Shown here: positions 1-37,595 of the stretch, piece after piece
How positions within the stretch are numbered: position 1 is the first letter of the stretch
Layout: the number at the start of each line of letters is the position of its first letter
UHGV virus genome: UHGV-0051534
Length of the DNA: 37,595 bases
Direction: 5' to 3' (one strand)
Source: a virus
Made by a program: the position numbers and the translations under genes
The notes under the pieces: model-generated
Told to the model about the DNA's origin: nothing
Databases searched by the model: none
Seen by the model: only the letters and a program-made list of their open reading frames with translations

Positions 1-49
1 ATGTTTGCAGTTTCAAGGCATTTCCTTAAATCTGATGGTGATGCCCTGT

Positions 50-712
50 TCATGCTGCACGCTCCCGCCCCTGGTTGTCTGTTGGTGACAGCGGAGCATT
101 GCTGAATGCATTTGTTAATCTGGCAATATCCAACGCGTATCCAGGGTGTAGTTGCACTGCCGGGTCTTCGCACTGATTACCCCAAACATCGAAACCATGA
201 GACGACTGGCGGGCGAACAGTTCAATGCGAGAAACATCGCCTAACAATTGCACAAGTTTTTCACGAACGATATCTGGTTTTCTTGAATGCTCAAGCCGCG
301 GTGCGGTAAATGACTGAACGATCCCTGCATTAATGCGCGTAGGTAGTTTTCCCTTTACTGCAAACAGGCAATCTTCACTATTGGCGCGAGTCATGTGACC
401 CATACCCATAACCAGTTTATCTGGTTGTCGACTACCACATTTTATCCACGTGAATCCCTTCATGGTCATCAGACGGAATCCCCAGGCCTCAACAACTTTT
501 AGTGCTTCGAGTGGTTGTGTTGGCACCCACCACATGGCCAACAGACAGTTTTCATCGGCCAAATCCCACACAGGAAGGCGGCAGATATCCAGCACACTCA
601 TAACCGGATATTTAAAACCGGCACCGCGATTACCATCTGCGGCTTTGTCCCGGTATACCCAGGGTGGATCTGCATAGATTAGTGTGTATTTCTTAGTCAT
701 AAACCACCCCAC
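50..712 (-). CDS. DNA N6-adenine methyltransferase (orphan Dam-like, phage type)
   Basis: 220-aa ORF; N-terminus MTKKYTLIYADPPW carries the DPPW/DPPY motif of amino-methyltransferases; start is ATG at 700 or GTG at 712; overlaps the stop of the upstream small ORF. Confidence 0.8.
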   Translation of the reverse strand: MGWFMTKKYTLIYADPPWVYRDKAADGNRGAGFKYPVMSVLDICRLPVWDLADENCLLAMWWVPTQPLEALKVVEAWGFRLMTMKGFTWIKCGSRQPDKLVMGMGHMTRANSEDCLFAVKGKLPTRINAGIVQSFTAPRLEHSRKPDIVREKLVQLLGDVSRIELFARQSSHGFDVWGNQCEDPAVQLHPGYALDIARLTNAFSNAPLSPTDNQGRERAA

Positions 713-959
713 AACATCCTATGCCGCTATAGTCGCCACGGCGAAGGCCGTTACCTTTTGTGATACATTGGTCCCTGCGAACCGCGATCCTTGCACGCTC
801 AACATCACCAGAAGCAACATCCATACACTGAAGCCAAAGGTGAGCGGCAATGCGGAACTGCCCTTTTTTCTCTCTTTCAATCGCGCGTTTTTCGATCTCT
901 ATCGCCGCAGGAGTAACGGCGACAATCTTTGACGGACTGCGCATTGAAACCTTGTTCAT
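693..959 (-). CDS. hypothetical small protein
   Basis: ORF 693..992 in track; internal ATGs at 959 and 944 (the latter with AAGG upstream); 3' end overlaps methyltransferase start, suggesting coupling; no recognisable motif. Confidence 0.35.
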   Translation of the reverse strand: MNKVSMRSPSKIVAVTPAAIEIEKRAIEREKKGQFRIAAHLWLQCMDVASGDVERARIAVRRDQCITKGNGLRRGDYSGIGCCGVVYD

Positions 960-1101
960 GTGATATTTTTCAAGTCGGCTTAACTTTCTCACTTAATCCA
1001 ACCCTCTCTGAAAATTAATGCCAGCAGATAAAGCCATGCTGAAACAGAGGCCAGGAATAAGTACCATCCTGACCATTTGCTCCAGTGCCTTAGCAGCACA
1101 C

Positions 1102-1350
1102 TCATGCCGCGTTGCTCACGGGACGATATACACGTTGCTGAACAGGAGGTTTTTTACCCTGGAACTCTGCCGGGCTTGCTGCCTGACGTTCATCAAGCCA
1201 ACGCTCAACTTCATCACGGTTCCATGCGCAGCGTTTATCGGTGATATACCAGCGTTTAGGAAATTCCCCTGCGCGCTCCATACGGTCGATAGTGCTCCAT
1301 GACAGTGGAACCACCGCCAGGAGTTCCTTCTTACCTAATGCACCTTTCAT
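1102..1350 (-). CDS. AlpA-family phage transcriptional regulator / excisionase-like DNA-binding protein
   Basis: 82 aa; ELLAVVPLSWSTIDRMERAGEFPKRWYITDKRCAWNRDEVERWLDERQ matches the AlpA/Xis-like winged-helix pattern; GAGG RBS upstream of ATG 1350. Confidence 0.7.
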   Translation of the reverse strand: MKGALGKKELLAVVPLSWSTIDRMERAGEFPKRWYITDKRCAWNRDEVERWLDERQAASPAEFQGKKPPVQQRVYRPVSNAA

Positions 1351-1399
1351 AAATACCTCTCTTGGTTGCAGTGCGGCGCGCGTGGCGCCGCGGTGGTGG

Positions 1400-2341
1400 T
1401 TACATAGATGTTTCGTTTAATTCTTCCCGACGAACGCTGTAAACGTCGGTGGCTTTTGCCAGCAGTTCGTCATCATCTGAAAGTTTTTGTGCAATGTATT
1501 TGTAAGCCTTATCCAGTTCGGAGACAGTGCTGTAATTCATCGCTGCGCTGGTAAAGGCCATCAGCATTTCTTCTGGATCACGGCTGTCCGATTTACGCGT
1601 TTGCTCATCAGGCTTTTTCGCTGGTTTAGCGTTGATCAGACTGTTCATTCCCGCAGCAGTGGTCGTTTGCGGAGTAATGTCTCGCTCAACGCGCGGTGCC
1701 GTTTCCTGTAATTCGTCTGGGGTGTAGACGCCCATGATTACGTCAGGACAGTGCAGGCGAGACCAGCGTTTTGTCGCAAGGTATGCGAGTTGTTGTTTCG
1801 GATCACTGGCCCAAAGTGTGGAGTTTCTTACCTGTGCTTGAGACAGCATTAACTCAAGCACTCGAGGTTGATCCTCGCCCTTCATGGTTGCCCATACGCG
1901 AACACCGCAGCCTTCTTCGTCTTTTAGAGTCCAGCCTGGTGCGATATATGGATTGCCGTTTTTGGATGTTTTCTCAACAAACTTACCGATCACGCGTTCC
2001 CACGGCCCGAACCACTCGTAGTTGATGCGATCTTTTGTTGGCGACATCGTTGAGATAACTGCGTTTACTAATTGGGCTTCATAACCTAGCGTGCCGTTCA
2101 CAACATGGGTTTTCTGAGCCACGGCAAACGGGTTCATTCCCCACTGCGCAGCCTGCATTGCCACGGCCATGCAATCAGCTGGTTTCCCGGCGAGGTGCGC
2201 CGGTACCGTTACGCGGCTTTGCGCCATTACCTCGGCGAATTTCATCAGTTGGTTCAAGCCGTCTGGGCTGAAAATAGTTGCAGCAGTTCCAGCGATTGCT
2301 GTGTCTACTGGTGCGTTGATGTTTGCGATGTCGTTGCTCAT
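1400..2341 (-). CDS. RecT/Red-beta family single-strand annealing protein
   Basis: 313 aa from ATG 2341; start overlaps the exonuclease stop (ATGA coupling); C-terminal region with WSRLHCPDVI and ERDITP resembles RecT/Bet annealases; sits next to an exonuclease as in RecET/Red modules. Confidence 0.7.
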   Translation of the reverse strand: MSNDIANINAPVDTAIAGTAATIFSPDGLNQLMKFAEVMAQSRVTVPAHLAGKPADCMAVAMQAAQWGMNPFAVAQKTHVVNGTLGYEAQLVNAVISTMSPTKDRINYEWFGPWERVIGKFVEKTSKNGNPYIAPGWTLKDEEGCGVRVWATMKGEDQPRVLELMLSQAQVRNSTLWASDPKQQLAYLATKRWSRLHCPDVIMGVYTPDELQETAPRVERDITPQTTTAAGMNSLINAKPAKKPDEQTRKSDSRDPEEMLMAFTSAAMNYSTVSELDKAYKYIAQKLSDDDELLAKATDVYSVRREELNETSM

Positions 2342-3159
2342 ATGTACATATCCTGTTTGCGTGCCCACTCAGGGCGTTTAATGATTTCCACACCGCCCCA
2401 TTCATCATTGATGCGGCATTCGTGATAGGTATTCAGATCCCGGCGGAACAGAGCGTGCCCGGCATCGACATCCTGCGCATCCAGCTCGAACACGCGTACC
2501 GGATACCGACCACAATCAATGCTTTCGCTCACGGCAAGAAAGAAAAAACCATGCGGCTGACCAGTAACCCTCATTGCGCCTTCGCGGTACATTGCGTCCT
2601 GCACGTGGTAGCGGAATTCCTCGATGTGGCGTGCAAAACGGTCCATATCTGCAACCTTTTTCACGTCGACGATCACGTTGTGCTCGTTCAGCCATTTGTC
2701 TGGACGAATTCGGCACAACTCCCCCGTCTCTTCATCGTTCCAGTACATTGATGCTTCGCAGTAACCAGGTGCTTCCAGCATCCAGCGTGCCGCCGGGTGA
2801 GCCATTGCGCTATCACGCATCAGCTCCAGTTTCCGCCACTGCTCGTCATCAAGTACCGTAATCCCCATATCCGCCACATCACGAAGAAATTCCTCTTCGT
2901 CAGCTTTACCTTGTTTCGTCCGACGATCGAATTTCGGTGAAACAATGAAGCGTTTGTCGAACTCTCCAGGCTCCAGAAGCAGACAGTGCAATGCGGTTCC
3001 CATATCCAGTGCAGACTTTTTCTCTTCGTCTTCTGGTGCTGCCTGAACCCATTTAAGAAGCGCCGGATTCTTGGCAACCATGTCCAGTTGCGACTTACTC
3101 ACGCCGTCACCGGCGTGGTAGTCTTCGTTGCTGATGTCGAAATAAATTCCCGGTTTCAT
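2338..3159 (-). CDS. RecE-like PD-(D/E)XK exonuclease
   Basis: 273 aa; N-terminus MKPGIYFDISNEDYHAGDGVSKSQLD is typical of phage RecE-like exonucleases; GAGGGA RBS; coupled to the downstream annealase. Confidence 0.7.
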   Translation of the reverse strand: MKPGIYFDISNEDYHAGDGVSKSQLDMVAKNPALLKWVQAAPEDEEKKSALDMGTALHCLLLEPGEFDKRFIVSPKFDRRTKQGKADEEEFLRDVADMGITVLDDEQWRKLELMRDSAMAHPAARWMLEAPGYCEASMYWNDEETGELCRIRPDKWLNEHNVIVDVKKVADMDRFARHIEEFRYHVQDAMYREGAMRVTGQPHGFFFLAVSESIDCGRYPVRVFELDAQDVDAGHALFRRDLNTYHECRINDEWGGVEIIKRPEWARKQDMYI

Positions 3160-3455
3160 GCCGCGTCCCTCTGCCCATCAAGCTGATCAGCCAGATCCCA
3201 GCGGGCGATAATTGCCATTGCCTCGCGCCGGTAGGCATCCATTAGTTCTTCGAACTCAGGGCTGTCTTTAGCGGCCTCCAGTACTTCCTGGCGAACGCCT
3301 TTAACTGTTACAACGTCGAAAGTTGATGCCAGTTGATGAAGCCGGATACTCTCAATCAGTTCAACTTGTCGGTCATATAGCTGTTCTGACAGACGGTAGT
3401 CCTTGTCGAATGCCAGCATGATTTTTTGAAGATTTTTCTGCTGATTAACGTTCAT
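3156..3455 (-). CDS. hypothetical early protein
   Basis: 99 aa from ATG 3455 (MNVNQQKN...) with strong GGGAGGG RBS; stop overlaps exonuclease start. Confidence 0.5.
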   Translation of the reverse strand: MNVNQQKNLQKIMLAFDKDYRLSEQLYDRQVELIESIRLHQLASTFDVVTVKGVRQEVLEAAKDSPEFEELMDAYRREAMAIIARWDLADQLDGQRDAA

Positions 3456-3612
3456 TATCAGCCCTCCCATATCTCTCGTTATCGTTGGCCACATCGCGAG
3501 CTTCTTTGCTGACGAAAGCCCACTTAATGCCTTCCTGTAAGGTGCGGAACTTCCAGCTCATGAATCCGCATGCAGTAACGCAGTACCAACCGTTGATGAT
3601 TTTCCACTGCAT
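3445..3612 (-). CDS. small hypothetical protein, first ORF of leftward early transcript (55 aa)
   Basis: ATG 3612 with GAGG upstream; translates MQWKIINGWYCVTACGFMSWKFRTLQEGIKWAFVSKEARDVANDNERYGRADNER; stop overlaps the next start; below the 60-aa track threshold. Confidence 0.3.
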   Translation of the reverse strand: MQWKIINGWYCVTACGFMSWKFRTLQEGIKWAFVSKEARDVANDNERYGRADNER

Positions 3613-3618
3613 AACTTG

Positions 3619-3708
3619 TTACCTCGGTCTGTTACCGTTGAGGTAATAATTATGCGTATATGGTTTGATGTCAATAGATATGAGTTAAAAAAATTACCCG
3701 TTAGGTAA
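3619..3708 (-). promoter_or_regulatory. leftward early promoter region with operator-like inverted repeats
   Basis: Consensus -35 TTGACA on the minus strand (forward tgtcaa 3669-3674); flanked by TTACC-GTTGA-GGTAA (3632-3646), a TTACC half-site (3619-3623) and TTACC-CGTTA-GGTAA (3694-3708). Confidence 0.5.
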
Positions 3709-3720
3709 TCGAATAGGCAA

Positions 3721-3745
3721 TAAAAAAGCCGCCATAAGGCGGCTT
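3721..3745 (-). terminator. rho-independent terminator after repressor gene
   Basis: On the minus strand, hairpin AAGCCGCC-TTAT-GGCGGCTT followed by a T-run, about 20 nt after the repressor stop. Confidence 0.6.
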
Positions 3746-3765
3746 ACTTACTGAAAAATATGGTT

Positions 3766-4350
3766 TTATTTTTTGTTTTTTTCGTTCTGGTTGATGACAA
3801 ATTCAATGTAACTTTCGATCTTTGCTTTCTCGGTTTCGGGTAACAATGCGTAGCGCGAGCGATCATAGTTGATGGTCGCAGGGTCGTGCGGGTGAATCAG
3901 TAATTCATAGCCGTGACGCCCGAATGCGGATGCAACATTCTCCAGGGTGGAAATGGAAACGCTGACCTCATTGTTTAACAGGCGGCTGATTGTCACCTGG
4001 GCTACGCCGGATGCGCGGTGAAGTTTTCCCTGTGTTGAAAGGTCGCGGCTTTCGCTCATCCAGCGTTCCAGGTTGTGAGCCGCCAGCTGGCCAATGTCGC
4101 TTGGGCCGACAGGCTGAAAACCTTCCTGAGAAAGCGAGCGATCGATATCAAGCCAGTTACGGGGTTTATTGGCGGCAGCTTCAATTTTTCGTGCAACCTG
4201 GTCGCCGATAACCTTCTTGCCAAGAGCCCAGCGGTTTACCAGATTTGCCTGAGTTCCAAGTTTTTCAGCCATCCGCGTCTGAACACCATTGAATTCACGG
4301 TCGATCAAGTCGTTGAGATTTTGCCTGCGGACGTCCTGGATACTTTTCAT
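3766..4350 (-). CDS. immunity repressor (CI-like) with two HTH motifs and no S24 autocleavage domain
   Basis: 194 aa; HTH-like segments QTRMAEKLGTQANLVNRWALGKK and ASGVAQVTISRLLNNEVSVSISTLENVASAF; divergent from the Cro-like gene across an operator-rich gap; no peptidase-like C-terminal domain visible. Confidence 0.7.
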   Translation of the reverse strand: MKSIQDVRRQNLNDLIDREFNGVQTRMAEKLGTQANLVNRWALGKKVIGDQVARKIEAAANKPRNWLDIDRSLSQEGFQPVGPSDIGQLAAHNLERWMSESRDLSTQGKLHRASGVAQVTISRLLNNEVSVSISTLENVASAFGRHGYELLIHPHDPATINYDRSRYALLPETEKAKIESYIEFVINQNEKNKK

Positions 4351-4405
4351 TTTCTGGAAAATCGCCTCATATATGAATCAGTAGATGATTCAATTTAAAG
4401 CAATA

Positions 4406-4479
4406 TTACCCAACAGGTAAATGCACCCCACAGGTAACTATCCTTGATTTTTGTTACCTTATGGGTGAATATTTATTAT
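4406..4479. promoter_or_regulatory. tripartite operator region with candidate rightward promoter
   Basis: TTACC-CAACA-GGTAA (4406-4420), GCACC-CCACA-GGTAA (4423-4437), TTACC-TTATG-GGTGA (4454-4468); candidate promoter TTGTTA (4451-4456) -17 bp- TATTAT (4474-4479) overlaps the third site. Confidence 0.55.
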
Positions 4480-4504
4480 CTGAAATAAATATCAGGCAAT
4501 AGCT

Positions 4505-4735
4505 ATGAGCGATAACGGACATTTCGATTTCAAAAAGCACTGGCTTGCACTTACTCCGGATGAGCGTGAAGCCTTCGCACAGGAAGCCGGAACGACGAGT
4601 CACTATATCCAGACTCACTTAACAGGTAAGCGCAAAATGCCAGGTAAGGTATTGATGAATGGGCTTTTTAAAGCCTGTAAAACAAGACAATGGCTGCGCT
4701 CAAAAGCAGAATTGGCATACTTCTTCTACTCATGA
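4505..4735 (+). CDS. Cro-like HTH regulator
   Basis: 76 aa; LTPDEREAFAQEAGTTSHYIQTHLTGKRK is HTH-like; first rightward gene opposite the repressor. Confidence 0.6.
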   Translation: MSDNGHFDFKKHWLALTPDEREAFAQEAGTTSHYIQTHLTGKRKMPGKVLMNGLFKACKTRQWLRSKAELAYFFYS

Positions 4736-4756
4736 TATCCAGCCACAACCCTCTGT

Positions 4757-4780
4757 AGACCGCCATCCGGCGGTCTTTTC
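4757..4780 (+). terminator. rho-independent terminator after Cro-like gene
   Basis: Hairpin GACCGCC-ATCC-GGCGGTC followed by TTTT. Confidence 0.6.
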
Positions 4781-4790
4781 ATATCTATTC

Positions 4791-4805
4791 GTACCTCAAA
4801 GGTAA
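4791..4805. promoter_or_regulatory. operator-like inverted repeat GTACC-TCAAA-GGTAA
   Basis: Same 5-5-5 architecture as the immunity-region operators; lies between the terminator and the next gene. Confidence 0.4.
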
Positions 4806-4885
4806 TAAAAAACCAAATCTGGTTGATCTTTTTTTTGTGTCAGCACAAAATGACCGTAATCCCAATACTAATAACAGGGCTTACC

Positions 4886-5086
4886 ATGGAAATCATTACA
4901 CGTATTGATGCCGCAAAGCGCGGACTTAAACGCTACTACACCGGAAAAACATGTAAGCACGGACATGACAGTGAACGCTGGGTTTACAACGGACACTGTG
5001 TTGAGTGCACCATGGAATCAAACCGTCGTATCAGGGCAGAGATTAAGCAGATCATGATTAATTCCTCCCCACAACATTCAAGCTGA
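4886..5086 (+). CDS. small cysteine/histidine-rich (putative zinc-binding) protein
   Basis: 66 aa from ATG 4886; YTGKTCKHGHDSERWVYNGHCVEC has a C-x3-H ... C-x2-C spacing; ORF could start earlier at 4850 or 4823. Confidence 0.4.
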   Translation: MEIITRIDAAKRGLKRYYTGKTCKHGHDSERWVYNGHCVECTMESNRRIRAEIKQIMINSSPQHSS

Positions 5087-5101
5087 TAGCGGAGATTAAT
5101 C

Positions 5102-5917
5102 ATGAGCAGACATGCAACAGATTGGGCCTGGGAGACAGATCCAGGTAGCTCATCATTAAAGCTCATACTGCTCTCGATGGCTGACAGAGCCGATGAATAT
5201 AACCTCTGCTACCCCAGCATAGAACGCCTCGTTAAAGACACTTGCCTGAATAAAAAAACCGTGCAGGCCGGGCTTATATCGCTCATGAAAATGGGGCTTA
5301 TTTCAGATACCGGAGAGAGAAAGGGAGCGACAAAAAGAGTGCGGGTTTTCTCTCTTAATATAACCAAAAACGGGAACATTAAAGGCAACCGGGAGGGGGG
5401 CAATGAACCCGAAAACGGGAATATACCCGAAAACGGGAATATACCCAAAAACGGGATGTTGAATGATCCCAAAAACGGGATGTTGAATGATCCCAAAAAC
5501 GGGATCCAGAACCAGTCATATAACCAGTCATTTAACCAAGAGAGGGAGAGCAGGACAAAAAGCGGGGATTCTGTGCCTCATGACCCCGGAGCAAACAACG
5601 CCGTGATGAATAACTTTGTTCCTCCTGGTGGGCCAGGGCAATTAGGCAAATTTGTCATGCATGAACAATGGCAGCCATCAGATGACTTTCTTCGGAAAAG
5701 CTCATTGCAGGGGATCTACCTGGACAGTCTGCCAACGGCACAGGAACTTGCAGAGTTCAGAATTTACTGGATGGCTGAGGGTAAGGCATACCATCAGGCA
5801 CAGTGGGAGCAGAAGCTGGCAAGGCGGCTGCAGATTAGCAGACAGAAGCAATCAACATTACCTGATAACAACGTTCCGCACTGGAACAGCCCTGAAGCAT
5901 GGGAGGATTTCTTGTGA
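5102..5917 (+). CDS. replication initiator, lambda O-like
   Basis: 271 aa; GGAG RBS; N-terminal LKLILLSMADRADEYNLCYPSIERLVKDTCLNKKTVQAGLISLMKMGLIS resembles the O-protein DNA-binding domain; contains in-frame tandem repeats; directly precedes a lambda P homologue. Confidence 0.7.
   Translation: MSRHATDWAWETDPGSSSLKLILLSMADRADEYNLCYPSIERLVKDTCLNKKTVQAGLISLMKMGLISDTGERKGATKRVRVFSLNITKNGNIKGNREGGNEPENGNIPENGNIPKNGMLNDPKNGMLNDPKNGIQNQSYNQSFNQERESRTKSGDSVPHDPGANNAVMNNFVPPGGPGQLGKFVMHEQWQPSDDFLRKSSLQGIYLDSLPTAQELAEFRIYWMAEGKAYHQAQWEQKLARRLQISRQKQSTLPDNNVPHWNSPEAWEDFL
5363..5510 (+). repeat. iteron array inside the O-like gene, probable replication origin
   Basis: Direct repeats with core CCC(G/A)AAAACGGGA: 2 x 18 bp (5408-5425, 5426-5443), 2 x 24 bp (5444-5467, 5468-5491), degenerate copies at 5363-5380 and 5492-5510; encode PENGNI/PKNGMLND repeats; followed by a moderately AT-rich stretch. 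Confidence 0.65.
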
Positions 5918-6699
5918 ACAACGTTTTTACCGCGATACAAAACCGTGACGGAGAAGCCCTTTCTCGCATGTCAGGTTATGAGCATCAGTACGTCAACAAT
6001 GACAATGTGGTGAACATGTCAGCAGAGAGGCTTGTTGATGCCCTTTTTAAACAGCTGAAACAACTGTTTCCGGCGGCAGTGGTAACCAACCTGAAGACGC
6101 CAGAGCAGGAAGTTGCTGCAAAACAGCAGTGGATTGCTGCGTTTGCCGAAGGGGGGATCCGAACCCGTGAACAGGTTTCTGCTGGTATGCGCCACGCCCG
6201 CGCCAGTGAATCTCCGTTCTGGCCGTCTCCAGGGCAATTTATCAAGTGGTGCAAAGACAGCAAGATGGTTCTTGGCGTCACCATTGACGATGTGATGGCG
6301 GAGTTTCACCGGTACAGCAAGGAAAAAAGTTTATATCCTGGTGGTTCCGAAAGATTCCCGTGGCGACATCCGGTTATGTACTGGGTCGTATGTGATACCC
6401 GCCGTGCAATGTATCAGCGCCAGCTTAGCGAGATTGAGGTTGAGAAACACGCACGCAGGCTGCTCGATGATTGGGCGAAAAAGGTGGCTTCCGGACAGCA
6501 GATACCCGATCCGGTGATCAGCATACAGGCAAAGCCAGAGCCCATGAGTACGCCTCCGGACACAGGGAGAGACGTTTACCATCCACCAGGGCGAAGTTTC
6601 GGGTGCATGCCTAACGCCGCCACCCTTGGGGGAATAACACCGGCGCAGTGGCTGATGGAGGAATACAGGCGGGGAAAGGCGGCAGGATTTATCAAGTAA
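5899..6699 (+). CDS. P: replication protein P-like helicase loader
   Basis: EQVSAGMRHARASESPFWPSPGQFIKWCKD aligns with lambda P EQVNAGMRVARRQNRPFLPSPGQFVAWCRE (recalled from memory); start is ATG 5899 or GTG 5914 overlapping the O-like stop. Confidence 0.8.
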   Translation: MGGFLVNNVFTAIQNRDGEALSRMSGYEHQYVNNDNVVNMSAERLVDALFKQLKQLFPAAVVTNLKTPEQEVAAKQQWIAAFAEGGIRTREQVSAGMRHARASESPFWPSPGQFIKWCKDSKMVLGVTIDDVMAEFHRYSKEKSLYPGGSERFPWRHPVMYWVVCDTRRAMYQRQLSEIEVEKHARRLLDDWAKKVASGQQIPDPVISIQAKPEPMSTPPDTGRDVYHPPGRSFGCMPNAATLGGITPAQWLMEEYRRGKAAGFIK

Positions 6700-6704
6700 T
6701 ACCA

Positions 6705-6724
6705 GCGCGATAGCGCATTTTTTT
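6705..6724 (+). terminator. weak intrinsic terminator after P-like gene
   Basis: Short hairpin GCGC-GATA-GCGC followed by ATTTTTTT; stem is only 4 bp. Confidence 0.3.
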
Positions 6725-6736
6725 ACGCCTCGACAA

Positions 6737-6813
6737 TTACCTGTTAGGTAATAAAATATTCTAAAATCTATTGATTTCGTGTCTTATGTGGTTTTTAATT
6801 ACCTCAGAGGTAA
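6737..6813. promoter_or_regulatory. two operator-like inverted repeats upstream of the DUF1064-like gene
   Basis: TTACC-TGTTA-GGTAA (6737-6751) and TTACC-TCAGA-GGTAA (6799-6813); the second abuts the ATG at 6817. Confidence 0.45.
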
Positions 6814-6816
6814 ATC

Positions 6817-7161
6817 ATGAGAAAACAGATACAGGCTCTTGGTCGACTCAAAACAGGTCAGATGAACAAAACAGAATCTGCGTATTGCCAGCACCTTGAG
6901 CTGCGTAAACGTGCAGGAGAAATCGTCTGGTATCGATTTGAGGGTATCAAGCTGCGGTTAGCTGACAACACGTTCTATACGCCCGATTTTGCTGTGATGC
7001 TCGCCACCGGCGAGATGGAACTGCACGAAGTGAAAGGTTTCTGGACCGACGACGCCAGGGTGAAAACCAAAGTCGCCGCAGATCAGTATCCGTTCCGAAT
7101 CATCGGGGTAACGGTTAAGCCAAAGAAAGCAGGTGGTGGCTGGAACATCGAAGAGTTCTGA
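6817..7161 (+). CDS. DUF1064-like phage protein
   Basis: 114 aa; pattern FYTPDFAV...ELHEVKGFWTDDARVKTKVAADQYP recalled as DUF1064-like, a family common in lambdoid nin regions. Confidence 0.45.
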   Translation: MRKQIQALGRLKTGQMNKTESAYCQHLELRKRAGEIVWYRFEGIKLRLADNTFYTPDFAVMLATGEMELHEVKGFWTDDARVKTKVAADQYPFRIIGVTVKPKKAGGGWNIEEF

Positions 7162-7222
7162 ATCGACGATCTTTTTAGTTATCAATGTAATCAATAAGTT
7201 ATGTGGATAAACGAGGGTAAAG

Positions 7223-7840
7223 ATGGAAAGTAATATCAAAGGGTTAGTTGCCGCCGGGCATGAGATGGCTTCGGAACTGAAAGCTGAATGTGGTGCCGTT
7301 GATATGCGCAGTGTGGCAAAGCTGATCAGCGATTTGGCAACGCAACTGGAAGTGCAACTGGTGCGTGCTAATGCGCTTGCGGCGGAGAATGCGGGGCTTA
7401 AGGCCTTCAAAACCGCCGTTTATCAGCAGATGGGCGTCGGATGTGATGCTCCTGAATTCTCCATTACGGTAGGTTTGAGTAACTTACGTCGTTTTGCTGA
7501 CACACTCCACGCCATTGAGCGTGAGTTCTTTACCAAAGAGCTACCTGATGAAGAGCACGAAGGCGAAACATTCAATGAATGTCCACTTAGCTGGGGAATG
7601 AGCGTCGAACAGTACGTTTCCGAGTTTCGCAAATGCCTGGCTGAAGTACGTGCGCAGGGCGTGGATGCTGCTATAGAAGCTGCAAAAAATCTGGTGGCCC
7701 AAGAATATGAGTATAAGGATTTCAAAGCGGCGCAGAGTGATTGCTGTATGCACCCTGGTTCAGACCTGGTAGGGAAGGTTGAAATGACTGAGTGGTTAGT
7801 TGACTTTGCTGCCCAGCTTCGCAAAGGAGGCAACCAGTGA
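7223..7840 (+). CDS. hypothetical early accessory protein
   Basis: 205 aa with GAGGG RBS; no recognisable motif; stop overlaps next start. Confidence 0.5.
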   Translation: MESNIKGLVAAGHEMASELKAECGAVDMRSVAKLISDLATQLEVQLVRANALAAENAGLKAFKTAVYQQMGVGCDAPEFSITVGLSNLRRFADTLHAIEREFFTKELPDEEHEGETFNECPLSWGMSVEQYVSEFRKCLAEVRAQGVDAAIEAAKNLVAQEYEYKDFKAAQSDCCMHPGSDLVGKVEMTEWLVDFAAQLRKGGNQ

Positions 7841-8136
7841 CTGTATGTCTTATTGATAAACGTCGACGCGGGCAACAAATACCATCTGTTGAAATGCCGA
7901 ATCACACATGGTTTTGCGTACTTGATATCGATGGTATGGATACGTTGGTTGACACTCGTCATTACTGCGATACCGCAACAGCTACTCCGGCGAAAGCAAA
8001 GAAAATGGCTGCTCTGATAGAAAACTGGACTCCACCTGATGGTTGGTGCAATGGGAATGATCGAGATTGGCACGAAAAAATGAAGGGCTATATCTGCGAT
8101 TTTTTACGTAAATGCAACGGCTTCAGGGTGATGTGA
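7837..8136 (+). CDS. hypothetical early accessory protein
   Basis: 99 aa, Cys/Trp-rich; start overlaps previous stop. Confidence 0.45.
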   Translation: MTVCLIDKRRRGQQIPSVEMPNHTWFCVLDIDGMDTLVDTRHYCDTATATPAKAKKMAALIENWTPPDGWCNGNDRDWHEKMKGYICDFLRKCNGFRVM

Positions 8137-8137
8137 T

Positions 8138-8836
8138 ATGACCAAAATTAACTATCAGGCACTGCGTGAGGCGGCAGAACGTGCAATTCCGGCAATGGAA
8201 CGCCTGTTAATGTTGCCAGTTGATGATGATCTGATAAGCGAACAGGAACTTAAAGATTACGGTGTGGATATTGATGCGCTCAACGCCTTCAAATTTCTGG
8301 CCGGACCAGAAACCGTGCTGGCACTACTGGATGAACGGGAAAGAAACCAGCAATACATAAAACGCCGCGACCAGGAGAACGAGGATATTGCTCTTACGGT
8401 TGGGAAGCTGAGAGTTGAGCTTGAGGAGACAAAATCAAAACTCAACGAGCAGCGCGAGTATTACGAAGGTGTTCTCTCGGATGGAAGTAAGCGTATTGCT
8501 GAACTGGAGAAAAGCGAAGAGCAACTCATTAACGAGCGTGACCATGCTGAGTCTGCTTTAGCTGATATGTACTTTGCAGCAACCGGGGATAGGCCGGAGT
8601 GGAGTAACTGGTTCGGCTTTTCAGATGCCGTAGATGCCGTGGTTGACAGAATTGCTGATTTAGAAGCTAAACAGCCATCACCAGTAGTACCGGAAGGACT
8701 GGTTAAAGCCGTGCGCTTTTATGAACAGGTTAAGCGTGAGAATCCGCCAGTCGAAACCGGAGCATGGAAAGACGCGGTTGACTGGGTGCTCAAAGAGGCT
8801 TGCCAGGCTGTAAACATTGGCATCAAAGGAGACTGA
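8138..8836 (+). CDS. Ead/Ea22-like protein
   Basis: 232 aa; N-terminus MTKINYQALREAAERA and central coiled-coil (ELEETKSKLNEQREYYEG) resemble lambdoid Ea22-like proteins. Confidence 0.55.
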   Translation: MTKINYQALREAAERAIPAMERLLMLPVDDDLISEQELKDYGVDIDALNAFKFLAGPETVLALLDERERNQQYIKRRDQENEDIALTVGKLRVELEETKSKLNEQREYYEGVLSDGSKRIAELEKSEEQLINERDHAESALADMYFAATGDRPEWSNWFGFSDAVDAVVDRIADLEAKQPSPVVPEGLVKAVRFYEQVKRENPPVETGAWKDAVDWVLKEACQAVNIGIKGD

Positions 8837-8837
8837 T

Positions 8838-9047
8838 ATGGCTATTGCCGCAAGTTACACAATGCATCTCTATTGTGATTGTCGCCAGTGTACAAATGGT
8901 AAATATCAAACGCCAGACTTCGGTGAATATATCGGTACGTCATGGACTGGCTGTGCAAAAGAGGCGCGTAAGGATGGCTGGCGAATAAGCAAAGACAAAA
9001 CGCGTGCTTTTGCACCCGGGCATAAAGTTTTGAGGATTAATAAATGA
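8838..9047 (+). CDS. hypothetical small Cys-rich protein
   Basis: 69 aa from ATG 8838 with GGAG RBS; HLYCDCRQCTNGKYQ. Confidence 0.4.
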   Translation: MAIAASYTMHLYCDCRQCTNGKYQTPDFGEYIGTSWTGCAKEARKDGWRISKDKTRAFAPGHKVLRINK

Positions 9048-9631
9048 CCACTATAACCAAAGAGCGACTGCTGACAATCAAACAGTGGCGCGAAACATAC
9101 GGACCTGGTAGCAACGTTGTACTGCCAGCAGAAGAAGCGGAAGAACTGGCACGAATTGCTCTGGCATCGCTGGAAGCAGAGCCTGTAAACCAAACTTACA
9201 ACTTGGCAGAATTAATCGAAGGCATGGAAGTTTCCATTGATGTAAGCACTTGTGATGCTGATTTAGGTAATCGCTATTTCGGCACCGTCACTGAGGCGTT
9301 AGAACTTGATACGGCCAAGAATGGTTACATCCTCCTGGTTCAGGACGCAGAGCCAAACTTCGATGTAAATGGCAACTATCCGGTAACTCCGGATAGTTGG
9401 ATAAGCTGTAGTGAGCGAATGCCAGAAATGGGAGAGCGACAATGCTATGTGTTAGCTGCTGACTTTAAAAACAACTACCCACCAAGCATCCCCAACACTC
9501 AGGTCGGCGTATATGGCGACTGGTTTAATGATGGCAAGCCCACTTGGGATGACGGTGGTGGCGAAGACCTGTATCTCAAGGAGGTAACCCACTGGATGCC
9601 GCTGCCAGAACCGCCGCAGGAGGTGAAGTGA
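9044..9631 (+). CDS. DUF551-like protein
   Basis: 195 aa; C-terminal VTHWMPLPEPP is characteristic of DUF551; ATGA overlap with previous gene. Confidence 0.55.
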   Translation: MTTITKERLLTIKQWRETYGPGSNVVLPAEEAEELARIALASLEAEPVNQTYNLAELIEGMEVSIDVSTCDADLGNRYFGTVTEALELDTAKNGYILLVQDAEPNFDVNGNYPVTPDSWISCSERMPEMGERQCYVLAADFKNNYPPSIPNTQVGVYGDWFNDGKPTWDDGGGEDLYLKEVTHWMPLPEPPQEVK

Positions 9632-9981
9632 TGGACTATTCACAGTTAAGTGATTTTGAAATTAACAGAATGGTAGGAGACATAATTTTTAAAGGCCTTT
9701 GGGCGTGTAAACCGGAAACATCAGGGAATAACACCAACAAATGGTATTACGGAAATACTGATACAACTTTTGAGCCATTAAACCCTTTACCTGACTACTG
9801 CAATAATCCATCGGATGCATGGCCTATTATTGTTGATAATAAAATCAGTCTAACCTGCCACCAATCTCGCGGTGAGTGGTCAGCTGTTTTTAATGCCGAG
9901 AACATTTGCTTTCATGCGAATAATCCACTCCGAGCCGCCATGATTGTATTTCTCATGATGCAGGAAAATCAGAATGGCTAA
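9628..9981 (+). CDS. hypothetical protein
   Basis: 117 aa; ATGA overlap with upstream ORF; no recognised motif. Confidence 0.45.
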   Translation: MMDYSQLSDFEINRMVGDIIFKGLWACKPETSGNNTNKWYYGNTDTTFEPLNPLPDYCNNPSDAWPIIVDNKISLTCHQSRGEWSAVFNAENICFHANNPLRAAMIVFLMMQENQNG

Positions 9982-10312
9982 ATCAGCATCAGAGCGCAAA
10001 GCCGCTCAGAGAGCCAGACAAGCTGCATCTGGTGTGCGTAAGCTGGAAATTGTGCTTGATGCTCAGGAAATTGAAATGCTGGAGCGTAACTGTGCCACGC
10101 GTCGCCCCGGGCGTGCGCCTTACGAATTTGGGGAGTATATAGCGTTACTGATCCGCCAGGATGATGCACGCGTGCGCGGGCGTATAAAATCGATTAGCAG
10201 AAAACGTTGCGGTAAGTGCGGCGAGAAAGTTCCCGTTAATTCATGCCCGTGTAATGGTGACTCGCAATGCTGGGTGACTAAAGGCTGGCATGAAACTAAA
10301 TTAATAGTGTGA
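9974..10312 (+). CDS. putative DNA-binding protein with C-terminal Cys cluster; candidate late-gene regulator
   Basis: 112 aa; basic N-terminus (ERKAAQRARQAASGVRKLEIVLDAQEIEMLE) plus CGKCGEKVPVNSCPCNGDSQC; last gene before the terminator-guarded late operon; stop codon lies inside the 12-bp palindrome. Confidence 0.45.
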   Translation: MAKSASERKAAQRARQAASGVRKLEIVLDAQEIEMLERNCATRRPGRAPYEFGEYIALLIRQDDARVRGRIKSISRKRCGKCGEKVPVNSCPCNGDSQCWVTKGWHETKLIV

Positions 10313-10320
10313 CATGTCAC
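10309..10320. repeat. perfect 12-bp palindrome GTGACATGTCAC, copy 1
   Basis: Read directly; overlaps the TGA stop of the upstream gene; identical copy at 30539-30550. Confidence 0.8.
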
Positions 10321-10352
10321 GAGTAGATTATGCATGATGAATTTGATGGGTT

Positions 10353-10378
10353 TTGAATACTGCCGCCAACTATGGCGG
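10353..10378 (+). terminator. rho-independent terminator immediately upstream of terminase genes
   Basis: Hairpin GCCGCCA-ACT-TGGCGGC followed by TTTATTTT. Confidence 0.55.
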
Positions 10379-10398
10379 CTTTATTTTGCATGGTACTA

Positions 10399-10431
10399 TT
10401 ACCACAACGGTAACAATTACCACGGTGGTTA
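10399..10431. promoter_or_regulatory. two operator-like inverted repeats before terS
   Basis: TTACC-ACAAC-GGTAA (10399-10413) and TTACC-ACGGT-GGTTA (10417-10431); the second abuts the terS ATG. Confidence 0.4.
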
Positions 10432-11027
10432 TGATGCCTGCTGAACCTAAAACCTATAAACGCAAATCAACGCAATTTAAGCCACTAACCGCAATGCAGG
10501 AGGCTTATTGCCAGTCATACATCAAAACGCCTGAAAACCAGACTCAGGCAGCGATTAACGCAGGATTCTCCCCAAATACAGCGGCAGTTAAAGCCAGTGT
10601 CATGATGCGCGATGAACGCATTCAAAAACGGATTGCCGAGTTGATGGAGGAGCGCAACAAACGAATGCGCGTCAGTGCCGATTACGTTCTCATGCGCCTG
10701 GTGGAGATCGACCAGATGGACGTGATTGATATCCTCAACGACGATGGGAGCCTTAAGCCAATCCGCGAGTGGCCGAAAATCTGGCGCACTACGCTTAGTG
10801 GCTTTGATCTGTCATCGACCATCATGAACATGAACGAGGATTCGATAGAGACAATCCTCAAAAAAATTAAATGGCCTGACAAGGTGAAGAACCTCGAACT
10901 GATTGGTAAGCACGTCGACGTCAACGCATTCAAAGAACGCCTGGATGTTAATGTGAATGTGACAATTGCTGATCGCATAGCGGCAGCCAGGAAGCGACTC
11001 AAAGAACGTCAGGATGGTAATCAGTGA
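10431..11027 (+). CDS. terS: terminase small subunit
   Basis: 198 aa from ATG 10431; KSTQFKPLTAMQEAYCQSYIKTPENQTQAAINAGFSPNTAAVKAS matches the HTH-type small terminase pattern; directly precedes the large subunit. Confidence 0.8.
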   Translation: MMPAEPKTYKRKSTQFKPLTAMQEAYCQSYIKTPENQTQAAINAGFSPNTAAVKASVMMRDERIQKRIAELMEERNKRMRVSADYVLMRLVEIDQMDVIDILNDDGSLKPIREWPKIWRTTLSGFDLSSTIMNMNEDSIETILKKIKWPDKVKNLELIGKHVDVNAFKERLDVNVNVTIADRIAAARKRLKERQDGNQ

Positions 11028-12493
11028 CAGATACAGCGTTATCTCCTGAAGAGCAGTTGATCGAGGATATTGCAGGGTTCACTCACGATCCGCTTGGCTA
11101 TGCCCTCTATGCGTTCCCGTGGGGGGAAGAGGGGACTGAACTGGCACATGCTACCGGCCCACGTCAGTGGCAGGCTGATGCGTTCCGAGAGATACGTGAT
11201 CACCTGCAGAATCCAGAGACGCGCTATCAGCCGCTTATGCTGGCACGCGCTTCGGGTCACGGTATTGGTAAATCCGCATTCATCTCAATGCTGATCAACT
11301 GGGGCATGTCCACTTGCGAGGATTGTAAGGTCGTGGTGACCGCCAACACCGACAACCAGCTACGAACGAAGACCTGGCCGGAAATTATCAAGTGGTCGAA
11401 CCTTGCTATCACGAAAGACTGGTTTACCTGTACCGCTACCGCGATGTACAGCAATGACCCTGGGCACGACAAGCGGTGGCGAGCTGACGCAATCCCCTGG
11501 TCTGAGCACAACACTGAGGCATTCGCCGGACTACACAACGAGCGCAAACGCATCATCGTGGTATTCGACGAAGCATCCAACATTGCCGATCTGGTGTGGG
11601 AGGTAGCAGAGGGTGCGCTGACGGACGAAGACACTGAGATTATCTGGGTGGCATTCGGAAACCCTACACGTAACACCGGGCGTTTCCGCGAATGTTTCCG
11701 CAAATATAAACACCGCTGGAAAACTGCGCAGATTGACAGCCGGACGGTGGAAGGCACTAACAAACAGCAGTTGCAGAAATGGGTTGATGACTACGGGGAA
11801 GACAGCGACTTCGTTAAAATCCGTGTGCGCGGCATATTCCCTGATGCATCTGAATTGCAGTTTATCCCTACCGGTCTTACTGATGAGGCAATGAAACGGG
11901 TGGTAACCGCTGCGCAGGTGGCGCATGCTCCGGTGATAATCGGTGTTGACCCGGCATATTCAGGCGTTGATGACGCGGTGATATACCTGCGGCAGGGGCT
12001 ACACAGTAAGGTGCTGTGGACTGGCAACAAGACTACCGACGATCTGATTATGGCGAAGCGTATCGCTGACTTTGAAGACCAGTATCAGGCTGACGCGGTG
12101 TTCATCGACTTCGGTTACGGAACCGGTCTGAAGTCAATCGGTGACGGATGGGGTCGTACATGGCAACTTGTTCCGTTCGGTGGCGCGTCTACTGACCCGC
12201 AGATGCTCAACAAGCGTGGGGAGATGTTCAATTCATGCAAGACATGGCTGAGGCTGGGCGGCATGCTGGATGACCAGGAAACAGCAGACGACCTGTCGGC
12301 GGCAGAGTACAAAGTTCGAGTGGACGGTAAAATCGTTATCGAACCGAAGGAAGATATCAAGGAGCGGCTTGGGCGTTCGCCGGGTAAAGGCGATGCGCTA
12401 CTGCTGACGTTTGCGTTCCCGGTAGCCAAGAAAACTAATGACCCACGGCAGCAGCAGGGCAGGGCTATAACAGACTATGACCCATTTGAATGA
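11024..12493 (+). CDS. terL: terminase large subunit
   Basis: 489 aa, GTG start overlapping terS stop; Walker A-like ARASGHGIGKS; length and position typical of TerL. Confidence 0.85.
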   Translation: MTDTALSPEEQLIEDIAGFTHDPLGYALYAFPWGEEGTELAHATGPRQWQADAFREIRDHLQNPETRYQPLMLARASGHGIGKSAFISMLINWGMSTCEDCKVVVTANTDNQLRTKTWPEIIKWSNLAITKDWFTCTATAMYSNDPGHDKRWRADAIPWSEHNTEAFAGLHNERKRIIVVFDEASNIADLVWEVAEGALTDEDTEIIWVAFGNPTRNTGRFRECFRKYKHRWKTAQIDSRTVEGTNKQQLQKWVDDYGEDSDFVKIRVRGIFPDASELQFIPTGLTDEAMKRVVTAAQVAHAPVIIGVDPAYSGVDDAVIYLRQGLHSKVLWTGNKTTDDLIMAKRIADFEDQYQADAVFIDFGYGTGLKSIGDGWGRTWQLVPFGGASTDPQMLNKRGEMFNSCKTWLRLGGMLDDQETADDLSAAEYKVRVDGKIVIEPKEDIKERLGRSPGKGDALLLTFAFPVAKKTNDPRQQQGRAITDYDPFE

Positions 12494-12496
12494 TTT

Positions 12497-13345
12497 TTAC
12501 TTTTGTGTTTTTGATTTTCTTTGATGGGTGGAATTTAAACCACCATTTATATTTACTAGAGGATTATTCAATAATGTACTGATTTCTGGATTGTTAATTC
12601 CAGTAACGCCAAGTTTCTTTACGGACTCATTAAGGTCTTGTAATGATTTTAGACCTACAAACCCATTAGCAATTGTATTATTTGTTGCCAAAGGAATGTT
12701 TTTCTTATAGGACTCATATTCGTTTTTTAAATTTTTGTGGGCTTTTTCTAGATTTTCTAGTTTAGATGTTGTTTCATGAATAACCTTAGATAATTCTAAA
12801 ATACGAGCTTGTGCTGCGCGCAGTTCTGTCTCCCTCTCTTTCAATTCAGATGTGAGTTGTCCCATTCTGTCTTTTGAAAGAATTATTTCCTCTTTCATGT
12901 CTTGAATGTTTTTTTCAGCGCCTGTTTTTACTTTTTCGTAAGTAATGTCTTTTTTAGCCAGCAATCTCTGTAGCCGTGTTTCACGTTGTATTTTTCTTGC
13001 CTTCCGGTGATTTTCGATTGAGTCATTATTATCAAGAGGCTTTGCTTGCCATACGTTAATGATATTGTTTACCCATGGTAATAGGCAGCAGATAGTAATT
13101 ACAGATAAGCATGGATAAAACATAACAGTTTTCCATGTGCTGTTATCTGAGATGTATGAAATTTTATCTATTATATTTGATTTGCTAAAAAATAGATAAA
13201 GAAGTGATTTCCAGTTGAAGGCGCACCAGGACATAACAAAAGCACCTAGCACAGGGTTTTTAGCTCGATGCACGGCAGTATTGGCAGTAGATAAAAACAG
13301 CTCTTTGAACGATTCGAACATACTAATTACCTTAAAGTTTTTCAT
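12497..13345 (-). CDS. moron: membrane-anchored coiled-coil protein of unknown function (candidate exclusion/abortive-infection protein)
   Basis: About 33% GC against about 50% in flanks; opposite strand inside the late operon; two predicted TM helices (VLGAFVMSWCAFNWKSLLYLFF, VMFYPCLSVITICCLLPWVNNII) then a long coiled coil; start ATG 13345 or more likely ATG 13321 (AAGG RBS, 275 aa). Confidence 0.6.
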   Translation of the reverse strand: MKNFKVISMFESFKELFLSTANTAVHRAKNPVLGAFVMSWCAFNWKSLLYLFFSKSNIIDKISYISDNSTWKTVMFYPCLSVITICCLLPWVNNIINVWQAKPLDNNDSIENHRKARKIQRETRLQRLLAKKDITYEKVKTGAEKNIQDMKEEIILSKDRMGQLTSELKERETELRAAQARILELSKVIHETTSKLENLEKAHKNLKNEYESYKKNIPLATNNTIANGFVGLKSLQDLNESVKKLGVTGINNPEISTLLNNPLVNINGGLNSTHQRKSKTQK

Positions 13346-13346
13346 G

Positions 13347-13375
13347 ATTATACCTTTAAGGTAATTTGTGGTCAT
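13347..13375 (-). promoter_or_regulatory. candidate promoter of the moron with overlapping operator-like site
   Basis: Minus-strand consensus -10 TATAAT (forward 13347-13352) with ATGACC 17 bp upstream; ATACC-TTTAA-GGTAA (13350-13364) overlaps it. Confidence 0.4.
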
Positions 13376-13379
13376 CAGG

Positions 13380-13404
13380 CAAAAAAATGCCCGGCGAACC
13401 GGGC
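13380..13404 (-). terminator. rho-independent terminator between tRNA and moron
   Basis: Minus-strand hairpin GCCCGG-TTCG-CCGGGC followed by ATTTTTTT. Confidence 0.55.
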
Positions 13405-13482
13405 GAACTGGAAGCAATGAGTTATGCCTTCCGTGGCTGTACGGGTTTACAGCATGAAGTCATCGCAATGGCGTCCTGCTGT

Positions 13483-13524
13483 AAAAAGGGCGGTGATAGT
13501 CCTTCAAGGGAAACCATCACCGCC
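13483..13524 (-). terminator. candidate terminator 3' of tRNA-Arg
   Basis: Minus-strand 9-bp stem GGCGGTGAT/ATCACCGCC with an 18-nt loop followed by a T-run; about 45 nt after the tRNA 3' end. Confidence 0.4.
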
Positions 13525-13567
13525 AAGCCCCTGGAACTTCTGGCATCACGGTCCTTAGGCGTGATTC

Positions 13568-13644
13568 TGGCGCGGCATGCAGGATTCGAACCTGCGACCA
13601 ACCGCTTAGAAGGCGGTTGCTCTGTCCAACTGAGCTAATGCCAC
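13568..13644 (-). tRNA. tRNA-Arg (anticodon UCU)
   Basis: 77-nt cloverleaf folded by hand: acceptor GTGGCAT/ATGCCGC (one G-U pair), D-arm GCTC-AGTTGGACA-GAGC, anticodon arm ACCGC-CTTCTAA-GCGGT, T-arm GCAGG-TTCGAAT-CCTGC, discriminator G, encoded CCA. Confidence 0.85.
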
Positions 13645-13966
13645 AACGCTGAGAGCACTTAGCCTGTTAAGGCACCACACTTTGTCGCGGCTCCATAAAT
13701 GCTCTCATCGTTGCACCCTCGTCTCTTCCGAGGTGTCACACCGAATCGCCGGGATGGTGAATCCCCGTGCGCGGAATAAAACCGCTCGACTTGCACATTC
13801 CGGCTACCTGGTTCGTTTGCCCGAGCAAGGGAGGGTGCCCCTTAAACGTATCCAGACCGCTATCGGCGCATGTGCCATACACCGTACTGCTCAAAATAAA
13901 AGCTCACCCCGCCTGTTCAATTTAACGACAAGCCAGTCAGGTTAATAACCGGAATGAACTCTTTGC

Positions 13967-13981
13967 TTACCTGAAAGGTAA
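13967..13981. promoter_or_regulatory. operator-like inverted repeat TTACC-TGAAA-GGTAA
   Basis: Exact 5-5-5 motif in the AT-rich gap between the tRNA leader and the portal operon. Confidence 0.4.
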
Positions 13982-14071
13982 TAATTAGTGCGTTAAATGT
14001 CAAGTATCTACGATAAATAAATCACATGTGGTTAAATTGGTAATAATTTAATTGCGTACGGAGTCATTGAT

Positions 14072-14278
14072 ATGTGCATGGGTAGCTCACCATCAGTGCC
14101 TGCAACACCAGAAGTTCAGGCAGCACCACAGGAGCAGGATGCCGCCGTTGTTGATGCCCGCGACGAAGAAACTCGTCGCCGTCGCGCTGCTGCTGGTCGT
14201 AGTTCTACGCTGCTTACCGGTTCTCAGGGCGACACATCAACCGCTAATACCAGCGGTAAAACGCTGCTTGGTCAGTAA
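14072..14278 (+). CDS. hypothetical small protein upstream of portal
   Basis: 68 aa with GGAG RBS; low-complexity Ala/Arg/Thr-rich sequence. Confidence 0.45.
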   Translation: MCMGSSPSVPATPEVQAAPQEQDAAVVDARDEETRRRRAAAGRSSTLLTGSQGDTSTANTSGKTLLGQ

Positions 14279-14292
14279 CCGGAGTCATTGAA

Positions 14293-15972
14293 ATGGCGGA
14301 AACAACTAAAGAGCGATTGAACAAACAGTTCGCACAACTTGAAAGCGAGCGTCAGTCGTTCGAGCCGCACTGGCGCGAGTTGAGTGATTACATCAACCCG
14401 CGTGGTTCCCGCTTTCTGACTTCTGAGGTCAACCGTAACGATCGACGGAATACACGCATTATTGATTCGACCGGGACTATGGCGGCGCGCACTCTCGCCA
14501 GCGGCATGATGTCAGGCATCACAAGCCCCGCGCGTCCGTGGTTTCGCCTGGCTACGCCAGATCCTGAAATGATGGATTATGGCCCTGTTAAGTTGTGGCT
14601 TGAGGCGGTGCAGAACCGCATGAACGATATGTTCAATAAGTCGAATCTCTACCAGTCTCTTCCGCAGTTATACGGAAGCCTCGGCACATACAGCACTGGT
14701 GCAATGGCGGTGCTGGAGGATGACGAGGACATCATTCGCACAATGCCATTCCCGATAGGCAGTTACTACCTGGCTAACTCACCTCGTGGCAGTGTGGACA
14801 CCTGTTTTCGCAAGTTCTCTATGACTGTTCGTCAGCTTGTTCGGGAGTTCGGGCTAAATAACGTCAGCGAATCCGTAAAAAGCATGTGGGAAAGCGGCAC
14901 CTACGAGAAGTGGATTGAAGTGATGCATTCGGTTTACCCGAACATTGACCGCGATACATCGAAGCTGGATAGCAAGAACAAGCCATTCAAATCGGTTTAT
15001 TACGAGGTTGGTGGCGATAACGACAAGTTGTTGCGTGAGTCCGGATTCGATGAGTTTCCAATTATGGCTCCGCGCTGGGAAGTTAACGGCGAAGATGTTT
15101 ATGGATCATCATGCCCGGGTATGCTGGCGCTTGGACCTGTTAAGGCATTGCAGCTTCTCCAGAAGCGCAAGTCGCAGTTGATTGATAAAGCCACCAATCC
15201 GCCGATGGTTGCTCCGACTTCCCTCAAGAATCAGCGCGCCTCCCTTCTTCCTGGCGACATCACGTATATCGATCAGATTGCTGGTCAGGATGGTTTCAGG
15301 CCTGCTTATCTGGTTAACCCCAGTACAGCAGATCTGGTAGCAGACATTCAGGACACCCGCCAAATCATTAACAGCGCCTACTTTGTCGATCTGTTCATGA
15401 TGTTGCAGAACATCAATACCCGCTCGATGCCTGTTGAAGCGGTGATCGAAATGAAAGAAGAAAAACTTCTGATGTTGGGGCCGGTTCTGGAGCGTCTGAA
15501 CGACGAATGTCTTAATCCTCTCATTGACCGCGCTTTCTCGATGATGGTGCGTAAAAACATGCTGCCGCCACCGCCTGACGCGATGGAAGGTATGCCCCTG
15601 AAGGTCGAATACATTTCTGTCATGGCTCAGGCGCAGAAGTCTATCGGCCTGTCCAGTCTGGCGTCCACGGTTAACTTCATTGGTCAACTTGCGCAAGCGA
15701 AACCAGAAGCTCTCGACAAACTCAACGTTGATCAGGCGATCGATGCATTCGCTGATATGTCCGGAGTGTCTCCAACCGTCATTGTTCCGCAGGAACAGGT
15801 TGAGCAGGCTCGCCAGCAACGGGCACAGCAACAACAGCAGCAACAAATGATGGCGATGGGGATGGCGGCGGCACAGGGTGCCAAGACGCTAAGCGAAGCT
15901 AAAACTTCGGATCCGAGTGTTTTGTCAGCTATGGCGAATGCAGTTAGTGGTCAGGGTGGGCAATCACAATGA
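14293..15972 (+). CDS. portal (head-to-tail connector) protein, podovirus T7 gp8-like
   Basis: 559 aa; GGAG RBS; Gln/Ala/Met-rich C-terminus (QQQQQQQMMAMGMAAAQGA) resembles the T7-type portal C-terminus; sits after terminase. Confidence 0.8.
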   Translation: MAETTKERLNKQFAQLESERQSFEPHWRELSDYINPRGSRFLTSEVNRNDRRNTRIIDSTGTMAARTLASGMMSGITSPARPWFRLATPDPEMMDYGPVKLWLEAVQNRMNDMFNKSNLYQSLPQLYGSLGTYSTGAMAVLEDDEDIIRTMPFPIGSYYLANSPRGSVDTCFRKFSMTVRQLVREFGLNNVSESVKSMWESGTYEKWIEVMHSVYPNIDRDTSKLDSKNKPFKSVYYEVGGDNDKLLRESGFDEFPIMAPRWEVNGEDVYGSSCPGMLALGPVKALQLLQKRKSQLIDKATNPPMVAPTSLKNQRASLLPGDITYIDQIAGQDGFRPAYLVNPSTADLVADIQDTRQIINSAYFVDLFMMLQNINTRSMPVEAVIEMKEEKLLMLGPVLERLNDECLNPLIDRAFSMMVRKNMLPPPPDAMEGMPLKVEYISVMAQAQKSIGLSSLASTVNFIGQLAQAKPEALDKLNVDQAIDAFADMSGVSPTVIVPQEQVEQARQQRAQQQQQQQMMAMGMAAAQGAKTLSEAKTSDPSVLSAMANAVSGQGGQSQ

Positions 15973-16265
15973 CAGATTACGAAGATGATCAACTGAAAGA
16001 AGAAAACGCCAGTAAGCAACGTGACATGGCACAGCGTGAAATTGATGACATTCGCTTTGTCATGAGCAGTGAACAGGGGCGTCGCGTTGTCTGGTCTGTG
16101 CTGGAGAAAGGCCGGGTGTTTTCCGCTATCTCACCGATGGACGCTATGGCAATGGCATTTAATGAGGGGCAACGCAATCTGGCGCTGGAACTGTTTCAGC
16201 GCGTTATGGCGCATTGCCCTGAACAGTATTTGAAGATGGCCAAAGAGGCCAGTGAACAGGAGTGA
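15969..16265 (+). CDS. hypothetical head-assembly protein
   Basis: 98 aa acidic ORF coupled to the portal stop. Confidence 0.45.
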   Translation: MTDYEDDQLKEENASKQRDMAQREIDDIRFVMSSEQGRRVVWSVLEKGRVFSAISPMDAMAMAFNEGQRNLALELFQRVMAHCPEQYLKMAKEASEQE

Positions 16266-16267
16266 TC

Positions 16268-16963
16268 ATGAATTTATTTGAGCGTTTGCTGTATCGCCGT
16301 CTTTGCAATGAGCAACCAGTCGATGGTGGAGCAGCTCCGGCTGCGTCAGAACCGTCAGCGCCTGCAGGTGATAACCCTGCTCCAGTTGGTGATCCATCAC
16401 AACAGGAAGGTGATAAGCCACAACCTGTTGCTGATGGCGATAAACCTGCTGATGACAAAAAGCCTGAAAACGATAAGCAGGATGAAAAAAAGGACGGCGA
16501 TAAACCAGAGGGTGCGCCTGAGAAGTACGAGTTTCAGGCTGCCGAAGGCGTAGAGCTGGATACAGAAGCGTTGAAGGAGTTCGAGCCGGTGGCGCGAGAA
16601 CTTAACCTGACCAACGAGCAAGCGCAAAAGCTGGTTGATGCTTATCCGAAGATTCTGGCAGGTGTGCAGCAGCGCCAGGCAGAAGCCTGGCAGAAAACAA
16701 CCGAGCAGTGGGCTGCTGATGTAAAAGCTGACAAAGAAATCGGTGGCGACAAGTTGATTTCTAACCTTAGCGCCGCACAGCGTGCGCTTGACCAGTTCGG
16801 GACACCTGAACTCAAAGAATATCTGAACACCACCGGGCTGGGTAATCACCCTGATCTGGTCAAAACGTTCGTGAAAATCGGAAAGGCGATGTCTGAAGAT
16901 GGCATGGTCACCGGTGGTAATGAAGGCCAGCGTAGTGCGGCCGAAGTGCTCTATGGCAAATAA
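16268..16963 (+). CDS. putative scaffolding protein
   Basis: 231 aa from ATG 16268; acidic, Pro/Ala/Asp/Lys-rich low-complexity N-terminal half, helical C-terminal half; lies between portal and capsid genes. Confidence 0.55.
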   Translation: MNLFERLLYRRLCNEQPVDGGAAPAASEPSAPAGDNPAPVGDPSQQEGDKPQPVADGDKPADDKKPENDKQDEKKDGDKPEGAPEKYEFQAAEGVELDTEALKEFEPVARELNLTNEQAQKLVDAYPKILAGVQQRQAEAWQKTTEQWAADVKADKEIGGDKLISNLSAAQRALDQFGTPELKEYLNTTGLGNHPDLVKTFVKIGKAMSEDGMVTGGNEGQRSAAEVLYGK

Positions 16964-16977
16964 GAGAGGAAATGACA

Positions 16978-17964
16978 ATGGCTGTTAAAGGCTTAACTGC
17001 GCTAACGCTGGCTGACTGGGGTAAGCGCGTCGATCCAAACGGGAAAGTCGATAAGATTATCGAGCTTCTCGGTCAAACTAACCCGATCCTTCAGGATATG
17101 CCTTTTGTCGAAGGGAACCTTCCTACCGGACACCGAACCACCATTCGTTCTGGTTTACCTTCAGCTACCTGGCGTTTGCTGAACTATGGCGTACAGCCAA
17201 GCAAATCAACCACAGTGCAGGTAACCGATTACGTTGGCATGCTGGAAACCTATGCTGAAGTCGATAAGTCACTGGCTGATCTGAACGGCAATACCGCCGA
17301 ATTCCGCCTGTCTGAAGACCGCGCATTTATTGAAGCGATGAATCAGCAGATGGCGCAGACGCTGTTTTATGGTGATTCCAGCGTTAACCCTCAGCAGTTT
17401 ATGGGACTGTCCTCCCGCTATTCCAGCCTGTCTGCAGGTAATGCTCAGAACATCATTGATGCTGGTGGCACGGGTACAGATAACACCTCAATCTGGTTAG
17501 TGGTGTGGGGCGAAAACACCGTGCATGGCATCTTCCCGAAAGGGCAGAAGGCTGGCATTCAGATGGAAGATAAAGGCCAGGTGACACTGGAAGATGCTAA
17601 TGGCGGCAAGTACGAAGGCTACCGTACCCATTACAAATGGGACAACGGACTTGCTCTGCGTGACTGGCGTTATGTTGTTCGCATTGCAAACATCGATGTC
17701 AGCAATCTTTCAGAACCTTCCTCTGCCGCAAATATTGCGAAGTTGATGGTTAAAGCACTGCATCGCATTCCAAATCGTGGCATGGGTCGCCCGGTGTTCT
17801 ACATGAACCGCACTGTAGGCCAGGCTCTTGATCTGCAATCTCTGGAGAAAACATCTCTGGCGATCAGCGTAAAAGAGACAGAAGGCGAGTGGTGGACTTC
17901 ATTCCGTGGTGTACCAATCCGTGAAACTGATGCGCTTCTGGAAACAGAAGCCCGCGTGGTGTAA
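16978..17964 (+). CDS. major capsid protein
   Basis: 328 aa from ATG 16978 with AGGA RBS; size and position after scaffold; followed by a strong terminator two genes downstream. Confidence 0.75.
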   Translation: MAVKGLTALTLADWGKRVDPNGKVDKIIELLGQTNPILQDMPFVEGNLPTGHRTTIRSGLPSATWRLLNYGVQPSKSTTVQVTDYVGMLETYAEVDKSLADLNGNTAEFRLSEDRAFIEAMNQQMAQTLFYGDSSVNPQQFMGLSSRYSSLSAGNAQNIIDAGGTGTDNTSIWLVVWGENTVHGIFPKGQKAGIQMEDKGQVTLEDANGGKYEGYRTHYKWDNGLALRDWRYVVRIANIDVSNLSEPSSAANIAKLMVKALHRIPNRGMGRPVFYMNRTVGQALDLQSLEKTSLAISVKETEGEWWTSFRGVPIRETDALLETEARVV

Positions 17965-18015
17965 CGCCTGTTATTAACCTGTGGGTCGTAACAGACCCAC
18001 TAATGGAGAAAGAAG

Positions 18016-18453
18016 ATGATCACCGACAAACTGTTGATGTTCTCCGAAGCTCAGGCGGTTACGAATACCGCGGCTTCTACTGACGTAATCGATCTCGGTC
18101 CAATTGACGGAAAACGTCGTGATATTGGCGTTGGTTACCCGCTTGAGTTTTGGGTGCTGGTTAACGAAGCCGCCACGGCAAGTGGTGAGGCAACTGTAAA
18201 CATCCAGTTGCAGACGAGTGAGAATAACAGCTCTTGGACCACTATTTATGATAGTGGTGCGTTGGCAAAGGCCACCCTGACAGCAGGTAAGCGAGTTGTT
18301 TCTGCAAAGGTGCCAGCCGGTGTTCAGCGATATCTGCGTGTTAACTACTCCGTCGCAACTGGCCCACTAACGGCCGGCAAATTCACTGCGGGTATCAGTC
18401 TGGATGTTGATGCCAATACGCCGTATCCGATCCGCTCAAAAGTAACTGGTTAA
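18016..18453 (+). CDS. virion structural protein (possible capsid decoration protein)
   Basis: 145 aa; beta-rich composition; directly follows the capsid gene. Confidence 0.4.
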   Translation: MITDKLLMFSEAQAVTNTAASTDVIDLGPIDGKRRDIGVGYPLEFWVLVNEAATASGEATVNIQLQTSENNSSWTTIYDSGALAKATLTAGKRVVSAKVPAGVQRYLRVNYSVATGPLTAGKFTAGISLDVDANTPYPIRSKVTG

Positions 18454-18463
18454 GGTGATATCG

Positions 18464-18799
18464 ATGTCAGGTGAGAAACCAAGATACCGCGTTCTGCGCC
18501 TCTCTCATATCCATAACACTCTGTGGCCGGAGGGGGCAGAAATCGAATACGAAGGTGAGCCTGGTAGCGCACTGGAACCTGTTAACGATGCAGCCAGACA
18601 GGCAAAAGCAAAAGTTGCAGGAAAGGTGTCAATGGCAGCAACCAGCACCAAAATCATCAACGATGTGTCAGATGATGGTGAACTGGATAAGCTCCGTGAA
18701 GAGTACGAATTGCTCTTTAACGAGAAGCCACACCATAACGCTAAAGCCGAAACGCTCCGCGAGAAGATCGCAGATAAGCGTAAAGAACTGGGCGTGTAA
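18464..18799 (+). CDS. hypothetical protein
   Basis: 111 aa from ATG 18464; charged helical C-terminus. Confidence 0.4.
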   Translation: MSGEKPRYRVLRLSHIHNTLWPEGAEIEYEGEPGSALEPVNDAARQAKAKVAGKVSMAATSTKIINDVSDDGELDKLREEYELLFNEKPHHNAKAETLREKIADKRKELGV

Positions 18800-18815
18800 G
18801 CCTCGCGAATCAGAC

Positions 18816-18838
18816 AAGGGGCTTCGGCCCCTTTATTG
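18816..18838 (+). terminator. rho-independent terminator after head genes
   Basis: Hairpin AAGGGGC-TTCG-GCCCCTT followed by TATT. Confidence 0.6.
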
Positions 18839-18849
18839 CAGGAGTGTAT

Positions 18850-19173
18850 ATGGAACTCGTAAACCTTAAAACCGGCACTGACAGCTACCAGGATGAGAGC
18901 GGAGAAACCAGAACTCGCGATGAATACCCGTGGGGGCTGTGCATCACTCTTAATAACGACACATTGAATAAGCTGAAGGCGCAACCTCAGGGCGTCGGAA
19001 CAGAAGTGATGATAACGGCAAAGGCTGTTATTCGAGGCCTGTCTGCCAGAGAAACTGACGATGGTGTTAATCGCAGCGCCGATCTGCAGATCACTGATAT
19101 GGCGATCGCTCCTGTTTCCGGGGATGTAGAAAAATCAGCGGCTGAAACTCTGTACGGCAATGGGGGGGAGTAA
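18850..19173 (+). CDS. hypothetical virion protein
   Basis: 107 aa from ATG 18850 with GGAG RBS. Confidence 0.4.
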   Translation: MELVNLKTGTDSYQDESGETRTRDEYPWGLCITLNNDTLNKLKAQPQGVGTEVMITAKAVIRGLSARETDDGVNRSADLQITDMAIAPVSGDVEKSAAETLYGNGGE

Positions 19174-19778
19174 TGGCCTCTGTAGTAGAGATCTGCAATC
19201 GTGCGTTGTCCAATATTGGCAACAGCCGCAGCATTAACAGCCTGACGGAAGCCAGCAAGGAAGCGGGGGAATGTTCGCTGCACTTTGAGGCCTGCCGTGA
19301 TGCTGTTCTTTCTGATTTTGACTGGAACTTTGCTACCAAACGCGTGGCGCTTGCAGATACGAGCAATCCACCGCCTGACTGGGAATACGCGTACCAGTAC
19401 CCGTCAGATTGTCTGCGCATTACTGAAATTATGCTTCCTGGTGTACGCAATCCAACAGCAGCAATGCGCGTTCAGTACGAAGTTGGTGCAGACACCAACG
19501 GAACAGGAAAGTTGATCTACACAGACCAGCCTCAGGCATGGCTCAAGTATGTCTCTCGCGTTACAGATGTGAACATGTTTGATGCCATTTTTATGGAGGC
19601 GTTGGCCTGGCGTCTTGCGGCAGCCATTAACATGGCGCTGACTGGGAATGCAGACCTCGGTACGTTTGCCCTCAATATGTACAATCGCGTGATTCTTAGT
19701 GCTGGCTCGCATAGCCAGAATGAATCACAGGAACCACAGCCACCGGTTGACGAGTTTACCATTGCGAGGTTGTCCTGA
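19173..19778 (+). CDS. tail tubular protein A / adaptor (T7 gp11-like)
   Basis: 201 aa; N-terminus VVEICNRALSNIGNSRSINSL parallels T7 gp11 AVNDILASIGEPPVSTL (recalled); followed by a gp12-sized gene. Confidence 0.5.
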   Translation: MASVVEICNRALSNIGNSRSINSLTEASKEAGECSLHFEACRDAVLSDFDWNFATKRVALADTSNPPPDWEYAYQYPSDCLRITEIMLPGVRNPTAAMRVQYEVGADTNGTGKLIYTDQPQAWLKYVSRVTDVNMFDAIFMEALAWRLAAAINMALTGNADLGTFALNMYNRVILSAGSHSQNESQEPQPPVDEFTIARLS

Positions 19779-22249
19779 TGGCTATCAGTTGGATCCAGCC
19801 CAGCTTTGCCGGTGGTGAGATTGGACCGTCGTTGTACGGTCGTATCGACATGGCGAAGTACCAGGTGGCATTGCGCAAGTGCGATAACTTTATCGTGCGG
19901 CAGTATGGCGGCGTTGAGAATCGACCTGGTACGCGTTTTGTCGGTGCCGCCAAATACCCAAATCGGAAATGCCGCCTGATCCCGTTCCAGTTCTCGACGG
20001 TTCAGACCTATGCTCTGGAGTTCGGACACCAGTACATGCGCGTTATCAAAGATGGTGCGTTGGTGCTGAACAGCAGCAATGTTATTTATGAAATTGCCAC
20101 GCCATATACTGAAGCTGATCTGTTCCGAATTAAATTCACGCAAAGCGCCGACGTGCTTACGCTGGTTCACCCGGCATACCCGCCGAAAGAGTTGCGCCGA
20201 TATGCTCATGACAACTGGCAACTGGTTGATGTGGTAACGAAGAACGGGCCATTTGAAGATATCAATATTGACGAGTCAGTGACGGTTTATGCCAGCGCCA
20301 GCACCGGGACAATTACGTTAACGGCAAGCGCCTCTATTTTTGGCGCGGAGCAGGTAGGCAAATTGTTCTATCTGGAACAGCCTGCAGTGGATTCAGTGCC
20401 GGTATGGGAAACCAGTAAGAGTACGTCGATTGGCGATATTCGCCGTGCAGACAGTAACTACTATCGCGCCGTTACAGCAGGCAAAACAGGTACTTTGCGC
20501 CCTTCGCATACAGAAGGCACATCATGGGATGGCTGGGGCGGATCCGGTGATGATGATACTGGCATTGAGTGGGAATATCTGCACAGTGGTTTTGGCATTG
20601 CCCGTATCACTGCTGCAAATGGAACTACTGCAACTGCCGAGGTGATTTCCTATATCCCTTCGCAGGTAGTTGGCGAGGATAATGCCAGCTATAAATGGGC
20701 TAAATATGCCTGGAACAGTGTTAATGGTTATCCTGGCACTGTTGTTTATTATCAACAACGTCTTTACTTCGCCGCATCGACTGCGTTCCCTCAGACTATC
20801 TGGGCCAGCCGTACCGGGGATTATAAGGATTTTGGCAAAAGCAATCCTACGCAGGATGACGACAGAATTATCTACACCTATGCCGGGCGTCAGGTTAATG
20901 AGATCCGCCACCTGATTGATGTCGGTTCGCTGGTGGCACTGACTTCCGGAGGTGAGTACGTCATCACCGGCGACCAGAACAAAGTGTTAACCCCATCATC
21001 ATTTGCATTCAGCTCTCAGGGATCAAATGGCTCTAGCAATGTCCCACCAATTGCCGTGGCGAATATTGCTCTGTTCGTCCAGGAGAAAGGCAGTGTTGTC
21101 CGTGATCTGGCCTACTCATTCGATGTTGACGGCTATCAGGGGAACGACCTGACCATCCTTGCCAATCATCTTTTTCAGAAGCACAGCATTGTTGACTGGT
21201 GCTTCTCTATTGTCCCTTACTCCAGCGCCTTCTGCATTCGTGATGACGGTAAATTACTGGTGATGACCTATTTGCGTGATCAGCAGGTTTTTGCATGGGC
21301 ACCACAATCCAGTACCGGAAAATATGAAAGCACATGCAGTATCAGCGAAGGAAATGAAGATGCGGTGTATTTCGTCGTTAACCGAACCGTTAACGGGCAA
21401 ACAGTGAGATACATCGAGCGACTGTCCAGCCGTTTATTTACCAGCGATGAAGATGCTTTCTTTGTTGATTCTGGCCTTAGCTATGATGGAAGAAATACGT
21501 CTGACAGAACGATGACCATCACTGGTGGTTCTGGCGAATGGGATTACCGCGCGGAATATACAATCAGTATTTCTGGTGGTGCGTACTTCACCAGTAGTGA
21601 TGTCGGTGCGCAACTACAGTTCCCTTATACCGGAACTGATCCTGATACTGGCGATGAAGTGTCAAAAGAATTACGTTGCGACATTATTTCTGTAACCAGC
21701 AACACCGCTGTAGTGGTTCGTGCTAACAGGAACGTCCCGCCATCCCTCAGGAATGTGGCCACCACGAACTGGCAGATGGCGCGCCGGGCATTTGGCGGCT
21801 TGTCTCATCTTGAAGGTCAGACCGTAAACATCCTCTCTGATGCGAACGTGGAACCACAGAAAGTAGTTTCCGGAGGTGCCGTCACGCTGGAATCACCGGG
21901 GGCTGTAGTGCACATCGGCCTGCCAATAACTGCTGAATTCGAAACACTGGATATCAACATTAACGGACAGGAAACGCTGCTGGACAAAAAACAGGTGATC
22001 CCATCCGTTACTCTGGTTGTGAATGCCAGCCGCGGCATCTGGGCGACTACGCCCGGCGGTAAATGGTACGAATATCCACAGCGTGAATTCGAGTTCTACG
22101 ATGATCCTGTTGATGACGCTACCGGAAAAGTAGAAGTGAAACTGGACAGTAACTGGGGCAAAAACGGACGTGTAAGAATCCGTCAGCTTGACCCGTTGCC
22201 GCTGTCTGTTCTTGCCGTTATTCCTCGTCTTACTGTTGGGGGATTCTGA
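19778..22249 (+). CDS. tail tubular protein B / nozzle (T7 gp12-like)
   Basis: 823 aa; size and position match gp12; N-terminus MAISWIQPSFAGGEIGPSLYGR follows the gp12-like pattern. Confidence 0.5.
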   Translation: MAISWIQPSFAGGEIGPSLYGRIDMAKYQVALRKCDNFIVRQYGGVENRPGTRFVGAAKYPNRKCRLIPFQFSTVQTYALEFGHQYMRVIKDGALVLNSSNVIYEIATPYTEADLFRIKFTQSADVLTLVHPAYPPKELRRYAHDNWQLVDVVTKNGPFEDINIDESVTVYASASTGTITLTASASIFGAEQVGKLFYLEQPAVDSVPVWETSKSTSIGDIRRADSNYYRAVTAGKTGTLRPSHTEGTSWDGWGGSGDDDTGIEWEYLHSGFGIARITAANGTTATAEVISYIPSQVVGEDNASYKWAKYAWNSVNGYPGTVVYYQQRLYFAASTAFPQTIWASRTGDYKDFGKSNPTQDDDRIIYTYAGRQVNEIRHLIDVGSLVALTSGGEYVITGDQNKVLTPSSFAFSSQGSNGSSNVPPIAVANIALFVQEKGSVVRDLAYSFDVDGYQGNDLTILANHLFQKHSIVDWCFSIVPYSSAFCIRDDGKLLVMTYLRDQQVFAWAPQSSTGKYESTCSISEGNEDAVYFVVNRTVNGQTVRYIERLSSRLFTSDEDAFFVDSGLSYDGRNTSDRTMTITGGSGEWDYRAEYTISISGGAYFTSSDVGAQLQFPYTGTDPDTGDEVSKELRCDIISVTSNTAVVVRANRNVPPSLRNVATTNWQMARRAFGGLSHLEGQTVNILSDANVEPQKVVSGGAVTLESPGAVVHIGLPITAEFETLDININGQETLLDKKQVIPSVTLVVNASRGIWATTPGGKWYEYPQREFEFYDDPVDDATGKVEVKLDSNWGKNGRVRIRQLDPLPLSVLAVIPRLTVGGF

Positions 22250-22713
22250 TGATCGATGTTCAAATTATTCCCGCCACCGAAGAGCATCTTCAGATGATTT
22301 TGCCGGATGTTCGTCAGGCTGATATTGACGAACTGTATGCGGTATCGCTGATGACTACCGAAGATGCGCTGCGTGTTGGTCTTCGCACTGCGACTATGGC
22401 CTGGTCAGGATTTGCGAACGGAGAACTGGTAACCATGTTTGGCGTATCTCCGGCGTCAATGATCGGTGGCAATGGTACGCCCTGGCTGGTAGGAACCAGC
22501 CGTATTGAAAAATATCAGAAGACATTTCTGCGCCACTGCCGCCCTGTATTGCAGCAGATGCTGGCAGTTTATCCGCGCCTGGAAAACTACGTCGACGAGC
22601 GAAACCATGTTGCCAAAGCATGGCTGCACTGGCTTGGATTCAGGCTTGAAGAAGCCGCGCCTTATGGTGCTCTTGGTCTTAATTTCCACAGATTTCACAT
22701 GGAGAGAAAATAA
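22249..22713 (+). CDS. hypothetical virion-associated protein
   Basis: 154 aa, coupled to the upstream gene. Confidence 0.4.
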   Translation: MIDVQIIPATEEHLQMILPDVRQADIDELYAVSLMTTEDALRVGLRTATMAWSGFANGELVTMFGVSPASMIGGNGTPWLVGTSRIEKYQKTFLRHCRPVLQQMLAVYPRLENYVDERNHVAKAWLHWLGFRLEEAAPYGALGLNFHRFHMERK

Positions 22714-23258
22714 TGTGCGATCCGGTTATTGCTGGTGGCGCAATGCTCGCCATGAGTGGCATTCAGGCATACACCCAGTACCAACAGGGAAAGTATGCCT
22801 CGAAGGTTGCAGAAGCGAACGCAGATATAGCCACAGCTCAGGCAAATGATGCAATAAACAGAGGTAACGCTGAAGCTGAGCAACGGCGCAGAGAGACCCG
22901 ACAGCGGCTTGGTACACAGGCGGCGACAATGGGGGCTACCGGCGCTGATTTATCTACAGGTAACGCGCTGGATATATTTGGCGACACTGCCCAGTTTGGC
23001 GCTCTTGATTCTCTGACGACGGTGAATAACGCGCAACGCGAGGCTTACGGTTATCAGGTTCAGGCTGCCAACTATAAAGCAGAAGCCAGTTCAGCCCGTA
23101 AACAGGGGAATGTGGGAGCAGCAACAACATTGCTCACTGCGCCTCTGAAGGCATACGGTGCGTACCAGATGTTTGGTGGGACGTGGAGTCCGTTTACTCA
23201 AAGCACTCCTGCGCCAATCGGGGCAGCAGCAGGAACCAGATTACCCGGAGGATTATAA
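22713..23258 (+). CDS. internal virion protein (gp14-like)
   Basis: 181 aa, Ala/Gln-rich low complexity typical of podovirus internal core proteins. Confidence 0.45.
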   Translation: MCDPVIAGGAMLAMSGIQAYTQYQQGKYASKVAEANADIATAQANDAINRGNAEAEQRRRETRQRLGTQAATMGATGADLSTGNALDIFGDTAQFGALDSLTTVNNAQREAYGYQVQAANYKAEASSARKQGNVGAATTLLTAPLKAYGAYQMFGGTWSPFTQSTPAPIGAAAGTRLPGGL

Positions 23259-25771
23259 TGCCAGTCGTACCAACAGTATCCGGACGTCAGGTTGAGAGCC
23301 GTGTAGTTCAGTCAGCAGGCTTGCAGACGTTTTCTCAGTCAGGTATTGGTGATGCTTTTGTTCTGGCAGGGGCAGAGACTATTGATGTTTTTGGTCAGGC
23401 AAAACAGCGTGCCAATATCGCTCTGGCTCAGGAGGCATCTCTTAACCTCAGTCAGATAAGCAGCGATCTGCTGAATAACCCTGAAACAGGGTTGCTTAAC
23501 CTGAAAGGGAAAAATGCTATTGGAAAAGGCCATGAGTATACGCAGCAGTTTGATGCTCAGGTCGAACAACTGGCTATGTCGCTGCCGGATGAACAGGCTC
23601 GTAATGCTTTCATGCAGCAGGCGCAGCAGCAGCGCATTCAGTTCACTACGCAGGCCGGGCGACACGAGATAGGGCAAATTAATGCCTACGAAGAAGGCCA
23701 GTTTCAGGCGACACTGCTGAACAATGGTAAAAATGCCGCAGCATTGTATGGCGACAACGCCGCATACGTATTGGCTAACAAACAAACTTTCCAGCAAATT
23801 GAGGAGTACGGTGTTGCACATGGCTGGAGCAACGAGCAAATCCAGGCCAAGAAAATCGAGTTTAAAGAGAAGGTTGCTGATGCTGCATTGTCCCAGTGGT
23901 CGGCAAACAATGCGACCGCATTCATCCAAAGTAATGGCGAGTTAAGTGATACTGCTGCTGGAGCTCGCCGTGCTGTAGCAGATAGTGACTCTTCCGAGCG
24001 TGCCCGTGGCATACGCAACAATAACCCAGGAAATCTCGAATACAGCAAAACTAATCCGTGGGTAGGCCAGACCGGTGATGATGGTCGATTTGCTAAATTC
24101 GAAACACCTGAACACGGGATTCGTGCATTAGGGCGGAACCTGATGTCGTATCAGAGGCAGGGTATTGATACCGTCAGCGAGATAATTAATCGCTGGGCAC
24201 CGCCTGCTGATAAAAATGACACTATGTCGTATATCAAAGCAGTGTGCGAACAACTTGGCGTTTCTGCTGATGAGCCTCTCGATGCATCTAATCCTGATAC
24301 CCTGAAGGCGCTTTGTGCAGCCATTATCCATCATGAGAACGGTAGCCAGCCATACAGTGATCAGCAGTTAACTGCTGGTGTCAGTGCAGCACTTGGTTTA
24401 TCAACAATTCCAACCAACACCAAACGCTATACCGGTAATGCAGCATTCGATGCGGCATCTCCTGAGGCGCAGGCAAGTTTTATGCGACAGGCGGATCAAC
24501 TGCGTCGGCAGCAGCAGGCTGAATATAAAACGATGATTGACAGCCAGGTTCGCGATGCGACAGCTGCGTATATGCGTGGCGTTGAATTTCCTAACCCACC
24601 TGGTGAGGCTGATTTTATTGCAGCTTATGGAGTAAGAGAAGGAAACCTGCGATATACCGAGTTCAGAAATACGCAAATCGCCGGACAGTATATAGGCTCT
24701 TTCCGCAACATGCCGACAAGCAGCATTACAGCATATGTTGAGCAATTACGCCCGGATACTGGCGAGACAGGGGAGGGTTATGCGGCACGAGCCGCTCTTT
24801 ATGACAACGTTGTGTCGGCTGCAAGTCAGGTGATAAAGCAGCGACAGGCTGATCCTGTACAGTTCTCTCTTGCCGCCGGACAGACAAAGCCTATCGACAT
24901 GAGCAATAAGGATAACTTTGGACAGAGCGTTGCCTTGCGTGCTGCTCAGGTCAGTGACCTTGCTAAGTCATATGGCACTCCACTGACGTTCTTTTCCAAA
25001 GACGAGGCCAATCAGATCGGTGTTTTCTTTCGTGATGCGCCCGTTTCCCAACAGGCAGCATATCTCGATACCATCAGGCAGAGCACTGGTGGTGGGCAGG
25101 TGTATATGTCAGCACTACAGCAGATCAGTGCCAACGCTCCATCTGCTGCCGTTGCCGGGATACTGATGGATAAGCCAGGTGGTATTTTGGCAGAAAAAAA
25201 CTGGTTTAATCCGGATGTTTCCGTGTCTCCTGAAACCGCTGCGCAGACAATTCTTGCTGGCGCGGCGGCTCGTAAAGGTACTGATGATGCGAAAGGTATT
25301 CCGATGCCTAAAGATGCTGATCTTCGCCTTGAGTTTTCTGACATGGTGAAGGATGCATTTGCTGGTGACGCTCAGGGGGCATCAATGGCATACGAGATCG
25401 CAAAGGATTATTACGCTGGTGTGATGGCGAAAAAAGGCGTGGTATCAGGCGAAATTGACAATGATGTCTGGAAACAGGCTGTTAACGTAGCTACAGGTGG
25501 CGTGCATGACTATAACGGAATGGGGAATGTCCTTTTGCCGTGGGGAATGTCTGCAGAGCAATTCGATAAGCAGGTTAATCAGGCTTGGAATGAACAAGTT
25601 GTCGGCTCCGGGATAAAAACACCGCCTGGTCAGTATGGTTTGCAAAGTTACGGCGATAGTCAGTACCTGGTGAAACTTGGTACTGGTTATCTGCTGAAAG
25701 ACGATGGTTCTCCCGTTGTTCTTAATCTGACACAGAAGCGTCAGAGATTCTCCGGAGATATTCCTCAATGA
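23258..25771 (+). CDS. internal virion / ejection protein
   Basis: 837 aa from ATG 23258 with GGAGG RBS; Gln/Ala-rich; contains segment RNNNPGNLEYSKTNPWVGQ...INRWAPPADKNDT of unverified function. Confidence 0.55.
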   Translation: MPVVPTVSGRQVESRVVQSAGLQTFSQSGIGDAFVLAGAETIDVFGQAKQRANIALAQEASLNLSQISSDLLNNPETGLLNLKGKNAIGKGHEYTQQFDAQVEQLAMSLPDEQARNAFMQQAQQQRIQFTTQAGRHEIGQINAYEEGQFQATLLNNGKNAAALYGDNAAYVLANKQTFQQIEEYGVAHGWSNEQIQAKKIEFKEKVADAALSQWSANNATAFIQSNGELSDTAAGARRAVADSDSSERARGIRNNNPGNLEYSKTNPWVGQTGDDGRFAKFETPEHGIRALGRNLMSYQRQGIDTVSEIINRWAPPADKNDTMSYIKAVCEQLGVSADEPLDASNPDTLKALCAAIIHHENGSQPYSDQQLTAGVSAALGLSTIPTNTKRYTGNAAFDAASPEAQASFMRQADQLRRQQQAEYKTMIDSQVRDATAAYMRGVEFPNPPGEADFIAAYGVREGNLRYTEFRNTQIAGQYIGSFRNMPTSSITAYVEQLRPDTGETGEGYAARAALYDNVVSAASQVIKQRQADPVQFSLAAGQTKPIDMSNKDNFGQSVALRAAQVSDLAKSYGTPLTFFSKDEANQIGVFFRDAPVSQQAAYLDTIRQSTGGGQVYMSALQQISANAPSAAVAGILMDKPGGILAEKNWFNPDVSVSPETAAQTILAGAAARKGTDDAKGIPMPKDADLRLEFSDMVKDAFAGDAQGASMAYEIAKDYYAGVMAKKGVVSGEIDNDVWKQAVNVATGGVHDYNGMGNVLLPWGMSAEQFDKQVNQAWNEQVVGSGIKTPPGQYGLQSYGDSQYLVKLGTGYLLKDDGSPVVLNLTQKRQRFSGDIPQ

Positions 25772-27570
25772 GTTACTTTGGCCTTAATCCAGTAAACCAG
25801 AATCAGCAGCTTGACGAAGCAGCATCAAATCCAGCTGGCTTTAACAGCGATGTTGGTTTTTTCGACAATGCTGTAGGAGCGGCATTGTCTGGTTTGTACT
25901 CCGGGCTGGTGGCAAAGCCAGATCAGTTGCTATGGGCAGGGATGGATAAAATCGTATCCCCGATTGCTCAGTTTGTTAACGAAAACACCTCGCTCAATGA
26001 CACTTCAGTTTCATACATTGCTGAGCAGAGAAAACTAGCAGAGCAGCAGGTTAAGCGGCTGACGCCTGATGCCGCGACAACCGGAACCGCCGGGCAGGTT
26101 CTTTATGGGTTGTTCGATATGGGCGGGCAGGCTGTTGTCGGTACAACGCTCGGTGGTCCTGTCGGAGGTGCAGCGGCGGTAACTTCGCTACAGGGTTTTT
26201 CTGAGTTTGAACGGCTGACAGCACAGGGTGTTGATTTCAGGACGGCGCAGGAAGCGGGATTAGTGCAGGGCATTACTGCTGGTGCCGGAACACTGATCCC
26301 TATGAGCCTCGGGTTACGTGCTGGTGGTGCGCTGGCGGAAGGTGTGGCGGCTCAGCTTGCGCGGACGGGTGAGAGTTCAGTGCGACGCGCCGCAGCAACA
26401 GCAGTACGTGCAACGCCAGATATTGCCTATGCCGCAGGTACAAATATTGCGTTCGGTATGGCACAGCGTGGGCTTACTGCAAAAACGCTTCGTGATGGTG
26501 GCTATAGCGAAATGGCTAACCAGTATGATGTGTTGGATCGACAGGCAATTGCTATTGATGCTGTTCTTGGGGTGGCGTTTGGTGGTGTCGGCAGATTTAT
26601 TAACTCTCGCGGCGAGTCTACAAGCGCACCAAATTTTTCACCAGTTGATGTCGATGCTGCACTGGCGGCGAATGCCGCTCATCATGCTGAAATTGATATT
26701 GCTCCCGGCGTGCCGATCAACGTGCTTTCGCGCAATTCTCACATTCAGGCTCTGCGAAAAGCTATGTCTGATGTTAGCCAGGGGAGACCTGTAGACGTTG
26801 CCAGCATTGTTGAGTCTGCATCTTTCAGTGAAATTCCTGGGCGCAAGAATCTGCTGTCTCAGGCAGTTAATGAGGCTCTGTCATCTGTAGATGATGGAGT
26901 AACGGCGCGCGCTATCGAAAATCGGTTGCTTGAAGAACAGGCTGCGCAGCTTTTGCCGCGTGGCGATAGACAGGTTTACCAGTCTGAAATCGCTAATAGC
27001 CAACGAATTATCGACAATCTCACTGAACAGCGTGCACAAATTCTTGCAGAAGAGCCAACCGGTAGCGGTAAAGCTTTGTCTCGTGCTCGATCAGATAAAC
27101 AGGCCAGACTTCGCGATATTGATCAACGAATCCGGCAGGCACAAGAACGCCTGGAATTTTCCCGTAACGCGTTGGCGCCGCACGAGCCTGGAGGTCAGTT
27201 TTTTGAAGCTCGAGCAGAACTGGCACGGCGACAGCAGGCAGAAAGTGAACTTAATGCTCAGGCTGTTTCATTCTATAAAACAGCAGAGGTCAGGACGCCA
27301 GACGAAGTAGCTCCTTTTGAGCCCGGTAAGATATTGCAACAGACAGAACAAAAAATGATGGCAGATCCGGCAGGAGATATTGATCTGCGTATAGCTGAAG
27401 ACTCGCTGCTTGAATCTCCGGACATGATAATCACCGTGCTGGATGATGATGGTAATCCACAATCGCGCAGTGCGCGTGAAGTACTGGATGAAGCGAACAG
27501 GGAAAGTGAGCAGGCAATACAGGATTCCAGCCTGTTTGATGTTGCTGTGGCGTGTTTCTTGAGAGGTTAA
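25768..27570 (+). CDS. internal virion / ejection protein
   Basis: 600 aa; Gly/Ala-rich N-terminus and coiled-coil C-terminus; coupled to neighbours. Confidence 0.5.
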   Translation: MSYFGLNPVNQNQQLDEAASNPAGFNSDVGFFDNAVGAALSGLYSGLVAKPDQLLWAGMDKIVSPIAQFVNENTSLNDTSVSYIAEQRKLAEQQVKRLTPDAATTGTAGQVLYGLFDMGGQAVVGTTLGGPVGGAAAVTSLQGFSEFERLTAQGVDFRTAQEAGLVQGITAGAGTLIPMSLGLRAGGALAEGVAAQLARTGESSVRRAAATAVRATPDIAYAAGTNIAFGMAQRGLTAKTLRDGGYSEMANQYDVLDRQAIAIDAVLGVAFGGVGRFINSRGESTSAPNFSPVDVDAALAANAAHHAEIDIAPGVPINVLSRNSHIQALRKAMSDVSQGRPVDVASIVESASFSEIPGRKNLLSQAVNEALSSVDDGVTARAIENRLLEEQAAQLLPRGDRQVYQSEIANSQRIIDNLTEQRAQILAEEPTGSGKALSRARSDKQARLRDIDQRIRQAQERLEFSRNALAPHEPGGQFFEARAELARRQQAESELNAQAVSFYKTAEVRTPDEVAPFEPGKILQQTEQKMMADPAGDIDLRIAEDSLLESPDMIITVLDDDGNPQSRSAREVLDEANRESEQAIQDSSLFDVAVACFLRG

Positions 27571-27575
27571 ATTAA

Positions 27576-30050
27576 ATGAGACAGGAATGTATACAAGCGG
27601 TCCAGCAGGCGGCGCAGCGCACGTTAACGGCGCGAGAAATACAGAACATTGAAGACCGCATTTATCGAAATATGCGCTCCATTGCTCGTGATGACCCGAT
27701 GTCGTGGCGACAACTTTCCGAATCAGAACGGTTGTATCGTGCAGCACAATTGGCATCTGAAGAATTACAGCGAGAAGCGGCATTAAAGAAACGTCGTGTG
27801 GCCCTCACTATAGCCGCACGTCAGAGATTGGATAAATTTATCAATAGCTATCAAGGGGCTGATGGGAAACTTGGCGCTCTTAACCGTACTATTGCTTTTA
27901 ATGCAGACGGTAAATCGAATTTCCTCTCTGTTGAATCCAGAACAAAAGCCACTCGTGATTATGCATTGAGTCAATTGCAGGAGGCATTTGAAGCAGTTGA
28001 TCCTCGCTTTTTTGGCCTGTTTGAAGATGAAGCGGGCGTGCGTGACCTGGTATATGAAATGCGAGGGCAAAATACTGGCAATGCTAAAGCAAGAAAAGGT
28101 GCTAAGGCGTGGAGAGAAGTGACAGATCTACTGCGCCGCCGGTTTAATGATGCTGGTGGGGACATTGGCTATCTCGAAAACTGGGGGATCCCTCAACATC
28201 ATTCTATGGAAAAGGTTGGGGCGGTATCAAAAGATAAATGGGTTAGCGATGTTATAGGTAAGCTGGATCGCAAATATTATACCCGAGCCGATGGACAACT
28301 GATGAACGATGCCGAGTTGTCTGCATTTCTTGGAGAGGCTTATAACACGATCGCTACTGGTGGGCTGAATAAGCTTACTGATACCGGAATGCGAATTTCC
28401 GGCGTACGTGCTAACCGTGGTAATGCATCACGACAGATACATTTCAAAGATGCAGATTCCTATCTGCAATATCAGCAACTTTATGGCGATCGCTCTCTAT
28501 GGGAAATCATGGTCGGTCACCTGGAAGGTATCAGTAAAGATATTGCGCTGGTGGAAACATATGGCCCAAACCCCGATCATGTTTTCCGCTCTCTTCTTGA
28601 TCAGGTTAAGGCAGAAACGGCAACAGCTAACCCGAGTAAAACCGGTAGCGTCGAGCGTCTGGCGAACAAAACAGAGAACTTGTACAACTTTATTTCCGGA
28701 AAAACACAGCCTGTAGCGAATCCGCACATCGCGCGATGGTCTGACAATATCCGCAACTGGCTGGTTGCCAGCAGACTCGGATCCGCGTTGCTGTCATCGT
28801 TCTCTGATCTTGGAACCATGTATCTGTCTGCGAAGGTTACCAACCTTCCAATGAACCAGCTATTTCGCAACCAGCTTGAAGCTATGGACCCAACGAACCG
28901 TACTGAGCTTGCGCGGGCGCGCCGCGCTGGCCTGGCGATGGAATCTCTACTTGGCAGCGTTAACCGCTGGGCGATGGATAATATGGGGCCGTCTGTGTCT
29001 CGTTGGGCGGCAACGGCGGTAATGCGTGCCAGTGGGCTTACAGCATGGTCAGATGCGCACAAGCGCGCCTATGGCGTAACCATGATGGGAAGCCTGGGAG
29101 AAGTAGTGTCACGGACACCAGACCTTCGTAGCCTCGATGACTCTGATTTTCGTATCCTGAAAAGTAAAGGGATTACTGACACAGACTGGAGCGTATGGAA
29201 GCTGGCGCAACAGGAGGACTGGGGGAACGGTAATAATACGATGCTGACACCGGAAAGCATTATGCGTATCCCTGATTCAGCAGTTAAACATCTTGGTGAG
29301 CCTGAACGCGTGAAATTTGAGGCAATGCGTAAACTGCTCGGTGCCGTAACTGAAGAAGTTGATATGGCTGTTATTACACCGGGAGCACGTGAGCAACTGA
29401 TAACCGGTTCTGGTATTCAGCGTGGAACATGGAAAGGTGAATTAACGAGAAGTGTTTTCCTGTTTAAATCGTTCCCTATCTCGGTTGTTATGCGTCACTG
29501 GTCACGCGCTATGGGTATGCCGTCTGCTGGTGGGCGTGCGGCATATATTGCGACGTTTATTGCCAGTACGACCATTCTTGGCGCTTTGTCGCAGCAACTT
29601 AACGACCTTGCGTCTGGTCGTAATCCTCGAGAGATGACAGGAGAAGATGCCGCAAAATTCTGGCTTGGTGCTCTACTGAAAGGTGGTGGTCTTGGCCTTT
29701 ACGGTGACTTTTTATTGTCAGATCACACTAGGTACGGAAGCGGCGCGCTGGCGTCGATGCTTGGCCCGGTAGCTGGTCTGGTTGATGACGTAGTGAAGAT
29801 TGCTCAGGGCATACCGTTAAATGCTGTGGAAGGGAAGAGTGAGCAGACTGGTGGTGATCTGGTGAAGCTGGGGAAAGGTTTGATGCCTGGTGCGAATCTC
29901 TGGTACTTGAAGGCGGCTCTCGATCACATGATCTTTAACCAGATGCAGGAGTATTTTTCACCAGGCTATTTGCGTAAAATGGAGCAACGTTCGAAGAAAG
30001 AGTTTAACCAGACATACTGGTGGCGACCTCAGGATGTCACTCCGCAATAA
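27576..30050 (+). CDS. large internal virion / ejection protein (gp16-like)
   Basis: 824 aa; last large gene of the ejection-protein block. Confidence 0.5.
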   Translation: MRQECIQAVQQAAQRTLTAREIQNIEDRIYRNMRSIARDDPMSWRQLSESERLYRAAQLASEELQREAALKKRRVALTIAARQRLDKFINSYQGADGKLGALNRTIAFNADGKSNFLSVESRTKATRDYALSQLQEAFEAVDPRFFGLFEDEAGVRDLVYEMRGQNTGNAKARKGAKAWREVTDLLRRRFNDAGGDIGYLENWGIPQHHSMEKVGAVSKDKWVSDVIGKLDRKYYTRADGQLMNDAELSAFLGEAYNTIATGGLNKLTDTGMRISGVRANRGNASRQIHFKDADSYLQYQQLYGDRSLWEIMVGHLEGISKDIALVETYGPNPDHVFRSLLDQVKAETATANPSKTGSVERLANKTENLYNFISGKTQPVANPHIARWSDNIRNWLVASRLGSALLSSFSDLGTMYLSAKVTNLPMNQLFRNQLEAMDPTNRTELARARRAGLAMESLLGSVNRWAMDNMGPSVSRWAATAVMRASGLTAWSDAHKRAYGVTMMGSLGEVVSRTPDLRSLDDSDFRILKSKGITDTDWSVWKLAQQEDWGNGNNTMLTPESIMRIPDSAVKHLGEPERVKFEAMRKLLGAVTEEVDMAVITPGAREQLITGSGIQRGTWKGELTRSVFLFKSFPISVVMRHWSRAMGMPSAGGRAAYIATFIASTTILGALSQQLNDLASGRNPREMTGEDAAKFWLGALLKGGGLGLYGDFLLSDHTRYGSGALASMLGPVAGLVDDVVKIAQGIPLNAVEGKSEQTGGDLVKLGKGLMPGANLWYLKAALDHMIFNQMQEYFSPGYLRKMEQRSKKEFNQTYWWRPQDVTPQ

Positions 30051-30059
30051 GGAAGTGTT

Positions 30060-30233
30060 GTGTTTTTAATTATTTTGAGTGTGATAATTTCTGGTGGATT
30101 GTTATTTATTGACCGCTACAAATATTTTCTTAACCCTCAGACTCAAGCTATTTGCTGGTTCATCTTTGTTGTGCAGGGAGTAGTTCTTGTTGCAAGCCTT
30201 ATTGAGGGGAGGCCTCTTATTTTTACTGGGTAA
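30060..30233 (+). CDS. small hydrophobic protein (58 aa, putative membrane protein)
   Basis: GTG 30060 with AGGAAG RBS 5 nt upstream; translates VFLIILSVIISGGLLFIDRYKYFLNPQTQAICWFIFVVQGVVLVASLIEGRPLIFTG (two hydrophobic segments); AT-rich; below track threshold. Confidence 0.3.
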   Translation: MFLIILSVIISGGLLFIDRYKYFLNPQTQAICWFIFVVQGVVLVASLIEGRPLIFTG

Positions 30234-30245
30234 ATAGGTGACTAC

Positions 30246-30542
30246 ATGCAAGCTATAGGATTCATTGTTTATATCGTCGTTGGTCTTTTTCAGTTGGCAG
30301 CAATTATGGCTGGGCTTGAATCATGGTGGGGATTGCACTGGATAATTGCAGCCCCCATTGCTTTCATCGTGAGCTATATTCCATTTGTTGGAGCGATTGT
30401 TGGTATGGTTGGCGCTGTGGATGTATGGCGGTGGGAGTGGTGGCAGGCTGGCCTTCTCTTCTTTGGTGGGATCATCTTTGCTATTGTCTGCGGTGGAATG
30501 TCATCATTTTTCGAATGGCTATCATTCAGAAAAAGAGCGTGA
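30246..30542 (+). CDS. small integral membrane protein (98 aa)
   Basis: AGGTGA RBS; three to four hydrophobic segments, Trp-rich; stop codon lies inside palindrome copy 2. Confidence 0.5.
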   Translation: MQAIGFIVYIVVGLFQLAAIMAGLESWWGLHWIIAAPIAFIVSYIPFVGAIVGMVGAVDVWRWEWWQAGLLFFGGIIFAIVCGGMSSFFEWLSFRKRA

Positions 30543-30550
30543 CATGTCAC
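30539..30550. repeat. perfect 12-bp palindrome GTGACATGTCAC, copy 2
   Basis: Identical to 10309-10320; overlaps an upstream TGA stop in the same register and is directly followed by a terminator. Confidence 0.8.
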
Positions 30551-30576
30551 AGGCCGCTTTCGCGGCCTTGTTTTTA
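30551..30576 (+). terminator. rho-independent terminator
   Basis: Hairpin AGGCCGC-TTTC-GCGGCCT followed by TGTTTTT. Confidence 0.6.
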
Positions 30577-30735
30577 ACGAATGCCACCGCCGCCCGGGCG
30601 GGAATCCGCAGAACGCCCACCGCAGCGGGAGCCGTCAGCAGCAGTATCGCTGTCGTGCTGACAGCGACCGGCAAAGGCCTGAGTTGAAGCTACCAGAGAC
30701 AACAAAACGAACAGTGCAGCAAATGCTTTTTTCAT
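30574..30735 (-). CDS. small secreted peptide (53 aa) with Sec-type signal peptide
   Basis: ATG 30735; MKKAFAALFVLLSLVASTQA-FAG has n-region, hydrophobic core and AxA-like cleavage site; mature part about 32 aa with two Cys; plausible promoter TTGACG -17- TATAGA upstream. Confidence 0.4.
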   Translation of the reverse strand: MKKAFAALFVLLSLVASTQAFAGRCQHDSDTAADGSRCGGRSADSRPGGGGIR

Positions 30736-30805
30736 TGTGAAATTTCCATCTATAAGCCACCTCAATGTGGCGTCAATGAGTGTAGCACTGACTTTTGTTT
30801 CGTCC

Positions 30806-30829
30806 ACAAAAAAGCCCGCGCTGCGGGCT
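30806..30829 (-). terminator. rho-independent terminator after moron 2
   Basis: Minus-strand hairpin AGCCCGC-AGC-GCGGGCT followed by TTTTTT. Confidence 0.6.
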
Positions 30830-31353
30830 TACCAAAACTTGTACCACGGGGATTTATCCTTCAATGGACAATCCTTCCATCGTGTGGCCAACCATTCATA
30901 TTCTTTAAAATATGTGTTTATGTTTTCTTTTTCTCTAATAGCTTGTATAAGAGGTAGCGCAATCTGATAGTTATTTACAACGGAGCTGTAAAATACTTCC
31001 TTAATCATGGTCTCATCATAAGTTTTCCGCTTCACGCTCACAGCCATGCGTTCGTAGAAACCTAGACAGTAAATTATTTCTCTCTTCTCTATCTTTTCTT
31101 CATCCGTAAGATCAGCCTGCCCATTGCTTGGATACATATAAGAGCGGAATGATTTGTTCGACTCGTGAATGCGGCGCATAGTAGATAGGCCTTTCTTATA
31201 ATCTACATCAAACCTGCTTTCACCAAGGAATACTGAAGTGTGTACTTTTCTCGCTGTATTTACATTATAAATAATAGTAGCGATAGCTATGAACAAGCCA
31301 AGCGAAACCGCGACTGCACTTACGATTTGAGCCACAGCCATGGCAAATTGCAT
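30829..31353 (-). CDS. moron 2: N-terminally membrane-anchored protein of unknown function
   Basis: 174 aa from ATG 31353 (GTG 31368 possible); N-terminal TM helix AMAVAQIVSAVAVSLGLFIAIATIIY then soluble domain; about 37% GC; opposite strand to structural genes. Confidence 0.5.
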   Translation of the reverse strand: MQFAMAVAQIVSAVAVSLGLFIAIATIIYNVNTARKVHTSVFLGESRFDVDYKKGLSTMRRIHESNKSFRSYMYPSNGQADLTDEEKIEKREIIYCLGFYERMAVSVKRKTYDETMIKEVFYSSVVNNYQIALPLIQAIREKENINTYFKEYEWLATRWKDCPLKDKSPWYKFW

Positions 31354-31385
31354 TTCTTCACTTAACACAAACTGTCTCCAGACAT

Positions 31386-31409
31386 GAAAACGGGGCCTGA
31401 TGGCCCCGT
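31386..31409 (-). terminator. candidate terminator/attenuator upstream of moron 2
   Basis: Minus-strand hairpin ACGGGGCC-ATCA-GGCCCCGT followed by TTTT. Confidence 0.4.
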
Positions 31410-31497
31410 CATTAAACTATCCGAATGTTAAACGCCTTCGTACTCGTCAAATTTTCTCATGTGGGCTCCTCCTGTATCGGTGCCTAATCGCTATGGA

Positions 31498-31512
31498 TCA
31501 CCCGTAAGGTAA
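31498..31512. promoter_or_regulatory. operator-like inverted repeat TCACC-CGTAA-GGTAA
   Basis: 5-5-5 motif between the antirepressor and moron 2. Confidence 0.35.
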
Positions 31513-31583
31513 TAGTACTCTATTCACCCCCCGGTCTGCAATCGTACAGGATTATTTAAAGGCACATCCCTGTGCCGCCGCCG

Positions 31584-32279
31584 TCAGAAGAACCCTGCCT
31601 TGTCGTTGATGTACTCCGCGTGCGTCTGGATATCACGCAGGCATTTGCTCACACCAACGATGTAACAGAACATGGTGGTCAGCTCCGCCGCCGCGCCCGA
31701 TACATCGTGCCCGTCTTCCTGCAACTGGTTTAGCAGATTCATCAGCAGTGAGTTCTCCGTCAGGCCGAGAACACCTGACGGCGAATGAATCAGACTGCGG
31801 TAGCCGGGCTTCAGTGGGGCGCTGTAGGTTTTGTTCTCTATCTTCATTGCTTGCATTACTGCTGACGCCGTGGCGTTGGCTACCTGGTCGGCAACCATCT
31901 TTATGCGTTCTTCCTGCGGGAGCGAGTTTTTAATGTAACTTCCGGTGCGGCGGATCTGAGGAAGAACCTCACCTGTAACCCATTTACGAAAGCGGTAGGG
32001 GATAGTGCCTGGTGTCACCGCATCGCGGCAGCGGAGGATCAGTGTGTAGAGGCCTGACTCGGAGATGATGATCGATTCTTGCTCACCGCCAGGGGTGTCG
32101 GTTGAAGCGACGCCCTTCTCATCATCATCAAGTTTTCGAACAGCATCTCGATGGTTTGCTATGCCTATAGCCCGACAAACATCTGAAGCGATAAACCATG
32201 GCTCACCATTAATGACGATTACTCGTATATCGGCTTGGGATTCGAAAGAAAAAATGGACGTGCTTTTTGTAGCTGTCAT
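31584..32279 (-). CDS. ant: antirepressor, Bro-N domain family
   Basis: 231 aa; N-terminal FSFESQADIRVIVINGEPWFIASDVCRAIGIANHRDAVRKL is a Bro-N/Ant-like motif; C-terminal domain is paralogous to the upstream small protein. Confidence 0.75.
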   Translation of the reverse strand: MTATKSTSIFSFESQADIRVIVINGEPWFIASDVCRAIGIANHRDAVRKLDDDEKGVASTDTPGGEQESIIISESGLYTLILRCRDAVTPGTIPYRFRKWVTGEVLPQIRRTGSYIKNSLPQEERIKMVADQVANATASAVMQAMKIENKTYSAPLKPGYRSLIHSPSGVLGLTENSLLMNLLNQLQEDGHDVSGAAAELTTMFCYIVGVSKCLRDIQTHAEYINDKAGFF

Positions 32280-32435
32280 AGTGGTTACCTTTTAGTCTGG
32301 TTAATCACCACTACCGACGCCAATCGGTTGGTGGTGAACTGTGCAGGGTTGGCGTAACCGGCTAAAAGGACCCGGCGCACCTTTCGGTGCCCCCACACAG
32401 CCCACCATAATACGAATGTGGCCGTGCTATACGCA

Positions 32436-32456
32436 TAAAAAAACCGCTTGCGCGGT
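32436..32456 (-). terminator. intrinsic terminator/attenuator in the antirepressor leader
   Basis: Minus-strand hairpin ACCGC-GCAA-GCGGT followed by TTTTTTT. Confidence 0.45.
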
Positions 32457-32548
32457 GAATGCGCCTTTTAGTAATCCGGGACGCCAATCCCGGCACTGGA
32501 TTTTGCCAGTGCCTGATTACTATGGCACAAGAGGAGTGCGATGTAAAT

Positions 32549-32563
32549 TTACCGCAAAGGTAA
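32549..32563. promoter_or_regulatory. operator-like inverted repeat TTACC-GCAAA-GGTAA
   Basis: Exact motif in the 316-bp leader upstream of the antirepressor. Confidence 0.4.
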
Positions 32564-32594
32564 ATATAAGCACTCCGCTTGGTAATTGCAAACC

Positions 32595-32852
32595 TTATCT
32601 GGTTTGCTTTCGTAATTGTTCGGCACAATAGTCGAGATGTGTTTGCAGATCCTGCATAGACATCTGTGAGCTGGTGACGTAGTTAATCAGTGCAGTCAGT
32701 TCGGCAAGTGGGCCATCGACATTAAATCCATCCTTATCGAGATCCCGGAGTAATTTCATCAAGTGCGATCCCTCCACCAGTGATCTGACGCCTCCCGGCG
32801 TGTGAATCCTTTCGGTAAATCCGTCTTCCAGTGGATAGTGATACTGCTGCAT
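32595..32852 (-). CDS. small protein paralogous to the antirepressor C-terminal domain; candidate SOS-induced antirepressor
   Basis: 85 aa from ATG 32852 with GGAG RBS; YPLEDGFTERIHTPGGVRSLVEGSHLMKLLRDLDKDGFNVDGPLAELT aligns by eye with Ant APLKPGYRSLIHSPSGVLGLTENSLLMNLLNQLQEDGHDVSGAAAELT; LexA box just upstream. Confidence 0.55.
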   Translation of the reverse strand: MQQYHYPLEDGFTERIHTPGGVRSLVEGSHLMKLLRDLDKDGFNVDGPLAELTALINYVTSSQMSMQDLQTHLDYCAEQLRKQTR

Positions 32853-32871
32853 CTTATCTTCTCCATGCAAT

Positions 32872-32891
32872 AACTGTATATTTATACAGTA
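32872..32891 (-). promoter_or_regulatory. LexA (SOS) box
   Basis: AACTGTATATTTATACAGTA matches the consensus TACTGTATATATATACAGTA (CTGT-N8-ACAG at 32874-32889); about 20 nt upstream of the small-protein ATG. Confidence 0.7.
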
Positions 32892-32928
32892 TCAAATAAT
32901 TTGTTTGCTATCCAGCACGTTTTGCAAA

Positions 32929-32943
32929 TTACCCGAAAGGTAA
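32929..32943. promoter_or_regulatory. operator-like inverted repeat TTACC-CGAAA-GGTAA
   Basis: Exact motif about 40 bp upstream of the LexA box and about 100 bp upstream of the tailspike start. Confidence 0.4.
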
Positions 32944-33047
32944 TATCTATTGGTATTTATAGTCTTTCTATCCATATGTGGTTTTTCAGGTAATAGAATA
33001 ACCAGATATGCGGCGCAACGGGTGCTGCGACTATCTGGAGATTTAAC

Positions 33048-35237
33048 ATGACGGTCTCAACCGAAGTTGACCACAACGAATACACTGGTAACGGAGCTAC
33101 GACATCATTTCCGTATACCTTCCGTATTTTCAAAAAAACCGACCTGGTTGTTCAGGTGTCTGACCTGAACGGGAACGTAACAGAATTGGTTCTGGATACC
33201 GGTTATAAGGTAACTGGAGCGGGCACTTATAGTGGCGGTGAAGTGGTTCTCCCGTCGCCGCTTGCTGCTGGCTGGCGAATTACGATAGAGCGTGTGCTTG
33301 ATGTGGTGCAGGAGACTGATCTTCGCAATCAGGGAAAATTTTTCCCCGAAGTTCATGAAGATGCATTTGACTACCTGACGATGCTGATCCAGCGATGTTT
33401 TGGGTGGTTCAGACGTGCATTGATGAAACCATCTTTGCTTGCAAAATATTACGATGCAAAGCAAAACAAAATTTCTAACCTTGCAGATCCATCATTTGAG
33501 CAGGACGCTGTAAATAATCGCTCAATGCGTAATTATGTCGATGCTGCAATCGCCGGGGTTGTTGGTGGTTTTGGTTGGTTTATACCGTCAGGAAGCGGGG
33601 CAAGACAACGAACATTTCAAAGCAAAATGAGGGATATAATTTCTCCTTGTGATTACGAAGATAATATTTTTATGATTAAGGAGTTGATATCCAAAGGCAA
33701 AAATGCCGCTGTTTTTAACTCATATTATACTTTTGTTATTACTGTTGGCGAATGGGGTGATTACCCTACACTCAAAGATGCAATCATTGCAGCCCAGTCA
33801 ATGAGACCTATGTGGGATGGTGGTAATGCTTTCTGCGAAATAAGAATTAAGACCGGGCATATTATCAACTATCAAATTGAATTCAGTTCAGGTGTTGATT
33901 TGTCTTGGATTAAAATAACATCAGAAGACTCAGTGGTTTTCTCTGACACTCGTTTGTTTACTAAAATCGTTAGAACGTATTACGAATACAAGTATTTATT
34001 TTACATTTGCGATGCAGCAAAAAGTCCTGTATTTGCTATTCAGATCGAAGAAAATAGAGATGATAGCGATGTTTGTGCATTTATTGTAACTCAAAAAGCT
34101 GAACTTAATTTCTATCCGTATTCAGGTGCTCGAAAGTTCTACGTTGGAATTCATGGTAGTTTTGGTGCAAAAATTAGTGCATATCATACCGGATGTGCTC
34201 CTGATGAGGAAAGTGTTGCTGCATATATGCCAGAAGGGTATTACGTATGTGATTTTTCTTATAGCAGATACTCTTCCCTGCAACTGGTAAATAATGTCAA
34301 GGCATCAATGCCTGTAAGCAAGTTTGAACGGTGCACAGAGAGTACGGTTGCGTCAGTTAATTGTATTTATAATGTTAAAGCAGATTTTCAGGGGTCAAGT
34401 GCAAGCTATTGTTATATAGGATGGAATGTAAGAGATGGTTCAAATGTTAATATACGCGACCATAAAACTATACATTGCTCATATCGTGGATTAACCTGCA
34501 TTCATACAGCATATGTTGATGCAAGACGACATGACGTTGAAGAAAGTGATGCAGAAACAAGTGGTAAAGTCCTTGAACCAAATATTGAAAAAGGTTTTTA
34601 TGGATGTGCACTTGGTGTGCGTATTGATGGTGCGGGTTGCGTTGATGTTGCTGGTAATGATATGCGCAATTGTGGAACAGCCGTTAATGCAGACACTGGT
34701 GCTGTTATTTCAGGAAAGGCTGTAGATATCTCAGGGGCTGAGCTGGGATTTGATTGCCATGCAGGAGCATCTGTTAATTTTCCAAGGCTATGGGGTACAG
34801 ATATAAAAAAATTAATGCACCTCCAAGATGGTGTAAGGTTTAACTCTAATATTTGTCATGTATTTGGTGCAAATCCCACAAAAGATATTAGATGGATTGA
34901 TGTAGAGAGATCTGAAGCTTCTTTTATGAATGCAACGCTGGATGCAGATTCAGGATTTATTGCCGACTGTGGTAGTAGGATAACCATTGAAGGAAGTAAA
35001 GTTAAAAACCAAACAATAAGAAGTTTTTTTGGATCATATGTGGCTATAAATAATACTGTTGCTGACAGAACTTATTCAGATATAGCCGATGTTCCGCAGT
35101 TGACTATTAGTGGAGGATCTTTTATTTCTGCTACAGGATATTCTAATTCTGACTCCAGCCCTCTGAGGTTGAGCACAACACGAAATACACTTGGCGTTGG
35201 AGGAGCCATATTTTCAACCAATGGGGAAGTTTCATGA
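33048..35237 (+). CDS. tailspike / tail fibre protein with low-GC receptor-binding part
   Basis: 729 aa; GGAG RBS; N-terminus MTVSTEVDHNEYTGNGATTSFPYTFRIFKKTDLVVQV typical of podovirus tailspike particle-binding domains; GC falls to about 38% after about 33600; C-terminal part Gly/Ser/Asn/Cys-rich as in beta-helix depolymerase domains. Confidence 0.75.
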   Translation: MTVSTEVDHNEYTGNGATTSFPYTFRIFKKTDLVVQVSDLNGNVTELVLDTGYKVTGAGTYSGGEVVLPSPLAAGWRITIERVLDVVQETDLRNQGKFFPEVHEDAFDYLTMLIQRCFGWFRRALMKPSLLAKYYDAKQNKISNLADPSFEQDAVNNRSMRNYVDAAIAGVVGGFGWFIPSGSGARQRTFQSKMRDIISPCDYEDNIFMIKELISKGKNAAVFNSYYTFVITVGEWGDYPTLKDAIIAAQSMRPMWDGGNAFCEIRIKTGHIINYQIEFSSGVDLSWIKITSEDSVVFSDTRLFTKIVRTYYEYKYLFYICDAAKSPVFAIQIEENRDDSDVCAFIVTQKAELNFYPYSGARKFYVGIHGSFGAKISAYHTGCAPDEESVAAYMPEGYYVCDFSYSRYSSLQLVNNVKASMPVSKFERCTESTVASVNCIYNVKADFQGSSASYCYIGWNVRDGSNVNIRDHKTIHCSYRGLTCIHTAYVDARRHDVEESDAETSGKVLEPNIEKGFYGCALGVRIDGAGCVDVAGNDMRNCGTAVNADTGAVISGKAVDISGAELGFDCHAGASVNFPRLWGTDIKKLMHLQDGVRFNSNICHVFGANPTKDIRWIDVERSEASFMNATLDADSGFIADCGSRITIEGSKVKNQTIRSFFGSYVAINNTVADRTYSDIADVPQLTISGGSFISATGYSNSDSSPLRLSTTRNTLGVGGAIFSTNGEVS

Positions 35238-35530
35238 TTAAGAGCATTGATGTCACTCCATTTCTTCACTCGCTTTGCGCTTTTGCGGCTCAGGTACTGG
35301 TTGGTATTTTTACCGGAAACTGGGCTTACGGTGCGATAGCCGGTTGTACGTTCTTCATTGCGCGTGAACACACCCAGGCAGAATATCGCTGGATAGAAAA
35401 GTTTGGGAAAGGGAAACGTATCAACATGCCGTGGTGGGGAGGTTTTGATCCACGCGTGTGGGATGTGGGAAGTCTGTTGGATTTTGCTGTTCCTGTTGTT
35501 TTTTGTTTTTGTGTTTATTTCTCTATTTGA
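35234..35530 (+). CDS. small membrane protein of unknown function
   Basis: 98 aa; ATGA-coupled to the tailspike stop with GGGGAAG RBS; two or three hydrophobic segments; 3' end runs into a T-rich tract where an alternative frame (35403..35720) is also open. Confidence 0.4.
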   Translation: MIKSIDVTPFLHSLCAFAAQVLVGIFTGNWAYGAIAGCTFFIAREHTQAEYRWIEKFGKGKRINMPWWGGFDPRVWDVGSLLDFAVPVVFCFCVYFSI

Positions 35531-35732
35531 CTGCTACCGCGCCATTAAATGGTGCGGTATTCAACCTGCTCTTCACTGTTTGTTTCTTCAGAGTCATGTA
35601 AAAGGTGAGCTTTATTCTCGGCATGAAAAACAGGGAATTGACGATGTTAAAGTAACAAAAAACCATAAATGGTTTATTATGCGTAATGCTTTACTGTTCA
35701 GGAGGTTGTTATGCATATAAACGGTGGAAAAC

Positions 35733-36137
35733 ATGTCAGCTCAACTAACCAGTGAAACTTTAAATCAGTGGCTTAGCATGAGTTCTCTGGCGGCGGTGAT
35801 AGCAGGAGTTCCTCCTGAGGTTGCTTTGGGTGCTTTGGCTGGAGCGGTAATTTTTGTTACCTCTGCAGTAGAGTACCCCATCCGTCGCCGGGTGCTCCTG
35901 TCGATGCTCAGCTTTCTTTGCGGCCTTCTCTTTTACAAACCAGCAGCATCAATTCTTATCGGCATAGCCAGCCTGATCCCTACCATCACGCAGGACTCTT
36001 TTGAAAAAGGGATTGTTTTCTCTGCAGGCGCATTCGTGTCAGCAATTGTCGCTGTGCGTATTGGTATATGGCTCTATCACCGTTCCGATAATCCACGCGA
36101 GTTAATTCCGGGGAGAAAAGACGATGGTAACGCATGA
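35733..36137 (+). CDS. putative holin / multi-TM lysis membrane protein
   Basis: 135 aa from ATG 35733; three to four hydrophobic helices and charged C-terminus; immediately upstream of holin-like and endolysin genes. Confidence 0.45.
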   Translation: MSAQLTSETLNQWLSMSSLAAVIAGVPPEVALGALAGAVIFVTSAVEYPIRRRVLLSMLSFLCGLLFYKPAASILIGIASLIPTITQDSFEKGIVFSAGAFVSAIVAVRIGIWLYHRSDNPRELIPGRKDDGNA

Positions 36138-36432
36138 GTTTTTTTTGCTTATCACCAATGCAGTTATTTGCACTGGCATAGCAATTCGCGTTGTCACATT
36201 CCGGCGTAACGGCTCTCAACACCGAAGGTGGGGAGGATGGCTTGCTTATTTCCTGATTGTTGCTGCGGCCAGTATTCCTGTTCGTGTCGCCTATGCAATC
36301 TGGTTACGTACGCCAATGGCTGTGGATTTATCTGAGGTCATTATCAACGCTGTCATGCTGGCTGCGGTTATTAAAACGCGCGGTAACGTCGTTCAAATTT
36401 TTAAAGTATCGAGGTCTAAACATGGAGATTAA
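36124..36432 (+). CDS. putative holin (two TM)
   Basis: 102 aa with GGAGAAAAG RBS; two hydrophobic helices and basic C-terminus; overlaps the endolysin start. Confidence 0.5.
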
Positions 36433-37051
36433 ACAATTCCAGCGAGCTGCTGGTATCAGCGAGGCACTGGCCGCACGCTGGTTCTCGCATATAACTTCTG
36501 CGATGAAAGAGTTTGGTATCAGCAAAGCAGAAGATCAGGCAATGTTTATTGCTCAAGTCGGGCATGAGTCTGGGAGCTTCACCAGGTTGCAGGAGAATTT
36601 CAACTACAGTGTCAGCGGACTGGCTAACTTCGTTCGGGCTGGGCGTCTCACTCAGGGGCAGGCTAATGCACTGGGGCGCCGTGCTGGTGAAGCACCATTG
36701 CCACTTGAGCGCCAGCGCGCGATCGCAAATCTGGTATACAGCAAACGCATGGGGAACAATGCCCCTGGTGATGGCTGGAATTACCGAGGGCGCGGACTTA
36801 TCCAGATTACCGGTTTGAATAACTATCGTGATTGCGGAAACGGTCTGAAGGTTGACCTGCTGGAGAGCCCTGAACTGCTGGCGCAAGACGAATATGCGGC
36901 TCGTAGCGCGGCGTGGTTCTTCGTCAGCAAAGGCTGCATGAAGTATACCGGCGATATTGTACGTGTAACTCTGATTATCAATGGTGGCAGAAACGGTATC
37001 GACGACCGGCGTGCGCGGTACATCACAGCAAGTAAGGTACTGGCGGTATGA
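36422..37051 (+). CDS. endolysin, glycoside hydrolase family 19 (chitinase-like lysozyme)
   Basis: 209 aa from ATG 36422 with GAGG RBS; [10 protein letters not shown] and [14 protein letters not shown] match GH19 signatures. Confidence 0.8.
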
Positions 37052-37545
37052 TCTGGGCATTTGTAAAAGCATACCGTAAACAGTTACTTATCGTGGCGAT
37101 GCTTGCTGTTCTGGTCATATCAGGAGTTGTTGCCTGGAATGTGCACGGCATCCGTCAGTACGATGCCGGGTATGCGCAGGCGAAGGAAGATCAGAAACAG
37201 GCTGATGATAAGTTAAGGTCACAGCGTGAGCAGGAGAAAACACAAATTGAACGTGAAGCACAATCCCGTATCGATGCGGCGCGTGCTGATGCTGAGTATG
37301 CTAATTCCGCTGCTGACAGCATGCGCGCCGAGCTTGACAAAACCAGGCGGCTCGCCGAACACTATACCGGATCTTTCCCCCCTGGCACGCCAGCCAGCAA
37401 GGTCATCGGTGTGCTCGCCGACATGCTTGAAGAAAGCAACCGAGTTTACAACGCAACAGCAGCTGAGGCTGAAAAGTATCGTATCGCAGGGGAATTCTGC
37501 GAGCAGCAATACGATTCACTGAAGAAGCAAAAATCGTGGCACTGA
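37048..37545 (+). CDS. Rz: Rz-like inner-membrane spanin
   Basis: 165 aa; ATGA-coupled to the endolysin stop; N-terminal TM helix [18 protein letters not shown] then charged coiled-coil periplasmic domain. Confidence 0.75.
37274..37522 (+). CDS. Rz1: Rz1-like outer-membrane lipoprotein spanin, embedded in Rz in the +1 frame
   Basis: ATG 37274 (or 37289/37298); [17 protein letters not shown] carries a lipobox (LLTAC); Pro-rich mature part; wholly embedded in Rz. Confidence 0.55.
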   Translation: MRRVLMLSMLIPLLTACAPSLTKPGGSPNTIPDLSPLARQPARSSVCSPTCLKKATEFTTQQQLRLKSIVSQGNSASSNTIH

Positions 37546-37595
37546 TTTCCGGTGACGGTATATAAAACGGTACGGTGAAAATCAGGTTACAGAAA

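What the first reader, a model, noticed from the sequence alone, without database searches (positions are those of the whole stretch)
3619..4468. Lambda-like operator layout using a TTACC-N5-GGTAA inverted repeat
Five full or near-full copies of a 15-bp inverted repeat (5-bp arms, 5-bp spacer) flank the repressor gene: two on the left, overlapping a minus-strand promoter with a consensus TTGACA, and three on the right between the repressor and Cro-like genes, the third overlapping a candidate rightward promoter. A repressor with two HTH domains could contact both arms.
Basis: seen in the sequence. Interest (0 to 1): 0.5.

Follow-up and report, generated by a model that had tools for sequence, protein, structure and literature searches.

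The report
Prophage repressor operators, scattered genome-wide
The repeated TTACC-N5-GGTAA sites are real and are almost certainly the binding sites of the prophage's main repressor, but this operator/repressor pair is already documented in the phage's close relatives (ε15, SPC32H), and it marks about ten promoter regions across the genome, not only the two beside the repressor gene.

Summary
TTACC-N5-GGTAA occurs 9 times exactly in the window (0.01 expected) and 14 times with at most one mismatch (0.71 expected).

The window is a φV10/ε15-like (Uetakevirus) prophage. Its 194-aa repressor is a full-length homolog of SPC32H Rep (PDB 5D50). A small LexA-boxed gene is about 90% identical to SPC32H antirepressor Ant. 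The ε15 GenBank record already labels ATTACC-N5-GGTAAT sites as repressor-binding sites.

Arms, positions and spacings are conserved across Escherichia, Enterobacter, Klebsiella and Salmonella relatives, while spacers and flanks vary. The Rep N-terminal helix NLVNRW is invariant even where Rep identity falls to 43%.

Ten more sites lie before the terminase, portal, tailspike, replication-distal and antirepressor transcription units.

The idea that one chain's two HTH domains contact both arms is not supported. The second HTH-like domain is a dimerisation module in the solved homolog, and identical inverted arms imply two identical reading heads.

Verdict: a known kind of operator; low-to-moderate interest.

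The parts
3632..3646 (.). Left operator, promoter-proximal (TTACCGTTGAGGTAA). It abuts the -10 of the leftward early promoter and covers the expected start site.
   Evidence: Exact match. Arms invariant in 6 phages. Promoter geometry.
3646..3674 (-). Leftward early promoter (PL-like): TTGACA-17-AATTAT.
   Evidence: Promoter scan, 10/12. The -35 (TGTCAATAG on the + strand) is invariant in 6 phages.
3694..3708 (.). Left operator, distal (TTACCCGTTAGGTAA). Centre lies 62 bp from the proximal operator and 19 bp upstream of the -35.
   Evidence: Exact match. The 62-bp spacing is conserved in phiV10, Tyrion and SPC32H, with 63 bp in BUCT711.
3726..3745 (-). Intrinsic terminator ending the repressor transcript.
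   Evidence: Terminator scan. Annotated as a terminator in phiV10.
3766..4350 (-). Repressor gene rep (194 aa): N-terminal HTH DNA-binding domain, a middle HTH_3-like domain and a C-terminal domain. No peptidase domain.
   Evidence: PDB 5D50_A (SPC32H Rep), E=4e-42 over residues 1-190. Pfam HTH_3 at 106-147 and no S24 domain. 99.5% identical to phiV10p40 and ZX5 ORF21.
4406..4420 (.). Right operator a (TTACCCAACAGGTAA), nearest to rep.
   Evidence: Exact match. Arms invariant in 6 phages.
4423..4437 (.). Right operator b (GCACCCCACAGGTAA), degenerate left arm, 17 bp from operator a.
   Evidence: 2 mismatches. It aligns with a perfect TTACC...GGTAA site in ε15, SPC32H and BUCT711.
4444..4472 (+). 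Rightward early promoter (PR-like): TTGATT-17-GAATAT.
   Evidence: Read directly from the sequence. TTGATTTTT is invariant in 6 phages. The scan offers an alternative, TTGTTA-17-TATTAT at 4451-4479.
4454..4468 (.). Right operator c (TTACCTTATGGGTGA), imperfect, inside the PR spacer and -10, 31 bp from operator b.
   Evidence: 1 mismatch. The syntenic site is also imperfect in ε15 and SPC32H, but in the opposite arm.
4505..4735 (+). Cro-like small regulator gene (76 aa).
   Evidence: phrog_35 'transcriptional repressor', E=5.6e-13. AGTTSHYIQ.HLT is invariant in 5 phages.
4791..4805 (.). Single operator (GTACCTCAAAGGTAA) after the cro-like gene's terminator. It lies 17 bp upstream of a candidate promoter, TTGATC-17-CAAAAT (4823-4851).
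   Evidence: 1 mismatch. Syntenic sites in phiV10, Tyrion and BUCT711. The promoter is read from the sequence and is an inference.
6737..6751 (.). Distal operator of the pair upstream of the DUF1064 gene.
   Evidence: Exact match. The spacer differs from phiV10 while the arms are identical. A 62-bp pair occurs here in ε15, SPC32H, Tyrion and BUCT711.
6799..6813 (.). Proximal operator of that pair. It abuts the -10 of TTGATT(6771)-17-TTTAAT(6794-6799) and contains the Shine-Dalgarno sequence of the gene starting at 6817.
   Evidence: Exact match. Geometry.
10399..10413 (.). Operator directly after an extended -10 (TGgTACTAT, 10391-10399), upstream of the small terminase gene.
   Evidence: Exact match. 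Terminase_2, E=1e-29, for ORF 10431-11027. The syntenic ε15 site at 12-27 is annotated 'protein_bind repressor'.
10417..10431 (.). Second, imperfect operator 18 bp further on. Its last base is the A of the terminase ATG.
   Evidence: 1 mismatch. Syntenic sites in ε15 (30) and Tyrion (85).
13350..13364 (.). Imperfect operator immediately upstream of the leftward gene 12497-13345.
   Evidence: 1 mismatch. A minus-strand promoter-like site with a TATAAT -10 overlaps it (13375->13347).
13967..13981 (.). Operator upstream of the portal/head operon.
   Evidence: Exact match. The syntenic ε15 site at 2931-2947 is annotated 'protein_bind repressor'. Tyrion has one at 3969.
31498..31512 (.). Imperfect operator abutting a minus-strand TACTAT hexamer, upstream of the DUF4760 gene 30829-31368.
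   Evidence: 1 mismatch. Geometry. DUF4760, E=2e-30.
32549..32563 (.). Operator abutting the -10 of the minus-strand promoter TTGCAA-17-TATATT (32591->32563). That promoter drives isrK, the C4 antisense RNA and the Bro-N antirepressor-like gene.
   Evidence: Exact match. Promoter. isrK and C4 Rfam hits. Tyrion has a syntenic site at 21393.
32595..32852 (-). Small antirepressor gene ant (85 aa).
   Evidence: PDB 5D50_E (SPC32H Ant), E=5e-47, about 90% identity.
32874..32889 (.). LexA box CTGTATATTTATACAG, 22 bp upstream of the ant start codon.
   Evidence: Exact CTGT-N8-ACAG with an AT-rich centre.
32929..32943 (.). Operator in the divergent ant / tailspike intergenic region.
   Evidence: Exact match. 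The syntenic ε15 site at 19895-19911 is annotated 'protein_bind repressor'. Tyrion has one at 21776.

Best explanation
The 15-bp palindromes (extended consensus A-TTACC-N5-GGTAA-T) are the operators of the prophage maintenance repressor Rep (3766-4350, minus strand), which belongs to the ε15/SPC32H type.

Proposed mechanism:
- Each palindrome is read by a pair of identical N-terminal HTH domains with recognition helix NLVNRW. The half-site centres are 10 bp apart, so both domains sit on one face of the helix.
- Rep acts as a tetramer and so carries two such pairs.
- At the leftward and rightward early promoters, Rep occludes the -10/+1 region (left) or the spacer/-10 region (right).
- At about eight further intergenic regions it sits on or just upstream of promoters. 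These serve the replication-distal genes, terminase, portal/head genes, tailspike and a second antirepressor module.
- The lysogen is therefore silenced directly at many transcription units.
- Induction does not use Rep self-cleavage. SOS inactivation of LexA would derepress the small Ant protein, which binds Rep and strips it from DNA.

Shown here: the motif, its statistics, its positions, its conservation, the protein homologies and the co-occurrence of motif and Rep helix.

Inferred: actual binding of Rep to these sites, occupancy of all sites, which promoters are real, and any looping between the 62-bp pairs.
For: 1. Enrichment: 9 exact sites against 0.01 expected, and 14 sites with at most 1 mismatch against 0.71 expected. 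All credible sites are non-coding.

2. Homology:
- Rep matches SPC32H Rep (PDB 5D50_A) at E=4e-42 over its full length.
- Ant matches 5D50_E at E=5e-47 and has a LexA box upstream.
- Rep has no peptidase domain.

3. Prior annotation: the ε15 GenBank record annotates seven ATTACC-N5-GGTAAT sites as 'protein_bind, repressor, lysogeny'. These lie before the small terminase gene, gp3/portal, tailspike and the RuvC-like gene, and to the left of the repressor gene.

4. Phylogenetic footprint: across window, phiV10, Tyrion, ε15, SPC32H and BUCT711 the arms and promoter hexamers are invariant, while spacers and flanks change. Even the 98%-identical phiV10 differs in the 6737 spacer but not in the arms.

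5. Reading head: Rep identity falls to 43%, yet the N-terminal helix NLVNRW is invariant and the second HTH-like helix varies.

6. Co-occurrence:
- Six enterobacterial prophages found through Rep all carry the motif at about -116/-86/-69 and +640/+700 relative to the rep start. Five distant homologs of the N-terminal domain only, with other helices, have none.
- At least 120 viral contigs were retrieved purely by the DNA pattern of an operator pair. Among them, 82 of 82 Rep hits that cover the N-terminal domain keep NL[VI][NS]RW, at 40-100% identity.

7. Function: a 99.5%-identical repressor (ZX5 ORF21), when overexpressed, abolished free phage and cut holin and endolysin mRNA by 99.97-99.99% (PMC9782041; identity).

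8. Literature summaries: SPC32H Rep binds palindromic sites as a tetramer through N-terminal domains and is disassembled by tetrameric Ant (PMC9638917; PMC9986798).
Against: - There is no binding data for this protein on these sites. The ZX5 study did not map operators and calls the mechanism unresolved.
- The ε15 features are annotations, and no experimental qualifier was visible.
- The primary SPC32H and ε15 papers could not be read here. Which operators were shown experimentally therefore rests on secondary summaries and my recollection.
- The Cro-like protein also has an invariant HTH and could share or compete for the same sites.
- Several sites (4791, 13967, 32929) lie upstream of promoters rather than on them, and promoter calls at these are weak.
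- The '-10 abuts operator' geometry is not statistically compelling, because the operator's own first bases supply the end of the hexamer.
Confidence: 0.85

Rival explanations
1. The palindromes are mainly the targets of a different phage regulator, for example the Cro-like 76-aa protein or a middle/late regulator such as the PerC-like or AlpA-like proteins of the leftward operon. On this view Rep binds elsewhere or only at a subset.
For: - The Cro-like protein belongs to a 'transcriptional repressor' PHROG, and its putative HTH, AGTTSHYIQ.HLT, is as invariant as the operator arms.
- Sites upstream of late operons could in principle be activator sites.
- phiV10 annotates PerC-like and AlpA-like regulators in the leftward operon.
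Against: - The motif tracks the Rep N-terminal helix in every locus retrieved either way.
- The ε15 annotators assigned these sites to the repressor.
- Several sites sit at -10/+1 positions, which suit repression and not activation.
- In classical switches Cro shares the repressor's operators, so Cro binding would complement the main explanation and would not replace it.
Confidence: 0.07
2. One reading: one Rep polypeptide spans a palindrome, with its N-terminal HTH on one arm and its second HTH on the other.
For: - Pfam detects an HTH_3 domain at residues 106-147 as well as the N-terminal HTH.
- phiV10 annotators noted 'two helix-turn-helix motifs'.
Against: - The arms are identical inverted copies, which calls for two identical reading heads. 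The two HTH regions are dissimilar in sequence.
- The second HTH-like region lies in the crystallised fragment 92-198 of the homolog, described as a dimerisation domain plus a tetramerisation/Ant-binding domain, with the DNA-binding domain at the N-terminus.
- Palindrome binding is attributed to pairs of N-terminal domains from different dimers.
- The helix of the second HTH varies among phages that share invariant arms.
Confidence: 0.04
3. The motif is a repeated module-boundary or promoter-cassette sequence, spread by recombination between mosaic phage modules, with no dedicated binding protein.
For: - All sites are at gene-module junctions.
- Some flanks also recur: 'ATCTATTG' follows the distal sites at 3694 (read on the minus strand), 6737 and 32929, and 'ATGTGGTT' follows the sites at 6737, 13967 and 32929.
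Against: - The conservation pattern is 5+5 invariant bases around a free 5-bp spacer, with only a central A/T preference. That is the signature of dimeric protein recognition, not of a recombination scar.
- Spacing classes are sharp: 62 bp occurs 144 times, against 1 for 61 bp and 22 for 63 bp.
Confidence: 0.03

Closest known systems
Rep/Ant lysogeny switch of Salmonella phage SPC32H (PDB 5D50, 5D4Z; Kim & Ryu 2013, Kim et al. 2016) and the repressor-binding sites annotated in ε15 (AY150271.2)
   Same: - Same genus (Uetakevirus).
- Rep is homologous over its full length (E=4e-42).
- Ant is about 90% identical and preceded by a LexA box.
- The operator core TTACC-N5-GGTAA is identical and sits at syntenic positions.
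- Site counts and spacings match at the right operator cluster (17 + 30/31 bp) and at the 62-bp pairs.
   Different: - Rep is only about 42-43% identical to ε15/SPC32H Rep.
- The middle right-hand operator has a degenerate left arm here (GCACC).
- The left cluster has two sites here and three in ε15/SPC32H.
- The window additionally carries a Bro-N antirepressor module with isrK and C4 RNAs.
- The operators of the phiV10-type phage are not annotated in its record.
Lambda CI with OL/OR operators
   Same: - The repressor gene is flanked by divergent early promoters.
- There are multiple palindromic operators per promoter, including an imperfect third site.
- A Cro-like gene is first in the rightward operon.
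- Operator pairs are separated by whole numbers of helical turns.
   Different: - There is no S24 autocleavage domain, so induction is by an antirepressor.
- The repressor is a tetramer whose N-terminal domains pair 'in trans'.
- Operators are 15 bp with 5-bp arms.
- Ten further operators lie outside the immunity region, including before late operons. Lambda controls its late genes only indirectly, through Q (established knowledge).
Phage P1 C1 repressor with its scattered operators and the immI (c4-icd-ant) region
   Same: - One repressor has many operators dispersed around the genome at separate transcription units (my knowledge of P1).
- An antirepressor operon is preceded by a repressor-controlled promoter and contains a C4 antisense RNA. 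Here the Rfam C4 hit scores 77.7 bits at 32327-32412, downstream of operator 32549.
   Different: - P1 operators are asymmetric 17-mers, and C1 is unrelated in sequence to Rep (my knowledge).
- Here the sites are symmetric and the repressor is an HTH_XRE-type tetramer.
- This is a functional analogy only, not membership.

Membership tests
SPC32H/ε15-type Rep-Ant switch (Uetakevirus) | Repressor homologous to SPC32H Rep over the N-terminal DNA-binding domain, middle domain and C-terminal domain. | tested here: met
   phmmer against PDB: 5D50_A, E=4e-42, query residues 1-190 against chain residues 2-197.
SPC32H/ε15-type Rep-Ant switch (Uetakevirus) | Repressor lacks a RecA-dependent autocleavage (S24/LexA-like) domain. 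| tested here: met
   Pfam finds only HTH families at E<=0.01 and no Peptidase_S24.
SPC32H/ε15-type Rep-Ant switch (Uetakevirus) | Small antirepressor homologous to SPC32H Ant. | tested here: met
   5D50_E, E=5.4e-47, about 90% identity over 83 residues.
SPC32H/ε15-type Rep-Ant switch (Uetakevirus) | A LexA box at the ant promoter. | tested here: met
   CTGTATATTTATACAG at 32874-32889, 22 bp upstream of the ant ATG. LexA binding itself was not tested.
SPC32H/ε15-type Rep-Ant switch (Uetakevirus) | ATTACC-N5-GGTAAT operators at syntenic intergenic positions. | tested here: met
   Window sites compared with ε15 annotated and unannotated sites, the SPC32H rep region, Tyrion and BUCT711.
SPC32H/ε15-type Rep-Ant switch (Uetakevirus) | Rep physically binds these operators and Ant releases it. 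| not testable with these tools
   Needs EMSA, footprinting or ChIP. Only indirect support exists: the ZX5 overexpression phenotype.
Lambda-type CI/OL-OR switch | Repressor with a C-terminal S24 self-cleavage and oligomerisation domain, induced by RecA*. | tested here: not met
   No S24 domain. An Ant-based system is present instead.
Lambda-type CI/OL-OR switch | Repressor operators restricted to the two early promoters flanking the repressor gene. | tested here: not met
   Ten further sites lie in eight other intergenic regions.
Lambda-type CI/OL-OR switch | Divergent early promoters with multiple palindromic operators, and cro first on the right. | tested here: met
P1 C1-type distributed-operator immunity | C1-family repressor and asymmetric 17-bp operators. 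| tested here: not met
   Rep is an HTH_3/XRE-type protein and the operators are symmetric. The resemblance is functional only.
P1 C1-type distributed-operator immunity | An immI-like antirepressor operon with a C4 antisense RNA downstream of a repressor-controlled promoter. | tested here: met
   Rfam C4 (RF01695, 77.7 bits) and isrK (RF01394, 77.9 bits) lie between the operator/promoter at 32549-32591 and the Bro-N gene.

The most novel reading that the evidence does not exclude
Rep is not just a lambda-style switch protein. It is a global silencer of the P1-C1 style in a podovirus.
- It directly gates about ten transcription units, including terminase, portal, tailspike and a P1-immI-like isrK-C4-antirepressor module.
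- At two promoters a single tetramer clamps the promoter by bridging two operators exactly 62 bp apart (six helical turns), forming an unusually tight micro-loop.
- That spacing is held in more than 100 phage contigs.
Neither the full regulon nor the 62-bp clamp appears to have been tested experimentally in the literature I could read.
Probability: 0.4. Interest if true: 0.45.

Novelty: already known. Interest (0 to 1): 0.22.

Why it matters
It mainly matters for annotation. The phiV10 and ZX5 records, and many E. coli O157-associated Uetakevirus prophages, lack operator features. The ZX5 paper explicitly leaves the repressor mechanism open. Transferring the ε15/SPC32H operator model gives a concrete, testable map of 15 sites.

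The wider pattern is a modestly interesting regulatory architecture:
- one symmetric operator reused at about ten promoters;
- a sharply conserved 62-bp operator pair;
- two antirepressor routes, one LexA-gated and one gated by Rep and an antisense RNA.

This architecture could explain tight silencing and SOS-dependent induction in these serotype-converting phages. It is not a new kind of system.

Tried and rejected
- **Primary papers.** I tried to read the ε15 genome paper (PMC2698709 / PMID 17825342), the phiV10 paper and both SPC32H papers (PMC3807360, PMC4983836). None is held. I therefore relied on the ε15 GenBank features and on secondary descriptions.
- **Covariation test with distant Rep relatives.** Five homologs of the N-terminal domain only (Paraburkholderia, Hydrogenovibrio, Thiomicrospira) have different recognition helices and no TTACC-N5-GGTAA. 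I found no clear alternative recurring palindrome upstream of them. This works as a negative control, not as a true compensatory-change test.
- **'-10 hexamer ends on the first T of the operator'.** This geometry appears at 3632, 6799, 10399, 31498 and 32549. I do not claim it as significant, because the operator's own A-T supplies two of the six hexamer positions.
- **Holin-upstream site.** I looked for a counterpart of ε15 24704 / Tyrion 26408 in the window and found none in 35531-35723.
- **Two-mismatch matches.** There are 38 matches at ≤2 mismatches (24 with exactly two) against 11.4 expected at ≤2 mismatches. Apart from 4423, which is syntenic with a perfect site in relatives, the ones I checked (e.g. 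3107, 4615) lie inside coding ORFs, and I treat the class as unproven.
- **Host transcription factor as ligand.** I rejected this because the motif tracks the phage Rep helix and I know of no enterobacterial factor with this consensus. The second point is my own knowledge and was not tested.
Full report
**1. The observation**

- 3632-3646 and 3694-3708: both exact.
- 4406-4420: exact.
- 4423-4437: GCACC left arm, two mismatches.
- 4454-4468: GGTGA right arm, one mismatch.

The motif is far beyond chance. There are nine exact copies in 37.6 kb against 0.01 expected from dinucleotide-preserving shuffles. There are 14 copies with at most one mismatch against 0.71 expected.

The others are at 6737, 6799, 10399, 13967, 32549 and 32929. 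One-mismatch copies are at 4791, 10417, 13350 and 31498.

On a crude gene model the window is 8% non-coding, and 13 of the 15 credible sites fall in that 8%. The other two lie under spurious ORFs that overlap a tRNA or sRNAs and are not annotated as genes in relatives.

**2. What the window is**

Region 3300-5100 is 98-99% identical to Escherichia phage phiV10 and its kin. It is about 78% identical to Enterobacter phage Tyrion. These belong to the genus Uetakevirus, whose type phage is Salmonella phage ε15.

The genes around the finding are:
- ORF 3766-4350 (minus strand) is the phiV10p40 repressor, 99.5% identical at protein level.
- Pfam finds an HTH_3 domain at residues 106-147, a weaker N-terminal HTH-like hit, and no peptidase S24 domain.
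- Against solved structures, the protein matches the SPC32H repressor over its full length (5D50_A, E=4e-42).
- An 85-aa gene at 32595-32852 (minus strand) matches the SPC32H antirepressor (5D50_E, E=5e-47, about 90% identity).
- That gene is preceded by a canonical LexA box, CTGTATATTTATACAG, at 32874-32889.
- The rightward 76-aa gene at 4505-4735 belongs to a PHROG annotated as a transcriptional repressor (E=6e-13), which fits a Cro-like role.

**3. Evidence that the palindromes are Rep operators**

*(a) Prior annotation.* The ε15 GenBank record carries seven 'protein_bind / repressor / lysogeny' features. Extracted, every one reads (A)TTACC-N5-GGTAAT. They lie before the small terminase gene, gp3/portal, the tailspike gene and the RuvC-like gene, and to the left of the repressor gene. 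These are the same syntenic places as the window sites at 10399, 13967, 32929, 6737 and 3632/3694.

My scan of ε15 adds unannotated copies:
- Between the repressor gene and gp39, at 33341, 33358 and 33388. Their 17 and 30 bp spacings mirror the 17 and 31 bp spacings in the window.
- At 35969, 62 bp from 35907.

*(b) Phylogenetic footprint.* I aligned the right and left intergenic regions of the window, phiV10, Tyrion, ε15, SPC32H and Klebsiella phage BUCT711. The operator arms, the rightward -35 (TTGATT) and the leftward -35 (TTGACA) are invariant. Spacers and flanks diverge. Even phiV10, which is 98% identical, has a different spacer at the 6737 site but identical arms.

*(c) The reading head.* The five Rep proteins are only 43-78% identical to the window's Rep, yet the N-terminal helix NLVNRW is invariant. 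The corresponding helix of the second HTH-like domain varies.

*(d) Co-occurrence in both directions.*
- Searching genomes by Rep found six enterobacterial prophages with an NLVNRW or TLVNRW helix. All have the motif at about -116/-86/-69 and +640/+700 relative to the rep start. Five distant homologs of the N-terminal domain only, with other helices, have none.
Most are about 40 kb.
- In 82 of 82 cases where the retrieved DNA covers a Rep N-terminus, the helix is NL[VI][NS]RW, with overall identity ranging from 40 to 100%.

*(e) Function.* In phage ZX5 the 99.5%-identical repressor, when overexpressed, eliminated free phage and lowered holin and endolysin mRNA by 99.97-99.99% (PMC9782041). That paper did not map operators and calls the mechanism unresolved.

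**4. Anatomy and likely mechanism**

The half-site centres are 10 bp apart, which is one helical turn. A symmetric pair of HTH domains would therefore lie on one face of the DNA. The pooled sites add a weak A/T at the outer flanks (ATTACC...GGTAAT, 60%) and an A/T preference at the spacer centre.

*Left side.* The promoter TTGACA-17-AATTAT (3674->3646) is bracketed by two operators. The proximal one starts at the last base of the -10 and covers the expected start site. The distal one lies 19 bp upstream of the -35. Their centres are 62 bp apart.

*Replication-distal promoter.* The same bracket, with the same 62-bp spacing, occurs at 6737/6799. Here the candidate promoter is TTGATT-17-TTTAAT, and its -10 again ends on the first T of the proximal operator. 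The bracket recurs in phiV10, Tyrion, ε15, SPC32H and BUCT711.

*Spacing.* Within the 61-63 bp window that I allowed in the viral-contig search, 62 bp occurs 144 times, 63 bp 22 times and 61 bp once. Sixty-two base pairs is about six helical turns.

*Right side.* Three sites lie 17 and 31 bp apart. The third sits in the spacer/-10 of the rightward promoter and is imperfect in every phage, though in different arms.

*Other promoter-proximal sites*:
- 10399, after an extended -10 (TGgTACTAT), before the small terminase gene.
- 31498, after a minus-strand TACTAT.
- 32549, after the minus-strand promoter TTGCAA-17-TATATT.

I treat these promoter assignments as inference. The geometric regularity is not statistically strong, because the operator itself contributes the last two bases of each hexamer.

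*Secondary literature on the homolog.* SPC32H Rep has an N-terminal DNA-binding domain, a middle dimerisation domain and a C-terminal tetramerisation domain that also binds Ant (PMC9986798). It binds DNA as a tetramer. The pairs of N-terminal domains that read a palindrome come from different dimers. Tetrameric Ant splits the tetramer into dimers and releases the DNA (PMC9638917).

*The resulting model.* A tetramer carries two reading pairs. I infer that the paired operators (17/18, 31 or 62 bp apart) are co-occupied by one tetramer. At the 62-bp pairs the promoter would then be held in a small loop. This step is inferred and not shown.

**5.

The lambda-like description of the immunity region is fair. 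The repressor gene is flanked by divergent early promoters with multiple operators, and a Cro-like gene lies on the right. Three points do not hold.

- *The regulon is genome-wide.* Late operons carry their own operators. In this the system works more like P1 C1, with its dispersed operators, than like lambda. This comparison is an analogy from my own knowledge of P1.
- *Induction is by antirepressor.* There is no S24 domain, and an Ant homolog sits behind a LexA box.
- *The two-HTH proposal is unlikely.* Identical inverted arms require identical heads. The second HTH-like domain is part of the crystallised oligomerisation fragment 92-198. Only the N-terminal helix co-varies (by staying invariant) with the invariant arms.

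**6. Novelty**

The operator/repressor pair is already annotated in ε15, and the Rep/Ant proteins are structurally characterised in SPC32H. The window adds another, phiV10-type, instance. I therefore rate it 'already known'.

Two caveats apply. The phiV10-type records carry no operator features. I also could not read the primary papers to see which sites were demonstrated experimentally.

Three aspects may not have been tested: the full 15-site map, the sharply conserved 62-bp operator bracket, and the Rep-gated isrK/C4/Bro-N antirepressor module described below.

**7. Side observation tied to one operator**

Rfam finds an isrK sRNA (32437-32512, 77.9 bits) and a C4 antisense RNA (32327-32412, 77.7 bits), both on the minus strand. 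They lie directly downstream of the operator-overlapped promoter at 32549-32591 and upstream of a 231-aa gene. That gene has a Bro-N domain, and its C-terminus is 42% identical to the small Ant (E=8e-16).

This is a P1 immI-like arrangement: a repressor-controlled promoter, then a C4 RNA, then an antirepressor. The prophage thus appears to have two antirepressor routes, one gated by LexA and one gated by Rep plus an antisense RNA.

Noticed in passing
window 32327-32512 (minus strand): Rfam hits above gathering score to the isrK Hfq-binding sRNA (32437-32512, 77.9 bits) and the C4 antisense RNA (32327-32412, 77.7 bits). Both sit between a Rep-operator-overlapped promoter (32549-32591) and the Bro-N gene. 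This is a P1/P7 immI-like antirepressor control module inside a phiV10-like podovirus.
   Followed up: partly
window 31584-32279 (minus strand): A 231-aa protein with an N-terminal Bro-N domain (E=2e-21). Its C-terminal ~75 residues are 42% identical to the small SPC32H-type Ant (E=8e-16). It is probably a second, fused antirepressor.
   Followed up: partly
L002 (ε15, AY150271.2) 33341-33402, 35969-35983, 24704-24718: The ε15 record annotates seven repressor-binding sites but omits others that the same pattern finds: three between the repressor gene and gp39 (33341, 33358, 33388), the partner site at 35969 (62 bp from 35907), and a perfect site at 24704 upstream of gp23/holin.
   Followed up: yes
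window 5407-5538: Three adjacent tandem-repeat arrays lie inside the DnaT-like replication gene 5102-5917: 18-bp units x2.8, 24-bp units x2.6 at 100% match, and 12-bp units x2.4. They encode the repetitive NG(N/M)... peptide stretch. They may be origin iterons embedded in the initiator gene, as in lambda O.
   Followed up: no
window 13437-13452: A second CTGT-N8-ACAG match (CTGTACGGGTTTACAG) with a GC-rich centre lies in the long non-coding stretch that contains tRNA-Arg(tct) at 13568-13644 (minus strand). It is probably not a functional LexA box.
   Followed up: no
window 6763-6796, 13994-14010, 32946-32988, 3675-3683: Short flank motifs recur next to operators. 'ATCTATTG(A/G)' occurs at the -35 of the leftward promoter (minus strand) and after the 6737 and 32929 sites. 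'ATGTGGTT' occurs about 45-50 bp downstream of the sites at 6737, 13967 and 32929. These may be shared promoter elements or a second factor's site.
   Followed up: no
window 1400-3159 (minus strand): RecT (1400-2368) and the exonuclease (2338-3159) are separate overlapping ORFs here, as in ε15 and Tyrion. The phiV10 record annotates a single fused 'recET' CDS.
   Followed up: no
window 3620-3624 and 3632-3646; 6799-6813; 10417-10431: Operator half-sites double as translation signals. GAGGTAA supplies the Shine-Dalgarno sequence for the first leftward gene and for the gene at 6817. The last base of the 10417 site is the A of the terminase ATG. Rep occupancy and ribosome-binding sequences therefore overlap on the DNA and mRNA.
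   Followed up: no

Follow-up and report, generated by a model that had tools for sequence, protein, structure and literature searches.

The window, which is the whole 37,595-nt stretch of DNA analysed here, is a phiV10/epsilon15-like (Uetakevirus) E. coli prophage in which the palindrome TTACC-N5-GGTAA recurs between genes. The relevant genes, putative operators and predicted promoters are:

3632..3708, minus strand: OL/PL cassette, with O_prox at 3632-3646 and O_distal at 3694-3708
3766..4350, minus strand: rep, encoding a 194-aa SPC32H-type prophage repressor (homology to PDB 5D50)
4406..4468, no strand assigned: OR, three sites between rep and the cro-like gene
4505..4735, plus strand: Cro-like small repressor, 76 aa (phrog_35, transcriptional repressor)
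4791..4805, plus strand: post-cro operator, GTACC..., one mismatch, just past a terminator
6737..6813, plus strand: post-replication cassette, with O_distal at 6737-6751 and O_prox at 6799-6813, 62 bp apart
10399..10431, plus strand: pre-terS operator pair, 18 bp apart, following a terminator (10362-10379) and TTGCAT
13350..13364, minus strand: moron operator, TTACCTTAAAGGTAT on the minus strand, overlapping the spacer and -10 of ATGACC-17-TATAAT
13967..14047, plus strand: head-operon composite promoter, with an operator (13967-13981), ATGTGGTT at 14026-14033 and then GGTAATAAT
31498..31512, minus strand: operator, one mismatch, between the Bro-N/Ant gene and a DUF4760 gene (30829..31368)
31584..32512, minus strand: P1 immI-like module of isrK, C4 and Bro-N antirepressor
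31584-32279, minus strand: Bro-N antirepressor (Bro-N domain; phrog_450 at residues 148-229)
32327-32412, minus strand: C4 antisense RNA (Rfam match above gathering threshold)
32437-32512, minus strand: isrK (Rfam match above gathering threshold)
32549..32563, minus strand: isrK-promoter operator, adjoining the -35 of TTTACA-17-CATAGT
32595-32852, minus strand: small Ant, 85 aa, 88% identical to SPC32H Ant
32874-32889: LexA box of small Ant, CTGTATATTTATACAG, a perfect match (Ant unit 32595..32891, minus strand)
32929..32997, plus strand: tailspike composite promoter, with an operator (32929-32943), ATGTGGTT at 32976-32983 and GGTAATAGAAT

Repressor and antirepressor genes

Residues 1-190 of Rep match SPC32H Rep (PDB 5D50; E=4e-42). 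Pfam places HTH_3 at residues 106-147 and a weak HTH at 21-61, and no peptidase (S24) domain was found in the same search. According to the roles described in PMC9986798, Rep would consist of an N-terminal HTH DNA-binding domain, a middle HTH-like dimerisation domain and a C-terminal tetramerisation/Ant-binding domain. SPC32H Rep is tetrameric and its paired DNA-binding domains contact palindromic sites (PMC9638917, PMC9986798); the two pairs lie about 100 Å apart, octamers occur in the crystal packing, and the mechanism of gene repression 'has not been extensively characterized' (PMC9986798). In phage ZX5, overexpression of the identical repressor reduced transcripts for holin and endolysin by over 99.9% (PMC9782041). 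By its homology to SPC32H Rep, the window's Rep is of the SPC32H/epsilon15 type, predicted to be non-cleavable, tetrameric and inactivated by an antirepressor.

Putative operators flank rep on both sides, at OL and at OR, where rep and the cro-like gene diverge; this is the classical operator placement and favours Rep as the protein that binds them. The OL operators, with centres 62 bp apart, flank the leftward promoter TTGACA-17-AATTAT. OR consists of an exact site (4406-4420), a weak site with two mismatches (4423-4437) and a site with one mismatch (4454-4468) that falls within the spacer of a predicted rightward promoter, and its layout of 17 + 30/31 bp recurs in epsilon15 and other loci. 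The Cro-like gene, which is followed by a strong terminator (4757-4776), encodes a protein that could bind the same palindrome as Rep. At the far end of the window, the gene that a sequence-only reading had called an SOS gene, and had linked to one of the sites, proved to be small Ant with its perfect LexA box; small Ant and the C terminus of the Bro-N antirepressor (phrog_450, residues 148-229) belong to one common family.

Number, placement and promoter context of the motif

The window contains nine exact copies of TTACC-N5-GGTAA (0.01 expected) and 14 copies with at most one mismatch (0.71 expected). These totals include the four immunity-region sites at 3632, 3694, 4406 and 4454, and none of 100 shuffled sequences reached either count. 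The ten dispersed sites listed by the sequence-only reading all carry the sequences it gave, six of them exact (6737, 6799, 10399, 13967, 32549 and 32929) and four with one mismatch (4791, 10417, 13350 and 31498). Among TTACC...GGTAA pairs up to 30 nt apart, a spacing of 5 occurs nine times and any other spacing at most once. Such a single dominant spacing means that Shine-Dalgarno resemblance cannot account for the count, and the concern that it inflates the number of sites is therefore unfounded.

All 14 sites are non-coding, as that reading had held for the dispersed ones. On a deliberately greedy maximal-ORF map (92% 'coding'), the 8% of the DNA that is ORF-free holds 10 of the 14 sites, and the other four lie outside real coding sequence. 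Sites 10399 and 10417 are inside a spurious 5′ TTG extension of terS, which the epsilon15 and TL-2011b annotations begin after the sites; 13350 is within a 5′ extension of the moron ORF, the conserved start of which (ATGTTCGAA) lies downstream; and the ORF that contains 32549 overlaps two Rfam RNAs, isrK and C4.

Three types of cassette recur. The first occurs at PL and downstream of the replication genes and pairs operators at a distance of 62 bp: the proximal one begins at the last -10 base and spans the start site, and the distal one is at about -62, beside an A/T tract. The post-replication pair flanks the promoter CTATTGATT(-35)-17-TTTAAT, and the ATG of the DUF1064 gene is 3 nt past O_prox. 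In the second type, two operators 17-18 bp apart span the -10 to the start codon; it occurs at terS and, with a third site, at OR. The link to terS stands, with operators at -32 and -14 relative to the ATG: the second site ends at that ATG (10431), from which the Terminase_2 match runs, and a conserved gp49-like regulator gene (phrog_536) lies directly ahead of the pair. The third type has one operator, a conserved ATRTGGTT element 33-45 nt downstream and then a -10; it serves the head operon (gp3-like gene start at 14072) and the tailspike (ATG at 33048; promoter divergent from that of ant) and, in relatives, also the lysis genes. For the head and tailspike units, the centre of the lone operator falls roughly 60-80 nt ahead of the likely start, where one bound dimer pair would not occlude RNA polymerase.

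Single operators overlap or adjoin the core promoters of the moron and of isrK-C4-bro/ant, bearing out the proposed links to the moron and the antirepressor. The moron site overlaps the predicted -35/-10, upstream of a phrog_4780 gene (12497..~13320), and its position is kept in EC.W1-9 (exact) and BUCT711 (two mismatches). Site 32549 abuts the isrK-C4-ant promoter, the predicted start of which is the 5′ end of isrK (32512), and overlaps the start of a second predicted promoter, TTGCAA-17-TATATT; phiV10 and TL-2011b carry its counterpart. TL-2011b also has an exact site at the place equivalent to 31498. TTGATC-17-CAAAAT, a promoter picked by eye, has its likely start about 60 nt downstream of the post-cro operator; phiV10 has an identical operator, and three further loci (L085, L087 and L088) have sites at the equivalent distance from OR. 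The suggestion that the motif controls replication promoters holds for 4791, which precedes the gp40-like and replication genes, but not for 6737 and 6799, which follow the replication genes and would gate the DUF1064/nin-like operon.

Conservation and covariation with Rep

The motif is equally enriched in epsilon15 (15 sites), phiV10 (14), TL-2011b (14) and SPC32H (18), and it lies at matching syntenic places in these phages and in prophages of about 12 enterobacterial genera. We anchored loci by synteny or protein homology, so that the comparison is not circular with respect to the motif. In these anchored loci, a site lies at -32 to -34 of terS in 13/13 cases (also at -14/-15 in 12) and upstream of gp3 in 10/11 (eight at -104 to -106, two at -89/-90); at DUF1064, 10/10 loci located by protein homology have sites at -80/-18 (or -36/-18), and the tailspike has one at -119/-121 in 5/5 genomes. 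These fixed offsets bear out the expected positional conservation, and promoter geometry is likewise conserved across the relatives' cassettes. The same anchored comparison showed that neither the window nor TL-2011b has the operator present at the lysis cassette of epsilon15, phiV10 and SPC32H, indicating that not every unit needs an operator.

The motif tracks the N-terminal domain of Rep across homologues. TTACC-N5-GGTAA is the top palindrome in 13/13 loci, from about 12 genera, that encode a full-length Rep homologue (41-74% identical), and this motif-bearing clade shows no variation at N36, R40 and W41, residues of the putative recognition helix. Homologues of the N-terminal domain alone, in Bordetella and Cupriavidus, retain TTACC-N5-GGT beside their genes. 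The palindrome is TATCAA-N-TTGATA in Vogesella homologues, whose helix differs, and AAACC-N5-GGTTT in a homologue from Pseudomonadales. No motif sites occur in BPP-1, the structural genes of which are related and the S24 repressor unrelated. One observation counts against Rep as the cognate protein: Rep proteins that are only 42% identical use one half-site, which is unusual for an immunity determinant.

Proposed control by Rep and comparison with known systems

Taken together, these data make it likely that the TTACC-N5-GGTAA sites are operators of the prophage's own Rep and that almost every operon has them at its promoter. The comparative evidence supports well the proposal that they are one regulator's dispersed operators at promoters; direct control would involve Rep binding and repression at each predicted promoter, and tetramers may bridge paired sites. 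We propose that this phage family is not built on one early switch plus antitermination: each transcription unit would close with a terminator and restart at its own promoter carrying Rep operators, and in the lysogen Rep would silence every such unit. DNA damage would lead to LexA cleavage and release of small Ant, which would remove Rep from the DNA and derepress all units simultaneously, including that of the second, Bro-N-fused Ant.

We regard it as unlikely that the dispersed sites are architectural rather than promoter-occluding, with Rep tetramers or octamers bridging distant operators or OL/OR, or blocking elongation after terminators in a 'stoperator'-like manner. The tetramer, with domain pairs about 100 Å apart, and the crystal octamers (PMC9986798) would suit such a role, as would the constant 62-bp pairing, which implies bridging, the many sites immediately after terminators and the late-promoter single operators upstream of the core promoter. 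However, the operator overlaps or abuts a predicted -35, -10 or start in the paired cassettes, the moron and isrK, which suffices for ordinary occlusion; the sites, which are palindromes, precede the transcribed bodies rather than lying inside them; and the locally fixed operator-to-ATRTGGTT distance (33-45 nt) argues for a local role.

Use of the dispersed sites mainly by another phage regulator, the 76-aa Cro-like or the gp49-like protein, for lytic temporal control rather than lysogenic silencing, seems quite improbable. Cro-type proteins usually use the prophage repressor's operators, the 4505-4735 product matches phrog_35 and the phrog_536 gene stands right before the pre-terS sites; yet in distant loci with different other genes the motif changes together with the N-terminal domain of Rep, it would be counter-productive to have late, head, tailspike and lysis promoters repressed in the lytic phase, and neither Pfam nor NCBIfam found a DNA-binding domain in either protein. 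There is very little to suggest that the sites are module-boundary 'linker' sequences kept for homologous exchange between mosaic phages, with protein binding incidental. Cassettes do lie at module junctions and are retained where downstream genes differ (DUF1064 or RuvC; different morons), but spacers and flanks differ freely, with nothing invariant except the two 5-bp half-sites and the distance between them, a signature of dimer binding rather than recombination homology, and efficient homologous exchange would need more than 15 bp. A start codon is found within 20 nt of three sites, the right half and spacer of which look like a ribosome-binding site, but a chance or compositional origin (Shine-Dalgarno-like GGT/AGG, A/T-rich intergenic DNA) is effectively refuted by enrichment, spacing and conservation, and a host transcription factor site is hardly credible given positions conserved across genera; we know of no E. 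coli factor with this consensus.

Dispersed operators are not new, contrary to what the sequence-only reading implied. The RefSeq record of epsilon15 (NC_004775), of the same genus and with the same core, annotates seven sites as 'protein_bind repressor', dispersed alike. Its sites lie at terS, gp3, the ant/gp19-tailspike gap, OL and after the replication genes and are assigned to lysogeny; the annotation is a prediction and covers 0/3 OR sites. Unlike the window, epsilon15 has a Rep that is only 42% identical, three OL sites instead of two and a site at the lysis cassette, and is without the post-cro, moron and Bro-N/isrK/C4 sites. The paper associated with its predicted repressor-binding sites is said to be Kropinski et al. 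2007, Virology 369:234. SPC32H shares a homologous Rep, an Ant 88% identical, upstream of the tailspike and with a LexA box, and 18 copies of the motif. The SPC32H Rep-Ant experiments (Kim and Ryu 2013; Kim et al. 2016; PDB 5D50/5D4Z) reportedly addressed the switch and not dispersed sites. The window differs from SPC32H in its second, Bro-N-fused Ant under isrK/C4 control.

Phage P1, a plasmid myovirus, offers a further precedent for a multi-site prophage repressor: C1, which we take to be unrelated to Rep, has operators, asymmetric 17-mers, at many separate operons. As in the P1 immI module (c4-icd-ant), an operator-controlled promoter in the window leads to a C4 antisense RNA (identified by Rfam) and then an antirepressor gene, but the window's operator is a 15-bp palindrome and induction would pass through LexA-controlled Ant. 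In mycobacteriophages L5/L1, gp71 stoperators number dozens across short intergenic regions, and those of L5 are orientation-dependent and block elongation; the window's sites are palindromes at promoters or upstream of them. Repressors with many sites are well established, as for mycobacteriophage L1: according to PMC1934351, temperate mycobacteriophage repressors bind multiple operator DNAs, compared with few for lambdoid repressors, and the L5 sites are asymmetric. Lambda shares with the window the divergent repressor and cro genes, the tripartite OR and an OL at the leftward early promoter, and cooperative multi-site binding, as in the CI/Cro switch, is likely. Unlike lambda, the window has a Rep without an S24 autocleavage domain, operators also at middle, late, accessory and antirepressor promoters, and a terminator plus promoter for each unit rather than N/Q antitermination.

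Operator number and placement

The palindrome TTACC-N5-GGTAA occurs nine times without mismatch in the 37,595-bp window, against 0.01 occurrences expected from dinucleotide-preserving shuffles, and 14 times when up to one mismatch is allowed (0.71 expected). The sequence-only reading had listed ten such sites dispersed beyond the immunity region and had left their enrichment to be checked; our pattern search recovered all ten (starting at 4791, 6737, 6799, 10399, 10417, 13350, 13967, 31498, 32549 and 32929), and the other four of the 14 are the immunity-region copies at 3632, 3694, 4406 and 4454. A concern that Shine–Dalgarno-like sequence inflates the count is excluded by the spacing: TTACC and GGTAA occur 48 and 72 times as separate pentamers, and they pair nine times at a spacing of exactly 5 nt and at most once at every other spacing up to 30 nt. 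Chance and an origin of the sites as recombination linkers were likewise rejected. A symmetrised frequency matrix describes the operator as a perfect 15-bp palindrome with information in the two half-sites only, apart from a slight bias toward A/T in the flanks and mid-spacer.

The sites are intergenic, as had been claimed. We placed them on a deliberately greedy map of maximal open reading frames (ORFs) that classes 92% of the window as coding; ten of the 14 lie in ORF-free DNA and the other four within artefactual ORF extensions. Two of these four (10399 and 10417) are inside a TTG-extended terS frame, and terS almost certainly begins at the ATG of 10431, because the annotated terS of epsilon15 and TL-2011b begins after the sites and the product read from that ATG matches Terminase_2. 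Both the phiV10 RefSeq terS start (41–119 in the phiV10 locus, L002) and the maximal terS ORF of the window (region 10353–10431) take in a strong intrinsic terminator and both operators. The site at 13350 falls within an extended frame of the gene labelled the moron, whose start is the conserved downstream ATGTTCGAA near 13320, not 13417 or 13345, and 32549 falls within a frame that overlies two Rfam RNAs.

Conserved positions and covariation with Rep

By megablast, the window is a Uetakevirus podophage of the phiV10/epsilon15 type, with 96–98% identity to PAS61, phiv142-3, ZX5, TL-2011b and phiV10 in the segments that they share; phages of this type are common as prophages in E. coli. With up to one mismatch, the motif is present 15 times in epsilon15 (0.5 expected), 14 times each in phiV10 and TL-2011b, and 18 times in SPC32H. 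We anchored related loci by protein homology, not by the motif, and then inspected the sequence upstream of each start codon.

Operator positions relative to start codons in protein-anchored loci
terS: all 13 of 13 loci have a site at −32 to −34, and 12 have a second at −14/−15
gp3: site in 10 of 11 loci, eight at −104 to −106 and two at −89/−90
DUF1064 gene: sites at −80/−18 (or −36/−18) in 10 of 10 loci
Tailspike gene: site at −119/−121 in 5 of 5 genomes
Lysis cassette: epsilon15, SPC32H and phiV10 have a site at −111; the window and TL-2011b have none

Site positions are therefore conserved in related phages, with fixed offsets that match epsilon15, SPC32H, phiV10 and other loci. The lone gp3 locus without a site is a decayed Arsenophonus remnant. 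The moron site (13350) has an exact counterpart in EC.W1-9 and one with two mismatches in BUCT711, 31498 has an exact counterpart in TL-2011b, and 4791 is identical in phiV10, other loci having sites at the equivalent distance from OR, the operator group between rep and the cro-like gene. Orthologous sites keep their half-sites and differ in their spacers; versions of 6737, for example, contain TGTTA, TAATG, TGATG or AAAAG. The window (ends inspected: 1–50 and 35500–37595) has no integrase or attP region, and so lacks the operator upstream of int (TTACCTTAAAGGTAT) of phiV10, epsilon15 and TL-2011b. The lysis-cassette operator is missing as well, the sequence ahead of the lysis genes having been replaced.

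The epsilon15 RefSeq record carries seven features labelled 'protein_bind: repressor; lysogeny', so the dispersed sites, although implied to be new, rediscover what was already on record for the genus as a prediction.

Repressor features of the epsilon15 record and their window counterparts
12–27: before terS; counterpart 10399
2931–2947: before gp3 and the portal gene; counterpart 13967
19895–19911: gap between gp19 (homologue of the antirepressor, Ant) and the tailspike gene; counterpart 32929
32479–32632: three sites, in OL, the operator group on the other side of rep; counterparts 3632/3694
35906–35922: after the replication genes; counterpart 6737

The phiV10, TL-2011b, PAS61 and SPC32H records do not annotate repressor sites, and full-text searches of the accessible literature found no description of the motif.

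Palindromes of OL and OR (3632, 3694, 4406, 4423 and 4454) flank the repressor gene on both sides.

3766–4350 (−): rep, encoding the 194-aa repressor Rep

Rep is a whole-length homologue of the Salmonella phage SPC32H repressor (PDB 5D50; E = 4e-42, residues 1–190) and has its make-up; Pfam found no S24 peptidase domain in it. The SPC32H protein comprises an N-terminal DNA-binding domain (a helix–turn–helix, HTH, in Rep), a middle dimerisation domain and a C-terminal tetramerisation and Ant-binding domain; its tetramer binds palindromic DNA through DNA-binding pairs that form across dimers, and an antirepressor, itself a tetramer, takes it apart (PMC9638917; PMC9986798).

Scanning one genome per species for relatives of Rep gave 24 loci. 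In all 13 with a full-length homologue (41–74% identical; in Klebsiella, Citrobacter, Rahnella, Erwinia, Kluyvera, Buttiauxella, Pseudescherichia and other genera), TTACC-N5-GGTAA is the top 5+5 palindrome and the paired layouts are alike; N36, R40 and W41 of the putative recognition helix in the N-terminal HTH are invariant in the motif-bearing clade. Bordetella and Cupriavidus proteins (loci L100–L103) share only the N-terminal ~70 residues, with the helix PSLVSRY, and have TTACC-N5-GGT palindromes just upstream of their genes. Vogesella homologues (L104/L106) have a different helix, PGQASHL; two TATCAA-N-TTGATA palindromes accompany them at a distance of 48 bp, equal to the OR spacing of the window, and a third is several kb off. 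The palindrome of a Pseudomonadales homologue is AAACC-N5-GGTTT. Phage BPP-1, which combines an epsilon15-type structural module (portal 45% identical) with an unrelated UmuD-like repressor, has no sites. The covariation among distant homologues and the site-free BPP-1 argue that the motif follows the N-terminal domain of Rep, not the virion genes.

We also sought a natural repressor swap: every relative listed with a portal identity of at least ~60% is among 37 Rep-carrying records, and the distant BPP-1 is the only possible control. No substitute palindrome could be read in the rearranged Arsenophonus remnant (L097; Rep 36% identical, without the motif), and a Citrobacter locus (L098; Rep 35% identical) has TTACC half-sites at other spacings in no clear pattern. 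For two candidate late regulators, the gp49-like regulator and the Cro-like protein, Pfam, NCBIfam and PDB gave no match indicating DNA-binding specificity. In Betaproteobacteria, the N-terminal domain of Rep is fused to unrelated C-terminal regions and operators cluster upstream of the gene, with at most one more within 10 kb. Genome-wide operator spread seems specific to the enterobacterial Uetakevirus clade. Overexpression of the ZX5 repressor, described as identical to the phiV10 protein, lowered transcripts of holin and endolysin by over 99.9% (PMC9782041), which is indirectly consistent with the proposed Rep gating.

Promoter cassettes, antirepressors and a proposed circuit

In two operator pairs of the window (3632/3694 and 6737/6799) the members are 62 bp apart, and 24 pairs spaced 61–63 bp occur across the diverse locus set. 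Each cassette runs from the farther operator (O_distal) through an A/T tract (TTTTTTAT or TAAAATAT), CTATTGAC or CTATTGAT holding the −35, and 17 nt to a −10 (AATTAT or TTTAAT), the final T of which also opens the nearer operator (O_prox); at PL, the promoter scan gave TTGACA-17-AATTAT. This layout would set O_prox over the start site and O_distal near −62 of the predicted promoters. After the replication genes an ATG follows O_prox by 3 nt, so that the right half of the operator plus spacer (GAGAGGTAA) would double as a ribosome-binding site. Closer pairing (17–20 bp) is found before terS and in part of OR; the order before terS (terminator, TTGCAT, 7 nt, O1, 3 nt, O2, ATG) is conserved across the protein-anchored loci.

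Among the single sites, 13350 overlaps the spacer and −10 of a predicted ATGACC-17-TATAAT promoter, 32549 adjoins the −35 of TTTACA-17-CATAGT, whose predicted start is the 5′ end of the Rfam isrK match (32512), and 4791 comes after the cro terminator; a promoter recognised by eye before the replication operon has its likely start ~60 nt downstream of this site. Both rep and cro are followed by a strong terminator, and such terminators also occur ahead of terS and close to the moron. The replication-initiator gene (5102–5917) holds six imperfect direct repeats (5356–5508; core CCCAAAAACGGGA, 18–24 bp spacing) that resemble origin iterons of the kind found in lambda O. A tRNA-Arg(TCT) gene (13568–13644, −) separates the terL/moron region from the head operon, and SPC32H has one in this position too.

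A second element accompanies the operators: GGTAA-N30-48-ATRTGGTT occurs three times in the window against 0.05 expected, always oriented toward the downstream genes.

ATRTGGTT elements, 33–45 nt downstream of a Rep operator
6786–6793: post-replication promoter
14026–14033: head-operon promoter
32976–32983: tailspike promoter

ATRTGGTT alone is not significantly enriched (5 observed against 2.8 expected). The 5 nt after it are followed by TTACC (of O_prox), GGTAAT or TGTATAAT, and in phiV10, SPC32H and Tyrion the combined pattern also precedes the lysis genes. Before the lysis genes of the window, a variant at 35664–35676 sits within an AACCAT-N2-ATGGTT palindrome. The element may be a site for a late activator, and the late promoters look like derivatives of the 62-bp cassette in which O_prox and a good −35 have been lost; they probably need an activator. 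A GGTAA near the −10 at the position of O_prox holds for the head promoter (62) and not for the tailspike promoter (50), and was dropped as a rule.

Two antirepressor genes are present, and that of the small Ant lies upstream of the tailspike gene.

31584–32279 (−): Bro-N protein, 231 aa
32327–32412 (−): C4 antisense RNA (77.7 bits; gathering score 45)
32437–32512 (−): isrK RNA
32549–32563: operator at the predicted promoter of the two RNAs
32595–32852 (−): small Ant, 85 aa, 88% identical to SPC32H Ant
32874–32889: perfect LexA box, CTGTATATTTATACAG, ahead of the small Ant gene

The small Ant gene is the one that the sequence-only reading called the SOS gene, and the label fits its LexA box; Kim and Ryu reportedly found in 2013 that SPC32H ant expression is under LexA control. 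The C-terminal ~80 residues of the Bro-N protein match phrog_450, as does the 85-aa Ant, which suggests a second copy of the Rep-binding domain under Rep and RNA control. The C4 and isrK matches, both at Rfam gathering level, are directly upstream of the Bro-N gene, and together they form an RNA-controlled antirepressor module like P1/P7 immI and Gifsy-1 isrK in an epsilon15-type podophage; the phiV10 and TL-2011b records have no RNA annotation in this region.

From these patterns we infer Rep binding at the sites, promoter repression and bridging of paired sites by tetramers. Each transcription unit would end at an intrinsic terminator and restart at its own Rep-gated promoter. Rep would silence all units in the lysogen, and DNA damage would take LexA off the ant promoter, whereupon Ant would free Rep everywhere at once. 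Being under both a Rep operator and the isrK/C4 RNAs, the Bro-N protein could act as a feed-forward amplifier. The weakest point is repression of the head and tailspike promoters, whose only operator is centred some 60 to 80 nt upstream of the likely start; it might act by bridging to weak half-sites in the proximal position, by interfering with an activator or by long-range looping. An extended version, which we consider unlikely, replaces independent local repressors with one looped hub spanning the whole prophage and released by Ant: tetramers would form 62-bp micro-loops at early promoters, and their two DNA-binding dimer pairs would connect the head, tailspike and lysis operators with each other or with weak proximal half-sites.

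Rep gating of every unit predicts that derepression after SOS-induced Ant synthesis is simultaneous, not cascaded. A corollary of the looped-hub version, given that Reps only 42% identical, in many genera, go with the same half-site, is that immunity specificity would lie in the Rep–Ant and oligomerisation interfaces and not in operator recognition. An operator common to Uetakevirus prophages raises the possibility of cross-immunity or cross-induction across enterobacterial genera. The operator and promoter map of the phiV10/epsilon15 group is complete and testable. Engineered forms of phiV10 and SPC32H serve as reporters for E. coli O157 and Salmonella (PMC6630733), where the choice of insertion site and payload expression depend on which intergenic cassettes the repressor gates. 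None of these points opens a long-standing question.

Comparison with known systems

The window resembles lambda in its divergent rep and cro and its tripartite OR. Lambda, however, has a RecA-stimulated autocleavable S24 repressor and operators confined to OL and OR, whereas the window encodes a homologue of the Ant-inactivated SPC32H repressor and has ten further sites between 4791 and 32943, in agreement with the claim of an arrangement broader than the two-operator lambda model. Multiple operator sites recall mycobacteriophages L5/L1; L5-type stoperators are asymmetric, orientation-dependent and inside transcription units, whereas the sites here are palindromic and lie upstream of or over predicted promoters.

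P1 has many operators and a C4–ant module. The window shares with P1 immI an operator-controlled promoter ahead of a C4 antisense RNA, with an antirepressor encoded farther downstream, but has a 15-bp palindrome and an SPC32H-type Rep in place of the C1 repressor and its asymmetric 17-bp operator. The window shows that a lambda-like genetic switch is compatible with equipping every operon with an operator, in the manner of P1. The dispersed sites of the sequence-only reading are confirmed, and its interpretation is largely right, though inferential and not new. In its Rep type, OL/OR palindromes, syntenic dispersed sites and LexA-controlled small Ant, the system of the window belongs to the Uetakevirus (epsilon15/SPC32H-type) operator regulon, with Rep as the putative binding protein.

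Follow-up and report, generated by a model that had tools for sequence, protein, structure and literature searches.

A palindrome spanning the stop codon of a ribbon-helix-helix protein gene: a candidate operator-like site in epsilon15-like and other temperate phages

Among described pairs of a DNA-binding protein and a short inverted repeat, MatP/matS is one of the closest to the locus analysed here, and the matS consensus is the 13-bp sequence GTGAC[AG]N[TC]GTCAC (PMC3603311, PMC8669397). The phage palindrome carries identical half-sites in the same inverted arrangement (GTGAC...GTCAC). Like matS, it is a short dyad with a few scattered copies, found in coding as well as non-coding sequence and not at promoters. 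It differs in its spacer, which is 2 bp and not 3, and in its overall length of 12 or 14 bp as opposed to 13. The protein proposed below as its binder differs from MatP in lacking the N-terminal four-helix bundle and the coiled coil, in having a basic N-terminal helix and a C-terminal Cys cluster, in being encoded by the phage with one site fused to its own gene, and in occurring also in a Pseudomonas element.

Other described systems, among them those of ribbon-helix-helix (RHH) proteins, also bear comparison. The operators of P22 Arc and Mnt (immI), of the RHH repressors CopG, MetJ and AmrZ and of the TacA and ParD antitoxins overlap the promoters that are controlled, usually their own, whereas the phage site is located at the 3' end of the gene over the stop codon, with other copies at operon ends or inside ORFs, and the phage protein has an extra Cys-cluster domain and no Pfam membership. 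ParG, ParR and omega provide a parallel in that an RHH binder is encoded beside a cis site that must be inherited with it, and several carriers of the phage pair are plasmid-prophages with ParA-type genes (N15, phiKO2, Kpn74, Vibrio K303 and a Pseudomonas contig). However, the phage sites are single dyads and not repeat arrays, the gene has no dedicated partner ATPase beside it, and integrating phages (epsilon15-like, P2-like, Mu-like and ZF40) carry the pair just as commonly. Lambda Q/qut shares with the present genus the order of regulator gene, DNA site, terminator and late genes, but the phage site has no conserved promoter, the protein is unlike any Q family and some sites have neither a promoter nor a late gene after them. 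To our knowledge, none of the known host regulator sites (CRP, FNR, LexA and LacI-type) fits the spacing of the palindrome.

The DNA under study, hereafter the window, is the whole stretch of 37,595 nucleotides of UHGV virus genome UHGV-0051534 and is assigned here to the epsilon15/phiV10-like temperate podophages of the genus Uetakevirus. An earlier note, made from the letters of this DNA, had pointed to a repeated 12-bp palindrome over two stop codons and had considered a dimeric regulator site, a processing signal or a recombination site as its role. It did not see the link to the product of the upstream gene, the free central dinucleotide or the resemblance to matS.

The palindrome and its surroundings in the window

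The exact 12-mer GTGACATGTCAC was found exactly twice in the window (Table 1), and the TGA codon of the upstream ORF occupies palindrome positions 2–4 in both copies, which confirms the repetition and the common register that had been described. Both of these ORFs are real conserved phage genes, belonging to PHROG 536 (copy 1) and PHROG 3075 (copy 2). The chance of such a repetition had been put far below 0.01, an estimate that proved too low: Markov simulations produced a repeated 12-bp palindrome in 3 of 300 sequences (order-1) and 7 of 300 (order-3), corresponding to a nominal value of about 1–2% within the window once post-hoc choice is allowed for. The window holds eight palindromic 12-mers, matching expectation, and one-mismatch matches to the palindrome occur near chance level. 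The one-mismatch variant at 16021 is kept in TL-2011b and also adjoins an exact site in Yersinia phage 42.18. Considered within the window alone, the palindrome is only nominally significant. A string that had been called related to it, ACATGTCA at 35731–35738 over the start of a holin-like gene, is a chance match, being an 8-mer without a GTGAC half-site for which about one occurrence is expected.

Table 1. Positions of the palindrome and associated features in the window and in other phages
Genome or lineage	Feature	Position	Strand	Description
Window	gp49-family gene	9974..10312	+	112 aa, RHH and Cys cluster; epsilon15 gp49 / N15 gene 46, PHROG 536; proposed palindrome binder
Window	palindrome copy 1	10309..10320	.	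T-GTGACATGTCAC-G; TGA stop 10310-10312 of gp49-family gene inside
Window	intrinsic terminator	10362..10387	+	stem 10362-10379 (GCCGCCAACTATGGCGGC), then TTTATTTT; ends early-right operon, 41 nt past copy 1
Window	one-mismatch copy	16021..16032	.	C-GTGACATGGCAC-A; within structural gene; status uncertain
Window	small variable gene	30246..30542	+	98 aa, PHROG 3075; stop in copy 2
Window	palindrome copy 2	30539..30550	.	C-GTGACATGTCAC-A; holds TGA (30540-30542) of ORF 30246-30542
Window	intrinsic terminator	30551..30575	+	stem 30551-30568 (AGGCCGCTTTCGCGGCCT), then TGTTTTT; directly after copy 2
epsilon15	3 sites	39612; 19517; 2142		gp49 stop; gp18 stop, terminator directly after; between terL and convergent gp50
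SPN1S	3 sites	38653; 19662; 2174
Tyrion	3 sites	41755; 20377; 2702
TL-2011b	2 sites	11500; 32282
Klebsiella prophage	1 site	20279
ZF40	3 sites			one 2 nt past homologue's stop; sites in gp08 and gp12 ORFs
P2-like Yersinia phage	1 exact site			adjacent copy with one mismatch
phiKO2, Kpn74, N15	2, 4 and 3 sites			centre TG/CA; homologue's stop embedded in all three phages
Vibrio phage K303	3 sites			site 19 nt before start codons
Mu-like prophage; another prophage (L328)	2 and 3 sites			one site within homologue's own coding region
Pseudomonas element, 63% GC	2 sites			stop embedded in same register

At both copies a G+C-rich hairpin followed by a T-run lies 3' of the stop codon, as in intrinsic terminators, and the palindrome itself is outside the hairpin. 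The terminator said to be adjacent to each copy does follow copy 2 directly, while the gap after copy 1 measures 41 nt and not about 35. The first of the two elements is annotated as a rho-independent terminator in epsilon15; the second is annotated as a terminator in phiV10 and separates the late operon (+) from the convergent c4/antirepressor operon (-). Copy 2 thus abuts the terminator that closes the late structural operon, and it faces a convergent minus-strand operon that opens with isrK and C4-antisense RNA genes and a Bro-N antirepressor gene. The C4 antisense RNA at 32327–32412 (-) and the Hfq-binding RNA isrK at 32437–32512 (-) scored 77.7 and 77.9 bits, above the Rfam gathering score, and are positioned just upstream of the Bro-N gene at 31584–32279 (-). 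This region appears to be an antirepressor control module similar to immI of P1/P7, and its operon extends into the terminator of copy 2.

The gene at 9974–10312 is the counterpart of epsilon15 gp49 and phiV10 p55; it closes the early-right operon and terS is the next gene. The longest terS ORF, which starts at TTG 10353 as annotated in phiV10, would span the early-operon terminator as well as repressor sites, and the real terS start is probably ATG 10434, as annotated in TL-2011b. These repressor sites belong to a second dispersed dyad, ATTACC-N5-GGTAAT, which has 15 matches with up to two mismatches in the window against 1.2 expected (including 10398–10414, 10416–10432, 3631, 3693, 4405, 4790, 6736, 6798, 13349, 13966, 31497, 32548 and 32928) and is annotated as 'repressor' binding sites in epsilon15. 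Two copies are located between the copy-1 terminator and terS, where they overlap an extended -10-like TGgTACTAT at 10391–10399, and the late operons therefore appear to be directly repressor-controlled. The palindrome was accordingly rejected as the operator of the prophage repressor, that operator being this other motif.

Further features of the window include a tRNA-Arg gene (anticodon TCT) at 13568–13644 (-) in the variable segment that separates terL from the structural genes. Its neighbour is a minus-strand cargo ORF at 12497–13417 (306 aa) with weak coiled-coil/SMC-like PADLOC matches. A palindrome located after terL in epsilon15, SPN1S and Tyrion is absent from the window. Additionally, two identical copies of TGGGATCATTCAACATCCCG then TTTTTGGG, 24 bp apart, were observed at 5452–5495 (-) within ORF 5102–5917, and these look like replication-origin iterons inside an initiator gene.

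Conservation of the motif and its association with the gp49-family gene

A search at syntenic positions in related phages, as the earlier note had suggested, found the exact 12-mer at the same positions in epsilon15, SPN1S, Tyrion, TL-2011b and a Klebsiella prophage, within flanks that are only about 77–83% identical, non-homologous or replaced. In phiV10, copy 2 and its terminator are intact despite a different upstream gene, and copy 1 has one substitution. The phiV10 record opens inside copy 1 only through the authors' cut after the stop of the last gene, and a physical genome end or a cos/pac site was rejected on this ground. Relatives carry unrelated genes in place of ORF 30246–30542, and in IMG/VR contigs the core formed by copy 2 and its terminator has five or more different contexts upstream and two or more downstream. 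At the post-terL palindrome (L243–L321, L238/L239), five unrelated families of minus-strand cargo genes all stop exactly 4 nt away, a fixed distance that none of the tests run accounted for.

The full motif is a 14-bp dyad, Y-GTGAC-N2-GTCAC-R. Across 1.3 Mb of related loci, chosen by gp49 protein homology alone, we counted 126 GTGAC-N2-GTCAC sites as compared to none for nine control motifs (spacers N0, N1, N3, N4 and N6, swapped half-sites and three others). This comparison places the reality of the palindrome beyond doubt, as in-window statistics alone do not, and we regard the palindrome as a real feature under strong selection. The half-sites are invariant in sequence across lineages, the two central nucleotides are free (AT, AC, CA, CG, AG and GC), and the flanking base is Y/R, with the pyrimidine on the 5' side, at 71 of the 72 half-sites of the unbiased set. 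Such a combination of invariant half-sites, free centre and Y/R flanks is the signature of protein read-out and not of RNA pairing; no compensatory change was seen in the half-sites across 77 independent contexts.

The motif is tied to the gp49-family gene rather than to what follows it. Of 67 distinct contexts 3' of this gene, 48 have the TGA codon inside the motif, irrespective of the DNA downstream, and another eight have a site within 5–228 nt. The DNA beyond the gene varies, beginning with terS, with a umuD-like gene with an SOS box or with others, so that at least 15 different sequences follow the gp49 copy. In several relatives (L237, 20291–20360; L126, L075, L179 and L185) the umuD-like gene is inserted between the palindrome and terS and is preceded by a near-perfect LexA box, TACTGT-N8-ACAGTA.

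The phage records with gp49-family homologues number 154 and come from Escherichia, Salmonella, Klebsiella, Yersinia, Pectobacterium, Vibrio and Aeromonas. Many of the loci counted are related by descent, and the truly independent lineages number about eleven, not hundreds. Ten other gene-bearing phage lineages have between one and four exact sites each, nine of them with at least two, and an eleventh has a variant twice; the distant homologues that bear sites are 29–67% identical and reside in unrelated phage types. In an Aeromonas phage with a homologue, no exact site was present in 23 kb and the asymmetric variant GTGACCGGACAC occurred twice, once 13 nt upstream of the homologue. Lambda and P2, both without a gp49-family gene, have no motif sites. 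Judged from these genomes, the association appears exclusive to the gp49-family gene, and every lineage but one of those fetched carries an exact site.

Within this phage genus every copy is positioned between a stop codon and an intrinsic terminator, at 0–41 nt, whereas sites outside the genus lie inside ORFs (N15 repA, ZF40 gp08 and gp12) or just upstream of start codons. Terminator adjacency is a property of this genus and is not general to the system, and it may simply reflect where a compact genome can house a 14-bp dyad. A site in N15 (L324, 28550) and in Kpn74 (L323, 8227) belongs to the control region that precedes the antirepressor (antA-C) operon and is followed in both phages, 4 nt later on the transcribed strand, by a TAAAAT -10-like hexamer. 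This can be interpreted as possible promoter control by the gp49-family protein at the N15-type antA-C site.

The 112-aa protein belongs to no family in Pfam or NCBIfam. PHROG 536 carries the label 'transcriptional regulator', and all of its database relatives are 'hypothetical'. At 50% identity the family forms 232 clusters among 1.84 billion proteins, and it occurs in temperate phages of epsilon15-like, N15-like, P2-like, Mu-like, ZF40-type, Vibrio and Pseudomonas groups. Its conserved features are a basic N-terminal stretch (R8, K9 and R13), a hydrophobic strand-like segment, two helices and four cysteines. Three of these (C79, C82 and C99) show no or almost no variation in either alignment, and the fourth, C91, does not vary in the closer one. 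The high-confidence model of the protein is that of an RHH DNA binder with a Cys cluster, and it shares with RHH proteins of solved structure an N-terminal strand followed by two helices. A dimer that would insert a two-stranded sheet into the major groove, the RHH mode of binding, is consistent with the dyad symmetry of the motif. MatP–matS was among the best structural matches; no match was significant in a Foldseek search against the PDB. Comparison of the protein with Q families gave no similarity, and a component of anti-phage defence was rejected as PADLOC gave no match.

Possible roles of the site and competing explanations

Overall, the palindrome is most simply the cognate DNA site of the gp49-family RHH protein, because a sequence-conserved dyad co-occurs with an RHH gene and one copy is fused to that gene; we infer the binding itself with a probability of roughly 70%. 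The dimeric regulator site that had been among the first suggestions is thereby upheld in the form of a conserved 14-bp dyad which accompanies, and is fused to, the RHH-protein gene across many lineages. A symmetric dimer of the RHH and zinc-type Cys-cluster protein would bind each copy on double-stranded DNA, and protein and site would form a co-inherited pair that recombination could not separate in mosaic phage genomes, as the site is fused to the stop codon. The fusion makes evolutionary sense because, with recombination at gene boundaries, no other arrangement would ensure that the factor is inherited along with one of its sites. Two narrower candidates were rejected: a class I activator site for the terS promoter, since the spacing of the site from the inferred -10 is not the same in the window as in epsilon15 (a difference of about 18 bp), and the restriction site ACATGT, since the central dinucleotide varies.

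What such binding would achieve is less certain. The copies of the genus lie at the end of the early-right operon before terS, at the end of the late operon facing the antirepressor operon and, in relatives, at a cargo gene convergent with terL, two of these places being convergent junctions. Because each copy closes a transcription unit, with a stop codon on one side and a terminator on the other, a roadblock or boundary is the most economical reading, which we hold as a tentative possibility. The bound protein would limit read-through between modules, and the site at the end of its own gene could provide feedback on that gene and on the genes downstream, so that a gene buried in a long operon could thereby regulate without a promoter of its own. 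Against this, such a site seems superfluous ahead of a good intrinsic terminator, and in other lineages the sites lie within the ORFs named above or, in K303, 19 nt before start codons. Alternatively, the pair may be a phage-borne analogue of MatP/matS, in which the protein binds two to four sites of its own genome, one of them welded to its gene, without promoter control. By this analogy, which we consider doubtful, the protein might mark, bridge, insulate or protect the phage chromosome, might shield replicating phage or plasmid-prophage DNA from SMC-type complexes or other host machinery, or might pair copies, and the matS half-sites would have been re-spaced and so hidden from host MatP.

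The mosaic surroundings of the sites bring forward another explanation, that the palindrome is primarily a recombination or linker sequence, either as microhomology for RecET-type exchange or as a site-specific target for module exchange. Homology to TL-2011b begins exactly at 30538, and the varied contexts of copy 2 with its terminator, the cargo families ending 4 nt from the post-terL copy and the different sequences after the gp49 copy all agree with it. We nevertheless judge it unlikely, given that no recombinase is associated with the sites, that 12 bp is short for homologous exchange, and that some sites are internal to conserved ORFs (N15-type repA and the family gene itself), away from any module boundary. 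A conserved functional island would collect breakpoints at its edges while compaction draws stop codons up to the site. The mosaic pattern is thus expected as a by-product of the preferred reading, a cognate site of the RHH protein, because a conserved 40-bp island in a RecET-encoding phage collects breakpoints, and microhomology from such an island explains the homology breakpoints at the palindrome equally well.

The matS half-sites raise the question of whether a host factor, obviously MatP, binds the sites and the phage engages or evades host chromosome organisation through them. Most named hosts of the family belong to the Enterobacterales, Vibrionales, Aeromonadales and Alteromonadales, and Vibrio phage K303 (L242) has, at 6769, one true 13-mer of the matS consensus (GTGACACCGTCAC, about 0.006 expected in 24 kb) beside its three 12-bp sites. 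However, the spacer is always 2 and never 3: all 126 sites are N2, and N3 sites are absent from the 1.3 Mb and also from the window, even with one mismatch allowed. The proteins differ as well, for true MatP proteins carry both PF06303 (N-terminal) and PF17414 (RHH), whereas the 86 family members have neither, and hhalign of family profiles against E. coli MatP gave probabilities of 0.1–0.7%, that is, no detectable sequence homology; the MatP side was the single E. coli sequence, as its homologue search returned only near-identical E. coli proteins and hence no profile. A host-factor site also does not explain the fusion of the motif to the stop codon of a phage gene. The pair occurs in a Pseudomonas element while MatP is reported only from enteric-type bacteria (PMC7188993), and prophages are reported to avoid matS (Bobay et al., PMC3603311), in a search that the 12-bp version of the site would have escaped. 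Taken together, binding by MatP is very unlikely. The resemblance to matS may be convergent, distantly homologous or coincidental, and, with about a dozen RHH sites known, we put at a few per cent the probability that one of them would match the half-sites in this way.

A role in RNA, whether as a small hairpin or protein-binding element of the 3' UTR that aids or modulates the terminator or as the mark of a processing site, would fit the position of the genus copies between stop codon and terminator, and the spacer between these two is described as important for termination efficiency (PMC4824070). The isolated hairpin, however, has only -1.2 kcal/mol and is no better than shuffled sequences, which together with half-sites that never covary leaves the processing signal proposed in the earlier note unsupported. 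It is the sequence that is conserved and not the pairing, the unpaired Y/R flank included; Rfam has no family at either copy, and in other lineages the sites are away from terminators, which leaves an RNA role highly improbable. Scarcely any probability is given to copy 1 as part of a promoter (GTGACA as the -35) followed by a short leader and terminator in a lambda-Q-like switch of late antitermination with the upstream protein as antiterminator: a scan does find GTGACA-18-CATGAT at 10309–10338, epsilon15 and Tyrion have, in our own reading, GTGACA-17-TAAATT ahead of the same terminator, and the order of regulator gene, site, terminator and late genes resembles Q-qut-tR', but promoter-like matches are at chance level in the window (17 found, 21 expected), the -35/-10 match is absent at copy 2, at the post-terL copy and, in the majority of other lineages, 3' of the gene, terS possesses, past the terminator, a promoter-like region of its own under repressor control, several gene-bearing phages already encode Q, Ogr or Mor regulators, and neither a Q-family match nor a conserved promoter-embedded element was found.

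Significance for the phage family

In the searchable literature, which excludes the epsilon15 genome and MatP–matS structure papers, the 12-mer and five variants were not found in a phage context, and within this literature the protein–site pair appears undescribed. In summary, the best explanation of the palindrome is an operator-like site for an RHH protein of the phage that is as yet uncharacterised, with what would be an unusual fusion of gene and site. This reading assigns a precise 14-bp candidate target and a testable function to PHROG 536, a widespread family annotated as 'hypothetical protein' or 'transcriptional regulator'. A binding site built into the stop codon of its own binder would be an unusual and elegant way to keep a trans factor and a cis site together, and the presence of matS-identical half-sites at another spacing raises the question of whether the phage and host systems are related, convergent or antagonistic. 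The motif may also be useful as a landmark of module boundaries in these prophages and should be considered whenever phiV10-type reporter phages are engineered.

What the first reader, a model, noticed from the sequence alone, without database searches (positions are those of the whole stretch)
12497..13410. AT-rich reverse-strand moron between terminase and portal: 2-TM plus coiled-coil protein with its own promoter
A roughly 850-bp block at about 33% GC sits in about 50% GC late genes and is encoded on the opposite strand. Its 3' end converges on the terL stop within 4 bp. It has a consensus -10 TATAAT (13347-13352), and an intrinsic terminator (13380-13404) separates it from the upstream tRNA-Arg. 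The product has two N-terminal TM helices followed by a coiled coil of about 120 residues and a Asn/Gly-rich tail. This architecture and placement are what I would expect of a lysogen-expressed superinfection-exclusion or abortive-infection protein (SieB-like arrangement), but I recognise no family. An operator-like site (ATACC-TTTAA-GGTAA, 13350-13364) overlaps its promoter.
Basis: partly seen in the sequence, partly recalled or inferred. Interest (0 to 1): 0.8.

Follow-up and report, generated by a model that had tools for sequence, protein, structure and literature searches.

The report
Repressor-wired accessory membrane gene in prophage
An AT-rich, backwards-facing gene between the packaging and portal genes of an E. 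coli prophage encodes an uncharacterised membrane-anchored coiled-coil protein with a swappable tail, and its promoter carries one of the phage repressor's operators; it is a plausible but untested phage-exclusion factor.

Summary
A 34% GC reverse-strand gene lies 3 nt from the terL stop in a phiV10/epsilon15-like (Uetakevirus) E. coli prophage. It has a conserved sigma-70 promoter and sits downstream of a tRNA-Arg and its terminator.

Corrections:
- The conserved start is Met9 (ATG 13321, 274 aa). The TATAAT cannot serve the annotated ATG 13345.
- Only one helix is clearly transmembrane.

The "operator-like" site is real. It is one of about 15 copies of ATTACC-N5-GGTAAT, which the epsilon15 record annotates as repressor sites. 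The window's repressor is a homologue of SPC32H Rep.

The protein belongs to PHROG 4780. No known function, Pfam domain, PADLOC hit or fold match was found, and it is not homologous to SieA or SieB.

The family has about 2,400 clusters at 50% identity. Named members are all Enterobacterales. The N-terminal membrane module is conserved (78% mean identity). The coiled-coil/tail half is hypervariable (17%) and exchanged by recombination.

The family recurs in this slot, even in divergent relatives. It is absent from phiV10 and epsilon15, which carry a Gp49-family gene instead.

Best reading: a dispensable accessory membrane protein wired to Rep, probably used in phage-phage competition. Function and lysogenic expression remain untested.

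The parts
12497..13321 (-). Coding sequence: 274 aa plus stop, from the conserved start Met9 (ATG 13321..13319). Member of PHROG 4780.
   Evidence: ORF and translation. Homologues start at MLESLKEY, which corresponds to this Met. Upstream alignments show that ATG 13321 is invariant and ATG 13345 is not. PHROG 4780 matches at E = 7.5e-122, aligned from residue 9 of the 282-aa form.
13322..13345 (-). Eight extra codons (MKNFKVIS) of the RefSeq-style 282-aa annotation. Probably 5' UTR when the gene is transcribed from its own promoter.
   Evidence: The -10 box ends at 13347, only 1 nt before this ATG. The ATG is absent in the Klebsiella and other E. coli alleles. RefSeq annotates the 849-nt form.
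13330..13333 (-). Shine-Dalgarno AAGG, 8 nt upstream of ATG 13321.
   Evidence: Read directly from the sequence. An AAGG/AGGG/ATGG block is conserved at this place in 33 distinct upstream variants.
13347..13375 (-). Sigma-70-type promoter: -35 ATGACC (13375..13370), 17-bp spacer, -10 TATAAT (13352..13347).
   Evidence: Best promoter match in the region, 10 of 12. The TGAC core and the T-A---T of the -10 are conserved in 33 distinct upstream variants from several phage types.
13349..13365 (.). Rep operator. On the - strand it reads ATTACC-TTAAA-GGTATA. It lies in the promoter spacer, and its right arm is fused to the -10.
   Evidence: It is one of 11 exact TACC-N5-GGTA sites, against 0.22 expected. 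It is also one of 15 sites within 2 mismatches of ATTACC-N5-GGTAAT, against 1.17 expected. The same motif is annotated as protein_bind 'repressor' in the epsilon15 record. The arms are near invariant across variants while the flanks vary.
13187..13255 (-). Residues 23-45: conserved NPxxGAFxxSW(C)xFNWK hydrophobic helix-break-helix. It may be a second membrane span or a re-entrant hairpin.
   Evidence: AlphaFold2 predicts helices at 23-34 and 37-45. Many columns are invariant. The mean 19-residue Kyte-Doolittle value stays below 1.2.
13043..13135 (-). Residues 63-93: the one clearly transmembrane helix.
   Evidence: Kyte-Doolittle 19-residue means reach 1.3-2.0 only here. AlphaFold2 predicts a helix at 63-93. 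The following 40 residues carry 11 Lys/Arg against 6 Asp/Glu, which places the C-terminal part in the cytoplasm by the positive-inside rule.
12698..13030 (-). Residues 98-208: juxtamembrane conserved helix followed by a coiled coil. The conserved part ends near residue 154 (about 12861). From there on the sequence is hypervariable.
   Evidence: AlphaFold2 predicts helices at 101-129 and 134-208, with pLDDT above 90 from about residue 140. 81% of a/d heptad positions are hydrophobic. DNA matches to other E. coli alleles stop at query position 365, which is window position about 12861.
12500..12697 (-). Residues 209-274: Asn/Gly-rich, predicted disordered, exchangeable tail.
   Evidence: pLDDT is below 50. 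Composition. Against the AST20 allele, dS jumps from 0.04 in codons 1-195 to 0.68 in the tail, with dN/dS 0.41. This marks a recombination junction near codon 195, about position 12736.
13381..13404 (-). Intrinsic terminator that ends the tRNA-Arg transcription unit. It is the right-hand edge of the variable cassette.
   Evidence: GC stem plus T7 run. 99% identity to phiV10 and its relatives begins exactly at 13381.
13489..13524 (-). First terminator-like hairpin downstream of the tRNA (14-bp stem).
13568..13644 (-). tRNA-Arg (anticodon TCT), the upstream neighbour on the same strand.
   Evidence: ARAGORN and Rfam.
12527..12554 (+). Terminator-like hairpin on the + strand, probably ending the terS-terL transcript. 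It lies inside the 3' end of the reverse gene.
   Evidence: No comparable terminator for the reverse gene itself was found on the - strand.
3766..4350 (-). Prophage repressor (194 aa, two HTH motifs, no Pfam match to an autocleavage/peptidase domain). It is the predicted trans-acting factor for the operator.
   Evidence: Pfam HTH_3 and YdaS-like matches. Homologue of the Salmonella phage SPC32H repressor, PDB 5D50, at E = 4e-42.

Best explanation
The feature is a self-contained accessory cassette of temperate Uetakeviruses, made of a promoter, an operator and one gene. It is not part of the virion or packaging machinery.

The product is an inner-membrane protein. It has a conserved N-terminal membrane module of about 95 residues: an amphipathic helix, a Trp-rich hydrophobic hairpin and one transmembrane helix. 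A conserved basic juxtamembrane segment and a long cytoplasmic coiled-coil stalk follow. The stalk carries a hypervariable, recombining distal coil and a disordered tail.

Host sigma-70 RNA polymerase transcribes the gene from its own promoter. An operator of the phage's SPC32H-type repressor (Rep) sits in the spacer and abuts the -10 box. Expression is therefore tied to the immunity state of the phage. It may be low or leaky in the lysogen. It would be full after Ant-mediated derepression or on entry into a cell that lacks Rep.

I think the most likely function is phage-phage competition at the cytoplasmic membrane, either superinfection exclusion or abortive infection. In this model the conserved membrane module is the anchor or effector, and the exchangeable coil and tail set the specificity.

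Shown here: the anatomy, the family, the promoter and operator, dispensability, and the mosaic structure. Inferred: topology, oligomerisation, the sign and strength of Rep control, and the function itself.

The confidence of 0.4 refers to the proposed function. That this is an accessory, non-structural cassette wired to Rep I hold at above 0.9.
For: Accessory status:
- The gene is absent from the infectious relatives phiV10 and epsilon15. Both carry an unrelated Gp49-family gene in this slot.
- Only 5 of 50,697 phage records encode the N-domain.
- Among 5,426 complete E. coli genomes, 504 hold the full conserved tRNA block. Alleles of this family were found in 56, 25 and 5 genomes. These are separate searches whose overlap with each other and with the 504 was not checked. 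The Gp49-family gene was found in 243.

Autonomy: the promoter travels with the gene into non-Uetakevirus prophages, where the gene again lies opposite to its neighbours.

Composition: gene GC is 33-45% against 55-60% for terL in every lineage examined.

Membrane plus coiled-coil architecture.

Constant N-domain and variable C-terminal half:
- Mean pairwise identity is 78% against 17%.
- 179 pairs have N at or above 85% and C at or below 30%.
- C-terminal types are shared between different N lineages.
- Recombination junctions lie near codons 154 and 195. The N part has dN/dS 0.05 and the tail 0.41, so both are under purifying selection.

Long residence: alleles only 37% identical occupy the same slot in phages whose terL is 72-76% identical.

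Rep wiring:
- 15 operator copies in the window and 15 in phiV10 at homologous promoters.
- The epsilon15 record annotates the motif as repressor sites.
- The window encodes a Rep homologue.
- Rep binds palindromic sites as a tetramer and is released by Ant (PMC9638917).

Arrangement: it parallels P22 sieA, a reverse-strand gene with its own promoter abutting the end of a late gene. It also parallels sieB, a reverse-strand gene with its own promoter inside the early-left operon.
Against: - No homology to any known exclusion or defence protein was found. PADLOC, Pfam and NCBIfam gave only coiled-coil noise. The SieB and SieA comparisons were negative. No fold match was found.
- No experiment or paper on this family was found.
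- A Rep operator in the promoter could silence the gene in lysogens, which is where a protective function would be needed.
- Hypervariability of a coiled coil and a disordered tail can also reflect weak constraint plus recombination, not an arms race. The tail dN/dS is 0.41, not above 1.
- The structure models have only moderate confidence (pTM 0.27 and 0.36). The second membrane span is uncertain.
Confidence: 0.4

Rival explanations
1. A lytic-cycle or induction function. Rep keeps the gene off in stable lysogens. It is made early after infection or derepression. There it acts for the phage itself, for example by excluding secondary infection of the already infected cell (as T4 Imm/Sp do), tuning lysis timing, countering a host membrane-associated defence, or organising replication or packaging at the membrane.
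For: The operator occupies the spacer and -10, the classic position for steric repression. The same motif sits at the early-left, cro-side, replication, terS, portal, tailspike and antirepressor-operon promoters, which must be silent in a lysogen. Pint has the same promoter design. The family has stayed in the terL|portal slot over deep phage divergence, which suggests benefit to the phage.
Against: The gene is dispensable for plaque-forming relatives. The same operator design is present at promoters of genes annotated as O-antigen/serotype-conversion functions (phiV10 oac, epsilon15 gp22-21) and at the repressor's own promoter. So it does not imply silence. The moron site is among the weakest matches to the consensus (2 outer mismatches), so repression may be leaky. 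Copies in non-Uetakevirus prophages lack the Rep network (one site per locus) and would be constitutive there.
Confidence: 0.25
2. A host-directed lysogenic-conversion factor with no role in phage exclusion. It would be a membrane-anchored coiled-coil protein that alters envelope, division or stress physiology, or the host-association traits of the lysogen.
For: It is an accessory, AT-rich gene with its own promoter in a prophage. It shares promoter design with the O-antigen conversion genes of sister phages. The architecture, a membrane anchor plus a cytoplasmic coiled coil, resembles bacterial division and scaffold proteins in general terms (own knowledge; only noise-level Pfam hits such as DivIC in a distant member).
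Against: No domain or motif points to any host pathway. The family is tied to phage genomes and to one phage slot, not to host niche. A recombining hypervariable C-terminus is not expected for a protein that targets conserved host machinery.
Confidence: 0.12
3. A selfish or near-neutral passenger. This could be a membrane-toxic or addiction-type gene, or a fast-evolving filler that persists through recombination in a permissive intergenic slot.
For: The slot tolerates unrelated genes (Gp49 family) and truncated alleles. The AST20 allele ends early, and a 163-aa truncated cluster, P0004, exists. No function is known for any of about 2,400 clusters.
Against: There is strong purifying selection on the N-domain (dN/dS 0.05) and moderate selection on the tail (0.41). 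Dozens of residues are invariant across genera. The promoter and operator are conserved. No partner antitoxin-like gene lies in the cassette.
Confidence: 0.08
4. A virion, assembly or packaging accessory protein, given its position between terminase and portal.
For: Position only. There are also weak PHROG matches to tape-measure families (E = 6e-6 to 3e-3).
Against: Those matches cover only the coiled coil and are dwarfed by PHROG 4780 at 1e-122. The gene lies on the opposite strand and is AT-rich. It is absent from phiV10, epsilon15 and most isolated relatives. The predicted protein is an inner-membrane protein.
Confidence: 0.03

Closest known systems
P22 / lambda SieB (Pfam PF14163), abortive superinfection exclusion
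   Same: Both are reverse-strand genes with their own promoter embedded among phage operon genes (P22 record). Both have N-terminal hydrophobic helices followed by a cytoplasmic C-terminal part. Both are single genes.
   Different: No sequence relationship: no Pfam hit and hhalign probability 0.2%. SieB is 192 aa, has no long coiled coil and has an internal Esc start. Its promoter is not known to carry a repressor operator. The phenotype of the present gene is untested.
P22 SieA, inner-membrane exclusion protein that blocks DNA entry (PMC10883804)
   Same: Both are reverse-strand genes with their own promoter abutting the 3' end of a late gene. Both are inner-membrane proteins. [quoted passage not shown]
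   Different: No homology (hhalign probability 0.1%). SieA has no coiled coil and no variable tail.
phiV10 gp03 / epsilon15 gp50 (NCBI 'Gp49 family protein')
   Same: It occupies the same slot, on the reverse strand between terL and the terminator/tRNA-Arg block. It is the commoner occupant in E. coli, found in 243 genomes.
   Different: It is an unrelated 121-124 aa protein with no N-domain match. In phiV10 it has no promoter or operator of its own, and its Shine-Dalgarno follows the terminator directly.
Rep-operator-bearing accessory promoters of sister phages: phiV10 oac, epsilon15 gp22-gp21 conversion operon, Pint
   Same: All share the promoter design: ATTACC-N5-GG fused to the -10 box. 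oac and gp22-21 are reverse-strand membrane-protein genes annotated as superinfection-immunity or serotype-conversion functions.
   Different: Those products are enzymes or inhibitors that modify O-antigen, or an integrase. The present product has no enzymatic domain.
HK97 gp15 and T4 Imm (small inner-membrane exclusion proteins; own knowledge, not tested here)
   Same: Phage-encoded inner-membrane proteins that block entry of superinfecting DNA. HK97 gp15 is a moron inside the late region.
   Different: They are much smaller, have no coiled coil and have no modular variable C-terminus. No comparison was run here.

Membership tests
Moron (accessory gene unit in a phage operon, in the sense of Hendrix and Juhala) | Present in some but absent from otherwise collinear related phages | tested here: met
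   Absent from phiV10, epsilon15 and most isolated relatives. In those, identity to the window resumes at 13381. Slot census in E. coli.
Moron (accessory gene unit in a phage operon, in the sense of Hendrix and Juhala) | Own promoter | tested here: met
   ATGACC-17-TATAAT scores 10 of 12. It is conserved in 33 distinct upstream variants and moves with the gene into other phage types. This is sequence-level evidence only; no transcript data were available.
Moron (accessory gene unit in a phage operon, in the sense of Hendrix and Juhala) | Own terminator | tested here: not met
   No convincing - strand terminator lies after the stop. The gene runs into terL after 3 nt. The only nearby hairpin with a T-rich tail is on the + strand at 12527-12554.
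Moron (accessory gene unit in a phage operon, in the sense of Hendrix and Juhala) | Base composition different from the surrounding genes | tested here: met
   34.2% GC against 52-54% in the flanking genes. The difference is family-wide.
Moron (accessory gene unit in a phage operon, in the sense of Hendrix and Juhala) | Expressed from the repressed prophage | not testable with these tools
   Needs RNA-seq or 5'-RACE. The Rep operator in the promoter makes this uncertain.
SieB (Pfam PF14163) | Sequence or profile homology to SieB | tested here: not met
   No Pfam hit for the query or for any of 66 homologues. hhalign against P22 SieB gives probability 0.2%.
SieB (Pfam PF14163) | Aborts lytic growth of superinfecting phages | not testable with these tools
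   Needs plating and one-step growth assays.
SieA (P22) | Sequence or profile homology to SieA | tested here: not met
   hhalign probability 0.1%.
PHROG 4780 (phage protein family of unknown function) | Full-length profile match | tested here: met
   E = 7.5e-122, residues 9-281 against profile positions 1-268 of 275.
Known anti-phage defence systems (PADLOC-DB v2.0.0) | Significant match outside the coiled coil to any defence protein model | tested here: not met
   Only weak matches (E of 7.6e-5 or worse), all within residues 106-244, the coiled-coil region plus part of the tail, to SMC-like models (LmuB, JetC, DruC, PD-Lambda-1).
Regulon of the SPC32H-type repressor (Rep) of Uetakeviruses | Operator ATTACC-N5-GGTAAT at the promoter | tested here: met
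   The core TACC-N5-GGTA is exact, with 2 mismatches in the outer positions of one arm. The motif equals the sites annotated as 'repressor' in epsilon15. The arms are conserved across alleles.
Regulon of the SPC32H-type repressor (Rep) of Uetakeviruses | Cognate repressor encoded by the same phage | tested here: met
   The protein encoded at 3766..4350 (-) matches PDB 5D50 'Repressor' at E = 4e-42. A Bro-N antirepressor lies downstream of C4/isrK-type RNAs.
Regulon of the SPC32H-type repressor (Rep) of Uetakeviruses | Rep binds the site and changes transcription | not testable with these tools
   Needs EMSA or footprinting, and reporter fusions with and without Rep.
Virion or assembly proteins | Profile or fold match to a structural family, or requirement for infectivity | tested here: not met
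   The tape-measure PHROG hits cover only the coiled coil. No fold match was found. The gene is absent from infectious relatives.

The most novel reading that the evidence does not exclude
PHROG 4780 and its wider superfamily (about 2,400 clusters at 50% identity; named members are all Enterobacterales) would be a new class of single-gene, phage-encoded exclusion or abortive-infection proteins. A conserved membrane module would act as effector. A recombining coiled-coil and tail cassette would set target specificity. The whole unit would be tuned by the prophage repressor through a deliberately weakened operator, so that it is expressed at a low protective level in lysogens and at full level on induction.
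Probability: 0.3. Interest if true: 0.7.

Novelty: new variant of a known kind. Interest (0 to 1): 0.45.

Why it matters
If the protein is an exclusion or abortive-infection factor, it adds a large unannotated family to the prophage-encoded defence repertoire of E. coli, Klebsiella, Enterobacter, Citrobacter and Salmonella. The family has swappable specificity modules, and current defence-finding tools miss it. Such a factor could bear on phage therapy host range and on competition among prophages.

Independently of function, the locus shows that accessory genes in this phage group are not simply constitutive. They share a promoter design in which the immunity repressor's operator is fused to the -10 box. 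The same design is used for the integrase gene, the O-antigen conversion genes and the repressor gene itself. That gives a testable model of graded, affinity-set expression of lysogenic-conversion genes.

It also corrects the start codon used in RefSeq for this protein.

Tried and rejected
Searches that gave nothing informative:
- Pfam, NCBIfam and PADLOC scans of the protein and of 66 homologues gave only coiled-coil noise. Ten distant members have no Pfam domain.
- A PDB sequence-profile search found nothing.
- The genome-contig scan with the N-domain alignment found no confirmed locus.
- A profile of distant N-domains in the word-indexed protein search returned only 4 short proteins.
- That alignment was too divergent for locus finding. 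Two distant single proteins found no viral loci.
- Cluster look-ups of 10 distant members returned only 'hypothetical protein'.
- Literature searches for accession numbers, PHROG 4780 and Uetakevirus defence found nothing on the family.
- The epsilon15 genome paper and the SPC32H antirepression paper are not held. The ZX5 paper does not define the operator.

Ideas rejected:
- ATG 13345 is not the start.
- Low GC is not evidence of recent acquisition.
- The tail shows no in-situ positive selection. dS jumps 16-fold, which indicates recombination, and dN/dS is 0.41.
- The operator does not prove silence in lysogens.
- SieB or SieA membership is rejected.
Full report
**1. Where the window comes from**

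The window is a phiV10/epsilon15-like (genus Uetakevirus) prophage of E. coli. The gene region is 100% identical to the chromosome of strain GPEC1186. The neighbouring genes are terS, terL, tRNA-Arg, a small gene, portal and capsid genes. They are collinear with phiV10 and epsilon15.

**2. Check of the observation**

- *ORF and junction.* An ORF lies on the - strand at 12497..13417. Its stop codon starts 3 nt after the terL stop (12493).
- *Composition.* The gene is 34.2% GC with GC3 29.8%. terL is 54.4% and portal 51.9%. It is the lowest-GC 800-bp stretch of the window, about 3.8 sd below the mean.
- *Promoter.* The best promoter-like match in 12300-14300 is ATGACC-17 bp-TATAAT on the - strand (13375..13347), scoring 10 of 12.
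- *Upstream unit.* Upstream on the same strand lie tRNA-Arg(TCT) (13568..13644), a 14-bp hairpin (13524..13489) and a GC-stem plus T7 terminator (13404..13389).

**3. Corrections to the observation**

*Start codon.* TATAAT ends 1 nt before the annotated ATG 13345, so a transcript from this promoter cannot contain that codon. Nearly all homologues start at MLESLKEY, which is equivalent to Met9 here. In 33 distinct upstream sequences ATG 13321 is invariant and is preceded by an AAGG-type ribosome-binding site. ATG 13345 is replaced by CAG or CCC in other alleles. PHROG 4780 also aligns from residue 9. The product is therefore 274 aa (13321..12497). The RefSeq 282-aa model is probably 8 codons too long.

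*Transmembrane helices.* Only residues 63-93 exceed a strict hydrophobicity threshold. Residues 23-45 carry the signature NPxxGAFxxSWxxFNWK. They form a weaker helix-break-helix in the AlphaFold2 models. This could be a second span or a re-entrant hairpin.

**4. The protein**

AlphaFold2 predicts an all-helical protein.
- Short helices span residues 2-60.
- The transmembrane helix spans 63-93.
- A helix spans 101-129.
- One long helix spans 134-208, with pLDDT above 90 from about residue 140.
- The tail from 211 onward is predicted disordered.
- The models have mean pLDDT 70 and pTM 0.27 for the full length, and pTM 0.36 for the N-domain alone.

In one heptad register 81% of a/d positions in 134-208 are hydrophobic, against 32% overall. 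This is a genuine coiled coil. The 40 residues after the transmembrane helix carry 11 Lys/Arg against 6 Asp/Glu. By the positive-inside rule the stalk is cytoplasmic (inference). The tail contains 11 Asn and 6 Gly in 66 residues.

**5. Family**

- Pfam, NCBIfam and PADLOC give only coiled-coil noise. The same holds for all 66 aligned homologues.
- PHROG 4780, of unknown function, matches at 7.5e-122.
- A word-indexed search found 141 relatives. The 120 listed are unnamed or called hypothetical (a few 'coiled-coil' or 'DUF3450' labels), and every one that names an organism is from Enterobacterales.
- A profile of the N-domain searched against 1.84 billion representatives found 2,392 clusters at E of 1e-3 or better and 348 at 1e-10 or better. 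Lengths range from about 200 to 514 aa. All share the N-terminal signature followed by coiled coils of varying length.
- Ten distant members have no Pfam domain. Cluster look-ups returned only 'hypothetical protein' from Klebsiella and Pantoea.
- No structural relative was found.
- No paper on the family was found.

**6. Constant N-terminus, variable and recombining C-terminus**

Among 66 homologues the first 155 residues average 78% pairwise identity and the rest averages 17%. There are 179 pairs with N at or above 85% and C at or below 30%. Some C-terminal types are shared by different N lineages. For example, P0003 shares its C-terminal type with P0005 and P0013.

At the DNA level, many E. 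coli alleles match the window at about 92% only over query positions 365-849. The match breaks at window position about 12861, which is codon about 154.

Against the AST20 allele:
- Codons 1-195 have dS 0.042 and dN/dS 0.05.
- The tail has dS 0.68 and dN/dS 0.41.
- This marks a second recombination junction near codon 195. It also shows purifying selection on both parts.

**7. The slot and its occupants**

- *Boundary of the cassette.* In phiV10 and close relatives, 99% identity to the window resumes exactly at 13381, the T-run of the terminator. The promoter therefore belongs to the variable cassette.
- *Alternative occupant.* phiV10 and epsilon15 carry instead an unrelated 121-124 aa 'Gp49 family' gene. 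In phiV10 it has no promoter of its own and follows the terminator directly.
- *Other members in the slot.* EC.W1-9 and BUCT711 carry members of the present family, at 43% and 62% N-domain identity.
- *IMG/VR loci.* Of 69 viral loci with the family, most have it in the same slot of Uetakeviruses whose terL is 78-100% and portal 60-100% identical to the window's.
- *Deep residence.* Alleles only 37% identical occupy the same slot in phages with terL 72-76% and portal 69% identity.
- *Other contexts.* A minority sit in other prophage types. One lies between the replication genes and nin-like genes in a Klebsiella prophage. Another lies beside a DUF6338 gene in a lambdoid prophage. Both are opposite to their neighbours.
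- *Phage records.* Only 5 of 50,697 phage records encode the N-domain.
- *Census in 5,426 complete E. coli genomes*. These are separate DNA searches, and their overlap was not checked.

| Sequence searched | Genomes |
|---|---|
| Full conserved tRNA block | 504 |
| Any match to the window gene (18 cover at least 80% of it; the rest match only the N-terminal part) | 56 |
| EC.W1-9 allele | 25 |
| P0110 allele | 5 |
| Gp49-family gene (at least 80% coverage) | 243 |

- *AT-richness.* The gene is AT-rich in every lineage, at 33-45% GC against 55-60% for terL. This is a maintained property, not a sign of recent arrival.

**8. The operator**

- TACC-N5-GGTA occurs 11 times in the window against 0.22 expected.
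- ATTACC-N5-GGTAAT with up to 2 mismatches occurs 15 times against 1.17 expected.

Most sites lie just upstream of transcription units, usually right after a terminator:

| Window position(s) | Location |
|---|---|
| 3631, 3693 | early-left region |
| 4405 | rep/cro intergenic region |
| 4790 | before the next rightward gene |
| 6736, 6798 | before the DUF1064 operon |
| 10398, 10416 | terS |
| 13349 | this gene |
| 13966 | portal operon |
| 31497 | between the antirepressor gene and the DUF4760 gene |
| 32548 | C4/isrK-antirepressor operon |
| 32928 | tailspike |

Evidence that identifies the motif and its binding protein:
- phiV10 has 15 sites at homologous places, against 1.5 expected. It also has sites at Pint and upstream of oac.
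- The epsilon15 RefSeq record annotates seven such sites as protein_bind 'repressor; lysogeny'. Their sequences are exactly ATTACC-N5-GGTAAT.
- The window's 194-aa double-HTH repressor matches the solved SPC32H repressor (PDB 5D50) at 4e-42.
- That repressor is reported to bind palindromic sites as a tetramer and to be dismantled by the antirepressor Ant (PMC9638917).
- A Bro-N antirepressor gene lies downstream of C4/isrK-type RNAs in the window.

In the promoter of this gene the operator fills the spacer and its right arm is fused to the -10 (ATTACC-TTAAA-GG|TATAAT). Across 33 distinct upstream variants the TGAC of the -35, the TACC and GGTA arms and the -10 are near invariant, while the six bases between the -35 and the operator vary freely. 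In non-Uetakevirus prophages the arms are sometimes decayed (L013, L044, L048, L080). Those phages lack other copies of the motif.

**9. What the operator does and does not imply**

A palindrome over the spacer and -10 is the classic position for repression. Taken alone, it argues against constitutive lysogenic expression.

However, the same design is present at several other promoters:
- Pint in phiV10, epsilon15 and BUCT711;
- the promoter of phiV10 oac, annotated as acetylating the host O-antigen and functioning in superinfection immunity (abstract of PMC11854483);
- the promoter of the epsilon15 serotype-conversion genes gp22-gp21;
- the repressor's own promoter side (4405).

The design is therefore compatible with expression in lysogens. 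The site of this gene is among the poorest matches to the consensus, with 2 outer mismatches. A reasonable but unproven model is graded control, leaky in the lysogen and full on derepression.

**10. Mechanism proposed**

*Shown here:*
- The gene is dispensable, mobile and has its own promoter.
- It encodes a membrane-anchored coiled-coil protein with a conserved N-terminal module and exchangeable distal modules.
- Its promoter carries a Rep operator.

*Inferred:*
- Topology is N-in (or hairpin) with the C-terminal part in the cytoplasm.
- The protein oligomerises through the coiled coil.
- Expression is tied to immunity status.
- It acts in phage-phage competition at the inner membrane, as exclusion or abortive infection. 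The variable part would set specificity.

I put this function at about 0.4. That the gene is an accessory, non-structural gene I put above 0.9.

*Rivals:*

| Rival | Probability |
|---|---|
| Rep-repressed early or lytic function | 0.25 |
| Host-directed conversion factor | 0.12 |
| Selfish or neutral passenger | 0.08 |
| Virion or assembly role | 0.03 |

**11. Comparison with what is known**

The arrangement resembles P22 sieA, a reverse-strand gene with its own promoter abutting a late gene. It also resembles sieB, a reverse-strand gene with its own promoter inside the early-left operon. Profile comparisons show no homology to either.

It meets most criteria for a moron. It has no terminator of its own, and expression from the prophage is unknown. 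It is a member of PHROG 4780. It is not covered by PADLOC v2.0.0.

**12. Verdict**

The feature is real and the cassette is now well delimited. It is a new family-level variant of a known kind of element, a prophage accessory membrane protein. It has an unusual modular build and a defined link to the phage repressor. Its function is unproven. Interest is moderate, at 0.45.

Noticed in passing
window 3631, 3693, 4405, 4790, 6736, 6798, 10398, 10416, 13349, 13966, 31497, 32548, 32928 (17-bp sites): A phage-wide network of ATTACC-N5-GGTAAT operators, 15 sites within 2 mismatches against 1.17 expected. Most sit just after a terminator at the head of a transcription unit, so the genome appears cut into terminator-plus-operator/promoter modules. 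phiV10, epsilon15 and BUCT711 have the same network. The epsilon15 record annotates only the perfect copies as repressor sites.
   Followed up: yes
L084 (phiV10) 26869-26885; L087 (epsilon15) 26881-26897; L086 (BUCT711) 12619-12635: The integrase promoter uses the same variant operator as the studied gene (ATTACC-N5-GGTATA, right arm turned into a TATA(A/C)T -10). In phiV10 the central bases are identical too (TTAAA). This suggests the cassette promoter is a copy of a native Pint-type promoter.
   Followed up: partly
L084 (phiV10) 24691-24707 and L087 (epsilon15) 24703-24719: The promoters of the O-antigen modification genes (oac; gp22-gp21) also carry an operator abutting their -10. In phiV10 the -10 is TGaTATTAT, in epsilon15 GG-TAAAAT. 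The divergent phiV10 lysis-operon promoter, about 50 nt away, contains a different palindrome, AACC-ATATAT-GGTT.
   Followed up: partly
window 32327-32512 (-) and 31584-32279 (-): Rfam finds C4 antisense RNA (77.7 bits) and isrK (77.9 bits) in tandem upstream of a Bro-N antirepressor gene. An operator lies at 32548 just upstream. This is an immI-like antisense-controlled antirepressor module resembling P1/P7.
   Followed up: partly
window 30829-31368 (-): A reverse-strand DUF4760 gene (179 aa, about 41% GC) lies downstream of the antirepressor gene, after a terminator-like hairpin. An operator-like site lies at 31497, upstream of a short intervening ORF and that hairpin. It may be another accessory gene. 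PADLOC gave no hit.
   Followed up: partly
window 13381-13567 (-): The roughly 190-nt stretch between tRNA-Arg and the cassette is conserved, at 99% in phiV10-like phages and about 83% in Salmonella SPN1S-like phages. It folds better than shuffles (z = -2.65) and has two terminator hairpins in tandem. The ORF annotated on the opposite strand in phiV10 (PhiV10p04) overlaps the tRNA region and is probably spurious. No Rfam family matched.
   Followed up: partly
window 12527-12554 (+): The only terminator-like hairpin for the terS-terL transcript lies inside the 3' coding end of the reverse gene. The two convergent transcripts would therefore overlap by some tens of nucleotides. The reverse gene has no terminator before it enters terL in antisense.
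   Followed up: no
window 33600-35200 (+): The second lowest-GC stretch of the window (35-41%) is the C-terminal two thirds of the 729-aa tailspike ORF (33048..35237), while its N-terminal part has 47-49% GC. This would fit an exchanged receptor-binding module.
   Followed up: no
L099 (E. coli AST20) 368-1147 and protein P0004: Truncated alleles of the family exist. The AST20 allele ends early (…EISTFE*), and a 163-aa form (P0004) stands for 29 sequences on 7 contigs. The C-terminal half can therefore be lost in nature.
   Followed up: partly
L088, L091, L096 (IMG/VR) upstream of the gene: In the 37%-identical alleles of divergent Uetakevirus-like phages the promoter lacks the TACC-N5-GGTA site. 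An operator-like palindrome (GTTACC-TATCT-GGTTAC) instead overlaps the ribosome-binding region. The repressor link would thus be kept but moved.
   Followed up: no

Follow-up and report, generated by a model that had tools for sequence, protein, structure and literature searches.

Two small genes that directly follow the last ejection-protein gene of a temperate podophage, referred to here as ORF1 and ORF2, are both genuine and under purifying selection, and they constitute exchangeable, separately mobile cargo of the late operon, not dedicated partners of the ejection proteins. ORF2 belongs to a large unnamed family of proteins with three transmembrane (TM) helices that is not phage-specific and is typically paired with a second small membrane protein. 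We tentatively propose, with somewhat less than even confidence in the statement as a whole, that ORF1 and ORF2 are moron-type inner-membrane cargo, made late, which would most likely exclude the DNA of superinfecting phages. Their status as exchangeable cargo is the firmer part of this reading, exclusion the softer one.

The window, i.e. the entire stretch of 37,595 nucleotides that was analyzed, covers nearly all of the genome of a temperate podophage that resembles epsilon15 and phiV10 (genus Uetakevirus) and is of an E. coli prophage type. Between positions 29900 and 30900 it shares 98.6-99% identity with the Escherichia phages HEMP4, Phi05_2388 B and phiv142-3, while the sequences flanking this segment match phiV10 and Salmonella SPN1S-type phages. 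The relevant features are located as follows:

27576-30050, plus strand: gp17-like 824-aa virion/ejection protein gene (phrog_684 'virion structural protein', E = 0)
30049-30055, plus strand: Shine-Dalgarno-like AAGGAAG for ORF1, read from the sequence
30060-30233, plus strand: ORF1, GTG start, 57 aa, predicted two-helix membrane hairpin protein
30236-30241, plus strand: Shine-Dalgarno-like AGGTGA for ORF2, read from the sequence
30246-30542, plus strand: ORF2, ATG start, 98 aa, predicted membrane protein with three TM helices
30539-30550, unstranded: 12-bp palindrome GTGACATGTCAC, containing the TGA of ORF2 (30540-30542); conserved right border of the variable slot
30551-30575, plus strand: intrinsic terminator of the late operon, AGGCCGC-TTTC-GCGGCCT plus T-run (hairpin 30551-30568, 7-bp GC stem, TTTC loop)
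33048-35237: tailspike gene, downstream of a group of opposite-strand genes
35724-36432: two holin-family genes (phrog_198, phrog_217), start of the lysis cassette, after the tailspike gene

The structural genes of the late operon end with the 824-aa gene, which marks the left edge of the variable slot described below. Its product is a homolog of PhiV10p20 and epsilon15 gp17 (phrog_684), and its C-terminal 199 aa are 98.5% identical to those of PhiV10p20. Since Hardies et al. assigned epsilon15 gp17 as the homolog of internal virion protein D of T7 (IVP-D, gp16) (PMC4819975), the position of the two ORFs was fairly described in the first-pass annotation as following the last ejection-protein gene. 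Downstream, the opposite strand carries genes for a small signal-peptide protein, a DUF4760 protein, a Bro-N antirepressor and a phrog_450 member. The region from the IVP-D gene to the tailspike gene is an accessory island, which holds the Bro-N antirepressor and DUF4760 genes in this phage and HicAB or YafO in relatives. The lysis cassette in the window is complete, with the two holin-family genes being followed by endolysin and spanin genes as in relatives.

ORF1 starts 10 nt past the TAA of the 824-aa gene, with 4-5 nt separating the end of the AAGGAAG from the GTG. The coordinates proposed from the sequence at first reading (GTG at 30060 with a ribosome binding site for ORF1, 98 codons from the ATG at 30246 for ORF2) match ours, and only the length given for ORF1 has to be corrected from 58 to 57 aa. 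The frame of 57 codons is intact in 67 of the 68 related viral-contig loci that carry ORF1, which comprise 26 distinct nucleotide versions. Purine-rich Shine-Dalgarno variants (AAGGAAG, GGGGAGGGGAG and AAGGGGGA) occur at the same position in the 68 loci; 46 of these start with GTG and 22 with TTG, and none uses ATG. The dN/dS ratios range from 0.17 to 0.27 with a significant synonymous excess (Fisher p 1e-3 to 2e-5). Thirteen cluster-level homologs of 56-58 aa and 67-98% identity were found in E. coli, Citrobacter, Klebsiella, Salmonella and Enterobacter, and a diverged 54-aa member was recognized by hhalign with 92% probability. ORF1 had been expected to escape standard gene callers. This is true of the GenBank records of phiv142-3, BUCT711 and YDC107_2, which omit or mis-call it, but not of NCBI PGAP, which annotates the E. 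coli protein as hypothetical protein WP_248422619.1 in RefSeq as well as its relatives in Citrobacter, Klebsiella, Salmonella and Enterobacter, so that most of the 13 homologs had already been called by NCBI. Searches of Pfam, PHROG, NCBIfam and PADLOC returned no match for ORF1.

Two observations on ORF1 were set aside. The frameshifts of ORF1 in phage YDC107_2 are more likely caused by poor sequence, because gp17 is also broken into several ORFs in the same record, and a terminator-like hairpin within the 3' end of ORF1 (30203-30219) is not conserved in Klebsiella phage sequence.

The ATG of ORF2 lies 12 nt past the ORF1 stop codon, and this gap measures 12-13 nt in 67 of 68 loci. ORF2 consists of 98 codons in 77 of 81 related viral contigs, representing 46 distinct nucleotide versions. 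The loss of frame conservation in related phages, which had been named beforehand as a result that would speak against both ORFs, was thus not observed for either of them. Compared with diverged copies, dN/dS values for ORF2 are 0.01-0.14 with dS near saturation, a constraint equal to that on the gp17 C-terminus, and the synonymous excess is highly significant (Fisher p 1e-10 to 7e-27). ORF2 matches phrog_3075 from end to end (E = 2.2e-54, residues 1-97 on profile positions 1-97 of 98) and 52 cluster-level homologs with identities as low as 44%, all of about 95-100 aa, were found in Klebsiella, Dickeya, Cronobacter, Kosakonia, Yersinia and Salmonella. Among the residues conserved without exception are G13, Q16, A19, G29, P46, G53, G56, A57, W63 and A68. 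The E. coli protein is entered in RefSeq (PGAP) as hypothetical protein WP_001147905.1, and 205 of 5426 complete E. coli genomes (~4%) contain at least 80% of the ORF1-ORF2 cassette. Above-threshold matches of ORF2 to Pfam, NCBIfam or PADLOC were not obtained, a single sub-threshold match to a holin family being the only hit. Both products match these RefSeq proteins of E. coli prophages identically or nearly so. The entries phrog_3075, WP_001147905.1 and WP_248422619.1 carry no function, Pfam/NCBIfam model or literature, and published work yielded nothing on the two genes when searched for the accessions, the PHROG, DUF6804 or superinfection exclusion in Uetakevirus.

Both products are highly hydrophobic, as had been noticed from their translations: GRAVY is 1.31 for ORF1 and 1.22 for ORF2, and the residues AVLIMFWCG make up 68% and 79% of the two proteins, respectively. 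AlphaFold models built from the family alignments predict a helical hairpin for ORF1 (H2-20 and H26-49, pLDDT 76) and three membrane-length helical segments for ORF2 (H2-28, H32-42/46-59 and H65-97, pLDDT 91), the middle one being kinked at the invariant Pro46. In ORF2, a Trp-rich loop (D58-Q67, VDVWRWEWWQ; WxWxWWQA) with a net charge of -1 is predicted to lie on the opposite side of the membrane from the basic C-tail RKR (net +2). As the positive-inside rule would place this tail in the cytoplasm, we infer an N-out/C-in topology with the Trp-rich loop facing the periplasm. Searches revealed no significant fold neighbor in PDB or BFVD and no sequence relative in PDB. The two genes do lie in an AT-rich stretch, as reported at first reading, with a GC content of 36.8% for ORF1 and 46.1% for ORF2 versus 48.8% for the window, and the region is also markedly T-rich. 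This bias is partly due to hydrophobic codon usage; the base composition of ORF1 is foreign-looking.

ORF2 ends inside the 12-bp palindrome and a strong terminator comes next, exactly as first described. The palindrome GTGACATGTCAC is present in two exact copies in the window (10309 and 30539) versus 0.12 expected, and its sequence is also preserved in epsilon15, phiV10, 65FD, BUCT711 and Cronobacter prophages. It may be a binding site for the phrog_536 regulator encoded at 9974-10312 or simply a boundary of recombination. The terminator starts at the base following the palindrome, is annotated as late-operon terminator in phiV10 and epsilon15, and aligns across relatives; the 51-nt palindrome-terminator region folds with -17.8 kcal/mol (z = -2.7). 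No terminator was detected between the preceding late operon and ORF1/ORF2, and standard as well as lenient consensus scans, which are not expression measurements, identified neither a sigma-70-like site of at least 9/12 nor a conserved promoter upstream of either ORF. The sole weak candidate, an extended -10 element TGTGATAAT at 30080-30088, is positioned inside ORF1 and is not conserved. An Rfam search yielded a noise-level match only.

Comparison with relatives revealed that ORF1 and ORF2 occupy a slot that is bounded on one side by the 3' end of the gp17-type gene and on the other by the palindrome-terminator, both conserved, and that has at least six alternative contents. In phiV10 and 65FD/SPN1S-type phages the slot harbors an unrelated 2-TM protein of 46-55 aa (PhiV10p21, 46 aa), while in epsilon15 it is filled by gp18, a 64-aa 2-TM protein whose gene overlaps gp17 by 4 nt. 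ORF2 occurs alone in Cronobacter prophages, starting 1 nt after an 849-aa gene, and in a Salmonella prophage with a T7-like terminase, following an 833-aa gene. In Salmonella Muenchen and C. freundii prophages ORF1 is retained and ORF2 is replaced by a 126-128-aa lipoprotein, whereas on other contigs the gene ahead of ORF2 encodes a signal-peptide protein of 102 or 123 aa, a 2-TM protein of 103 aa (phrog_21905) or a diverged version of ORF1. All alternative products in the relatives examined are membrane, secreted or lipoproteins, a small membrane or secreted protein was present in the slot of every one of these relatives, and the alternative genes matched only PHROGs of 'unknown function'. 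PhiV10p21 and epsilon15 gp18 share with the two ORFs the position behind the gp17-type gene as well as the same palindrome and terminator, and with ORF1 the arrangement of two hydrophobic helices connected by a short basic loop. They differ in belonging to PHROGs 7892 and 29212, ORF1 having no PHROG, and in that their phages lack ORF2; hhalign detected no similarity of ORF1 to either of them (probability 0.4-0.5%).

The contents of the slot are independent of the neighboring gp17-type gene. ORF2 proteins of 94-100% identity follow gp17 types whose C-termini show 100%, 91% or no more than 29% identity. Conversely, one or both ORFs are missing from phages in which the gp17 C-terminus is 95-98% identical. 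The idea that ORF2 co-evolves with this C-terminus was therefore rejected. Both ORFs are missing from phiV10, 65FD, SPN1S and epsilon15, which retain homologs of gp15-gp17, and neither is conserved together with the other IVP genes across the genus, as an internal virion protein should be. Instead, they are present, absent or replaced between conserved flanks in near-identical phages, which is the behavior expected of morons. The suggestion in the first-pass annotation that they could be ejection accessory proteins is disfavored by these exchanges and by the occurrence of ORF2 relatives outside phages. While both proteins were already known as RefSeq hypothetical proteins (ORF2 also as a PHROG) and small envelope cargo in late operons is well known, the definition of the slot, its palindrome-terminator border and the independence of ORF1 and ORF2 are new.

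The ORF2 family extends far beyond these phages. A profile search covering 1.84 billion cluster representatives recovered 749 of them at E <= 1e-3, of which 320 attain E <= 1e-10, reaching Alphaproteobacteria (Microvirga, Ensifer, Mesorhizobium and Caulobacteraceae) and a Thermoflexus MAG (Chloroflexi). In the alphaproteobacterial and Thermoflexus sequences the ORF2 relative forms its own unit, followed by genes for small membrane proteins of the DUF805 and/or DUF6804 types, and these loci reside on chromosomes or on elements bearing an integrase or resolvase. Three longer proteins are fusions of the ORF2 domain to DUF805. A relative in a metagenomic prophage lies beside the integrase as its own unit and is ATGA-coupled to a gene for a secreted protein, a Yersinia prophage has a minus-strand gene for a secreted protein between ORF2 and the IVP-D gene, and in one MAG (L106) a distant ORF2 relative is convergent to an 861-aa gp17-like gene. 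In enteric genomes, all ORF2 matches examined fell within late operons or accessory islands of podophages. None of the family members has a Pfam domain or an informative name; the source names in the collection of 5.8 billion proteins are all 'hypothetical protein', except for one evidently spurious 'MntP'. That the family is so broad and is linked to DUF805 and DUF6804 is likewise new.

Lambdoid morons (e.g. HK97 gp15) are extra genes between conserved late genes that are variably present among close relatives. Their base composition deviates, a terminator lies behind them and their products are often envelope proteins; the classic ones bring their own promoter. ORF1 and ORF2 resemble them as a variable late-operon insert with deviant GC (36.8% in ORF1) and a terminator behind it. 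They differ in that no promoter was found for them and in that the terminator is the conserved one of the late operon and not that of the insert.

Another instructive comparison is with SieA of P22, which has three TM helices, resides in the inner membrane and blocks the function or conduit of the ejection proteins (PMC10883804). In the P22 genome, sieA and immI are flanked by ejection gene 16 on one side and tailspike gene 9 on the other. Like ORF2, for which this location is predicted, SieA is a small 3-TM protein of the inner membrane, and its gene likewise adjoins the last ejection gene in an antirepressor-bearing accessory region before the tailspike gene. In contrast, SieA is longer (162-164 aa), and sieA is transcribed convergently to gene 16 from an annotated promoter of its own, whereas ORF1 and ORF2 are co-oriented with and tightly packed into the late operon. 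The alignment of the ORF2 family profile with SieA by hhalign gave a probability of 0.3% over 7 aligned columns.

According to the proposed mechanism, ORF1 and ORF2 would be moron-type genes in a hypervariable slot that closes the late (virion) operon on its 3' side, each translated from its own putative Shine-Dalgarno sequence, ORF1 with a weak GTG/TTG start and ORF2 with an ATG. Made with the late transcript, both proteins would insert into the inner membrane, ORF1 probably as a hairpin with its basic loop inside and ORF2 in the predicted N-out/C-in orientation, with its Trp-rich loop at the periplasmic face and with small-residue (Gly/Ala) helix-packing motifs, and the two may form a hetero-oligomer. 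They would not be parts of the virion and would act on the cell envelope. The altered inner membrane might then cause DNA delivery by superinfecting phages to fail, which is the weakest step of the proposal. Such a role would be functionally analogous to that of P22 SieA or T4 Imm without being homologous to either.

Superinfection exclusion is plausible on these analogies and is our preferred guess. Classic exclusion effectors are lipoproteins and small membrane proteins, and exclusion is favored here because the slot always holds envelope-targeted proteins, because it turns over as quickly as arms-race genes do, and because P22 places sieA next to its last ejection gene in an equivalent accessory region. 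Several findings count against it. No homology links either ORF to exclusion, as judged by the SieA profile and PADLOC, and with both genes co-oriented with the late operon and no promoter detected, expression in the lysogen is unsupported. The constant occupation of the slot in the relatives examined, with translational coupling of the slot gene to the IVP-D gene in epsilon15 and Cronobacter, could instead speak for a task in the lytic cycle that is tied to this gene. Furthermore, the presence of the ORF2 family on chromosomes suggests a general membrane function over an anti-phage one.

This last point leads to the alternative that ORF2, and perhaps ORF1, is host-fitness cargo unrelated to phage defense, i.e. 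a general membrane-homeostasis or stress protein carried on mobile elements, a reading that we regard as doubtful though well worth considering. The size of the family (749 representatives, 320 of them at the stricter threshold), its extension to Alphaproteobacteria and Chloroflexi, the recurrent DUF805/DUF6804 neighborhoods and fusions outside phages, the very strong purifying selection on ORF2 and the abundance of the cassette in complete E. coli genomes would all fit such a function. It is more difficult to reconcile with the lack of a promoter that could express the genes from a repressed prophage and with the confinement of all enteric matches examined to podophage late operons or accessory islands. 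A role in the lytic cycle, which would fit a slot that is always filled, appears unlikely. The proteins would then serve as non-essential helpers of the IVP-D/gp17-type protein, either shielding the inner membrane of the producing cell from it, as an immunity protein or chaperone, or aiding its loading. Slot genes directly follow the IVP-D-type gene in at least three diverged lineages (gaps of 10, 1 and 35 nt, besides the overlap of epsilon15 gp18), a gp17-like gene is also the neighbor of the distant ORF2 relative in L106, and co-transcription with the late operon would suit a helper. It would not be expected, though, that the contents of the slot are non-homologous among phages with nearly identical gp17 C-termini, that identical ORF2 proteins accompany gp17 types of 29% identity, that ORF2 relatives occur on chromosomes and beside integrases with no IVP-D gene nearby, or that ORF2 and the IVP-D gene of the Yersinia prophage have a minus-strand gene between them.

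The resemblance of ORF2 to class I holins such as lambda S105 raises the further alternative that ORF2 is an additional holin, an antiholin or a late-expressed modulator of lysis timing with ORF1 as its partner. Both share a size of about 100 aa, three TM helices (Gly-rich in ORF2), a predicted N-out/C-in topology, a basic C-terminus and presumed late expression, the latter fitting the placement of the ORFs in the late operon, and the best holin-profile match of ORF2 is to PF16079 (Phage_holin_5_2; 15.2 bits versus a cut-off of 29.2, E = 0.027). We nevertheless consider a role in lysis improbable and a holin function of ORF2 unlikely, since canonical holin-endolysin-spanin cassettes are located elsewhere, with two holin-family genes in the window and canonical holins in every related prophage examined, and since ORF2 is never found beside an endolysin gene. 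In addition, hhalign against lambda S gave a probability of only 1.4%, fold matches to holins were at noise level, the charged C-tail of ORF2 is very short, and the chromosomal relatives pair with DUF805 or DUF6804 and not with lysis genes.

A bolder version of the exclusion proposal would combine the changing partners of the ORF2 family (ORF1 in these phages, DUF805 and DUF6804 elsewhere) into a widespread inner-membrane module that blocks the membrane step of phage DNA entry, which podophages would keep beside the channel-forming IVP-D gene as an 'immunity' gene and which would represent a new exclusion family convergent with P22 SieA. We consider this generalization rather improbable. If either protein is indeed an exclusion factor, it would be a compact and very common inner-membrane anti-phage gene, present in ~4% of complete E. 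coli genomes, with the cassette occurring in Klebsiella, Salmonella, Cronobacter and Yersinia as well, and it would provide the first functional handle on a large unnamed membrane family and its DUF805 and DUF6804 partners. The slot itself, consisting of the gp17 3' end, envelope genes and the palindrome with its terminator, is a natural 'cassette holder' that could guide searches for phage cargo.

The 12-bp palindrome GTGACATGTCAC occurred twice in the window, compared with 0.12 copies expected by chance:

10309-10320: palindrome at the end of the phrog_536 'transcriptional regulator' gene
30539-30550: palindrome at the stop of ORF2, the gene for a 98-aa membrane protein with three TM segments

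Both copies overlapped a TGA stop codon and were followed by a terminator hairpin, located 1 nt after the copy at 30539 and approximately 40 nt after the copy at 10309. Since the phrog_536 gene immediately precedes the terminase genes, the palindrome pair brackets the late operon. The palindrome was retained in epsilon15, phiV10, 65FD, BUCT711 and Cronobacter prophages. In the phiV10 record (L113) it was found at 2262, at 19493 and spanning the record ends; its sites in this phage include one past the terminase terminator, adjoining a minus-strand insert. The palindrome may serve as a regulator site or mark a module junction or recombination boundary.

ORF1, the gene for a two-helix membrane protein, was succeeded in prophages of Salmonella Muenchen and Citrobacter freundii not by ORF2 but by the gene for a lipoprotein of 126-128 aa with lipobox LVGC, which belongs to phrog_3716, a family of unknown function. 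A copy of GTGACATGTCAC with one mismatch terminated this cassette.

L012 5418-5804: lipoprotein gene after ORF1
L014 5279-5659: lipoprotein gene after ORF1

The start codon of ORF1 (window 30060-30062 and the same position, 68 viral contigs) was GTG in 46 cases and TTG in the remaining 22 but never ATG, and remained GTG or TTG while the upstream Shine-Dalgarno sequence differed among loci. This pattern suggests that selection has favoured weak or coupled initiation for this membrane protein, which may be toxic. A terminator-like hairpin, TGAGGGGAGGCCTCTTA plus a T-run, was present within the 3' end of ORF1 (30203-30219). It is probably fortuitous, because it was not conserved in the sequence of Klebsiella phage BUCT711.

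ORF1 was not annotated in the phiv142-3 record, where an upstream start was chosen for Orf12 (L001 3288-3644), giving a 118-aa product that overlaps ORF1. YDC107_2 exhibited compensating -1/+1 homopolymer indels within ORF1 (L003 1783-1917) as well as a fragmented gp17, both probably sequencing errors.

Outside the enteric phages, ORF2-like genes were recurrently clustered with genes encoding the small membrane proteins DUF805 and/or DUF6804, and three proteins were fusions of the ORF2-like domain to DUF805. These clusters represent a conserved, uncharacterised small-membrane-protein module.

L114 5001-6024: ORF2-like cluster
L115 5001-5681: ORF2-like cluster
L099, L101 and L103, around 4000-4650: ORF2-like clusters

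An accessory island convergent to the late operon occupied 30574-32870 on the minus strand; in relatives this location held toxin genes of the HicAB or YafO type.

within 30574-32870, minus: signal-peptide Gly/Arg/Cys-rich peptide gene, 53-77 aa (phrog_3117/14503, 'membrane associated protein')
30829..31368, minus: DUF4760 gene
31584..32279, minus: Bro-N antirepressor gene
32595..32870, minus: phrog_450 gene

Follow-up and report, generated by a model that had tools for sequence, protein, structure and literature searches.

A mobile prophage cassette carries a small gene that probably encodes an exported peptide with a predicted disulfide ring

The peptide gene and its antisense reading frame

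The window analysed here is the whole 37,595-nucleotide stretch of the virus genome UHGV-0051534, an epsilon15/phiV10-like (Uetakevirus-type) E. coli prophage. Two overlapping open reading frames (ORFs) on opposite strands were compared, in and around a segment that is constant between phages:

30574..30735, minus strand: coding sequence of a 53-aa precursor (WP_000708858.1, PHROG 14503; pN/pS 0.27 overall)
30385..30687, plus strand: antisense ORF of 100 aa, not a gene (pN/pS 1.3-1.65, stops in 10 of 13 loci)
30539..30831, no strand assigned: constant 293-bp cassette with terminator, promoter region, gene, hairpin and the palindrome GTGACATGTCAC

The minus-strand ORF runs over 53 codons from an ATG at 30735-30733 to a TAA at 30576-30574, and its product, MKKAFAALFVLLSLVASTQAFAGRCQHDSDTAADGSRCGGRSADSRPGGGGIR (MKKAF...GGGIR), has two cysteines, C25 and C38. 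It is a real gene and has been annotated already. The 1.3 kb around it are 99.9% identical in E. coli EFF60, where PGAP annotated exactly this ORF in the prophage as WP_000708858.1 (RefSeq), and the 53-aa protein is 100% identical to many database entries. Related records name the peptide "transmembrane anchored protein", as for gp43 of TL-2011b and Orf11 of phiv142-3. By hmmscan, PHROG 14503 was matched over residues 1-53 of its 53-position profile (E 2.3e-40); this family belongs to the moron category and is labelled "membrane associated protein". Neither the peptide nor any of 100 longer relatives could be assigned to a family by searches of Pfam, NCBIfam and PADLOC, and the peptide itself had no match in Pfam at E <= 10 or among the PADLOC anti-phage defence profiles at E <= 1. 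In the phiv142-3 paper it is the neighbouring orf10 that was studied, not the peptide gene orf11, and orf11 is not among the genes significantly up-regulated when serum and LB transcripts were compared.

The plus ORF lies in exact antisense register to the gene, with codon position 2 opposite codon position 2. To compare the frames, the window was aligned with 13 homologous loci from other Enterobacterales genera and Tolumonas, whose proteins are 67-84% identical to the query and whose silent sites are saturated. The minus frame gave a pS of 0.70 and a pN of 0.19 over the whole ORF (pN/pS 0.27), with a pN/pS of 0.19 in the mature part; the protein is under purifying selection. For the plus frame the ratio was 1.3-1.65, and stop codons break this frame in 10 of the 13 loci. 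Thus, the conserved frame is that of the minus strand and not that of the plus strand, since both the pN/pS values and the plus-frame stops favour it. The original prediction had called a minus-strand gene for a 53-aa peptide and found the plus ORF less convincing, and both judgements were borne out, the former by the PGAP annotation and PHROG 14503 as well as by the frame comparison. In a further set of 33 nucleotide haplotypes of protein-identical copies, all 22 variable sites fall on codon position 3, in a set that is biased by having been chosen by protein identity.

The plus ORF is the longer of the two and is called by some phage annotators (PHROG 25977). Even so, it is extremely improbable that it is the true gene, or that the region is non-coding and the minus ORF a chance frame. 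In addition to its pN/pS and its interruption by stops, the 5' half of the plus ORF extends beyond the conserved cassette and so falls outside the segment that moves between phages, and across phyla it is the minus-frame protein that is conserved and not the DNA.

Two other readings of the gene start were rejected. A 77-aa version from a GTG at 30807 would start inside the upstream terminator, and its extension is unconserved or closed by stops in relatives. A mini-ORF directly upstream, ATGGAAATTTCACAATGA (MEISQ and stop), is preceded by an apparent Shine-Dalgarno sequence, GAGGTGG, and its TGA overlaps the main ATG. In most homologous loci, however, its ATG is missing or its frame runs on, and the GAGGTGG is the 3' arm of a conserved hairpin described below.

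The gene is part of a mobile cassette

The cassette is bounded by two hairpins, and the breakpoints between constant and variable DNA in 80 IMG/VR loci coincide with the outer edges of these:

30806..30830, minus strand: intrinsic terminator of the upstream DUF4760 gene (AAGCCCGCAGCGCGGGCTT and a T run), the left cassette edge
30551..30568, no strand assigned: hairpin AGGCCGC-TTTC-GCGGCCT between the convergent genes, a terminator in the phiV10 annotation

The 80 IMG/VR contigs all encode the identical protein, and at least 10 classes of flank were distinguished among them upstream of the cassette and at least 12 downstream. In TL-2011b, EC.W1-9, phiv142-3, HEMP4 and others the cassette is 98-99% identical and the flanks differ. 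The peptide gene converges on the virion/injection operon, at whose end it stands, and nearby genes encode a DUF4760 protein, a Bro-N protein and phage injection proteins. The upstream minus-strand neighbour is a DUF4760 gene here, a YafO-family toxin gene in TL-2011b and a DUF2335 gene in Klebsiella phage BUCT711. Cronobacter prophages have no extra moron, and the peptide gene there directly follows a conserved 85-aa gene that all these phages have upstream of their tailspike gene. In Pectobacterium the gene is found in a different prophage type, beside a MuF_C-domain protein and tail genes. Of the cassette, phiV10 has retained no more than a 3' remnant, made up of the terminator and the last ~7 codons.

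The cassette was present in 422-497 of 5,426 complete E. coli genomes (~8-9%), in up to three copies, and all Enterobacterales chromosomal copies that we examined lie in prophages. It is also found on plasmids, among them a 3,360-bp mobilizable K. pneumoniae plasmid whose other annotated genes serve mobilisation only, an IncF/IncR plasmid where it lies between IS26 copies, and Rahnella megaplasmids. Hence the cassette is mobile on both phages and plasmids. The GC content is 57% over the ORF and 34-42% in the DUF4760 gene. The setting in a moron island, as originally supposed, is well borne out: terminator hairpins lie on both sides, neighbours vary, similar phages differ in presence or absence of the gene (with the remnant in phiV10 as a trace), and the GC content deviates.

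Promoter and leader of the peptide gene

The DUF4760 gene (30829..31368, minus strand) ends in a strong intrinsic terminator, and therefore the peptide gene needs a promoter within the next ~70 nt. The following elements were considered in this interval:

30779..30806, minus strand: candidate promoter, with a -35-like TGGACG (30806-30801), a 16-nt spacer and an extended -10, TGcTACACT (30787-30779)
30756..30771, minus strand: 5' leader hairpin GCCAC-ATTGAG-GTGGC, with compensatory changes at the same position in homologous loci
30749..30776, minus strand: promoter of the original prediction, TTGACG (30776-30771), a 16-nt spacer and TATAGA (30754-30749)
30745..30747, minus strand: Shine-Dalgarno-like GGA, 9 nt before the ATG

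In 11 of 14 loci the distance between the hairpin and a hexamer of the form TA...T is constant; the hexamer of this window is TACACT, with a TG extension. The candidate promoter matches 8 of the 12 consensus positions, which is below the threshold of our consensus scan, and no site in the upstream region of the gene passed that scan. Transcription from it is predicted to start near 30772, at the foot of the hairpin, which begins ~7 nt after the TACACT box and is followed by the purine-rich Shine-Dalgarno region. An element of the type GG(A/T), AGG or GAG occupies this last position in 14 homologous loci.

The hairpin itself is maintained by covariation, with stems such as GCCGC/GCGGC, TTGCC/GGCAA and CTGC/GCAG. 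In the alignment 81% of the cells are paired, and shifting the partners by 1-2 columns lowers this to 26-35%; both sides change in four of the five pairs, and the observed score was reached by none of 500 shuffles. An outer stem that joins the -10 region with the Shine-Dalgarno region was seen in some RNAfold predictions, with weak z-scores, and may be untranscribed.

The sigma70 promoter put forward originally, TTGACG and TATAGA separated by 17 nt, holds in so far as both hexamers exist; the spacer is 16 nt, and the pair is not conserved in the 13 other loci. An mRNA from this promoter would start downstream of the only Shine-Dalgarno-like GGA, and its TTGACG overlaps the conserved 5' hairpin. 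The consensus scan did not report the pair because TATAGA lacks a T at position 6. Judged from the sequence comparison, the TGcTACACT box followed by a stabilising hairpin at the 5' terminus appears to be the likelier promoter and leader.

At the other end of the gene, what follows the hairpin at 30551-30568 is a good T run if read on the plus strand, but TGTG alone if read on the minus strand, and in four relatives (L004, L005, L012 and L015) a T run follows the hairpin in the gene's own direction. An Rfam scan of positions 30000-31500 returned nothing meaningful.

A predicted signal peptide that is cleaved by signal peptidase I

The precursor can be divided into two parts:

30670..30735, minus strand: signal peptide, codons 1-22, made up of MKK, AFAALFVLLSLVA and STQAFA, with the predicted signal peptidase I cut between AFA and GR
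30577..30669, minus strand: mature 31-aa peptide GRCQHDSDTAADGSRCGGRSADSRPGGGGIR, near-invariant in Enterobacterales (pN/pS 0.19)

The N-terminus consists of MKK, an uncharged hydrophobic core of 13 residues and STQAFA, followed by G. It thereby has what is expected of a Sec signal cut by signal peptidase I, namely a charged n-region, an h-region of 7-15 residues and small residues at -3 and -1. The window has 471 Met-started ORFs with 40 aa or more, of which only 6 passed a crude signal-peptide filter, and AF2 predicted a helix from residue 2 to residue 15 or 22. In close homologues the signal region changes freely yet stays hydrophobic, and C25 to G49 are almost invariant. The junction itself is kept much further away. 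Among 77 distant family members with the motif (see below) near the N-terminus, the residues at -5 and -3 from the first cysteine are A or S in 56 and 59, respectively, the residue at -2 is G in 70, which defines an AxA/G-x-C junction, and a hydrophobic stretch lies directly upstream of this junction in 66. Where the motif is distal, an N-terminal hydrophobic segment was found in 40 of 48 members, 13 of these 40 with a lipobox-like site, and in the longer relatives the motif is always preceded by a signal peptide, a lipobox or a transmembrane segment.

The lipobox [LVI][ASTVI][GAS]C with the cysteine at +1 is absent from the E. coli protein, which reads F-A-G-R-C; two residues separate the small residue from the cysteine, and this is not the pattern of a lipoprotein cut by signal peptidase II. 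A true lipobox was seen in some cyanobacterial relatives only, further upstream. We infer that the precursor is exported by Sec and cleaved by signal peptidase I after A22, giving a peptide of 31 aa. Thus, the original view of a canonical Sec signal with an AxA-like site gains support from the layout of the n-, h- and c-regions and from the small -3/-1 residues that are conserved throughout the family, and of the predicted mature peptide of about 32 aa with two cysteines, the cysteines stand and the length becomes 31 aa by a cut after AFA22.

The names in use for the peptide suggest another fate, in which the N-terminus stays uncleaved and tethers the peptide to the inner membrane (N-in, C-out) as an MgrB-type regulator of a sensor kinase or transporter. 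MgrB retains its helix as a membrane anchor, and the peptide resembles it superficially in its length of ~50 aa, in a hydrophobic helix that comes after MKK, and in two cysteines on the periplasmic side. However, the h-region is merely ~13 residues long, there is no sequence similarity or homology to MgrB, and what is kept across phyla is the small -3/-1 residues followed by G-x-C, an AxA/G site that predicts cleavage, and not the sequence of the helix. In cyanobacterial relatives a lipobox or a long linker takes the place of the helix, and the helix would thus be a targeting device rather than a functional part. We regard a tethered peptide as quite improbable, and the database name "transmembrane anchored protein", together with the PHROG label "membrane associated protein" that also favours it, as probably misleading. 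A precursor of a class II microcin or bacteriocin was likewise considered and rejected: the leader is of Sec type and not of double-glycine type, and no ABC exporter or immunity gene is adjacent among the neighbours.

The mature peptide and its predicted ring

In the cleaved peptide the two cysteines would close a small ring:

30663-30661 (C25) and 30624-30622 (C38), minus strand: predicted disulfide C25-C38, ring of 14 residues

In a logo of 189 distinct sequences the family motif reads C-x4-[D/Q/N]-x-A-x-[D/N]-G-S-R-C-G-x-R-[A/S]-A-x2-R-P-G-G. Invariant or nearly so are C25, A32, G35, S36, C38, G39, R41, G48 and G49, and the highest entropy is found at ring positions 26-29, which also vary among phage-borne copies. 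With an alignment of 41 sequences the AF2 pLDDT of the mature part rose to 73-82, which together with the invariant residues speaks for a folded domain. A sequence profile search of the PDB gave nothing at E <= 10, and no structural or sequence analogue of the peptide was found.

The segment D30-x-A-x-D34-G35, closed by a cysteine, resembles DxDxDGxxC, and the ring might accordingly be a small Ca2+-binding loop of the DxDxDG/Excalibur type, that is, a structural or ion-binding module and not a protein ligand. Excalibur domains are alike also in being short extracellular modules with an Asp/Gly turn that ends in a cysteine and is closed by a disulfide, and in occurring alone or joined to other envelope domains. 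A four-cysteine variant of the motif has D/N-x-[A/D]-x-N-G-x-x-C, and one relative carries an Excalibur-like segment (E 0.13, below cutoff). Against this, Ala occupies the middle ligand position in 188 of the 189 sequences, an invariant Arg takes the position equivalent to Glu12 of the EF-hand, the ring is much shorter, and the D-G-S turn can be explained as the turn of a beta-hairpin. Hmmscan gave no match to Excalibur (PF05901) even at E <= 10. Because of the invariant Ala at the central ligand position and the lack of an HMM match we rejected membership in Excalibur, and there is only a slim chance that the ring binds Ca2+.

A wider family without a domain record

Homologues of the peptide down to ~45% identity were found in other phyla. 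In addition to 57 close clusters, 356 clusters were retrieved at E <= 1e-3 when a profile was run against 1.84 billion representatives. Against a collection made at 90% identity, a profile retrieved at least 1,221 clusters, all of them named "transmembrane anchored protein" or "hypothetical" and none with a Pfam domain. No record of the family was found in Pfam, NCBIfam, the PDB or the literature, where we found no paper on the motif, on the accessions or, in a phage context, on the name. A pattern scan with one genome per species placed relatives in 57 species. These include Enterobacterales, Tolumonas, Vibrio, Bacteriovorax, a Polyangiaceae MAG and cyanobacteria (Dolichospermum, Anabaena, Nostoc), with many in Hyphomicrobiales (Mesorhizobium, Rhizobium, Agrobacterium, Devosia, Methylobacterium and Bradyrhizobium).

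Most members have ~50 aa and end just past the GG. In others the motif is C-terminal in linker-rich lipoproteins or N-terminal before a transmembrane segment and a cytoplasmic domain, and some members have it in two or three copies. The four-cysteine variant reads CxCPY...NGSRCG.RSA[YW]SRPGG..P.C[YF], and the motif lies, rarely, beside SH3_3 or PG_binding domains. PHROG 14503 and the entries named "transmembrane anchored protein" are the same family, recorded there without the signal, the motif or the spread outside Enterobacterales.

The alphaproteobacterial and cyanobacterial genes are chromosomal, stand in housekeeping contexts and are not phage-linked; in one lineage the gene is stably located between bacA/uppP and ffh. 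Outside the prophage context no conserved gene neighbour was found in the 57 species (all-against-all BLAST, and a Pfam census of 150 flanking ORFs), and no enrichment of phage genes was seen around the family genes outside Enterobacterales. This occurrence on plasmids and on chromosomes outside phages argues against a purely phage-specific role. The product of the cassette is best explained as the enterobacterial, mobile-element form of an extracytoplasmic mini-domain that spans phyla.

Possible functions of the exported peptide

Taken together, we consider it highly probable that this is a gene for an exported and processed peptide on a cassette, leaving its mode of action aside. The gene would be expressed in the lysogen, probably from a weak sigma70-type promoter of its own that lies just past the terminator of the preceding gene, as an mRNA that may start with a small 5' hairpin. 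Translation would give the 53-aa precursor, which would pass through Sec and be cleaved after AFA22 by signal peptidase I, and DsbA-dependent oxidation in the periplasm, where the peptide presumably acts, may then form the C25-C38 ring of 14 residues in the 31-aa product. The mode of action that we favour, though only tentatively, is that of a soluble ligand or inhibitor that alters an envelope property of the lysogen: residues 26-29 of the ring could be held out by the rigid scaffold towards a protein of the envelope or one that is incoming. This step draws on the pattern of conserved and variable residues, because no target, conserved neighbour or analogue was found.

In the original prediction a small exported peptide in this place was thought of as a conversion or exclusion factor. 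A periplasmic peptide could act on incoming related phages by blocking their injection machinery or one of their envelope enzymes, and so serve in superinfection exclusion or serotype conversion, as likened to Spackle of T4 or the small Iap peptide of phage D3. The gene is restricted to prophages in the Enterobacterales chromosomes examined and lies between injection-protein genes and the tailspike gene, a classical site for conversion and exclusion genes, and the variable residues 26-29 of the phage-borne copies fit such a role. Its abundance on alphaproteobacterial and cyanobacterial chromosomes without phage context, its presence on plasmids and the lack of a PADLOC match speak against it, and we find this role rather unlikely.

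Spackle is a periplasmic exclusion protein of T4, and Ivy and PliC/MliC are periplasmic enzyme inhibitors with disulfide-closed loops. The peptide is like these in being predicted as a Sec-exported soluble periplasmic product with its gene next to injection-protein genes, and the likeness to Ivy and PliC/MliC is a disulfide-constrained loop that could face a target enzyme. Nevertheless, no similarity in sequence or fold to any of them was found, and the peptide is three to five times smaller. As a single accessory gene between conserved phage modules it also resembles the morons, as defined for HK97/HK022 and exemplified by bor and lom of lambda, with which it shares flanking terminators, room for a promoter of its own, presence or absence, a differing GC content and a product that is predicted to be located in the envelope. 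In contrast to morons such as bor and lom, the peptide is far smaller (31 aa when mature) and is neither a lipoprotein nor an outer-membrane barrel, and its cassette is also found on plasmids.

The soluble ligand or inhibitor could be generalised to a whole class of disulfide-ringed mini-proteins that have 26-31 residues, are exported by Sec and span phyla. In these an invariant scaffold, C..A..GS.CG.R....GG, would display a hypervariable patch of four residues in the manner of a miniature canonical inhibitor or ligand, and in Enterobacteriaceae the peptide would be spread by phages and small plasmids for its effect on the envelope. We hold this generalisation to be doubtful as a whole. If true, the copies in Enterobacteriaceae would protect or remodel the envelope, for example by blocking an envelope-attacking enzyme of an incoming phage or of the host.

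That the gene is annotated is already known, and morons for small envelope proteins are a known kind. What our analysis adds is the proof of the reading frame, the boundaries of the cassette, a revised anatomy of promoter and leader, and the membership in a large unnamed mini-domain family that spans phyla; from its sequence features the peptide would also be reassigned from "transmembrane anchored" to cleaved and exported. The cassette is carried by about one in 11 complete E. coli genomes and also by prophages of Klebsiella, Cronobacter, Salmonella and Pectobacterium and by some plasmids, and some of the fitness effects that have been described for prophages of this group might be explained by the function of the peptide. 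Since the at least 1,221 clusters extend over Proteobacteria and Cyanobacteria, a function found for this peptide would annotate a large family at once. Viewed as a cleaved exported mini-domain the peptide is a cheap and concrete experimental target, and the computed monoisotopic mass of its mature form is 3058.36 Da when reduced and 3056.34 Da with one disulfide.

Edges of the cassette and neighbouring genes

The constant 293-bp cassette around the peptide gene lies between an operon end and a variable position, with the following features in the window:

30060-30233, plus strand: 57-aa small hydrophobic protein, end of the virion/injection operon
30246-30542, plus strand: 98-aa small hydrophobic protein, end of the virion/injection operon (PHROG 3075, E 2e-54)
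30539-30550: perfect palindrome GTGACATGTCAC at the cassette edge
30756-30771, minus strand: 5' leader hairpin of the peptide gene
30829-31368, minus strand: DUF4760 gene (PHROG 2284), with a low GC content of 34-42%

The palindrome overlaps the TGA stop codon of the convergent 98-aa gene, and in IMG/VR loci it is retained at the cassette edge beside many unrelated downstream sequences. It was also present in three of the loci homologous to the peptide gene region (L007, L008 and L016). Its possible roles are to mark a boundary for recombination or to serve as the binding site of a protein. In Klebsiella and Cronobacter phages, too, the 98-aa gene is a conserved neighbour of the cassette; the sole Pfam match of its product was holin-like and sub-threshold (E 0.027), and profile comparison found no family for the 57-aa protein.

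On the other side, the DUF4760 gene, whose product has a hydrophobic segment at its N-terminus, is one among several morons that replace each other at that position, which is occupied by a YafO-family toxin in the related phage TL-2011b and by DUF2335 in BUCT711.

Leader hairpin

The leader hairpin has the same position in the homologous loci (L004-L016), where its structure is kept and its sequence is not; compensatory changes occur at four of its five base pairs. It is preceded, at a distance of approximately 7 nt, by a conserved −10-like box, and it may act as a 5'-terminal mRNA-stabilising hairpin.

Loss and spread of the peptide gene

The peptide gene is absent from phiV10, where the terminator and the last approximately seven of its codons remain (NC_007804.2, 3501-3562, corresponding to 30535-30596 in the window). 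Deletion or replacement left this remnant as a scar, and one of the breakpoints falls within the peptide ORF. A homologue of the gene was also found outside phages, at 2104-2265 of a mobilizable 3360-bp K. pneumoniae plasmid (NZ_CP138754.1). Since the homologue is the only gene annotated on this tiny plasmid that is not a mobilisation gene, the others being MobC and MbeD, this suggests that the peptide gene is useful cargo on its own.

In the closely related APEC prophage phiv142-3 (MN187550.1) the peptide gene, orf11, adjoins orf10 (52 aa, 6498-6656), and deletion of orf10 reportedly led to lower serum resistance and lower K1 capsule gene expression (PMC7724020).

The motif in larger proteins

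Larger secreted proteins (P0119, P0177, P0195, P0116, P0123, P0141 and others) carry between one and three copies of a four-cysteine variant of the mature-peptide motif, CxCPY-[ND]-x-A-x-NGSRCG-x-RSA[YW]SRPGG-x2-P-x-C[YF]; like the motif itself, this variant has no Pfam family, the only match being a sub-threshold one to DUF6719. In one subfamily (P0075, P0095, P0097, P0118, P0125, P0134, P0136, P0169 and P0186) a signal peptide is followed by the motif, the sequence GRNPDTDW, a single transmembrane helix and a conserved, uncharacterised cytoplasmic domain of approximately 150 aa. These would be membrane proteins with the motif as their periplasmic head.
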